A stretch of DNA of 28,568 nucleotides from IMG/VR virus record IMGVR_UViG_3300033075_001761; one strand, written 5' to 3'. Under the pieces are notes generated by a model. The model worked only from the letters and a program-made list of their open reading frames with translations. It ran no database searches and was not told where the DNA came from. Below, piece by piece: positions 1 to 28,568 of the stretch; position 1 is the stretch's first letter, and the number at the start of each line of letters is the position of its first letter. This DNA is from a virus. Its lineage: Duplodnaviria > Heunggongvirae > Uroviricota > Caudoviricetes. Made by a program: the position numbers and the translations under genes.

Positions 1-2
1 AA

Positions 3-527
3 GCCCGTCAAGAAGACTGGATGATTGAGCATATTAAAAGAAGTTCAATAGATATTACTAGATATAATAAGTCAGATGCCCATAGAGCAGTCGCTAGAAA
101 AATGGGAAATACTGTTGGAATAAAGAATTTAAGAGATCCGGAAATAGCGGCAAGAGCTATCGAGAGTAGCACAAAGCGTATTATCGAAATGAATAAAGAA
201 GATAATCCCATGTGGAGTGATGAAAATAGAAAAATAGTTAGCGAAAAAGCAAAAAAAAGGATGAATGATCCAGTTTTTAAAGAGGCGCACAGGGAGAAAA
301 TAAAGCAGGCTTATAATGACGGTAAATTTGAGCATCTAAAAGTAGCAAGATGGAAAGGCCCGCATAAATATCATGTTTTAAAAGGCAAGAAAAATGAAAA
401 GTGCCCATTCTGTTTTGAAAATCATAAAGTAGTTTCGGTAGAGTTTTTAGGATACGAAGATGTTTATGATATTTCCGTAGAAAAATATAACAACTTTGCA
501 CTATCAGCAGGCGTTGTGGTTCATAAT
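3..527 (+). mobile_element. Intein 1 in terL (C-terminal part only)
   Basis: Ends in a canonical intein C-terminal block HKVVSVEFLGYEDVYDISVEKYNNFALSAGVVVHN followed by Ser+1 (CAT AAT TCT, 522-530). N-terminal splice junction is outside the window. Confidence 0.9.
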
Positions 528-2750
528 TCTCTTAGAGATCTTGCAGGGATTTCAACCGTAGCAATGTCAACATTTTTCAAAGATCCGCAGAAGATTCGAG
601 ACTGTATTGATGAAACAAGAACCCATCCGTTTGTTTGTGCTTCTAATGTAAATGTAAAGGAATGGGATTCATATAGGCCGTATACAATGAATTGGTCTGA
701 GCTTTCCGTTAGAGATAATGATGGAGTTTGGAAGCCGAAGCATTATCCTCATGTGAGAAGGCATGTTCATTTAGACCCAGGACTTACCAATGACGCCTTT
801 GCTATAGCTATTGGATGTATTGCTGGATTAAGAAAAGAAGAAAGAGAATCATCAGAACACAAAACATACATTGATTACCATCCTATTTTTCACATAGATT
901 TTATGCTTAGGATTGTTGGAAAGCCTGGAATGGAAGTTAATTTCCAGAATGTAAGAAATTTTCTTTATACGTTTTGCGATCATGGATTTAGCTTTGGGCT
1001 TATCTCAACAGACACCTTTCAATGTTTGTCTGGAGATACAAAGATTAAGCTTCTAGATGGGCGAGATGCCTCTATGTTAGAACTAGTTAATGAATATGGA
1101 ATGGAAAAAGAATTTTGGGTATATGCTTTTGACGGTAATAGAATAGTTCCAGGTAAAGCTAGGAACGCCAGGAAAACTGGAGAGTTAAGAAAAACATTGA
1201 TAGTAGAGATTGATAATGGAGAACAAGTTAAGTGTACTCCAGAACATCCATGGATGTTGCGAGATGGTTCTTGGCGATTAGCAAAAGATTTAAAGCCAGG
1301 AGACTCTTTGATGCCATTATATAGTAGGGAGTCTGTAAAAAATTCTTCGGCAGCAATGGATGGATATGAGGAAGTTTATCAGCCAATGATTGGTTCTTGG
1401 GAATTAACGCATCGTATGGTTGGTCGGATGTTGTGGAAAAACATTAAAGGGAAAGTCATACATCACAAAGGCAAATGTTTATGTACTAAATGTCGGTACC
1501 CTAATTTTTGTAAGAAAAATAATTCACCAGAATCATTAGAGCTAATGTCTCATGATGATCATAGAAAAATGCATGGAGAGATAGGAAGAACAAGTTTAAA
1601 TAATTTTTGGAAAAAATATAAAAATCTTGAAGAGACTTCCGAAGAAAAAATTCTTTTTAAAGAAAAGCTTAGAAAAAATTTACTGAAAAACAGAGCTTCT
1701 CCAGAAGCTGTAGAAAAGTTAAGAAAAATAGGAACGGAAAGGCTTAATAAAATAAATCAAAAAAGATGGTCAAAAAAAGAAGAAAGACAAAAACAAAGCG
1801 AACGGATTAATAAATGGAACGATGAGCATAAGGGCAGGAATCATCCAAGATGGAAAGCTTTTGATGTAGAAAAAGCAATTGAGTATATTAAATTGTTTAG
1901 AAGCATAGGAAAAGCTGCCAATGCTTTAGGAATGAATAGAAATTGTTTTAGATTAAAGATTAAAGAATATGGATTTTCTACAAAAGATTTATCTAGTTTT
2001 TGTAATAAAAAAAACAATATAAGTAATGATTATGTTATTGAATTATATAAAAATGGTGTGTCACAAAAAGAAATAAGTGCTTATTATAATATAAGTATTT
2101 GTTCTGTAAGAACTAGGATATGTAGATATAAAAAACAAAAAATATTAAATCATAAAGTTAAAAAAATAACCGAAGGACCTATAGAAGATGTCTATGACAT
2201 AGAAGTTGATGAATATCACAATTTCGCGCTGTCTTCTGGAGTATTTGTTCATAATTCAAGAGAGATGTGCCAGGCATTAGAGGCTAATGGGTTTAAAACA
2301 AAGGTTGTTTCTGTAGACGAAAGTAGAGAACCATATGAGTATTTTCAAAGCTCAATTAATAATAAAAGAGTTTCTTATTATAGGCACGAGCATTTCTTGG
2401 ACGAGATCGTAAGGCTTGAGGACAACGGCTTAAAGATCGACCACTTGCCAGGCCGATCAAAAGACATCTGCGATGCAATAGCTGGCGTTGTTTTTACTTT
2501 AAGCCAAACAGAATATTGGAATGAGCCTTTGGTGATTGAAAAGGGAATTGATGTTGATAAAGAGAAATTAAAAACAGATCCGGATATTATATCGTCTCTT
2601 GGCGTTACAAATTTAGCTCCAGGAGAGGACGCTCCAAAGGAAATGATTAAGTTTTATAAAAAGAAGCCAAAAAGTTTGCCGCCTACTTATAATAAAGATA
2701 AAAAATTGGTAACAAATAACGCAATAGATATTTTAATAGATATGGGTTGA
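3..2750 (+). CDS. terL: Terminase large subunit, 5'-truncated, interrupted by two inteins
   Basis: Frame is open to the window edge (no stop upstream of ATG 21). Extein segments show an RNase H-like terminase nuclease (HVHLDPGLTNDAFAIAIG ... STDTFQ|SREM ... IDHLPGRSKDICDAIAG). Lies upstream of a portal gene. Confidence 0.88.
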   Translation, partial: ARQEDWMIEHIKRSSIDITRYNKSDAHRAVARKMGNTVGIKNLRDPEIAARAIESSTKRIIEMNKEDNPMWSDENRKIVSEKAKKRMNDPVFKEAHREKIKQAYNDGKFEHLKVARWKGPHKYHVLKGKKNEKCPFCFENHKVVSVEFLGYEDVYDISVEKYNNFALSAGVVVHNSLRDLAGISTVAMSTFFKDPQKIRDCIDETRTHPFVCASNVNVKEWDSYRPYTMNWSELSVRDNDGVWKPKHYPHVRRHVHLDPGLTNDAFAIAIGCIAGLRKEERESSEHKTYIDYHPIFHIDFMLRIVGKPGMEVNFQNVRNFLYTFCDHGFSFGLISTDTFQCLSGDTKIKLLDGRDASMLELVNEYGMEKEFWVYAFDGNRIVPGKARNARKTGELRKTLIVEIDNGEQVKCTPEHPWMLRDGSWRLAKDLKPGDSLMPLYSRESVKNSSAAMDGYEEVYQPMIGSWELTHRMVGRMLWKNIKGKVIHHKGKCLCTKCRYPNFCKKNNSPESLELMSHDDHRKMHGEIGRTSLNNFWKKYKNLEETSEEKILFKEKLRKNLLKNRASPEAVEKLRKIGTERLNKINQKRWSKKEERQKQSERINKWNDEHKGRNHPRWKAFDVEKAIEYIKLFRSIGKAANALGMNRNCFRLKIKEYGFSTKDLSSFCNKKNNISNDYVIELYKNGVSQKEISAYYNISICSVRTRICRYKKQKILNHKVKKITEGPIEDVYDIEVDEYHNFALSSGVFVHNSREMCQALEANGFKTKVVSVDESREPYEYFQSSINNKRVSYYRHEHFLDEIVRLEDNGLKIDHLPGRSKDICDAIAGVVFTLSQTEYWNEPLVIEKGIDVDKEKLKTDPDIISSLGVTNLAPGEDAPKEMIKFYKKKPKSLPPTYNKDKKLVTNNAIDILIDMG
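1023..2255 (+). mobile_element. Intein 2 in terL (411 aa) with HNH endonuclease and HTH-like segments
   Basis: Starts CLSGDTKIKLLDG after TDTFQ; block B KCTPEHPW; HNH-type IHH...NNSPESLELMSHDDH; ends VYDIEVDEYHNFALSSGVFVHN|S. Confidence 0.93.
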
Positions 2751-2753
2751 AAC

Positions 2754-3059
2754 ATGGAAAATTCAAAAAAGATTTTTGTCAGTAATCTTTCTTATTCTTT
2801 GACAGAGCAGGATGTCGATGATTTTTTTGGAATGGCTGGACAAGTCGTTTCTTCAAAAATCATTAGAGACAAGGTTACAGGGGAGTCTAGGGGTTTTGCT
2901 TTTATCGAGATGTATAACGAAGAACAGGCTCAAAAGTCAGTCAATCAGTTGAACGGACTTTCTCTTAAGGGCAGGGTTGTAAAGGTTAATTTTGCAAAGC
3001 CAAGAGATGAGCATTTGGAGTCAATTTCGCAACGTAAGTTGCTGCTAGAAGTTAAATGA
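2754..3059 (+). CDS. RRM (RNP-1/RNP-2) RNA-binding protein
   Basis: RNP-2 KIFVSNL, RNP-1 RGFAFIEM and C-terminal LNG..L.GR.VKVNFAKPR, typical of single-domain bacterial RRM proteins. Confidence 0.92.
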   Translation: MENSKKIFVSNLSYSLTEQDVDDFFGMAGQVVSSKIIRDKVTGESRGFAFIEMYNEEQAQKSVNQLNGLSLKGRVVKVNFAKPRDEHLESISQRKLLLEVK

Positions 3060-3364
3060 TTAAGGTCTATTTTAGAGAAGCTCAATACAAAGACGTTATC
3101 GATAAAATAGAAGCCGCATTTCCAAATAGCAAAAAAATAAGTCAAATGTTTGATTTCGTAAGGGACGATTTTGGGTTTTCTTTGAACCTTAAGAAATCAG
3201 GAACAGAGCGCACTTCTTTTTTATTCAGATTAGACAGGACAGTGGCCTACATATATGTTTTCGAGAGATTGAGAACAGTGGCCAAAGAAGACATCACTGA
3301 TTTGAACCGTATTCAATCACTTATTACTAAGTTTATGGTATCTTTGGGTGGATTCCAAAAATAA
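3056..3364 (+). CDS. Hypothetical protein (102 aa)
   Basis: ATGA overlap with the RRM gene stop; fills the gap to the portal gene. Confidence 0.7.
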   Translation: MIKVYFREAQYKDVIDKIEAAFPNSKKISQMFDFVRDDFGFSLNLKKSGTERTSFLFRLDRTVAYIYVFERLRTVAKEDITDLNRIQSLITKFMVSLGGFQK

Positions 3365-3375
3365 CAGATCTCAAG

Positions 3376-5001
3376 GTGGAATACATGAGTTTTGCTTCAA
3401 ATTCTCTCAGATTGATCCGTTCGTTTTTTGACAAACAGAACAAATATAATGAGCCATACGATCCTTTTGAGACCAATAGGCTTTCAAATATGTACCAATG
3501 GGGAGTTGGGCCAGAAACTCATTCTTCTTTGAATGTTTGGAAAGATACACAGCTATCTCAAGATTTGCAGTCTAGATATGTAGATTACACAGAGATGCAA
3601 TATTACCCAGAAGTAGGAGCTGCGCTAGAGATTTTTTCTGATGAGGCAACAAGGATTGATACTTTAAAAAACAGATCGATTTGGGTAGAGAGCGAAAATG
3701 AGTCTTTGCAAGAAGCTTTGAACTACACAATGCACAATATCCTAAGGGTTGAGTCATCGATTTGGGACACTGTTTATACAGTATGCGCCATGGGCGATGC
3801 CTATCAAGAATTGATTGTAGAAGACAGAATAGGTGTTGTTAAGCTTATTGATCATCCGGCGCCTCTTGTTCGCGTAATGGCGTCCAGAGACGGCGTTGTT
3901 TATGGGTATCTAAGAGACGATACAATGGCATTTGACGGAATTTCTACAGAGTCTTTTTTGAAGAGGATGAATGGAGAATATACTGGACCAAATGATTCTT
4001 TAAAAACATTTGAGCCATGGGAAATTGCACATTTTAAGATTCAGACAGGAAATGTTGATCAGGTGTATGGGCGGTCAATTGTAGACCCAGCTAGATATGC
4101 TTGGAAGCGTCTTACAATGATTGAAGATGCTATGGTTTTGTTCAAGCTTACGCGGAGTCCACAAAGGTATGTTTTTTATGTAGACGTAGGGGATATCCCT
4201 CCAAACGAAGCTAGAGCGACTCTTGAAAAAGTTAAGCATGATTTTAAAAAACAAAAAGTGTTCGATAGTTCGGGCCAGCTTTCCAGCAAGGCAACGATCC
4301 TTTCTCAAACAGATGATTTCTTTATTGCCAAAAGAAAAGGAGAGAGAACAAGCGAAATTGATATTTTGGCAGGACTTGATGGCCAGTCCGTTGATGATGC
4401 CGAGTATTTCCGTAGTAAGCTTATTTCTGCTTTAAAGATTCCAAAAGCGTATCTTGGGTATGACGAAACTGTTTCCAGGAGCAACATCGGACAGCAAGAT
4501 ATCCGATTGGCAAAAACGGTTATGCGTATCCAACGGGTTATTAAAGAAGGATGGAGACATATCCTTCAAATCGATTTGGCAGCAAAAAACGTAGACCCTG
4601 ATAAAGTAAGTTTTGAAATTAAGATGGCAGTTCCGAGCGGAGCTCTTGAAATAGCCCAAATTGAAGTTGAGAAAGCCAAGGTCGATTTGGCAGCGCAGTA
4701 TCAATCGCAAAATTTTTCCGAGCATTTTATTTGGAGTAAGATCCTTGGCGTTTCTGACGAGGACATCCTTAAGATCAGAGGCCAAAGGGCTTTGGAGTCC
4801 GCTGGCGGAGATGCTACGCAACAACCTGAAGCCACTAGCCAACCCGTTGAGTCTAGAAGCCAGTCAAAAAAAGAACTCGAATTGCAGCAGCAAATTACGG
4901 AAAACATGGAAAAAGGGACCGACGAGTTGCATTCAAGACTTAGAGAACTTCGCGGATTAGTGAACGAAATGCGCCATGGACTTAGAAAAAAGTCTAAGTG
5001 A
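3376..5001 (+). CDS. gp20: Portal protein, T4 gp20-like
   Basis: YTEMQYYPEVGAALE and LTMIEDAMVLFKLTRSPQRYVFYVDVGDIP match gp20-family motifs (LEDA.VIYR..RAPERR.FY.DVG); FFIAKRKGE..SEIDILAG. Start may be ATG 3385. Confidence 0.92.
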   Translation: MEYMSFASNSLRLIRSFFDKQNKYNEPYDPFETNRLSNMYQWGVGPETHSSLNVWKDTQLSQDLQSRYVDYTEMQYYPEVGAALEIFSDEATRIDTLKNRSIWVESENESLQEALNYTMHNILRVESSIWDTVYTVCAMGDAYQELIVEDRIGVVKLIDHPAPLVRVMASRDGVVYGYLRDDTMAFDGISTESFLKRMNGEYTGPNDSLKTFEPWEIAHFKIQTGNVDQVYGRSIVDPARYAWKRLTMIEDAMVLFKLTRSPQRYVFYVDVGDIPPNEARATLEKVKHDFKKQKVFDSSGQLSSKATILSQTDDFFIAKRKGERTSEIDILAGLDGQSVDDAEYFRSKLISALKIPKAYLGYDETVSRSNIGQQDIRLAKTVMRIQRVIKEGWRHILQIDLAAKNVDPDKVSFEIKMAVPSGALEIAQIEVEKAKVDLAAQYQSQNFSEHFIWSKILGVSDEDILKIRGQRALESAGGDATQQPEATSQPVESRSQSKKELELQQQITENMEKGTDELHSRLRELRGLVNEMRHGLRKKSK

Positions 5002-5007
5002 TTAGAC
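4992..5007. repeat. Palindrome copy 1: GTCTAA-GTGA-TTAGAC
   Basis: Exact half-sites; spans the portal stop codon; centre reads TCAC on the minus strand. Confidence 0.85.
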
Positions 5008-5020
5008 AAAAGGAGAGATT

Positions 5021-5341
5021 ATGACTGTAGTTCGGAATCCAATGAATCCAAATTTTTTTGTAGAATCTAAAGAAGCCATCATTCCAATTGGTCCTTACGA
5101 GGTTCAATATGAGATTGACGGAAATAAAATTAAAGAAAAAGTTTTCGTGTTAGTCAAAAAGATACCAGACGCTCCTTCTGGAGAGCCGCCAGAGGATTCT
5201 CCTGTTGAAATCATAGAAATTCATGATTTCAACGGAAAAAGGCATGAACAAGAAGACGAAATTATTGGCGCTCTTTGGGAAGATCCTAAGTTCGGGCTGT
5301 TTGCTTTAGATGCTTTAGATAAAGATCTTGATGGGGTATGA
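5021..5341 (+). CDS. Hypothetical acidic protein (106 aa)
   Basis: AGGAG Shine-Dalgarno before ATG; co-oriented after portal. Confidence 0.75.
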   Translation: MTVVRNPMNPNFFVESKEAIIPIGPYEVQYEIDGNKIKEKVFVLVKKIPDAPSGEPPEDSPVEIIEIHDFNGKRHEQEDEIIGALWEDPKFGLFALDALDKDLDGV

Positions 5342-5374
5342 TTTTACTAAATTAAATATGTGAGGGATTTGTTT

Positions 5375-8300
5375 ATGATTAAGCAGTTTTCGCGTTTAAC
5401 CACTTTGGCCGAAGACCTTCAAGAGCTTGGCATTGTGTCAAAAGACATTGGCTTTGGCTTTTCAGTAAATGAAAACGGAGAAGTTGTTGACATGGCTGTT
5501 CAGCATAAAGTTGAGCAAGCAAAGCTTTGTGAACAAAAAAGAGCAGAATCTATTAAAGCAATTTTTGAATCTACGCCAAAGCATTTCCGTTTTGAAAAGA
5601 AAGACGGAACTCATCAGGTTATCGTTGAAAACGATGAAGGTGATATTGAAGCAATTGTTCTTGAACAAACAAGCCAAGAGCGCCTTGAAAAGCTCCAAGC
5701 AAAAGTCCTTGTAGAGAGCGTTAAAGCAGAATCTACTTTAACAGAGCAAAAAAAAACTGACTCAGAAGAAGATTATGAGTCTGATACAGGAATCGAAGAA
5801 GGGCTTGCCAGGGTCCGCTTGAAGAGAATGACACCTGCGGCAAGGGCTAAAGCGCGACGTTCTTACAGGGCTAAGAAAAGCGTAATTAAGCGTGCAAGGA
5901 AGAAGGTTCGTCGTACATCTAAGTTTAAACGCCGTTCAAAGCTTCTTAAGCGTTTGAAGAGAGGGAAGTCGGCAGGTCCTCGGCGTCGTTTCATACTTAA
6001 AATGGGAATTGAGCAGGCGTCTAATTTGCTAGAGCAAACAAAGAGTTTTGGCTTTTTGATGGAAGCTAAAGAAGTTCAGTTTGCAGATCTTTTGGAAGGC
6101 ATTAAAGAGGCTTCTCTTTCTTTGGCAGATGCTTTGGATGAAGCTGACGCATTCATGATTACCGTAGACGATCTTGATACAGATCAAGGCGAAGAAGGAT
6201 ATGATTGGATTGATGCAAATCAAGACGGAGAGTATGAGCCAGAAGAACAGGAAGACGAAGAAGAGTGCGAAGATTGTGATGATGAGTGCAAATGGCTTGA
6301 CGTATGTGAGTCCAAGGAACTTAGAAGGCTTGCAGAAGATGCCGAGGCGGCATTCAAAGATCTAAGCAAAGGAATTAACACACCAGAAGAGATGAAAAAA
6401 ATCATCACTGCTATGGTCCAATATCTTGGCGGAGCCTTGGAGACATATACGGCTCTTGCACAGGAAATTAAAGATTACGTTGGAAAAACAGAAGAGCCCG
6501 CGATGACAGAAGGAGAGGTTAAGTCTCCTAAAGTTGAAGCAGAACAGGTTGGAGAAGGTGCGCCAAAAGAAGTTGAGCAATCTGTTAAACCTGAAAAAGT
6601 AGAAGCTCCAGTGCTTGGGAAAGATTCTAAGCTTGATGGAGTTGAACAAAAAGTAGTTGCTTCAGCAGAGCATGGAAAAGAAGTTGGAACGACTTCCGAG
6701 CTAGAGAAAGAACTGCCGATTACAGAGTCCGCTTCCAAGAAAAAAGAAGAATGGATGATTATTGATTGGGCTTCTAACGTAATGTTTAATGGTAAAAAAT
6801 GGCCTTCTTTTGATGATGCCGAAGAATTCCTTGCTGAATTTCTTGATGAGAAATACGAAGAAGATCGTGGAGAATACGACATTATACCTGTAGGTTCGGT
6901 TAAGAATGTTCGTCATGGCAATTATATTGATCCTAAAGATCCTCGTTCTGGAACAAAGAAAGTTGTTGTTAAAGAATCGAAGGGATATAAAAATTTGGAT
7001 AAGTTTTTCGATGCTTATTTGAAACATCTAGAAGCATCTATTGAAAAAACCCCAGAGAAGTACGGATATCCTAAAGAGAAGGCAAAGTCTTTTGTAGAAA
7101 AAGTGAAAAAGTCTGTTTCTGAAATCGGTATTCAAGGAGTGAATATCGATAGTGAAGCATTTAAAAAGACGGCAAAAGAGTTTGGAATTAAGCCAACGTA
7201 TAAAGCAATTGAAGAATTTCTTGTTGGCGCCATGAAAGAATCAAAGCTTTCACAGCGTATGAAGCTCAATGAGTCTGTATCTAAAAGTGTAGTTGATAGT
7301 TATTTAGAAACAGCACTTTGGTCGTCTACAGATGACGAAGGAGAGCCATTAGATAGTAAGTATTCAATTACGGATTTCAGTAAAAAATCTATAGAAAAAG
7401 CCGAAAAGGAACTGGCAGAGTTCTTTGAAATGGCAAGAGAAGAAGTTGGAACTGAGGCATGGGACGAACTTGAAGCAACTCAAGTAGCACATGACTTTTG
7501 GCTAACACGTAATGGCCATGGAGCTGGATTTTGGGATGGCGACTATGAAAAATCTGTTGGTCAAAAGCTAACAAAACTTTCAGAAAAGTTCCCAGAGCGT
7601 AATGTTTTTGCAGGAGATGATGAAGACGAACACATCGTTTATATTGAAGAATATCTTGGCAAAGGTGAGCCAAAACCAGAAGGCGAAAAGCCAGAGGCAG
7701 AGAAAATTGACGATAAAGAGCGCGTAGGAAAAAAGACTGAAAAATATACAACTCAAAAAGTGATTGAAGAGCAGGAAGAAGTAGAAGATCAATTTGAGAT
7801 TGTAGATATGGGATGGGATAACATTTCTTATTTTCCAGGATTTGGAACTCACGGAACAAAGTTCGACATCGCTGTCTACGATGTTGGCGGAAGCGCAGAG
7901 GATGCGGCAGAACAGTTGATGCAACGAGTTTGGGAAACAGAAGCTTCCGACGAAGTTAAAGAATCCATTGTGGCCGAGCTTAAGGATTTAATTAAAAAAG
8001 CTGGAACCAAGGCCAAAGAAACAAGCCTTGTTGGAGTTCAGGGAAGTTTTTCTGTTGCAGGTAAAGAGCTTCATTTGAATGAAGTAGAAGCTACAGACTA
8101 TGGAGAGTATGGAGTCTCTTCAAAAATTGAAATTGAGAAAGTAGGCGATAATCTAGAATTTAAAGCAATTGCGCCAGATCATTTAAGCGCCGCAGAAGAT
8201 CTTGAAGCTGAAATAAAGAGCCAAGGGTATTCGTTGAGCGAAGAAGATTCCGAGGCAATCTTTAAGCTGGCCAACAGGCATCAGGACAACCAAGAATGGT

Positions 8301-9211
8301 ATTATCACATTGGATTTAGAGCCAAAGAAGAAGAGCCTACAAAACCATCTGGAAAGACTGAAGAAAAAAAAGAGTTGTGGAAGATGACTAAAGCCGAGTA
8401 TGAAAAACAGCATGGAAAGCCAAAGGAAAACACAACGGTTACTGGAGGTTTTTCTGCACACAAGAGTGCTGTTGAGATTGCTAAAAACAAGGGATTGGAT
8501 GTGCCAAAAGAAGTGTTGGCAGATTATCCAGAATTAATGGAGGAATCCGTGGAAGAAGAAAAGATCGTATCAGAATTAGTAAAAAAGTTCGGAGAAGAAT
8601 TTAAAGAAGAGATTGAAGAGTCTTTTAAAGAAACTGGAACCAACAGTTTTGAATTTACTGCTGATGGCGATGACTATGAAGGCTATGACTCAGAAAAGTG
8701 GGCTGAAGATCGCGCAATTGATTATGTGCAAGAGATGTTAGAAGACGAGCCTTGGGAGATGTTCAGCAAAGATTTCTTGATGAGTCATGTTTATGTTGGT
8801 CCAACAGATATTCGGATCATGGCTTCCGAAGAAGCTGACAACGCTCTTGAAGGAATGAGTCCAGAAGATCTTGTTAAAGAATCTAGCGTTTCTGATGAAT
8901 GGGATGATGCTTTTGATAAAGATAATGAAAAAGAAATGGCTCGCCTTGAAAAGATCGCCGAAGAAGAGTTCATCGAGAAGAAATATGAAGAGGTTTCTGA
9001 AGCTTTAAAGAAAGACCCTGTAGGGTACTTTGAAGATATTGGTGGAGAAGAGATGGTTAAGGCAATGATTAAGAAGAATTTCCTAAGCATAGACGAGAAA
9101 AAAGCTGCTGAAGACGCAGTGCGAACAGATGGTTGGGTTCATTTTCTTAACAGATATGATTCTGAATACGAAGAGCTTCCAAGTGGAGCGGTGTACTTTC
9201 GTCAGGGATAA
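5375..9211 (+). CDS. Large acidic multidomain protein, putative prohead core / internal head polyprotein
   Basis: ~1280 aa, very E/D-rich, with a 60-aa K/R-rich segment recalling T4 gp68; sits where T4 has 67/68. ATG 5375 has a GAGGG SD (ORF track starts at GTG 5360). Function is inferred. Confidence 0.65.
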   Translation: MIKQFSRLTTLAEDLQELGIVSKDIGFGFSVNENGEVVDMAVQHKVEQAKLCEQKRAESIKAIFESTPKHFRFEKKDGTHQVIVENDEGDIEAIVLEQTSQERLEKLQAKVLVESVKAESTLTEQKKTDSEEDYESDTGIEEGLARVRLKRMTPAARAKARRSYRAKKSVIKRARKKVRRTSKFKRRSKLLKRLKRGKSAGPRRRFILKMGIEQASNLLEQTKSFGFLMEAKEVQFADLLEGIKEASLSLADALDEADAFMITVDDLDTDQGEEGYDWIDANQDGEYEPEEQEDEEECEDCDDECKWLDVCESKELRRLAEDAEAAFKDLSKGINTPEEMKKIITAMVQYLGGALETYTALAQEIKDYVGKTEEPAMTEGEVKSPKVEAEQVGEGAPKEVEQSVKPEKVEAPVLGKDSKLDGVEQKVVASAEHGKEVGTTSELEKELPITESASKKKEEWMIIDWASNVMFNGKKWPSFDDAEEFLAEFLDEKYEEDRGEYDIIPVGSVKNVRHGNYIDPKDPRSGTKKVVVKESKGYKNLDKFFDAYLKHLEASIEKTPEKYGYPKEKAKSFVEKVKKSVSEIGIQGVNIDSEAFKKTAKEFGIKPTYKAIEEFLVGAMKESKLSQRMKLNESVSKSVVDSYLETALWSSTDDEGEPLDSKYSITDFSKKSIEKAEKELAEFFEMAREEVGTEAWDELEATQVAHDFWLTRNGHGAGFWDGDYEKSVGQKLTKLSEKFPERNVFAGDDEDEHIVYIEEYLGKGEPKPEGEKPEAEKIDDKERVGKKTEKYTTQKVIEEQEEVEDQFEIVDMGWDNISYFPGFGTHGTKFDIAVYDVGGSAEDAAEQLMQRVWETEASDEVKESIVAELKDLIKKAGTKAKETSLVGVQGSFSVAGKELHLNEVEATDYGEYGVSSKIEIEKVGDNLEFKAIAPDHLSAAEDLEAEIKSQGYSLSEEDSEAIFKLANRHQDNQEWYYHIGFRAKEEEPTKPSGKTEEKKELWKMTKAEYEKQHGKPKENTTVTGGFSAHKSAVEIAKNKGLDVPKEVLADYPELMEESVEEEKIVSELVKKFGEEFKEEIEESFKETGTNSFEFTADGDDYEGYDSEKWAEDRAIDYVQEMLEDEPWEMFSKDFLMSHVYVGPTDIRIMASEEADNALEGMSPEDLVKESSVSDEWDDAFDKDNEKEMARLEKIAEEEFIEKKYEEVSEALKKDPVGYFEDIGGEEMVKAMIKKNFLSIDEKKAAEDAVRTDGWVHFLNRYDSEYEELPSGAVYFRQG

Positions 9212-9212
9212 A

Positions 9213-9228
9213 GTCTAATCAGTTAGAC
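9213..9228. repeat. Palindrome copy 2: GTCTAA-TCAG-TTAGAC
   Basis: Exact half-sites, one base after the TAA (9209-9211) of the large protein gene. Confidence 0.85.
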
Positions 9229-9233
9229 TAATG

Positions 9234-9266
9234 AGCCGCCGTCTTTTAAAGGATAGGCGGCTTTTT
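9234..9266 (+). terminator. Rho-independent terminator
   Basis: AGCCGCC ... GGCGGCT stem followed by a T run, just after the 5375-9211 gene. Confidence 0.8.
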
Positions 9267-9282
9267 AATTTCAAGGGTTTTT

Positions 9283-10023
9283 ATGAAAATAGCGTTGACT
9301 TCAGATCTGCACAGAGGTTTTACGCAAAAAACTCATATGATTCACAATACTTTTTTTAAGAAATTAGAAGAAGATAAGTCATGGGATGTTTTGTTGATTG
9401 CTGGAGATTTGGCAACAACTAAGCCAGAGCAAGTTGAAAGTCTTTTAAAAGCCATTAGAAATATCACATCAAGAGATATTGCTATAACACTTGGCAATCA
9501 CGACCATTGGGCCGAAAGTAAAGATAGAAAAAGTGTAGATTTGGTTATTCAATTGAAGACTATTCAAGGATACATAGAAAAATACAATTGCCATTATTTA
9601 TCAGGGAATCCTTACATAAAGGGAGATGTGGCTATTATTGGATGGGATGGATGGTACACACATGCGCCATACGTAAGAGGAACAAGAGACCATGAGATGA
9701 TGCCGTATTTTACAGAGGGCATAGAAACGGAAAGATGGCTTATAAAAAACGCTTATAAAGATGAATGTAGAGTTCTAGAAGAGATTACTTTGCACTGTGA
9801 TAAGAAAATCGTTCTTGTAAGCCATATGCCCATCATTAGTATTCCAAGCATAAGGCATGTAGGGACTGATATTCCTGTGCTTTGGGATGAGGTTAAAAAT
9901 AAGATTAAAGCCTACTGCTATGGGCACGTTCATAGAAAGAACGAAGAGATTCGGGATGGGGTAAGAGTTTATTCGGCAGATGTGGATTACGATAGGCCAG
10001 GAGCTATGTTTTTTGAAATTTAA
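9283..10023 (+). CDS. Calcineurin-like metallophosphoesterase
   Basis: Ordered motifs SDLH, AGD, GNHD, SH, GHVH. Confidence 0.9.
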   Translation: MKIALTSDLHRGFTQKTHMIHNTFFKKLEEDKSWDVLLIAGDLATTKPEQVESLLKAIRNITSRDIAITLGNHDHWAESKDRKSVDLVIQLKTIQGYIEKYNCHYLSGNPYIKGDVAIIGWDGWYTHAPYVRGTRDHEMMPYFTEGIETERWLIKNAYKDECRVLEEITLHCDKKIVLVSHMPIISIPSIRHVGTDIPVLWDEVKNKIKAYCYGHVHRKNEEIRDGVRVYSADVDYDRPGAMFFEI

Positions 10024-10814
10024 GACTCTTCTACGATACGTGTTTTTTTAATTAGTGGCTTCCCGTCAGGACCTTTGTCATGTTCTGTTACCCACGTAAA
10101 TCCCTTAATCACATATGCACCAGCACGATCTTTTCCGATACCGTCAGTTTTTCTCCAATGTCCACGAACCATCCATCGATGTGACCAATCAATCTCTTTT
10201 TTAATCTCCTGCGTATATTTTTCTCGATTTTTCTTTGGAGTTACATGAACAATTCTACGAATATTAAACCCAGAATTCACGCCAGTTCCTGTTTTAATTC
10301 TTTTTTTAACGAACTCTGTTCCAATTTCTTCTGTGTTAATTCTTTTAATAAATTCTTTTACATGCGCATGAAGATCGGCTTCTAAAATCACATAATTACT
10401 AGAGTTTTCAAATCGAGATAATGCAAAAGTTCTGAATTTTTTTGGATCTTCTGTTTCAAAACAAAAAATACAGTCGATATAAACAGGCGGTTCGTCTTTT
10501 AATGAAAGGTCATTAGGGTCTCTTCTAGGAGATGTAAGTGGACCATTTAACATTTCTATTGAAAAACATTTAAATGGAGCATCAAGTTCATTATCAAGCA
10601 TGATGACTTCCAATGCTCTTGTCTCTTCGTTTTTTTCAGAGAATACAAATATTTCTGATTCTTTTGCTTGCTTGATTAAATTTTTGGCGCTTATGTGCTT
10701 TCTTTCTGTAATACACGTCGAAGAAAGGTAGTGGCGAGCGTCATGAATAGTTTTTTGTATTTGTAGTAATTCAACAAACTTCTCAAAAAACAGTTTTTGC
10801 ATATTTTTATCCAT
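10020..10814 (-). CDS. Hypothetical protein with VRGHWR motif
   Basis: 264-aa ORF with C-terminal HRWMVRGHWRK...FTWVTEHDKGP; overlaps the stop region of the upstream minus-strand gene. Confidence 0.75.
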   Translation of the reverse strand: MDKNMQKLFFEKFVELLQIQKTIHDARHYLSSTCITERKHISAKNLIKQAKESEIFVFSEKNEETRALEVIMLDNELDAPFKCFSIEMLNGPLTSPRRDPNDLSLKDEPPVYIDCIFCFETEDPKKFRTFALSRFENSSNYVILEADLHAHVKEFIKRINTEEIGTEFVKKRIKTGTGVNSGFNIRRIVHVTPKKNREKYTQEIKKEIDWSHRWMVRGHWRKTDGIGKDRAGAYVIKGFTWVTEHDKGPDGKPLIKKTRIVEES

Positions 10815-11085
10815 ACCATTCGTTTACAGCGTTGCTAAATATTCCATTTTTGCATCGGTAGCACTTACCGCGATCACGATGACGATATTGTTCGATGAAA
10901 CCAGCGACACAGCATGGGCATGCACCACCAAATTTATAATGAATATTTCTTGATTTTAAATCTTCCATTTTTATATATGCATGTTCGTCACAAAAATATG
11001 ATGCTCGTGTGCCGAGATTTTTCCTTTTCCACCAACCAATTTGAGTTGATATATTTTCACATTCTTTATGAGCACATTTTTTCAT
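10807..11085 (-). CDS. Small Cys-rich putative zinc-binding protein
   Basis: CAHKEC, FCDEH, CPCC and CYRC clusters in 92 aa. Confidence 0.7.
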   Translation of the reverse strand: MKKCAHKECENISTQIGWWKRKNLGTRASYFCDEHAYIKMEDLKSRNIHYKFGGACPCCVAGFIEQYRHRDRGKCYRCKNGIFSNAVNEWYG

Positions 11086-11132
11086 TTGCCACTCCCTGAT
11101 GATCTCTTATTGTATGGATTTTTCATACTCAT
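11082..11132 (-). CDS. 16-aa ORF MSMKNPYNKRSSGSGK (below track threshold)
   Basis: AGGAGG SD six bases before ATG; its TGA overlaps the ATG of the 10807-11085 gene (ATGA). Confidence 0.4.
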   Translation of the reverse strand: MSMKNPYNKRSSGSGK

Positions 11133-11253
11133 ATAAACCTCCTGTTCTAATAGCTATCGGCTGAAATATAGGTTTATCAAATAAAAAATGACGTAGTTTG
11201 TTATGCGCCCAGAATCATTAATGTATTCTTTGAATACTGATATGGAGGTTTGT

Positions 11254-11502
11254 GTGGAAAAAAATATCAATAACATCATAAAGTTTCCAGTAAAGAAAAA
11301 GTACGATGAAAAACAGACTCTTATGCTTGAGTTCTCTAATCGATTAGACAAAGAGGTTATTAGGGCTATGTTTGATCTTAAGCTAAGCCCTGAAGAGGTT
11401 GTGGCTATTTTGGCCAATAGGACAAGGGAAGCGGCTAATTCTTGTCTAGAGATTGAACGGATAAAAGAGTTTGCCGTTCGGCATATTCAGAAAGCTGGAT
11501 AG
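11254..11502 (+). CDS. Hypothetical protein (82 aa)
   Basis: GGAGG SD before GTG 11254 (track starts at 11203). 3' end overlaps the convergent ORF by 68 nt. Confidence 0.6.
   Translation: MEKNINNIIKFPVKKKYDEKQTLMLEFSNRLDKEVIRAMFDLKLSPEEVVAILANRTREAANSCLEIERIKEFAVRHIQKAG
11334..11349. repeat. Palindrome copy 3: CTCTAA-TCGA-TTAGAC
   Basis: One mismatch to consensus; inside the 11254-11502 ORF. Confidence 0.65.
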
Positions 11503-11950
11503 ACCTAGTGGATAAATAGGTTTCATAAAGAAATTTAGCCCATGCATGGCTTATTCTAAAATGGAAATAAGATTTTTCTGTTCTGTAAATAACTTCTAAA
11601 TAATATTGATTGGGTTCTTTGTTTCTTTTTTTTATAGGGCATTGGTAAATCGACATGTCATGAATTTTTAGATTAGACATATTTAAAACAGGTTCTCTTT
11701 GATCGATTGTGAACTGAATTTCATGATTGTTCTGATAATCTTTAAATTCTTTTTTAAAAGATCTTACGGAGAAGTCGAAGATTGTGTTTGCCAGGTTATC
11801 TATAAAGCAAAGATCCATTAAATATTTGCAGTCTTCTGGATTTATTTTGCCGAAGTGGTCTTCTATATTTATGAGTGTTTTTATAACAATATTGTTACCA
11901 CTCAAAGTGAGGAGTTCCTTCGTGTTTTGCGTTATCAGAAATTTCAGCAA
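11435..11950 (-). CDS. Hypothetical protein
   Basis: 171-codon ORF downstream of the IMPDH/GMPR gene; true start may be TTG 11905 (AAGGA upstream). Confidence 0.55.
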   Translation of the reverse strand: MLKFLITQNTKELLTLSGNNIVIKTLINIEDHFGKINPEDCKYLMDLCFIDNLANTIFDFSVRSFKKEFKDYQNNHEIQFTIDQREPVLNMSNLKIHDMSIYQCPIKKRNKEPNQYYLEVIYRTEKSYFHFRISHAWAKFLYETYLSTRSIQLSEYAERQTLLSVQSLDKN

Positions 11951-12884
11951 ACCTAGCTAGAACTTTAAATTCACGAAGGTTGCTGGCTCCTACGTAAGTG
12001 CATGCAGAGCGTATTGCTCCTTCAATTTCCTGAATGGCAACACTAAGATCTTTTAAATCTTTTCTTTTTGTAGAGTGAATTCCTTCATGGGTTTTATAGG
12101 TAGGAATTTTTGAGTTTTGCATTATAGAAGCGGAACCATAAAACATATCTTGATTGGCAGAAGCATTTGTTTTAGCGAGCATCCCACCAAGCATAACGAT
12201 ATCGGCATAAACAAGAGCCTTTGTAATATCTGCCGTTGTTTTGTGGCCGCCATCGCTTATTAGGTTTTTCTTGATTCCATATACATCAAAGAGATCTCTG
12301 GTTGCTTGGAGAAGATGGAATTGAGGGATTCCTACGCCAGTAACAGTTCTTGTTTGACAGACAGAGCCAGAACCAATTCCGAGCTTGATGTGTGTAATTT
12401 TTTCTTTATGAGAGCTGTTTAAGGATTGTAAGAATTCAAGGACAGAGCCAGGATCTCCAAAATTCCCAATCCACCAATTAAATTCAGGGAATTCCATCAT
12501 CATTGCTGAAAGCTTGTTAGCAATCCAAAGCTGGGCACAATGTGCTACATCTAAACACACGGTTTTTAGCTTAAATTCTCTTGCAAGTTCTAAAGCCCAT
12601 CTGTCATTGATTCCTATGGACTGGACAACGTTTGTTTGGAAGTTTGGTTGTTTAGAGCAATATTCTAAAATCATTCTTGCACCTTCTTTATAAAAGCGCG
12701 GTATACAAGCGAATGCACCATTTTTAATCATTCCAAGAGCCATATCTTCCCCAGTAACAGACTCCATATTGGCTGAAACAATAGGAAGTCCATCCAGAAC
12801 TACATCATTTCTTGATTTTAAGGATGCGTTTCTATTGAAGTTTGGAAGGATTAAAACGTCATCAAATGTAAGAAGTTTGTCCAT
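11895..12884 (-). CDS. IMP dehydrogenase / GMP reductase family enzyme, no CBS domains
   Basis: LTFDDVLILP, PIVSANM, LDVAH, catalytic loop KLGIGSGSVCQTR, ISDGG, VMLGGMLA, FYGSAS, IRSACTYVGA. ATG 12884 has a GGAG SD. Cannot distinguish GuaB from GuaC by eye. Confidence 0.9.
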   Translation of the reverse strand: MDKLLTFDDVLILPNFNRNASLKSRNDVVLDGLPIVSANMESVTGEDMALGMIKNGAFACIPRFYKEGARMILEYCSKQPNFQTNVVQSIGINDRWALELAREFKLKTVCLDVAHCAQLWIANKLSAMMMEFPEFNWWIGNFGDPGSVLEFLQSLNSSHKEKITHIKLGIGSGSVCQTRTVTGVGIPQFHLLQATRDLFDVYGIKKNLISDGGHKTTADITKALVYADIVMLGGMLAKTNASANQDMFYGSASIMQNSKIPTYKTHEGIHSTKRKDLKDLSVAIQEIEGAIRSACTYVGASNLREFKVLARFAEISDNAKHEGTPHFEW

Positions 12885-12998
12885 TTTTGCTCCATGTTGT
12901 TTTTTGGCTTTTGGCACAAAATTATTTTTATTGGAAGAGTGTTTTTGTTTTTCAAAGGCATTAGTCCATAATGAACAAATACAAAAACTAGGTGAAAA

Positions 12999-15392
12999 AT
13001 GAGCTATAGACTTCGCTGGTTGGAAGAAGACTTTAAAACTGCTGCAAAAAAGTTTCAGGATCAAGGGATTTCAAAGGAAGATGTTGAACAGTATTTTGCA
13101 GACTTTAAATCTTTAAAAAATCAAAAAATACAAAGGCCAGAAGATAAAGACATTGATCAATGGGCAAAGAAGCCATGGGAAGAGTTTAAAGAATTTATAG
13201 ATTCCTTAAAAACGGCTGTGACTAAGACTCATGCAAAGAGGATGGTTAAGGCCGAAGGCGCTGAATTGGTTGCAGAAGACCCAAATTGGTATGTTTACAA
13301 AATAACAACGCATAAAGCATGCATGACTTATGGATCGGGGACTAAATGGTGCATAACAACTCCCGGCGGAGAACGATGGGAGCAATATGCTCAAAAAAAC
13401 AATTTCTATTTCATAATAAGCAAAATTCTTCCAGAAGAAGACCCATGGCATAAGATTGCCCTACAGTATGGATTAGATGGAACTGCAACATATTGGGACG
13501 CAGAAGATCGTGAGCATAAAGAAATACCAAGCCATTTAAACCCACCAAAATTTAAACCAGGGATTCCTAAAAGGGATTTGTACGTAAATGGGAAAATTAC
13601 TACGGTTGAAGAAATAGAAAATTCCAAAAGTTTAATCGTAAAAGGTGATTTAGATTTAACTGGAAGGCATATCTCTAAGCTGCCTAAAATGCTTGAAGTA
13701 GAGCGAGATCTTATTTTGTCTGGAACAAACGTAACAGAGCTGCCAGAAAACTTATCTGTTGGAGAAGATCTTCGTTTAGAAAATTCTAAAGTTATTTCTT
13801 TGCCTAAAGGGCTTGAGGTTGGAGGAAATCTTTTTTTAGAGAATTCTAAAATTACTTCACTTCCAAAAGATTTGGTTGTTGGTATGAGAATATCTCTTGG
13901 CAATAGCGGCATAACAACATTTCCAGAAGGATTTGAAGTTATGGATGGGCTTTCACTCTCTTATACAAACATAACATCTTTGCCAAAGAACTTTTCTGTA
14001 GGAAGAGACTTGGATTTAAGTAATTCAAAAGTAGAAAAGCTTCCTGAAGGATTGCACGTAGAAGGAAGTCTATATCTTGACGATTCTTTGATTAAAGAAT
14101 TTCCACAGAAAATGAATGTTAATATGAGTGTTTTTTTAGGCGATATAAATATTCCATCAATACCAAAGGGAGTTACAGTTGGCGGAACAATTAGAGGTTC
14201 TGTAGGAGGGGTCGTTGCTAGGCATGCTACAGAGTCCAAGGAAGACCTGTATAAAAAGTATACATCATATGTACAAAAAATAGACGATCTAAAGAAACTG
14301 TCAACGAAATGGTCTGATATATCCGAACAAAACAATGGAAAATCTGGTTTAGTTTTTGCTAGGAAATCCGACAAGGAATTAGGAGAATCAAAATGGACTT
14401 CAAAAACGTTAAAGAATTTATTGATTACTGCTGGTCAGAGCAAGGGATTTTTGAATCCAGAAAGTCCGTTTATGAAGAGGTGCAAAGATCACCAGATAAA
14501 TTTATTAAAGTATTCGGAGAAGATGGTTTTAGAAGATACAAAATTGAACTTGAAGGACATTTGGGTATTAAATCTTCTGAAGGCGAAGAGGAAGGTTCAC
14601 AGTCTTTATCAGCAAGCAAATAGCATTGAAGATAGTTCATATTCAGAAATGCAATCTTTTCTTATATCGCCAGAAGCATCAATGGTTGAGCAAATTGGTA
14701 AAGTCGGAAAAGATTCTTGTATTATTAGAGTTAAGCCAAAATCAAGGTCAGAAATAAGACTAATTGTCTCTTGTCTATATGAAGATGGCGTAATTATTTT
14801 GACAGACAGGATGTATCTTTTTGACTACAGAAAAGGAGATTTTTATGATAAAGATTTCTTAAGTTTGCTTGAAAAGAAGTCTTCAAAAAATTCTTCTGAA
14901 ATACAAAGTTTGATTTTTAAAAAAGATAAGTTTTCAAAAGAAAAAGCTAAGAAATGGGCAAAAGAGCATGGGTTTAAAAACTCAAAGGTAGATGAAAAAG
15001 AAGAGACATTTCGTTTAAGACAAAAGAATCCTGGCCAGTACAAAACCATGCGTACTTTTGACATGAAAGACGGTGTTAAGGCCGTCGTTGGTATTAAGGA
15101 GTCAGGCAAAAAGGTTGTGAGTTTATATAAAGATAGGAACATGACTGATGTCCCTATGCCTCGTGGAAATCCATTTTTTAAAACTTTAACAAAGTATAAA
15201 ATGTGTGAAGGTCGAATGTTTTATATTCATAATGAAAGTGGATTATATTTGTGCTGGACAAGGAATCATGGTGGAGAGTATGAAGTTCATACAAGAGTAG
15301 GAAAGCTTGGCATAAATATTGCGGCATGGGAACATGATGGTAATATGAAGCAAAAAGATATTCCTCCAGGGAGGACAGTTGATTTATCCTAA
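12999..15392 (+). CDS. 797-aa multidomain protein with leucine-rich 20-aa repeats
   Basis: N-terminal YGSGTKWCIT region, ~9.5 tandem L.V.G.L.L..T.I..LP repeats, then IQSLIFKKDKFS..KAKKWAKEHGFK domain and a further C-terminal segment. Confidence 0.8.
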   Translation: MSYRLRWLEEDFKTAAKKFQDQGISKEDVEQYFADFKSLKNQKIQRPEDKDIDQWAKKPWEEFKEFIDSLKTAVTKTHAKRMVKAEGAELVAEDPNWYVYKITTHKACMTYGSGTKWCITTPGGERWEQYAQKNNFYFIISKILPEEDPWHKIALQYGLDGTATYWDAEDREHKEIPSHLNPPKFKPGIPKRDLYVNGKITTVEEIENSKSLIVKGDLDLTGRHISKLPKMLEVERDLILSGTNVTELPENLSVGEDLRLENSKVISLPKGLEVGGNLFLENSKITSLPKDLVVGMRISLGNSGITTFPEGFEVMDGLSLSYTNITSLPKNFSVGRDLDLSNSKVEKLPEGLHVEGSLYLDDSLIKEFPQKMNVNMSVFLGDINIPSIPKGVTVGGTIRGSVGGVVARHATESKEDLYKKYTSYVQKIDDLKKLSTKWSDISEQNNGKSGLVFARKSDKELGESKWTSKTLKNLLITAGQSKGFLNPESPFMKRCKDHQINLLKYSEKMVLEDTKLNLKDIWVLNLLKAKRKVHSLYQQANSIEDSSYSEMQSFLISPEASMVEQIGKVGKDSCIIRVKPKSRSEIRLIVSCLYEDGVIILTDRMYLFDYRKGDFYDKDFLSLLEKKSSKNSSEIQSLIFKKDKFSKEKAKKWAKEHGFKNSKVDEKEETFRLRQKNPGQYKTMRTFDMKDGVKAVVGIKESGKKVVSLYKDRNMTDVPMPRGNPFFKTLTKYKMCEGRMFYIHNESGLYLCWTRNHGGEYEVHTRVGKLGINIAAWEHDGNMKQKDIPPGRTVDLS
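13632..14192 (+). repeat. Protein-level tandem repeat, period 20 aa (LRR-like solenoid)
   Basis: LIVKGDLDLTGRHISKLPKM / LEVERDLILSGTNVTELPEN / LSVGEDLRLENSKVISLPKG / LEVGGNLFLENSKITSLPKD and five more full units plus a partial one. Confidence 0.9.
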
Positions 15393-15645
15393 ATACCCAA
15401 AAACATTAAAAGATTTATATTTTGAAGATCAAAAAGTTATAAGTTTTGATTCAAGCAAAGATTTTGTAAGCGAAATTGCAAATGAGTGGAGTTTGTCTAG
15501 TGATTACGGAAGCAAAAGGTCATTAAGACAGGTTCTTGGGCTTGATTTTTCAGAATATGATGACTTGTTGAAAAATCGATTAAGCATTGTTCAATTGTAC
15601 AAAAAGTACACACAAGGAACAGAAAAGTTGGTAAGTAGTAAATAA
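15379..15645 (+). CDS. Hypothetical protein (88 aa)
   Basis: TTG start with GGAGG SD; overlaps upstream stop; its TAA overlaps the next ATG (TAATG). Confidence 0.65.
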   Translation: MIYPKYPKTLKDLYFEDQKVISFDSSKDFVSEIANEWSLSSDYGSKRSLRQVLGLDFSEYDDLLKNRLSIVQLYKKYTQGTEKLVSSK

Positions 15646-15887
15646 TGTTTAAGCGACGAAGCCATGGGTTAACAGCAGAGCATAAATTAAAGCTAAAAGA
15701 AATTTTTGCCTATATGGAAAAACATAAGATCTATAAACATGTAGTTGCTCAACAGCTTGGGTTTAGTCAATCTGCCCTTTCTGGCTGGACTCATTACTAC
15801 TCTCCAAAACTTAAAAGCTTCCAAAAGCTTGAGTCTTGGTACGATGATTACAGGTCAAAATTAGACAAACCTAATCAAGAGGCATAA
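15645..15887 (+). CDS. XRE/Cro-like helix-turn-helix protein
   Basis: IYKHVVAQQLGFSQSALSGW fits the XRE HTH pattern (A..lG.S.s.lS.W); 80 aa, basic. Confidence 0.75.
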   Translation: MFKRRSHGLTAEHKLKLKEIFAYMEKHKIYKHVVAQQLGFSQSALSGWTHYYSPKLKSFQKLESWYDDYRSKLDKPNQEA

Positions 15888-15888
15888 A

Positions 15889-15904
15889 GTCTAATCAATC
15901 AGAC
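15889..15904. repeat. Palindrome copy 4: GTCTAA-TCAA-TCAGAC
   Basis: One mismatch; one base after the HTH gene stop. ATAAAGTCTAATCA..AGACT context matches copy 2 at 20 of 22 bases. Confidence 0.8.
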
Positions 15905-15928
15905 TTTTTGAACTTTTTAGGGGTTTAT

Positions 15929-16087
15929 ATGTCACTCGAAATGAAAGTAGACACTGGTATTTCCGCAGGAAACTTGCAGACAACTCTTCAGTCTTTGGTT
16001 ACAAGTAAGTATCAAATCATCCAGGTTGTATATGATACAGGAACGTCTTCCTACACAATTATTTCTCAAAAAAATAACATCTCTTAA
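15929..16087 (+). CDS. 52-aa hypothetical protein (not in ORF track)
   Basis: AGGGG SD, ATG 15929, reads MSLEMKVDTGISAGNLQTTLQSLVTSKYQIIQVVYDTGTSSYTIISQKNNIS, TAA 16085-16087; co-oriented with neighbours. Confidence 0.65.
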   Translation: MSLEMKVDTGISAGNLQTTLQSLVTSKYQIIQVVYDTGTSSYTIISQKNNIS

Positions 16088-16113
16088 CATTTGCTTTATT
16101 TTTCTGTTATAAA
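16084..16113 (+). promoter_or_regulatory. Possible sigma70-type promoter for the protease gene
   Basis: TTAACA-N18-TATAAA with an extended -10 TGn; AT-rich context, so chance match is possible. Confidence 0.35.
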
Positions 16114-16167
16114 ATAAAGAGATAGTCACGAGCGCATTATGCGAAATGTGACGAACTGGAGCTTGCT

Positions 16168-17580
16168 ATGAATAAAAAACTATTGATTGATACGACTACA
16201 ATTAGGCTTCAGATGACCGAATCTTCTGATAAGAAGTTGAAGGTTAGGGGAGAGTTTGCAAGGGCAGGTGTCCCAACGGCAAATGGAAGAATTTATCCTG
16301 TTTCCATTTGGCAGAAAGAGATTTCAAGGCTTAAGGGAGATCTTGGTTCGCGTAAAATTTATGCAGAACTTGACCATCCTGCCGACCAAAGAACAAAGCT
16401 TGCTAGGGTTTGTGGAGTTATTACAGGATTAGAGATCAACGATGACGGCGTTGTTATTGGAGAAGCTGAAATTATCCAAGGGACACAAAACGGAGCAACA
16501 TTAAAAGCCATTATGGAATCAAATTGTGCCGTTGGAGTTTCTTCACGGGCTGTGGGTTCCGTAAAGCAAGAATCAGGATATGATGTTGTCCAGGAAGATT
16601 TTACTTTGATGACTTTTGACTTTGTTGCCGACCCAGCAAATGTAACGAGTTACCCAGAAATTACAGTTGAATCAAAGGAGAAGACAGTGGCTACTGAATC
16701 CAAAGAAGCACAAATGATGAACTCAGAACCTATTACAACAACAAAGTTGGCTGAAGAAAAAATTGTGATTGTAGCTGATAAAGAAGTTGTTGAAGCTAAA
16801 GTCCGTTTAGAGATTGAACTGCAAGAATCTAAGAAGGTTCAACAAGAGCTTCAAGAAAAGAATGTAGCACTTGAGGGTTCTGTTAAAGAGCTGTCTGAAG
16901 AGAACGAAAAGGTTGTGGCTGGATTTAAAGGACTTGGATTTAGCCTATATTTAGAGCGAAATCTTTCTGGCCATCCAAGGGCTAAAGAAGTCATGGAAAG
17001 CCTAGATTTTTCACAGATCGAAAGCTTGAGCGCCTTAAAGAATGTCGTATCCATGCATATCGTGGATGCTAAGAATTTTGTTGAGCAAAAGAAAATTGAA
17101 GGCGCCATGAACGAAAGCAAGATGCTTTCAAAAATTTCGGATCTAGAAGAAGCCGTTTCTAAAGCTCAAGCCCATTTGGAAGAGGCAAAGGCTTTGTACA
17201 CAAAGAAGATCGTACAAGCGCAAGAAAAGACACAAAGCCTTACAGAGCAATTGGATGCATCCCTTGGAAAGAGTTTCCTTTTGAAAAAAGCTATGTTCCA
17301 TCCAGAGAGCGCAACTCTTCTAGAGAGCTTTGATGCCCTGCCTATTAAGAACAGAGACACGGCTAAATCTTTGTTTGAGAACTTCACGCCAAAAAGCTTT
17401 GATGGCAAAGGAAAGTTTGATCAGGTTCGAGCAAGGCTTGCAAAGAAACAAGCGGCTCCAGCAGATCTTGTTGAGCATAGCCTTGAAAGCACAAAGGCAA
17501 AGACAGAAGAAAAGGAACAAGCTGTTCCAGGAAACACAGATCTGTCTGAATATAAGCGCCTGGCAGGAATTTCTGCATAA
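16168..17580 (+). CDS. gp21: Prohead protease (T4 gp21-like) with C-terminal coiled-coil scaffold-like extension
   Basis: NGRIYP, AELDHP, GVSSRAVGS, DFVADPA (His/Ser/Asp motifs of the gp21 family) in the first ~150 aa; then ~320 aa E/K-rich helical region; directly before the capsid gene. Confidence 0.9.
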   Translation: MNKKLLIDTTTIRLQMTESSDKKLKVRGEFARAGVPTANGRIYPVSIWQKEISRLKGDLGSRKIYAELDHPADQRTKLARVCGVITGLEINDDGVVIGEAEIIQGTQNGATLKAIMESNCAVGVSSRAVGSVKQESGYDVVQEDFTLMTFDFVADPANVTSYPEITVESKEKTVATESKEAQMMNSEPITTTKLAEEKIVIVADKEVVEAKVRLEIELQESKKVQQELQEKNVALEGSVKELSEENEKVVAGFKGLGFSLYLERNLSGHPRAKEVMESLDFSQIESLSALKNVVSMHIVDAKNFVEQKKIEGAMNESKMLSKISDLEEAVSKAQAHLEEAKALYTKKIVQAQEKTQSLTEQLDASLGKSFLLKKAMFHPESATLLESFDALPIKNRDTAKSLFENFTPKSFDGKGKFDQVRARLAKKQAAPADLVEHSLESTKAKTEEKEQAVPGNTDLSEYKRLAGISA

Positions 17581-17582
17581 CA

Positions 17583-17608
17583 AAACCTAACCATAATTGG
17601 TTAGGTTT
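17583..17608. other. Perfect 11-bp inverted repeat between protease and capsid genes
   Basis: AAACCTAACCA-TAAT-TGGTTAGGTTT; terminator, mRNA stabiliser or protein site not distinguishable. Confidence 0.7.
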
Positions 17609-17609
17609 C

Positions 17610-17639
17610 TTGCATTTAAAGCAACAACTCATCTATTAT
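17610..17639 (+). promoter_or_regulatory. Possible sigma70-type promoter for the capsid gene
   Basis: TTGCAT-N18-TATTAT upstream of the GGAGG SD. Confidence 0.35.
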
Positions 17640-17691
17640 AGAATTTAGGGAAGTAGTTTCCCTAAGTTTTATTTATTTTTTGGAGGTTGCT

Positions 17692-19119
17692 ATGAGCGAC
17701 AAAGTTGCAGGAAATGTGAAAGGTACTGTGCATGATGCATCGTACGCTGGAGCATTGGTTAGCAAGTGGGCAAATCTTTTGGAAGGGATTCAAAACCCCT
17801 ATGTTAAGAAATGCACTGCTGTTTTGATGGAAAACCAATCGAACTATCTTCGTTCGTTGGAAGAAGATACCCGTTCGACGAACGCAGGTTCTTATACCAA
17901 GTACATTTTCCCTCTTCTTCGCCGGGTTTTTCCTAACCTGATCGCACAAGAGATTGTTTCGGTTCAGCCCATGACCGCACCTGTTGGTGGCGTATTTTAT
18001 TATGAGCTGAAGTATGCAAATACTAAGGGCAAAGTAACTGCTGGCCAAAAGCTGGTAAAAGACTTTAACGCCTATTACTCCAGCCAAAAAGTTGACGAAG
18101 AAGTTGTTGGCGTTGGCGCTGGCACGTCTTTCTCTTCGACTTTGGATTACACTCCCGTGAAGAGCGCAACTGTTGTTGTTAGCGCAGGATCGGTTTCTGG
18201 TATTGACGATGGCTCTGGCGCAATCGTTGGAACTGGCGTGTCTGGTACGATTGACTACACAACGGGCTCTATCTCTCTTACCTTCGGTTCGAGCGTTGGC
18301 GCTGGCGTAAGCGTAGTTGCTGAGTATGAATACGACATGGAGTGCAACGACAACATTCCTGGCGTGAATATCGACATTGAGCTTCAAGAGATCAAAGCTA
18401 AGAGCCGTAAGCTCAAAGCTAACTGGTGCGCTGAAGCCGCTGACGACCTTAAGGCATTCCATGGTGTAGACGCTGATGCCGAATTGACAGCTTCTTTGGC
18501 TGCCGAAATTGCGTTGGAAATTGACCGTGAAATCATCGAAGAGCTTCGTAAGGCCGCTGCTTTGTCGAACAGCACTTCTGGTTATGACGTTACGACCATT
18601 CCTTCGGGCCGTACTGAGTTGGATGTTATCCGTGGCTTGATCACTCCTATGACCAAGGCTTCTAACCAAATCCATCAAAGCTCGCTTCGTGGGCCTGCTA
18701 ACTTCGGTGTAACCAGCTCGACTGTGATGAGCTACATTGAGCAGCTTGAAACACATGGCGACTTCCGTCCTTTGTTTGCCGCTCCTAATGCTGACCGTAA
18801 CGCTCCTGTGGAACAACCACACACGTTCGCCGTTCAGAAGATGGGAACCTTGGCTTCCAAATACATGATGTACAAAGACGTTTACTTTCCTGTCACCAAC
18901 GAAGGAACTGGAACTGGCTTTGGCGACATCTTGCTTGGATACAAAGGACCTTCGTACTTGGACGCTGGTGCTGTGTACGCTCCTTACATTCCTCTGCAAA
19001 TTTCGTCTACGTTTTATGACCCTGACACCGGGACCTTCAAAAAACTTGCTAGGACTCGATATTCTTTCCGCGTTCTGCGGTCGGATTTCTACCGTCGCGT
19101 GCGCGTTGGCGGACTGTAA
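17692..19119 (+). CDS. gp23: Major capsid protein, T4 gp23-like
   Basis: SKWANLLEG, AVLMENQ, LLRRVFPNLIAQEIVSVQPMTAPVGGVFY, KSRKLKANW..EAADDL...HG.DA, EIALEIDREII, YAPYIPL, RTRY; GGAGG SD before ATG 17692. Confidence 0.95.
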   Translation: MSDKVAGNVKGTVHDASYAGALVSKWANLLEGIQNPYVKKCTAVLMENQSNYLRSLEEDTRSTNAGSYTKYIFPLLRRVFPNLIAQEIVSVQPMTAPVGGVFYYELKYANTKGKVTAGQKLVKDFNAYYSSQKVDEEVVGVGAGTSFSSTLDYTPVKSATVVVSAGSVSGIDDGSGAIVGTGVSGTIDYTTGSISLTFGSSVGAGVSVVAEYEYDMECNDNIPGVNIDIELQEIKAKSRKLKANWCAEAADDLKAFHGVDADAELTASLAAEIALEIDREIIEELRKAAALSNSTSGYDVTTIPSGRTELDVIRGLITPMTKASNQIHQSSLRGPANFGVTSSTVMSYIEQLETHGDFRPLFAAPNADRNAPVEQPHTFAVQKMGTLASKYMMYKDVYFPVTNEGTGTGFGDILLGYKGPSYLDAGAVYAPYIPLQISSTFYDPDTGTFKKLARTRYSFRVLRSDFYRRVRVGGL

Positions 19120-19145
19120 TCATTAGGTTTTTACCTAGTTTTTGC

Positions 19146-19181
19146 AACCCGAGACTGGTATTCAGTCTCGGGTTTTTGTTT
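19146..19181 (+). terminator. Rho-independent terminator after capsid gene
   Basis: AACCCGAGACTG-GTATT-CAGTCTCGGGTT 12-bp stem followed by TTTGTTT. Confidence 0.9.
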
Positions 19182-19268
19182 GTACATAAATTATGCCAGA
19201 CAGTTGGCTGTTGTTGTTTTTTCTTGTGTTTTACCAATCAAAACTAGTATACATACAATGTTTTTTAT

Positions 19269-21470
19269 TTGTACATTGATTGTGCTAGACGATCAATGAT
19301 ACGGAAATCTCCTCGATTAAACCAGGAGTTTTCAGTGAGTTCGCAAGCGCAAACAAGGGCCGAGCAAATATGGGCATCAATCAATAAGTGTTCTGACGAT
19401 GAAAGGTGGTATTTTTTCGGATATTTTTTTGGGGATGGAAATGTATATTGGTTGTCTGAAAATTCCGCAAGGGTATCGTTTACAATAGAAGATTCTCTTC
19501 TTGATAGATGGATTGAAGCCTACGGACCATGGGGAGTTTCTCCCTATAAAGGAAAGAACTACAAACAGGTTTATGCGAACTGCCTGGATTTAGCTAAATT
19601 TATTTCTTCAGAATTTGGCATTACAGGACCGAAGTCAGACATAATTTTTGTACCAGAAGAGCTAAAGCTTATAGAAAGAAAAGATGATTTCTATTCCTTT
19701 GTTAGAGGCTTGTTTGATAGTGATGGATTTGTATCTGAATATACGTATAAGAAAAGCATTATTCCAAGCTATAGTTTTGGGATTTCATCAAATTCTCAAT
19801 TAATTATGGATGGACTCAAAGAGGTTTTTGAAAGAGATGGGATATCCTGCGTTGTAAAGGACTCTGAAAAATGCAAGGTTATTTATATTCGCTCAATATC
19901 TAGCCAAAAAATATTAATGGAGAACCTTTATAAAAAAGGCTCTATTTTCTTGTCAAGAAAACATGAAAAACTTTCAGAAGCCGCAGCAAAGTCTAATCGA
20001 GTAGACGAATTTTGTGTTGTTTGTAAAGATGAACCACGTAAGTTTGGTCTTCTTGGATATAAATGTTTTCATAAACAAAAAAGATCTTATTGTACCTGCG
20101 GTGATAGGTCCGTAGGAAATGGGTATTGTTCAATGATGACTTCGTATTTGAAGCGAAGCGAACTCTATAAGTTCGTTCCTTTAAGGATATCAGAAGTCCA
20201 GTTTTCTAATGAATTTGAAACAAGAGACCACAAGAGAATTGAAAAGGCTTTAAGACAGTATTGTTTGTCTTTTTATTCGGCAAAGCATGAAGGGTTTAAG
20301 TCTACGGCAGAGTGGTATAAAGAAGATGGCCTAGATGCTTGGACTGCGTACCAGCAGTCGAGAAGTAGTTTTGACGTAAAGCCAGCGTCTTGGTTTCCTA
20401 TTAAGTCAATGGATATTTTGTTGGAAATTTCAGAGCAAAGAGTTGGAAACGTTGGAACTGTATTCGACCCGTTTGTAGGATGGGGTACTAGGCTTTCATC
20501 TAGCATTTTGTCTGGTAAAAAATATAAAGGATGGGACTTAAATAGATTTCTTATGCACGAACTAATGGCGTTGTTTGGCTCTAAAGCAAGCATTGATGTG
20601 CTGGATTCGTTTGATATTTCTAATGATGTTCCAGAATCAGATTGTGTTATTACATGCCCTCCATACTGGGAAGCTGAAGATTATAATTACAAGCACAAAG
20701 AAGTTTCTTATACTCAATTTTTAACGCATTTATCGAACCTTGCTTTTCGGTGTATTAAAAAATCTAAAATAGTAATTTTTGCTATGGATGATTTTTATTA
20801 TTCAGGGTCAAAATATAGTTTTATTGATGATTTTTCTAAAGTATTAAATTTTGCAGGATTTAAATTTGAAGTTATTAAGTTTTCTACAACGAAGAGGTCT
20901 TATTCAGAAGACTTGGAAAATCATGCATTTATTATTGAAGCGTCAAAACAAGAAAATCCAAGAATAATATATAGAGCTGCAAATGCTTTAAATATAGGAT
21001 TACTAAAGGACTTAGCAAAATCGGCAAGAGATAAAAAGAAAATAATTCATGGTCAAAAGCCTGAAAAAAAATGTTCTGTTTGCGGTAGTTTTGAAAATTA
21101 TGCCGCAAAAGATCTGTGTTTTAATCATTACACAGAAAAAAAAAGAGAAGAAAAGTCTATAATGAATGGTGTTGTTTTAAAGAAAAGACAACAAAAAAAG
21201 AAAACAGAAGCGCCTATAGAAATGGTCTTAAACAGCAAGCCATTAGAGGTTGTATTTACGTCAAAGAATGATGGAGACGGTATTTATGTAAGGAAGAATA
21301 TTCCAAGGCCATTTTGTCCAATATGCTATATGGATGGAGAAAGAATTGTTTTAGGTTATTTTTCAACAAGAGAAGAAGCGTTAAATTTCAGAAAAAAATT
21401 TATTTCTAAAGTTCTAAAAAGATGGTCTGAAGTTTTGGAAAACGAAAGCTCTGGAGAAGGAGCGTTATGA
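19269..21470 (+). CDS. Fusion: two-motif LAGLIDADG endonuclease domain, Cys clusters, SAM-dependent amino-methyltransferase domain, AP2-like C-terminus
   Basis: FFGYFFGDG and FVRGLFDSDG; CVVC..C, CTCG..C; motif I FDPFVGWGTR and motif IV TCPPY; CSVCG..CFNH; GIY..GERIVLGYFSTREEA. Start may be ATG 19296. Confidence 0.8.
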   Translation: MYIDCARRSMIRKSPRLNQEFSVSSQAQTRAEQIWASINKCSDDERWYFFGYFFGDGNVYWLSENSARVSFTIEDSLLDRWIEAYGPWGVSPYKGKNYKQVYANCLDLAKFISSEFGITGPKSDIIFVPEELKLIERKDDFYSFVRGLFDSDGFVSEYTYKKSIIPSYSFGISSNSQLIMDGLKEVFERDGISCVVKDSEKCKVIYIRSISSQKILMENLYKKGSIFLSRKHEKLSEAAAKSNRVDEFCVVCKDEPRKFGLLGYKCFHKQKRSYCTCGDRSVGNGYCSMMTSYLKRSELYKFVPLRISEVQFSNEFETRDHKRIEKALRQYCLSFYSAKHEGFKSTAEWYKEDGLDAWTAYQQSRSSFDVKPASWFPIKSMDILLEISEQRVGNVGTVFDPFVGWGTRLSSSILSGKKYKGWDLNRFLMHELMALFGSKASIDVLDSFDISNDVPESDCVITCPPYWEAEDYNYKHKEVSYTQFLTHLSNLAFRCIKKSKIVIFAMDDFYYSGSKYSFIDDFSKVLNFAGFKFEVIKFSTTKRSYSEDLENHAFIIEASKQENPRIIYRAANALNIGLLKDLAKSARDKKKIIHGQKPEKKCSVCGSFENYAAKDLCFNHYTEKKREEKSIMNGVVLKKRQQKKKTEAPIEMVLNSKPLEVVFTSKNDGDGIYVRKNIPRPFCPICYMDGERIVLGYFSTREEALNFRKKFISKVLKRWSEVLENESSGEGAL
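19991..20006. repeat. Palindrome copy 5: GTCTAA-TCGA-GTAGAC
   Basis: One mismatch; at the end of the LAGLIDADG domain. 19988-20010 matches 28328-28350 at 21 of 23 bases. Confidence 0.75.
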
Positions 21471-21694
21471 AAGCTATTTTAGAGTTCAATCTAGATGATG
21501 TTGATGATCAGCATTCTCATAAGCAGTGCATAAAGGCCAAGGATATGGCTTTAGCTTTATCCGAAATCTCAGATAAATTCAGGGATATTAATAAGTATGG
21601 GTGTTGTTCTGATGGAACAAAGCAGTTTACTGCTGAAATATTTTATTCAATATTGAGTGAGCGCGGGATTTCTATAGACGATCTTGTTTATTGA
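21467..21694 (+). CDS. Small phage hypothetical protein (75 aa)
   Basis: ATGA overlap with upstream gene, AGGAG SD; MKAILEFNL start resembles small phage proteins I recall. Confidence 0.75.
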   Translation: MKAILEFNLDDVDDQHSHKQCIKAKDMALALSEISDKFRDINKYGCCSDGTKQFTAEIFYSILSERGISIDDLVY

Positions 21695-21719
21695 TTTGTG
21701 TTTGTGTATTTAAGATAAA

Positions 21720-21793
21720 GGTTTCATAGTTCATTAGCAGAACACGGCACTGTCACTGCCGAGAGACGGGAGCGTTACCCGTTGGAACCGCCA
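21720..21793 (+). tRNA. tRNA-Asp(GTC), non-canonical D and T loops, CCA encoded
   Basis: Cloverleaf GGTTTCA/TGGAACC, GTTC/GAAC, CGGCA-CTGTCAC-TGCCG, ACGGG-AGCGTTA-CCCGT, G73, CCA. Confidence 0.88.
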
Positions 21794-21800
21794 AAGCTGA

Positions 21801-21884
21801 GGAAGGGTATGCAAGTAGCTAAAGCAGGCAGACTGTAAATCTGTTCCTTCGGGTTCGTGGGCGCAAATCCCACCCCTTCCTCCA
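21801..21884 (+). tRNA. tRNA-Tyr(GTA), non-canonical D and T loops, CCA encoded
   Basis: GGAAGGG/CCCTTCC, TGC/GCA D stem, GCAGA-CTGTAAA-TCTGT, long variable arm with TTCG loop, GTGGG-CGCAAAT-CCCAC, U73, CCA. Confidence 0.88.
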
Positions 21885-22016
21885 AAAGATAAAACACGAT
21901 GATTTCGTTAATAAAAATATATGGCTTTAAAAGCATCTCTGATAGCCTCTGATAAACTTTGTGTTGACTTCTTAAAAGATAACCGAATATGCATATTATT
22001 TATTTTGGGTTGTTCT

Positions 22017-23192
22017 ATGAATAGAGTTGTTACAAATGCACGCTATCCAATCAAGATTTGGGCATCAATTTTAGAAGAAGAGGCAGAAGAACAGATTAAA
22101 AAGACAGCGAGTATGCCATTTATCCATAGGCACGTTGCAGTAATGAGTGATGCACATGCTGGTAGAGGCTCTACAATTGGGACTGTTATAGCAACAAAAG
22201 GTGCAATAGTTCCTGCTGCGGTTGGCGTTGACATTGGATGTGGGATGATGGCTGTAAAGCTTCCGCTTAAGATTAACGATATAAAAAATTTAAATAATCT
22301 TAGGCATTCATGGGAGAGAACAGTACCCGTTGGAAGAAATGAAAACAGAGATGTTAAGGAAGATGCATCTGTTTTTTTAAATTCTATGGGAAAACCGAGT
22401 GGAGCTAGCGATAGGGTTTATAACAAATCTGCTCTTCAATTAGGAACTCTAGGTGGCGGGAATCATTTCATAGAGCTTTGTTATGATAGAGAAGGTGATG
22501 CTTGGATTATGTTGCATTCTGGATCTCGCAACATAGGGAAAGAATTGGCTGATGTTCATATTAACGGTGCGAAAGATTTAATGAAAAAATATTTCATCGA
22601 TCTTCCCGATCCAGATTTGTCGTATTTGGCAGAAGGGACTGATGAGTTTAATGCGTACATAGAAGACATGCATTGGGCTCAAAATTTTGCCATGGCAAAT
22701 AGAAACTTAATGATGGATAGGCTTTTGTATCAATTTGCTTATCATCAAAAAGGAAGTCCAGATGGATGGGAAGGGTACAAAACATTTTGTGTAAATTGTC
22801 ACCATAACTTTTGTCAAAAAGAAAACCATTTTGGAAGTAATGTTTGGGTCACAAGAAAAGGAGCTGTTTCTGCAAGAGAAAATCAATTTGGGATCATTCC
22901 AGGTAGCATGGGAGAAAGATCTTTTATTGTTAAAGGAAAGGGCAACGAAGATAGTTTTACTTCTTGTTCTCATGGTGCAGGAAGGATGATGAGTAGGACA
23001 AAAGCTAGATCTTTGTTTACAGTCGAAGATTTAGTTAAAGCTACAGAAGGCGTTGAATGCAGAAAAGATTCTGACGTGATCGACGAAATCCCTAATGCAT
23101 ATAAACCAATTGATGTTGTCATGAAAGATCAAGAAGATTTAGTTGAAATTGTTCACGAGTTAAAGCAAGTGCTTTGTATAAAGGGCGGCTAA
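22017..23192 (+). CDS. rtcB: RtcB RNA ligase
   Basis: VMSDAHAG, VGVDIGCGM, LGTLGGGNHF, LHSGSR, HHNF, IPGSMG, SHGAGR, DEIP.AYK: full RtcB active-site set. ATG 22017 preferred over 21921. Confidence 0.95.
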   Translation: MNRVVTNARYPIKIWASILEEEAEEQIKKTASMPFIHRHVAVMSDAHAGRGSTIGTVIATKGAIVPAAVGVDIGCGMMAVKLPLKINDIKNLNNLRHSWERTVPVGRNENRDVKEDASVFLNSMGKPSGASDRVYNKSALQLGTLGGGNHFIELCYDREGDAWIMLHSGSRNIGKELADVHINGAKDLMKKYFIDLPDPDLSYLAEGTDEFNAYIEDMHWAQNFAMANRNLMMDRLLYQFAYHQKGSPDGWEGYKTFCVNCHHNFCQKENHFGSNVWVTRKGAVSARENQFGIIPGSMGERSFIVKGKGNEDSFTSCSHGAGRMMSRTKARSLFTVEDLVKATEGVECRKDSDVIDEIPNAYKPIDVVMKDQEDLVEIVHELKQVLCIKGG

Positions 23193-23236
23193 AAAACTTT
23201 TTTAAAAGTTATATTAGCTTTTGTACTTAAGGAGAG

Positions 23237-23839
23237 TTGTTGCGCATGATTTATGGTGTTGTTAGGAAGTTTGGGAATCCTATTGCTGGATACGTGACTT
23301 TATTCCAGTTCAGAGGGCATGCAGATAAAAGAGGCGTGTTTTTTGAGTCATGGAAGGAAGGCGCCATAAAAGAGCTAGATGGCATTAAATTTGTTCAGGA
23401 CAATCTTGTTCGCTCAAAGAAAGATGCTTTGAGGGGTTTGCATTACGGGCTTACAAGCCCTCAGGGTAAGCTTGTAACGTGTGTCTCTGGAGAGATTTAC
23501 GACGTTGTTGTAGACATTACCGTGGGCTCGCCTACCTATGGACTATGGACTTCCTTTGTTCTTAAGGAGGGCAGGTCTTTGTGGGTCCCTCCAGGGTTTG
23601 CCCATGGCTATTTGGCAAGGACCAATGCGGTTGTCCATTATCGGGTCACTGATGTTTATGACCCAAAAGATCAGATGAATTTGTCTTATTGTGACCCAGA
23701 TATTGGTATTTATTGGCCAGAGCCTTCGGAAGAAGATGTATGCTATTTGTTATCTACAAAGGACGAAGAGGCCGAGTGCTTATTTGAATTGGCTCAAGCA
23801 GGGAAACTCCCATATTCGTCTAATCAATTAGAATCTTAA
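23237..23839 (+). CDS. rmlC: dTDP-4-dehydrorhamnose 3,5-epimerase
   Basis: D.RG.FFESW, FVQDN, LRGLHY, QGKLV, G.I.DV.VD, LWVPPGFAHG, DPDIGI.WP. Exact start uncertain (23237-23246). Confidence 0.92.
   Translation: MLRMIYGVVRKFGNPIAGYVTLFQFRGHADKRGVFFESWKEGAIKELDGIKFVQDNLVRSKKDALRGLHYGLTSPQGKLVTCVSGEIYDVVVDITVGSPTYGLWTSFVLKEGRSLWVPPGFAHGYLARTNAVVHYRVTDVYDPKDQMNLSYCDPDIGIYWPEPSEEDVCYLLSTKDEEAECLFELAQAGKLPYSSNQLES
23818..23833. repeat. Palindrome copy 6: GTCTAA-TCAA-TTAGAA
   Basis: One mismatch; lies in the overlap of the convergent 3' ends of rmlC and the 23820-24011 gene. Confidence 0.75.
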
Positions 23840-24011
23840 AAAATGATTCTATAGACTTAAAAGAAATCCATGTGATTAAAAAACAAAGAAAACATCCAAT
23901 ATATAAGATTATAAAATGTTCATCTGGATGTTCAAACAAAAGATTAAACACAAAATAAAAAACAAACCCACTTATAATCCATGAAATTATATCTGTTATT
24001 TTTTTAATCAT
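23820..24011 (-). CDS. Small membrane protein (two hydrophobic helices)
   Basis: 63 aa, two hydrophobic stretches; overlaps upstream gene stop region. Confidence 0.6.
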   Translation of the reverse strand: MIKKITDIISWIISGFVFYFVFNLLFEHPDEHFIILYIGCFLCFLITWISFKSIESFFKILID

Positions 24012-24270
24012 TTTTGGTTGCAGATTTTTTTATTTTTTCTATCGCTTTGTCGGCATATTCAATTGCGTACAGCGCAGCGACAAAAGATGAAAATAATAAA
24101 ATAAAAAATACAACAAGAACAATAATTGAAAGATATAACCATAAAATTTTATAAAAACTCATTCCAAACATCCAAAGTATAAACACCATTGCCACAGCAA
24201 AATTTAAAGCAGGCTCAATTTTTTCTTTACAATCTGTATAAAGTTCTTCAAAAAGTTTAAAAATTCTCAT
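24004..24270 (-). CDS. Small membrane protein (two hydrophobic helices)
   Basis: 88 aa, long hydrophobic core; ATGA coupling to upstream gene. Confidence 0.65.
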   Translation of the reverse strand: MRIFKLFEELYTDCKEKIEPALNFAVAMVFILWMFGMSFYKILWLYLSIIVLVVFFILLFSSFVAALYAIEYADKAIEKIKKSATKND

Positions 24271-24473
24271 TGATTGCTCCTGTTGTTTGTAATTTTTTTA
24301 GCAAAGAAATAAATCATTTGTTTTGATTTATAATAAATTAAGTTTGAAATTATTATTAACGTTAACCCAAGGAAGACGAGCAAAAAATATTTTCCAATCA
24401 TTTCAAAGATTCCAGTTTGATAAACAAGTTTTAAAATAAATAGAATAAATGCCACAATTAAAGCTGATTTCAT
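24267..24473 (-). CDS. Small membrane protein (two hydrophobic helices)
   Basis: 68 aa; ATGA coupling to upstream gene. Confidence 0.65.
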   Translation of the reverse strand: MKSALIVAFILFILKLVYQTGIFEMIGKYFLLVFLGLTLIIISNLIYYKSKQMIYFFAKKITNNRSNQ

Positions 24474-24751
24474 TGTAGTTTCTCGCTCAGTTTTAGATTG
24501 AAATGGCTATGTCCTGGTTGGTTGATCTTTATTCCTCTTAGATACAGAGGCTTTAAAAACTTGTTCAAAGAGTGGAAATCGATAGTTCGTTCGCAAACAA
24601 AATTGTATTCGTCTTCTGTAAGTGTAACCAAGCTTACCGTTTCTATGTTGTCAGCCATCCAGAAGTCTCCATCCAAATAAACATGGAAGTTTTCTGCATG
24701 CTTTAAGATAAGAACAAGCACTGGCTTGTACATTTTTGACTCCTTAATCAA
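24470..24751 (-). CDS. Hypothetical protein (93 aa)
   Basis: Part of a chain of overlapping minus-strand genes. Confidence 0.7.
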   Translation of the reverse strand: MIKESKMYKPVLVLILKHAENFHVYLDGDFWMADNIETVSLVTLTEDEYNFVCERTIDFHSLNKFLKPLYLRGIKINQPGHSHFNLKLSEKLQ

Positions 24752-25019
24752 TGATGATTTCTTGCCCTTCGGCTTTTACTTTTTTAATCGTGGTTTTATT
24801 GATCATGCGGTAGCCGCCAGAGTCCATATCAAACACAACGAACAAGCCCTTTTCTTCAGGATCAAAAGCTAGTTCGCCGCCTTTTAGATGCTTCTTCACA
24901 TCGAACCTGCATTTCATTTCACGGAATGTTCCGTCTTTTTTGACGAACTCAACATAAAAGATTTTATTGGTCCCTCGTTGAGATTCGATTAACTTGGTTG
25001 CTTGTGCTATTTTTGTCAT
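24744..25019 (-). CDS. Small SH3-fold / WYL-like phage protein
   Basis: VEFVKKDGTFREMKC ... VFDMDSGGYRMIN resembles the F.KKDG..R.M pattern of phage WYL_2/DUF2693-like proteins (from memory); AAGGGGG SD. Confidence 0.65.
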   Translation of the reverse strand: MTKIAQATKLIESQRGTNKIFYVEFVKKDGTFREMKCRFDVKKHLKGGELAFDPEEKGLFVVFDMDSGGYRMINKTTIKKVKAEGQEIIID

Positions 25020-25106
25020 ATACCGATCCCCCTTAAAATACTTAACGGATGATTGGTTAGAAAACTTAGATTTTTTGTTTTAACAAATAAAAACAAGGAC
25101 TTACGC

Positions 25107-25499
25107 ATGATTGAGCAGTTTGCCGTAAAGGTTCCGGTTAGTATGTTTCCTAGCCAAGAAGAGGCTAAAAAGATTGGATTAATTCAAGACGGCGAAGAAT
25201 TCGAGTCATTATCAGTTAATACAGTGATTAAATATGAGATGGTTGTTAACTTGGCAAAATGGGGAATTGATGATGTTTTCTTTAGCGTTCCTGCGCAGGA
25301 AATAGAGGGGTATTTAAGTTATGTTTCTGAAAAAAATAAAGAACATGTTTTGAAAAGAGACGTAACAATTAAAATACCAGAAATCCCTGCTACAATAGAA
25401 AAAGAATATGGTGATGTTGCAGTGTTGGGCTTTGTACTATCAAGCGTTGAGTTTGATTATGGCGTTTGGAAAGCGGTTGTTAAAGCGGTTGGAGGTTAA
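25107..25499 (+). CDS. Hypothetical protein (130 aa)
   Basis: AAGGA SD before ATG 25107 (track starts 25053). Confidence 0.7.
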   Translation: MIEQFAVKVPVSMFPSQEEAKKIGLIQDGEEFESLSVNTVIKYEMVVNLAKWGIDDVFFSVPAQEIEGYLSYVSEKNKEHVLKRDVTIKIPEIPATIEKEYGDVAVLGFVLSSVEFDYGVWKAVVKAVGG

Positions 25500-25500
25500 A

Positions 25501-25998
25501 ATGGCTTTTAAAGATCTTGTAAAACAGTTTTGCGATGGGGAGCTTATCAAAGAAGGTTTTATGCAATTCGAGGCTTCAAAGAACGAATTGCCAAAGCTTG
25601 ATCCAGACGCTCCACAAAATGATGCAACGCCAATGAAGATGACTTCTCGCGGCATGGAAGCAAAGCCTGGAGAGCATCAAACGCCAAGAGAACGTGCTGC
25701 CGACATGGAAAAAGAAGAGATGGCTTCTTCTGGAAGCTCTGAACAACAACCCATTATGGCGTCTATGTCTGTTCTTAGGCATATGCTTGGATTCATAAAA
25801 GAAGACGAAGCTTTGGGAGCTTTTGTAGGTAAAGTTATGTCGTCTATGGCTGAGCTTGAGGCCGCTATGATGGGAGAGTCTGTCGGTGAGCCAGAAACCT
25901 CAAAAGAAGAGCCTTCTGAGCCAGAAGAAACTGCAACAAAAAATGTTGCAACATCAGAAGTTGTAACAGAACCAGAAGTGAAGACTGTACCAAAATAA
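25501..25998 (+). CDS. Acidic hypothetical protein (165 aa)
   Basis: GGAGG SD before ATG 25501; E/P/S-rich. Confidence 0.75.
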   Translation: MAFKDLVKQFCDGELIKEGFMQFEASKNELPKLDPDAPQNDATPMKMTSRGMEAKPGEHQTPRERAADMEKEEMASSGSSEQQPIMASMSVLRHMLGFIKEDEALGAFVGKVMSSMAELEAAMMGESVGEPETSKEEPSEPEETATKNVATSEVVTEPEVKTVPK

Positions 25999-26010
25999 TA
26001 AGGGCATACC

Positions 26011-26724
26011 ATGAATCGAGAAGAAATCATTTCAATGATTAAGTCCGATCTTGGCGCTTCGGTCGTCAAGGTTGAATTGACTGATGACCAATACGACCAG
26101 CTTATCAAGAAAGCTAAAATGTGGTTTCAGTCTAGAAAAGGATTGATTGGATGCCATCACTTTTCAGTTATAGAAGGTGATCAAAGTTTTGATACGATTT
26201 CTGATTCATATAAAAATTTGGACGTAATTCTTCCTGGAACTTATAAATATGCAGATGCATTAGGTTGGTGTGGGCTTACGGATTTAATTCCGGCTTCTGG
26301 CCATTTTGGTAATTTGACACCCGGATACGTCACATTTGATGTGACCGGATATGTTCAGGTTATGCAGACTTTACAGCAACGCTCTCAGGTTCTTGGTCTT
26401 AACAAGTCATGGTTTGAAGAATGCGGAAAGATCTATCTTCATTCGACAACCAATGGTCAGGCTATGCTGGTTTATAAGAGAAAAAACTGGACTATTGAAG
26501 AATTGGCTGGAAGAGACGAGTGGATATTTTATAGGTATTGTTTGGCTATTGCTAAAAGCATTATTGGAATGATTAGACGTAAATATAGCTCTTACCCTGC
26601 TGCTGGCGGACCAATGAGCATGGACGGAGCTGAAATGATTGCGGAGTCTAAAGAAGAGATTCTCGCGCTTGATGAAGAAATCTTTGGTTCACAGGGGAAT
26701 GCTGGTGGAATCCTTATTGGCTAA
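26011..26724 (+). CDS. gp13: Neck / head-completion protein, T4 gp13-like
   Basis: N-terminal IKSDLGASVVKVELTDDQYDQLI (gp13 pattern LGAP.I.VELT.DQ) and C-terminal YCLAIAK..IG.IR.KY...GG..MDG..M..E.KEEI. Confidence 0.85.
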   Translation: MNREEIISMIKSDLGASVVKVELTDDQYDQLIKKAKMWFQSRKGLIGCHHFSVIEGDQSFDTISDSYKNLDVILPGTYKYADALGWCGLTDLIPASGHFGNLTPGYVTFDVTGYVQVMQTLQQRSQVLGLNKSWFEECGKIYLHSTTNGQAMLVYKRKNWTIEELAGRDEWIFYRYCLAIAKSIIGMIRRKYSSYPAAGGPMSMDGAEMIAESKEEILALDEEIFGSQGNAGGILIG

Positions 26725-26968
26725 CATTACTGATGTAGAGTTTGATGAGATTCTTGAGGCTCGAAAAAAGCGCAAGAAGAAAATCAAGAAACAATTTTGT
26801 TATTTGTTTCCTCCTTTTTATGGGAAAGGAGACGGGAAGAGTGCGGCTACAGCACCTCCTAATTCGTCTCCTTCCGTTCCTGTAAGTAGTCCTGCATTTC
26901 CTGGTCCAGGAGGGATCAACTCTCCTGGAGTAGCTTCTGGTCCAAATTCAGGGATGGGACCTGCATAA
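26717..26968 (+). CDS. Small protein with basic patch and Pro/Ser/Gly tail
   Basis: Probable TTG 26717 start (GGTGGA upstream), 83 aa: ILEARKKRKKKIKK then low-complexity tail; TAATG coupling to the next gene. Confidence 0.55.
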   Translation: MANITDVEFDEILEARKKRKKKIKKQFCYLFPPFYGKGDGKSAATAPPNSSPSVPVSSPAFPGPGGINSPGVASGPNSGMGPA

Positions 26969-27564
26969 TGGCTGAACCTAAAAACCTAATGTCTAGGGAG
27001 CAAAGAATCCGAGAAAAGAATATTTTAAATCGAGCTGGAAAAGCATTGATTTTTAATGAGCCTAAAATCTTGGATTTAGTAATGAATCGTAAAGTCCCAA
27101 ATCAAATGCAACATTGCATAATTAAAGTGCAGAAGAAGATGGGTGGAACTGACAAAGAGGCTTTTGTAAGTGCCTTTAATATTTGCCAAGCCGTTTTCCA
27201 AAACTATGGATACCAATATCCAGATACAACAACGCTAACAAGTAAGGGCCTTCAAAATAACATGAGGCATAGGCGTGAGATCGGTAATTCAGCTAAGGAA
27301 TCAAGGTTCAGGCAGATGACGACCTGGTTTAAAAACGAAATGGTTGAGGCAGAAAGGCAAAAGAACGAGTCTTCTAAGCAGAAGGATAACGAAGCTGCCA
27401 TGAAAAAAGCTGAGGCAGCTAGAACTTCCGAAATCCAAAAGAAGCTAGATTCTGGCCAAAAAATAACTCAGAAAGAAAGAGAATCTCTAGTTAGAGCTAA
27501 GACTGATGAACTTAAAAATATAAACAATAAAATTGTTGCCAGGAAAACGACAAAAAAGCCGTAG
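26968..27564 (+). CDS. Basic hypothetical protein (198 aa)
   Basis: Long ORF coupled to upstream stop; K-rich helical C-terminus. Confidence 0.75.
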   Translation: MAEPKNLMSREQRIREKNILNRAGKALIFNEPKILDLVMNRKVPNQMQHCIIKVQKKMGGTDKEAFVSAFNICQAVFQNYGYQYPDTTTLTSKGLQNNMRHRREIGNSAKESRFRQMTTWFKNEMVEAERQKNESSKQKDNEAAMKKAEAARTSEIQKKLDSGQKITQKERESLVRAKTDELKNINNKIVARKTTKKP

Positions 27565-27653
27565 GCTTGCAACAATTAACTTATATTGTGAGTATGATAA
27601 ACTAACGATAGGTCTTAGTGGCTTAATATAAAAGAACTGCCGTGAGGAAGAAT

Positions 27654-28376
27654 ATGAATTTTACAGCTCCAAATATGGCTACGCTGGGCGGAACTATCCT
27701 GGCATCCGCTCGCGGCACTTGGGTTTATGATGAAGGCGAAAAAGGCCATTATGAGTTTTTTGGCCGAGAAAACTTTGCGTGGAAAAATGACGAGAAAACA
27801 AGGCGTGACCTAGGAATTAGTGAAGATGATTTGTTTGATTGTATCGAACAGGTTGAAGCCGAGTTGATGAGCCCTGAAAACCAAGAAGTTCGTTTCGGGA
27901 TGATGAATAAAGGTGGGTACAAAAACGTTGGTGCTATTTATACAAGCCGAACGAATCCAGAAATTATTTGTGTATACACGCCTACAAGTCTTGGAAGCAC
28001 ACCTAATGGCCTTCATTATGAAGATTGGAACGGTTATTTTGAGTGGTATTTTAAGGCACAGCCAAAGCAAGAAATAGATAATTTGGTTACGTTTTTAAAT
28101 ATGTTTGATACGGCTGTAGGAACTGAGGTTACAAAGCAGACTACAGTTTCTCCAGTTATGCTTCCTTCGTATGAAGAAGCAAATGAATTTTTTAGCATGA
28201 ACGATCTTCAAGAAAGCGACTTCTTTTTGTCCAGACTTTGGAATGTAAACAGCTCAAAGTTCATGGGACGAGGAACTAGAGAGCAGATGAAATCGGAATT
28301 GCTTTCTGAATGGAAAGGCTTTGTAGAAAAGTCTAATCAATTAGACGAATCTAAAAAAAAAAGAAGCATTCAATAG
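27654..28376 (+). CDS. Hypothetical protein, possibly extended by a frameshift at an A10 run
   Basis: GAGG SD before ATG 27654; ends four codons after an A10 run (28353-28362). Confidence 0.75.
   Translation: MNFTAPNMATLGGTILASARGTWVYDEGEKGHYEFFGRENFAWKNDEKTRRDLGISEDDLFDCIEQVEAELMSPENQEVRFGMMNKGGYKNVGAIYTSRTNPEIICVYTPTSLGSTPNGLHYEDWNGYFEWYFKAQPKQEIDNLVTFLNMFDTAVGTEVTKQTTVSPVMLPSYEEANEFFSMNDLQESDFFLSRLWNVNSSKFMGRGTREQMKSELLSEWKGFVEKSNQLDESKKKRSIQ
28331..28346. repeat. Palindrome copy 7: GTCTAA-TCAA-TTAGAC
   Basis: Exact consensus; near the end of the 27654 gene, six bases before the A10 run. Confidence 0.85.
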
Positions 28377-28568
28377 CTGAATACAAAGTTGTCATTACAG
28401 ATAAAATCGAAAAAGCATTAAAACACCGTTTGAAGCCATATGTTCAATTTGGGTTCAAATATGATGACGTAAAAGAAGTGTACAAAAGAGGCGTTAGAGA
28501 CTTTGTTGCAAGGCCAAGGGATAGCATGAGTAAGTTAGCATTTGGACTTGGGAGGGTTTCGGCGTATC
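28355..28568 (+). CDS. Open frame without an evident start, running off the window (candidate -1 continuation of the 27654 gene)
   Basis: No stop for 71 codons after TAA 28352-28354: KKKKHSIAEYKVVITDKIEKALKHRLKPYVQFGFKYDDVKEVYKRGVRDFVARPRDSMSKLAFGLGRVSAY. Confidence 0.5.

Follow-up and report, generated by a model that had tools for sequence, protein, structure and literature searches.

Known and Proposed Regulator Sites in Phages and Bacteria

Cluster A mycobacteriophages carry stoperators, dozens of short intergenic sites located in co-directional operons which, when bound by the temperate phage's own repressor (gp71 in L5), block elongating polymerase; they are asymmetric 13-mers and are strictly oriented. 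Palindromes dispersed over phage genomes, such as the Cluster O repeats, have been known for a decade and, to our knowledge, without a binder having been identified. The Cluster O mycobacteriophages contain more than 30 dispersed 17-bp dyads (TGTTCGG-N3-CCGAACA), many of them situated in narrow gaps between genes and some within coding sequence; they have been proposed to be the sites of a dimeric regulator, their function being unknown (PMC4351075). Sites for regulators encoded by the host have been described as well, as is the case of the Spo0A boxes of phi29 and Nf (PMC2731898) and of the LexA boxes of GIL01 (PMC4551915). With respect to bacterial operators, a BlaI paralogue of C. thermocellum (BlaI_0696) binds paired inverted GTCTAT repeats, as evidenced by DAP-seq and EMSA (PMC8457756).

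The DNA analysed here is a window of 28,568 nt (the whole stretch under study), together with the 129,001-bp contig to which it belongs. The contig is about 67% complete and corresponds to a large uncultured phage of T4 type, of roughly 190 kb. As in the Cluster O phages, many copies of one short palindrome are dispersed both in gaps and in some genes. Sequence and host phylum are nevertheless different, and whereas the Cluster O dyads are confined to one phage cluster, the palindrome of this phage recurs in phage families that are not related and coincides with a host operator. What it shares with the Cluster A stoperators is that short sites are dispersed between genes pointing in one direction. 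The asymmetry and orientation of stoperators were not found, the phage site being palindromic and taking its polarity from the central two bases only, nor did the motif-bearing phages, this incomplete contig included, provide a candidate for a shared immunity repressor. Phages phi29, Nf and GIL01 would be comparable in that host-regulator sites are present in a phage lacking its own master repressor, host physiology gating the lytic programme. Their sites are few and located at key promoters or origins, whereas the palindromes analysed here are found genome-wide at gene junctions.

The Palindrome and Its Distribution Along the Phage Contig

A pattern scan of the window for GTCTAA-N4-TTAGAC detected seven sites, three exact and four with one mismatch (Table 1), the expectation from dinucleotide shuffles being 0.00 exact copies and 0.07 copies with one mismatch at most. 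All the copies claimed in the original prediction were hence recovered, as were the gaps between them (4221, 2121, 4555, 4102, 3827 and 4513 bp), the AAA 5′ of five copies and the spacer starting with TC on one strand. The eighth copy, at 6019, has two mismatches, and one such copy is what chance would yield (1.16 expected). In the whole contig there are 22 copies with one mismatch at most versus a single one for the reversed control pattern; codon-preserving shuffles, the check that had been suggested, gave a mean of 0.9 and a maximum of 4, so the excess is real. When Y/R is permitted at positions 4 and 13, the contig total is 24 sites. The full consensus is AAA-GTCTAATCRATTAGAC-TTT, the palindrome spanning 16–22 bp; the extended 22-bp form shows a 9+4+9 layout with a 4-bp centre that, in the phage sites, is near-perfect (TCGA or one transition away).

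Table 1. Copies of the palindrome in the window (coordinates of the window, position 1 being its first letter).
Site	Coordinates	Mismatch	Spacer	Flank or context
Exact	4992..5007		GTGA	GTCTAA-GTGA-TTAGAC; A-run 5′
Exact	9213..9228		TCAG	1 nt 3′ of the stop of a 1283-aa ORF
One-mismatch	11334..11349	C at position 1	TCGA	
One-mismatch	15889..15904	C at position 12		T-run 3′
One-mismatch	19991..20006	G at position 11		Reads S-N-R-V-D in frame
One-mismatch	23818..23833	A at position 16		Convergent junction
Exact	28331..28346		TCAA	30 nt 5′ of an ORF stop

Five of the window sites (4992, 9213, 15889, 23818 and 28331) are on or beside stop codons and two (11334 and 19991) are mid-ORF, in agreement with what had been predicted. 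The portal stop TGA (4999–5001) is inside the spacer of site 4992, which is followed at once by the Shine-Dalgarno of the next gene, with the ATG 13 nt on (5021). A GC-rich inverted repeat and a T-run are found 3′ of site 9213 (~9233–9266). The stop of an 80-aa HTH-like ORF (15645–15887) is 1 nt 5′ of site 15889; site 23818 occupies the final codons of rmlC (23237–23839), whose stop is 3 nt further 3′, and site 28331 is in a 244-aa ORF (27642–28376). The mid-ORF copies are located within a small minus-strand ORF (11154–11417) and inside the LAGLIDADG/N6_N4-methylase ORF (19269–21470).

Along the contig, 18 of the 24 sites have an ORF end no more than 35 nt away, against an expectation of 16.5% (P = 4e-10), and 11 are entirely included in non-coding DNA, which represents 6.7% of the sequence. 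It must be taken into account that the motif carries stop codons in two or three frames and is therefore by itself pushed toward gene ends. No sigma-70-like −35 box was found upstream of the phage sites. The gaps are more even than chance (CV 0.43 vs. ~0.95; P < 1e-4) with a minimum of 2,084 bp, the sites being solitary and not twin. The claim that copies are mostly ~4 kb apart is hence sustained as regards evenness, but not as a strict period (Rayleigh scan, P = 0.45). Phage genes are nearly all co-directional, with one site per junction at intervals of at least 2 kb. The contig sites are thus real, non-random, located at junctions and evenly spread.

A close relative (L336, 77–91% nucleotide identity) keeps all three homologous sites. 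Sites 19991 and 28331 are unchanged in it, and at the end of its rmlC gene the flanks are scrambled while the half-sites are kept and even perfect, the spacer now being TCGG. Capsid relatives at 62–64% identity (GC 51–66%) lack the motif, the only members of the capsid clade to carry it being this phage and L336. This absence fits adaptation to one host.

Recurrence in Unrelated Phages and Match to BlaI-Type Operators

Contigs of phi29 type, encoding Phi29_MCP, connector, Gp16 and DNA polymerase B, have the same 16-mer at a density of about one per kb. One of these phi29-like genomes, L151, is complete (14.8 kb), bears terminal inverted repeats and has 13 sites. A Cpn60-carrying fragment (L218) includes seven copies bordered by A-runs and T-runs; its leaders lack a Shine-Dalgarno, which suggests a different host phylum. 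Both in the phi29-like phages and in this fragment a site occurs every 0.3–1.5 kb, at gene starts. When compared by blastp and phmmer at permissive thresholds, neither the phi29-like contigs nor L218 had a protein in common with the phage studied here, and no Penicillinase_R gene was detected in its contig or in the motif-bearing phi29-like contigs.

The exact phage 16-mer matches five independent Clostridial blaI-blaR1 promoters. In its more general form, GTCTAA-N4-(T/G)TAGAC, it is the twin operator of a widespread Clostridial blaI-blaR1 subfamily with the recognition helix W-K-R-T-T-T-Y, the BlaI of which matches the MecI and BlaI structures 1SAX and 1XSD. At least one site is found within 140 bp upstream in 50 of 80 loci of this subfamily, and twin sites, at about −51 and −25, in 35 of the 80; only 2 loci have sites elsewhere. 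The second host operator abuts the Shine-Dalgarno, as happens in the phages. BlaI paralogues with different recognition helices have different operators. The phage consensus falls inside the logo of 75 distinct host BlaI operators and displays the GTCTA/TAGAC half-sites.

Phage sites hence resemble BlaI/MecI/CopY operators in the 16-bp dyad, in the half-sites (GTCTA…TAGAC) and in the position before the Shine-Dalgarno. These operators are read by a homodimeric winged-helix protein, such a protein being the candidate reader of the phage sites as well. Host BlaI operators are, unlike those of the phage, paired in one promoter, with variable spacers and a right half that is often GTAGAC; two adjacent dyads in one promoter were not found among the phage sites. 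Unlike in blaI operons, the 24 near-perfect palindromes of the phage are solitary and separated by 2 kb or more, and a blaI gene was not found in its contig. The near-perfect phage centre, as opposed to the variable host spacers, suggests that the binder may read the whole 16–22 bp and be a different protein. Several further observations count against a host BlaI as the reader. Motif arrays without BlaI nearby are present in Bacteroidota, and multi-copy motif sets, again without BlaI nearby, in one Patescibacteria and one Myxococcota-like genome. Out of three bacterial bins holding phi29-like contigs, a BlaI with a matching operator is present in one. The leaders of L218 point, as mentioned, to another host phylum. 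Finally, the phage comes from freshwater samples, whereas the BlaI loci retrieved are from gut and rumen Clostridia.

Candidate Binders and Possible Function

The best-supported reading is that the sites bind a dimeric protein on double-stranded DNA. The interpretation given in the original prediction is sustained in part. It had proposed binding sites for such a protein, and this proposal gains from independent half-sites, weak hairpins, survival of half-sites in a diverged relative and the match to the BlaI operator; its choice among roadblock, organiser and mark did not gain likewise. The binders then put forward (the 80-aa HTH protein, the LAGLIDADG-methylase fusion and the intein HTH) find no support, since the same palindrome is present in motif-rich unrelated phages that share no protein with this one. 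We tentatively consider, at somewhat less than even chances, that a dimeric repressor docks at the palindromes, which would then act as roadblocks; its gene would lie outside the sampled 129 kb, and it would probably be a BlaI-like protein of the host. Protein binding, host origin, BlaI-like identity and transcription block are all four steps that we infer. According to this proposal, a two-fold symmetric (homodimeric), sequence-specific protein, most probably a host repressor whose nearest class would be the BlaI/MecI/CopY winged-helix proteins, would dock on the palindromes in double-stranded DNA. With one site per junction, at least 2 kb apart, along co-directional genes, the bound dimers would be roadblocks for RNA polymerase, constituting a stoperator-like genome-wide brake. 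This brake would be released on inactivation of the repressor. BlaI is inactivated by BlaR1-triggered proteolysis. As the palindrome is also present in unrelated small phages and matches the BlaI docking site, phages may borrow an off-switch of their host.

It appears improbable that the sites are instead RNA hairpins at cistron ends, with a 6–9 bp stem and a UCRA loop, read by a sequence-specific RNA-binding protein or RNase for mRNA processing, 3′-end protection or weak termination. Many sites do come right after a stop codon, with T-runs behind them, but the stop codons carried in two or three frames of the motif favour gene ends on their own. The loop-like centre is conserved, and phi29-like contigs sometimes embed the motif in a genuine terminator stem. 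On the sense strand TCAA prevails over TTGA 27:11 in the pooled phages (P = 0.014), the 12:6 bias of this phage by itself not being significant. The hairpins predicted at the sites attain only −1.5 to −7.8 kcal/mol, mismatched copies losing theirs (−1.5 and −3.2 kcal/mol), and no stable GC-rich stem with a U-tract, as in intrinsic terminators, was found, the terminator scan listing 0 sites. Compensated single-arm changes never occur in the phage contig sites, and in hybrid half-sites C-A mismatches on the sense strand are as frequent as G-U pairs. In the complete phi29-like genome, T/T, T/C and C/C half-site combinations are 3:6:4, as independence predicts, and hybrid sites occur in either orientation relative to transcription. 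Independently varying half-sites and weak hairpins point to selection on double-stranded DNA. A genome-organising role like that of matS, parS or loop anchors, in which a bridging protein bound to the sites would fold or segregate the phage chromosome, could account for the strikingly even spacing, where the minimum is 2 kb and numerous gaps are close to 4 or 8 kb; such a role has, however, little probability. parS and matS sites are regionally clustered, whereas these are even over the whole contig, a strict period is absent, and recurrence every 0.3–1.5 kb at gene starts in the other phages suits gene control better than folding. It is highly unlikely that the sites mark targets of the phage LAGLIDADG-methylase protein or of another nuclease or methylase. 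The 9+4+9 layout does recall homodimeric LAGLIDADG targets, the centre holds TCGA or ATCGAT, the window ORF with LAGLIDADG_3 and N6_N4_Mtase has a site inside, and L151 avoids ATCGAT, having the TTGA centre variant only. Against this, motif-rich L151 lacks a LAGLIDADG gene, two dozen palindromes open to cleavage would be lethal in the absence of protection, and this phage does not avoid TCGA (observed/expected 1.05).

If the binder is a dimeric regulator encoded by the phage and timing phage gene expression, as in the Cluster O proposal and in the Cluster A stoperators, candidates are an ORFan, the HTH-like protein of 80 aa and the product of a gene in the unsampled third. We regard this as rather unlikely. 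A contig that is ~67% complete leaves room for such a gene in the missing third, many ORFs belong to no known family, the HTH-like ORF stops 1 nt before a site, the capsid-clade distribution is narrow and the palindrome centre is tighter than in host BlaI operators. On the other hand, the identical 16-mer is found in three unrelated lineages with no common protein at permissive thresholds, no DNA-binding domain is recognisable among the small proteins of the complete L151, and the 80-aa protein has 0 homologues among 5.8 billion proteins. Docking of a Trp-repressor-family regulator from an ultra-small Patescibacteria host seems very improbable. It was suggested by a genome (G006) with 10 intergenic copies versus 2 in the control, and by palindromes that bracket patescibacterial TrpR-like genes. 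However, among 401 Patescibacteria sampled a single one exceeds two copies, G006 gave no TrpR match, and a different palindrome brackets the TrpR-like gene that was checked (in G007). Shine-Dalgarno use is 39–65% in the phage and 9–26% at the G006 loci, and a ~190 kb T4-type phage would presumably be physically awkward in an ultra-small cell.

Returning to a host-encoded repressor, a broader version is possible but rather doubtful: at least three unrelated lytic-type lineages may, independently of one another, have spread over their genomes the operator of a signal-cleavable BlaI/BlaR1-type repressor of the host. These would be the T4-like phage, the phi29-like podophages and the chaperonin-bearing large phage, which would submit to a genome-wide, host-run brake without a repressor gene of their own. 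One motif would then link unrelated phages, a very common host repressor family switched by a membrane sensor-protease, and conditional roadblocks at gene junctions. Even with another binder, the motif is a clean bait for finding it. If the proposal is true, host envelope-stress signalling could silence or release "virulent" phages of anaerobic Firmicutes and freshwater bacteria, with consequences for how phages persist in gut, rumen and lakes and for the prediction of hosts from operator motifs. Such "repressor piracy" would be a general way for phages classed as virulent to enter dormancy or a carrier state.

Distribution and placement of the palindrome in the phage DNA

A pattern scan of the window confirmed the original prediction of seven copies of a 16-bp palindrome, GTCTAA-N4-TTAGAC, three exact and four with one mismatch; dinucleotide-shuffled versions of the window gave 0.00 exact and 0.07 one-mismatch-class matches. 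A two-mismatch copy at 6019 is at chance level.

Copies of GTCTAA-N4-TTAGAC located by pattern scan of the window
Position	Match
4992	exact
9213	exact
11334	one mismatch
15889	one mismatch
19991	one mismatch
23818	one mismatch
28331	exact

The window corresponds to nucleotides 12847-41414, minus strand, of a virus record of 129,001 bp with an estimated completeness of 67%. This contig holds 22 copies with at most one mismatch, against one for the reversed control pattern, and the predicted excess over codon-preserving shuffles was borne out (mean 0.9 copies, maximum 4). If T or C is permitted at position 4 and A or G at position 13, the number of contig sites rises to 24. Alignment of these on the sense strand shows A-rich 5′ flanks, T-rich 3′ flanks and a centre that is TCGA or a single transition away from it in 20 of the 24; the complete consensus is thus palindromic over 22 bp, AAA-GTCTAATCRATTAGAC-TTT. 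The feature is genuine and conserved, and its occurrence is far from random. A literature search found no paper on the 16-mer.

As had been proposed, the sites lie preferentially at gene ends: 18 of 24 are at most 35 nt from the end of an ORF (expectation 16.5%, P = 4e-10), and 11 are wholly non-coding, non-coding DNA making up 6.7% of the total. At nine sites the upstream stop codon is found from 10 nt inside to 2 nt before the palindrome, and the start codon after the site follows 13 to 85 nt or more downstream. Part of this anchoring at stop codons is trivial, because the palindrome contains TAA, TAG and, in one orientation, TGA, and thus closes two or three reading frames. The regularity implied by the described spacing of mostly about 4 kb holds as evenness of the gaps (coefficient of variation 0.43 versus about 0.95 when positions or junctions are drawn at random; P < 1e-4), the smallest distance between sites being 2,084 bp, but not as a strict period across the contig sites (Rayleigh P = 0.45).

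The phage encodes a T4-type portal, a prohead protease and a Gp23 capsid protein, together with an intein-bearing large ORF, RmlC, an ORF combining LAGLIDADG and N6_N4 methylase, and a single tRNA (tRNA-Asp). Almost all ORFs on the contig point in the same direction. The large ORF (21-2750), situated upstream of the portal gene and extending beyond the window's 5′ boundary, encodes an intein splicing domain together with an HTH_28 segment; in relatives (L339 and the contig carrying P0005, a protein of a more distant relative) it is the portal gene that carries the intein. The T4 late-promoter octamer TATAAATA is found upstream of no gene on the whole contig, and sigma-70-like promoters are rarer than in shuffles; as neither is associated with the sites, both were rejected as site partners. 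Phage DNA is present in freshwater metagenome runs, and two runs (X8 and X9) contain it in full. With respect to the host, RmlC (up to 47% identity in Bacillota) is uninformative, and GMP-reductase patterns, aimed at host inference, found no relative.

Neither the public phage records nor IMG/VR yielded a close relative when queried with DNA, portal or capsid patterns. One relative, represented in ERZ23498360 and ERZ23498361, has a LAGLIDADG protein of 33% identity. Capsid relatives with 62-64% identity and a GC content of 51-66% occur in many assemblies, one of them binned with Luteolibacter; in the three that were readable, 14-21 kb of the corresponding module contain neither the palindrome nor a different repeated one. 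All three homologous sites are retained in L336, a close relative with 77-91% nucleotide identity. At its rmlC end the surroundings have diverged and include an indel, the spacer differs (TCGG versus TCAA) and the half-sites are intact, a limited yet clear mark of selection on them. The contigs from four freshwater runs cover the window only in short fragments of related strains at low depth, which are too sparse for comparing sites with their flanks.

Occurrence in other phages and in bacterial genomes

Exact-pattern scans of IMG/VR gave only single, chance-level matches, and large contigs with one exact match were discarded as carriers upon finding no further copies in them. The same scans of genome and metagenome collections yielded several multi-copy contigs. 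Among these are phi29-like contigs (L151, L180, L037, L135, L027, L034 and L167) encoding Phi29_MCP, connector, Gp16 ATPase and protein-primed DNA polymerase B, some of which are binned with rumen or gut Lachnospiraceae, Ruminococcus or Oscillibacter genomes. They carry about one site per kb, chiefly at the borders of genes and frequently just before a Shine-Dalgarno sequence. L151 (14,773 bp, 13 sites) has inverted terminal repeats and is therefore a complete genome; over L151:1-14773 GATC is absent (49.8 expected), as is ATCGAT, and the centre is TTGA or TCAA in 13/13 palindromes. L218, an 11-kb phage fragment with a Cpn60 chaperonin gene, carries seven perfect copies with A-run and T-run flanks, and its leaders have no Shine-Dalgarno sequences. 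These seven palindromes lie in L218:900-4650, where a leader of about 35 nt recurs behind several of them; it likewise lacks a Shine-Dalgarno sequence and precedes small genes, the units being cassette-like.

The variation among sites bears on whether the palindrome acts as DNA or as RNA. Variant sites on the contig have uncompensated changes in a single arm. In L151 the half-sites GTCTAA and GTCCAA combine as T/T, hybrid and C/C in a ratio of 3:6:4, matching independent variation, and on the sense strand its hybrid sites have a C-A mismatch as frequently as a G-U pair. RNA hairpins of the sites reach at most -1.5 to -7.8 kcal/mol and are lost in mismatched copies, and a terminator scan listed none of the sites. 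There is a mild sense-strand excess of TCAA over TTGA (12:6 in the phage; 27:11 pooled across phages, P = 0.014). Taken together, these patterns make a symmetric protein on double-stranded DNA more likely than action at the RNA level.

A binder shared among the phages was not supported: blastp and phmmer at permissive thresholds found no protein common to the studied phage and the other motif phages, and a BlaI HMM search was also empty. Neither is the palindrome a universal site in bacteria. Singleton matches in bacterial genomes number 82 in 596 Gb, about 280 being expected under uniform composition, and so stand at roughly chance level; their neighbouring genes are unrelated, and many lie within longer natural hairpins, an ascertainment effect of a palindromic query. 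Multi-copy loci do occur. Bacteroidota have arrays with a 22-23-bp period (8-10 tandem GTCYAA-N4-TTRGAC units at L100:6309-6540, L136:6345-6640 and L181:5438-5690), located in L136 and L181 upstream of a secreted 143-aa protein, and one Prevotella genome has 29 sites across at least 10 loci. A Myxococcota-like genome of 67% GC (range 64-68%) has four exact copies of the AT-rich, perfect 16-mer on four contigs (L045, L050, L064 and L067), some with A-run and T-run flanks. The Patescibacteria genome G006 has ten, all between genes (L232-L238), adjoining clpB-like, parA, scpB, ligA and methylpurine-glycosylase genes. No regulator beside the sites could be tied to the palindrome at the multi-copy loci of these three groups. 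A TrpR-like binder from Patescibacteria was not confirmed: more than two copies are found in only 1 of 401 sampled genomes, G006 itself (0-2 in the other 400), which gave no TrpR match; the TrpR-like gene examined is flanked on both sides by another palindrome; and Shine-Dalgarno use is far higher in the phage than at the G006 loci.

Identity with operators of a BlaI subfamily

Five exact matches (L028, L058, L145, L147 and L169) lie in diverged Clostridial promoters, each with two dyads of the GTCTAA-N4-TTAGAC type between a TTGACA box and the Shine-Dalgarno sequence. Behind them is a gene of 121-125 aa, assigned by Pfam to Penicillinase_R (BlaI), and then a larger one assigned to Peptidase_M56 (BlaR1, the partner sensor-protease). 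The recognition helix W-K-R-T-T-T-Y-T-V-I-K-R-L is invariant in four of the BlaI proteins, and the subfamily matches MecI and BlaI structures, including the DNA complexes 1SAX and 1XSD. Genome contigs hold more than 560 relatives, of which the best 80 are all Clostridia; in 50 of these 80 loci one or more sites fall in the 140 bp upstream, 35 of the loci having two, at about -51 and -25, whereas sites in other parts of the locus occur in only 2. The promoters of this very common subfamily (L240-L319) have a constant arrangement, in which dyad 1 lies over the -10 downstream of the TTGACA box and dyad 2 abuts the Shine-Dalgarno sequence. BlaI paralogues with different recognition helices have different dyads in the same layout, and a C. 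thermocellum paralogue bound paired inverted GTCTAT repeats upstream of its own operon in DAP-seq and EMSA (PMC8457756).

No Penicillinase_R gene is present on the phage contig, the phi29-like contigs or L218, so that any BlaI-like binder would have to be host-derived. The host operators differ from the phage sites in having variable spacers and often GTAGAC as right arm, whereas the centre of the phage sites is almost perfect. A BlaI gene with a matching operator was found in one of three bins holding phi29-like contigs, the Ruminococcus bin, and 301 Patescibacteria genomes gave two weak matches to the subfamily. Viral contigs encoding this BlaI subfamily were dismissed as a parallel case, their sites being confined to the autoregulatory pair and none being dispersed.

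A putative network of operators

The palindrome is a conserved, junction-placed, DNA-level element equal to the operator of the BlaI subfamily; every step past this point is one that we infer. The sites are best read as a putative dispersed operator or roadblock network, the binder of which is probably host-encoded. A host-supplied, two-fold symmetric repressor, for which a BlaI-like protein would be the best candidate, would occupy one site per junction along the co-directional operons and block elongating or re-initiating RNA polymerase, and the T-runs next to many sites would aid release of stalled complexes. Inactivation of the repressor would then lift the brake genome-wide at once. The closest functional analogues include the L5 stoperators, the unexplained dyad repeats of Cluster O (PMC4351075) and the phages that use a host regulator, Spo0A in phi29/Nf (PMC2731898) and LexA in GIL01 (PMC4551915). 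What is new here is that one palindrome recurs across unrelated phage families and is identical with the operator of a host repressor.

Follow-up and report, generated by a model that had tools for sequence, protein, structure and literature searches.

A LAGLIDADG endonuclease joined to a permuted DNA amino-methyltransferase in a candidate homing cassette behind phage capsid genes

In a 28,568-nucleotide stretch of caudoviricete phage DNA (IMG/VR record IMGVR_UViG_3300033075_001761; the window), the major capsid gene is followed by an open frame in which a sequence-only reading had recognized a LAGLIDADG endonuclease, an amino-methyltransferase and an AP2-like end, raising the question of what a nuclease and a methylase do in one polypeptide at this place. 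The frame (19269-21470, plus strand) runs uninterrupted for 733 codons from its first codon, TTG, and the same fusion was found in independent assemblies, at 92% identity and also at 25-36% identity. The proposed search for the same architecture thus returned relatives at both distances, and since the independent assemblies show the same frame without a break, an assembly chimera was ruled out and the single nuclease-methylase frame is real. Translation is likelier to begin at GTG 19335 than at TTG 19269, because the Shine-Dalgarno sequence AGGAG (19323-19327) and the GTG codon 7 nt downstream of it (19323-19337 together, plus strand) are kept in the 92% relative, L001, whose called protein (P0002) begins there; the probable coding sequence would then be 19335-21470, about 711 aa. 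Comparison of the window with L001, an independent assembly, indicated purifying selection on all parts of the protein (dN/dS 0.06-0.22), the LAGLIDADG domain being the most constrained part (0.063), followed by the methylase (0.089) and the tail (0.22). The divergence of the two catalytic domains is similar, with a mean identity of 31% for the LAGLIDADG domain and 38% for the methylase.

The N-terminal part (aa 23-245; 19335-20003, plus strand) is, by sequence and predicted fold, a complete single-chain double-motif LAGLIDADG nuclease with both metal-binding aspartates. The motifs read GYFFGDG (aa 51-57; 19419-19439) and GLFDSDG (aa 147-153; 19707-19727), and their residues D56, G57, D152 and G153 are invariant among six full-length relatives; the motif D and G are also invariant in a 59-sequence alignment, as is the lysine of a conserved GPKS (19626-19637, plus strand). 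In agreement with a PHROG match, Pfam LAGLIDADG_3 (PF14528) was found at 4e-7, above its curated cut-off, and the AlphaFold model of aa 20-300 (pLDDT 89) contains, according to DSSP, two alpha-beta-beta-alpha-beta-beta-alpha subdomains at whose interface the two LAGLIDADG helices meet. The top Foldseek matches of this model, at 1e-9 to 1e-6, were all LAGLIDADG enzymes, among them I-Tsp061I (2e-9), I-AniI, PI-PfuI, I-SceI, I-DmoI and the bI3 maturase, and the structural matches also included WhiA (3hyi). Taken together, Pfam, the model and the invariance of D56 and D152 confirmed the earlier observation of two helices that keep their acidic residues. The protein shares with I-Tsp061I, I-DmoI, I-AniI, I-SceI and PI-PfuI the double fold and the two LAGLIDADG helices, each motif with one acidic residue, but those enzymes are encoded by introns or inteins, carry no methylase and are just 13-20% identical to the fusion. 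An intein was ruled out, since just about 20 residues precede the LAGLIDADG fold, too few to accommodate splicing blocks or an N-extein, and a Pfam search of the fusion protein found no Hint or Intein_splicing domain; the absence of intein splice motifs around the endonuclease part had been noted from the letters and was borne out. WhiA is a LAGLIDADG fold turned DNA-binding regulator that has lost the catalytic acidic residues, and the protein studied here resembles it in fold but differs from it in that these residues are invariant.

The central part of the protein is, again by sequence and fold, a complete SAM-dependent DNA amino-methyltransferase of class I (about aa 300-575; 20166-20993, plus strand), located between zinc-ribbon-like units that presumably bind DNA. 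It was identified by Pfam N6_N4_Mtase (PF01555; 5e-9, 36.9 bits against a cut-off of 26.7), by profile comparison with the PDB and by a model (pLDDT 86) that shows elements of the seven-stranded sheet and matches class I methylases in Foldseek, so that the structure predictions called for by the sequence-only reading returned both a nuclease and a methyltransferase fold. Along the plus strand it contains a motif X-like VKPASWF (20376-20396), motif I, FDPFVGWG (aa 399-406; 20463-20486), and motif IV, TCPPYW (aa 462-467; 20652-20669), and the spacing of 56 residues between motifs I and IV agrees with the approximately 60 aa noticed before. In the profile comparison, beta-class DNA methylases (2zie, 8s9n) reached 115 bits where Trm11 reached 46, and the match to the DNA methylases includes the motif X-I block typical of beta-class enzymes. 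Thus, by profile, the domain is closest to beta-class DNA N4-cytosine/N6-adenine enzymes with its halves in opposite order. It shares DPFxGxG, TSPPYW-type motifs and the X-I block with the PF01555 beta class (TTHA0409 2zie, the N4-cytosine methyltransferase 8s9n, M.PvuII, M.RsrI and CcrM), but the linear beta-class order (IV-VIII, TRD, X, I-III) is not followed: the SAM-binding half comes first, X-I precedes IV, and motifs I-III stand before IV-VIII, an arrangement shared with gamma-class enzymes and Trm11. Both the PF01555 and the PDB profile matches accordingly fall in two pieces of swapped order, and all that Foldseek, which aligns in sequence order, returned were generic methylases and RNA methylases sharing this motif order. 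A further difference from the beta class is that motif IV opens with Cys; among about 100 relatives its first residue is Cys in 63 and Ser in 36+4. Characterized amino-methyltransferases open motif IV with Asp, Asn or Ser, and no publication on a methylase with CPPY turned up in a literature search; the [S/C]PPY motif would favour N4-cytosine as the modified base. Neither a THUMP domain (Pfam) nor an NCBIfam family was found for this part of the protein.

The methylase is flanked by two Cys clusters that had been seen in the sequence and were confirmed by residues invariant in the six full-length relatives. The first (aa 249-287; 20013-20129, plus strand) comprises two zinc-ribbon-like units with invariant C249, C252, C266, C275, C277 and C287, and the second (aa 602-621; 21072-21131, plus strand) is a zinc-ribbon-like Cys/His cluster with invariant C602, C605, C617, H620 and Y621. 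The units of the first cluster, CxxC...GxCxxH(Y), are found again in relatives as well as in separate proteins (P0152, P0153) encoded beside standalone methylases. The AP2-like character assigned to the C-terminal tail (21279-21401, plus strand; …RIVLGYFSTREEALNFRKKF) is a resemblance at the level of motifs and was not confirmed as a fold: Pfam AP2 (PF00847) did not match the isolated tail (aa 672-725) or longer pieces even at E<=10, and nothing significant was obtained for the tail with Pfam, PDB sequences, the Atlas or BLAST against an HNH-AP2-like neighbour protein. The only leads, both weak, were a PHROG match to the tail of an HNH family (E=0.011) and an Atlas lead of 0.87.

Upstream, the gene is separated from the major capsid gene by the intrinsic terminator of the latter (19146-19184, plus strand; 13-bp stem and T run), and a scan for sigma-70-like promoters gave sites not above the shuffled expectation. 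Downstream, a 75-aa open frame (21467-21694, plus strand) overlaps the stop codon of the fusion (ATGA) and is conserved in L001 with 88% identity; it has no known family, NCBIfam included. The cassette is bounded downstream by a tRNA-Asp gene (21720-21793) and a second tRNA gene (21801-21881), both on the plus strand, predicted by ARAGORN and matching Rfam RF00005 with 48 and 47 bits, and an RtcB gene also lies just downstream of the fusion.

Wherever the flank of a relative could be read, the fusion gene or a split form of it was found directly behind the major capsid gene (the window, L002, L004, L005, the P0006 contigs, L013/L015, L093 and L094), and in L094 this capsid is an unrelated one of the HK97 type. 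A LAGLIDADG-only relative, P0011, 36% identical, lies at the same spot and is intact, with no methylase within 16.7 kb. The occupancy is patchy on the capsid tree; in IMG/VR, a query with a single capsid protein found nothing, and a query with an alignment was required. The sequence-only reading had asked whether relatives lack the gene at this locus, and this was observed behind the capsid genes of L014, L098/L099, L101, L103, L104 and L105, of which L101 is the sister of L005; a Mom gene occupies the spot in L014, a NUMOD3 protein is encoded there in L107, and in T4 the position is taken by segD, a GIY-YIG homing gene that follows gene 23 directly. Free-standing homing genes are recognized as isolated genes, located between conserved ones, that some close relatives have and others lack at the same locus, and the fusion gene shows this pattern. 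A near-identical pair of phages with and without the gene was not found, and the identity of the fusion between the window and L001 (92%) equals that of the neighbouring genes (83-96%), so nothing points to a recent invasion; a long history of vertical inheritance, with loss now and then, would fit these identities equally well. The pairing itself is found repeatedly: both domains occur together in 13 of the 150 best cluster representatives, in reverse order in P0020 and with a LAGLIDADG_2 family nuclease in P0059, and the phages bearing it range from 36 to 60% GC. Standalone methylases of the same clade also exist without LAGLIDADG, and in L095 one of them lies beside an HNH and zinc-ribbon endonuclease behind gp23. 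In searches of GenBank phages, tblastn with the whole protein gave nothing at 1e-5, P0016 matched LAGLIDADG parts only, the methylase domain matched nothing but standalone methylases from the replication module of Twort-like phages of staphylococci, and the fusion was not found in any cultured phage.

Given these data, the gene may be read as a free-standing cassette of the homing-endonuclease type, located behind the capsid gene, a niche classic for such genes, and encoding one bifunctional protein with the methylase as cargo, a reading to which we assign a probability of about 0.5. The cassette would be expressed late, either through transcription past the capsid terminator or from its own, weak promoter, and in mixed infections the nuclease would cut related phages without the cassette, at a long asymmetric site close to their capsid gene, and recombinational repair would then copy the cassette and its flanks into the cut phage; such cutting and repair-driven copying have been shown for the Seg and Mob enzymes of T4. 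The methyltransferase would modify N4-cytosine or N6-adenine in DNA, and its preferred role is that of a useful cargo that would shield phage DNA from restriction, a benefit that would keep the selfish nuclease gene from decay. Alternatively, it is possible that the methylase shields the resident genome from its own nuclease, and the placement among late genes could reflect the timing of expression rather than homing. Of the two options left by the sequence-only reading, the homing element gained from the fixed place behind the capsid, the patchy presence in sister phages and the precedent of T4 segD, its self-protecting side being kept here as the alternative role just mentioned, and the methylase aimed by a borrowed recognition module was weakened by the standalone methylases of the clade and by the strong constraint on the nuclease residues.

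The cassette so read resembles the T4-type free-standing homing genes (SegA-G, MobA-E), as a nuclease gene that stands alone in an intergenic place next to the structural gene conserved best and that occurs sporadically among relatives, and it has the position behind the capsid gene in common with segD in particular. Unlike Seg and Mob, which are GIY-YIG or HNH enzymes with no methyltransferase, it combines LAGLIDADG with a methylase, and its homing is putative. A nuclease and a methyltransferase also share one polypeptide in the Type IIC/IIG/IIB enzymes (MmeI, BcgI, Eco57I), which have PD-(D/E)XK nucleases, gamma-class methylases, a shared target-recognition domain and short sites; we know of no LAGLIDADG member among them, and the nuclease fold found here differs from those of all known members. 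The closest published combination is a lone LAGLIDADG domain within the DNA methylases of cluster F actinophages (Taj gp79 and eight others), in which no intein or intron is detectable (Gosselin et al. 2023, PMC9957025; Arsenault et al. 2025, PMC11855218), which appears to be vertically inherited and for which a restriction-modification reading was judged unlikely (PMC9957025). The Taj gp79 type likewise has a LAGLIDADG domain and a DNA methylase in one polypeptide, but as an insertion within the methylase, in temperate actinophages and with no reported placement next to a capsid gene, whereas the LAGLIDADG domain described here stands at the N-terminus, ahead of a permuted methylase, and occurs in T4-like phages, behind the capsid gene wherever the context could be read. 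The two domains have long been kept together at one fixed place across phages of very different GC content, and, if their activities were coupled, homing elements would have a novel means of becoming immune to themselves or of "paying rent" to the phage; a natural rare-cutting nuclease tethered to a methylase would then also be of interest for genome and epigenome engineering.

The dispersed palindrome GTCTAA-N4-TTAGAC had been proposed as a target, and its copy within the gene is real, with one mismatch (19991-20006, in the stretch that links the LAGLIDADG domain to the zinc cluster, aa 241-247). The window's genome contains 22 copies with a spacing of roughly 4 kb into which the in-gene copy fits, so this copy probably belongs to the genome-wide array rather than being a self-target. 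No copy was found in about 95 kb from 8 other fusion-bearing phages, which leaves the palindrome unsupported as the target of the family, and large IMG/VR contigs with an exact copy contain just 1-2 copies each.

Both homing endonucleases and restriction-modification systems count as selfish nuclease elements; how they are related in evolution has long been discussed, and they are normally made of separate parts. The gene could join them in a single chain if the nuclease and the fused methylase acted on the same long site near the capsid gene, the resident genome being methylated and immune, unmethylated competitor or incoming DNA being cut, and co-infecting relatives without the cassette being converted. 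A free-standing homing gene, as known from Seg and Mob enzymes, does not disrupt its own target and hence needs some immunity, and both catalytic centres are retained here, the pairing exists with either domain first, and the methylase clade is accompanied at the same locus by nucleases of two folds, a fused LAGLIDADG and an adjacent HNH. However, P0011 keeps an intact LAGLIDADG at the locus without a methylase, so that the nuclease is tolerated alone, standalone methylases of the clade exist, and the negative judgement on the actinophage case applies to just such a reading; we therefore consider it rather unlikely. If true, it would represent the first LAGLIDADG-based restriction-modification-like system, to our knowledge none having been described, and a living link between the two kinds of element.

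A methyltransferase that uses a catalytically idle, WhiA-like LAGLIDADG fold together with the zinc ribbons to read rare long sites, possibly the palindrome, appears distinctly improbable. In its favour, the structural matches include WhiA, the protein is rich in accessory DNA-binding modules, and the palindrome occurs in the gene and throughout the genome, but the catalytic Asp pair and the GPKS lysine are invariant in 59 sequences at a dN/dS of 0.063, the standalone methylases of the clade do without LAGLIDADG, and the other fusion-bearing phages lack the palindrome; moreover, single-chain LAGLIDADG enzymes normally read asymmetric sites, and a chain with two unlike halves poorly matches a perfect 16-bp palindrome. 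The same constraint makes it very doubtful that a resident methylase gene once took up an old homing gene in frame and that the nuclease of the latter is now a decaying or domesticated remnant with no function: although the window and L001 give no evidence of recent mobility and the actinophage case appears vertically inherited, the LAGLIDADG domain is the most constrained part, all catalytic residues are kept over 25-36% identity, and the LAGLIDADG-only form persists alone. We regard as very unlikely an RNA enzyme, a Trm11-like N2-guanine or other RNA amino-methyltransferase with a maturase-like LAGLIDADG guide and a tRNA substrate that would work together with the nearby tRNA genes and the RtcB ligase, a possibility that the sequence-only reading had left standing. 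The motif order is that of Trm11 and RsmD, colinear Trm11 matches were obtained (5e71, 4.6e-11; 6zxw), the bI3 maturase and I-AniI are among the top structural matches, and tRNA genes and RtcB lie just downstream; nevertheless, the matches to DNA methylases are far stronger, L004, L005, L013, L093 and L094 do not share the tRNA/RtcB neighbourhood, and DNA-reading HTH domains are present in other members of the family, as is an AP2-like stretch in a neighbouring protein.

As for base composition, AT-richness is too weak a sign of foreign origin for the fusion gene, which has a GC content of 0.34 where the structural genes have 0.40-0.49; the RtcB gene is similar to it in this respect.

The window derives from a 129-kb IMG/VR phage genome whose portal, prohead protease and gp23-like capsid genes are of T4 type. 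The open frame combining a LAGLIDADG nuclease with a DNA methyltransferase (19269-21470, plus strand) lies behind the major capsid gene (end at 19119) and the strong terminator of that gene (19146-19184). Its most plausible start, judging from the sequence, would be GTG 19335, 7 nt 3' of AGGAG, an arrangement kept in the closest relative, for whose protein the gene call begins at the same point. A conserved 75-aa ORF begins with an ATG that overlaps the stop codon of the frame; behind this ORF come two tRNA genes, both detected by Rfam and only one by ARAGORN, and then an RtcB ligase gene. The tRNA gene missed by ARAGORN (21801-21881, plus strand; RF00005, 47 bits) lies directly 3' of tRNA-Asp and shows, by eye, a long variable arm, a Tyr-like GTA anticodon and an encoded CCA end. 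An RNA ligase gene is found near the 3' side of the capsid gene in both this phage (RtcB, 21921-23192) and T4 (RnlB, 108636-109640), the two being of different families in a similar place.

That the frame is continuous and not two genes joined in error was confirmed by an independent Logan assembly, in which the same frame, 92% identical, has the same genes around it, and by full-length fusions at 25-36% identity (P0003-P0006) retrieved, along with other forms of the architecture, by an exhaustive HMMER search. These other forms comprise a second subtype, which adds an N-terminal zinc ribbon and has the motif TSPPYW (P0015, P0018), HTH-bearing fusions (P0016, P0022), one with LAGLIDADG_2 (P0059) and one in the reverse order, methylase-LAGLIDADG-zinc (P0020). 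Against the 92% copy, dN/dS was 0.063 for the LAGLIDADG part, 0.071 for the zinc linker, 0.089 for the methylase and 0.22 for the C-terminal tail. Seven standalone methylases, each of about 290 aa, fall within the fused clade of the methylase tree. A sister group of the family (P0023, P0057, P0080; 635-722 aa) is fused not to LAGLIDADG but to the domain of unknown function DUF7487 (PF24308), which could be another nuclease or a DNA reader.

The fusion protein matched Pfam LAGLIDADG_3 and N6_N4_Mtase, both above the curated cut-offs, and structure prediction by domain recovered both folds. The model of aa 20-300 (59 sequences, pLDDT 89) contains the alpha-beta-beta-alpha-beta-beta-alpha unit twice, and its best PDB matches are all LAGLIDADG enzymes (I-Tsp061I, I-AniI, bI3 maturase, PI-PfuI, I-SceI and I-DmoI). 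In agreement with the sequence-only reading of two motifs with their acidic residues kept, D56 and D152, which close the motifs, are invariant across the family, as is the Lys of GPKS. The absence of intein splice motifs was likewise borne out: the protein has no Hint blocks, and the LAGLIDADG fold is preceded by no more than about 20 residues, which excludes an intein. Two Cys clusters, at aa 249-287 and aa 602-621, are conserved and resemble zinc ribbons. The AP2-like end proposed for the tail was not confirmed; searches with Pfam, PDB sequences, the Atlas and BLAST against an HNH-AP2-like neighbour gave nothing significant.

The model of aa 295-600 (66 sequences, pLDDT 86, pTM 0.85) is a class I methyltransferase, and the domain profile matched by far best the beta-class DNA N4-cytosine/N6-adenine methylases (2zie, 115 bits; also 8s9n, DpnA, CcrM, M.PvuII and M.RsrI), which upholds the proposed amino-methyltransferase. 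These matches, however, always came in two pieces with the order swapped, the X-I block preceding the IV-VIII block in the fusion protein, whereas Trm11 is colinear with it but much weaker (46 bits). Motif IV is TCPPYW, with Cys and Ser alternating at its first position across about 100 relatives, a pattern that leans towards N4-cytosine enzymes; no characterised CPPY methylase was found in the literature. Methylases of cluster F actinophages contain a lone in-frame LAGLIDADG domain, whose role was left open and for which single-chain restriction-modification was judged unlikely (Gosselin et al. 2023, PMC9957025; Arsenault et al. 2025, PMC11855218). Literature searches gave no functional study of the fusion, and these and GenBank phage searches gave no cultured phage carrying it.

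The fusion gene lies directly 3' of the major capsid gene in every readable flank (the window and contigs L002, L004, L005, those of P0006, L013/L015, L093 and L094), even though the L094 capsid is of an unrelated HK97 type. At the same spot, the phage whose capsid is sister to that of the window has a relative with LAGLIDADG only (P0011). Standalone methylases of the fused clade are likewise behind gp23, followed in L095 by an HNH endonuclease that also has zinc ribbons of the same kind and an AP2-like stretch, and preceded in L012 by a zinc-ribbon protein and in another case by a 363-aa protein without known family. The adjoining proteins of L095 (2035-3024) and L012 (2-667) are built of the CxxC...GxCxxH zinc-ribbon repeats of the fusion protein, a module without a Pfam family, and the former has an HNH_3 nuclease and the AP2-like stretch (PF00847 at 0.03). 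Relatives lacking the gene, which the earlier reading had proposed to look for, do exist: at 49-63% capsid identity other relatives have no such gene behind the capsid gene, it is missing from L101, sister to the fusion-bearing L005, and from L098/L099, L103, L104 and L105, and L107 has a NUMOD3 protein in its place. Occupancy of this niche is thus patchy. In T4 the GIY-YIG homing gene segD lies directly behind gene 23, which makes this locus a homing-gene niche of a known type. In L014, an IMG/VR contig with a 60% identical capsid, the place is taken by a Mom-family gene (4966-5298; PF25680, 1e-22); in phage Mu, Mom modifies adenine by methylcarbamoylation. It seems that DNA-modification genes, and not homing genes alone, gather behind gp23. 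The head-gene modules of the P0006 contigs, L010, L093 and L094 are crowded with further mobile elements, namely inteins in the portal gene or its neighbours, a LAGLIDADG_2 gene before gp23 and a LAGLIDADG_1 gene before the sheath gene.

We give a probability of about 50% to the gene being a free-standing homing-type cassette that joins a predicted nuclease to a predicted DNA methyltransferase. The nuclease would serve the element's own inheritance, and is taken as active because it is under the strongest constraint within the protein and is able to persist alone. The methylase may be a beneficial cargo that stabilises the cassette. Self-immunity ('homing restriction-modification'), with the methylase shielding the resident genome from its own nuclease, would fit the recurrent association of this clade of methylases with either of two nuclease folds, and the occurrence of both domain orders, but is weakened by P0011, which has no methylase, and is rather unlikely. 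As for a methylase targeted by a borrowed LAGLIDADG module, the methylases of the clade that stand alone indicate that LAGLIDADG is not their obligatory reader; cargo within a homing-type cassette remains the preferred role.

The dispersed 16-bp palindrome GTCTAA-N4-TTAGAC had been put forward as the target of the fusion protein. It is present in 22 copies in the 129-kb genome, seven of them in the window (4992, 9213, 11334, 15889, 19991, 23818 and 28331), spaced by roughly 4 kb. The copy noted within the gene (19991) is indeed there, in a linker between two domains, and agrees with that spacing. The palindrome is common to the window and its 92% relative and absent in about 95 kb from eight other phages carrying relatives of the gene, and a perfect palindrome is a poor match for a single-chain enzyme with unlike halves; array spacing, absence and unlike halves thus leave it without support as a target. 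The sampled large IMG/VR contigs holding an exact copy have only one or two each, and therefore, within this sample, the array is specific to the phage lineage of the window.
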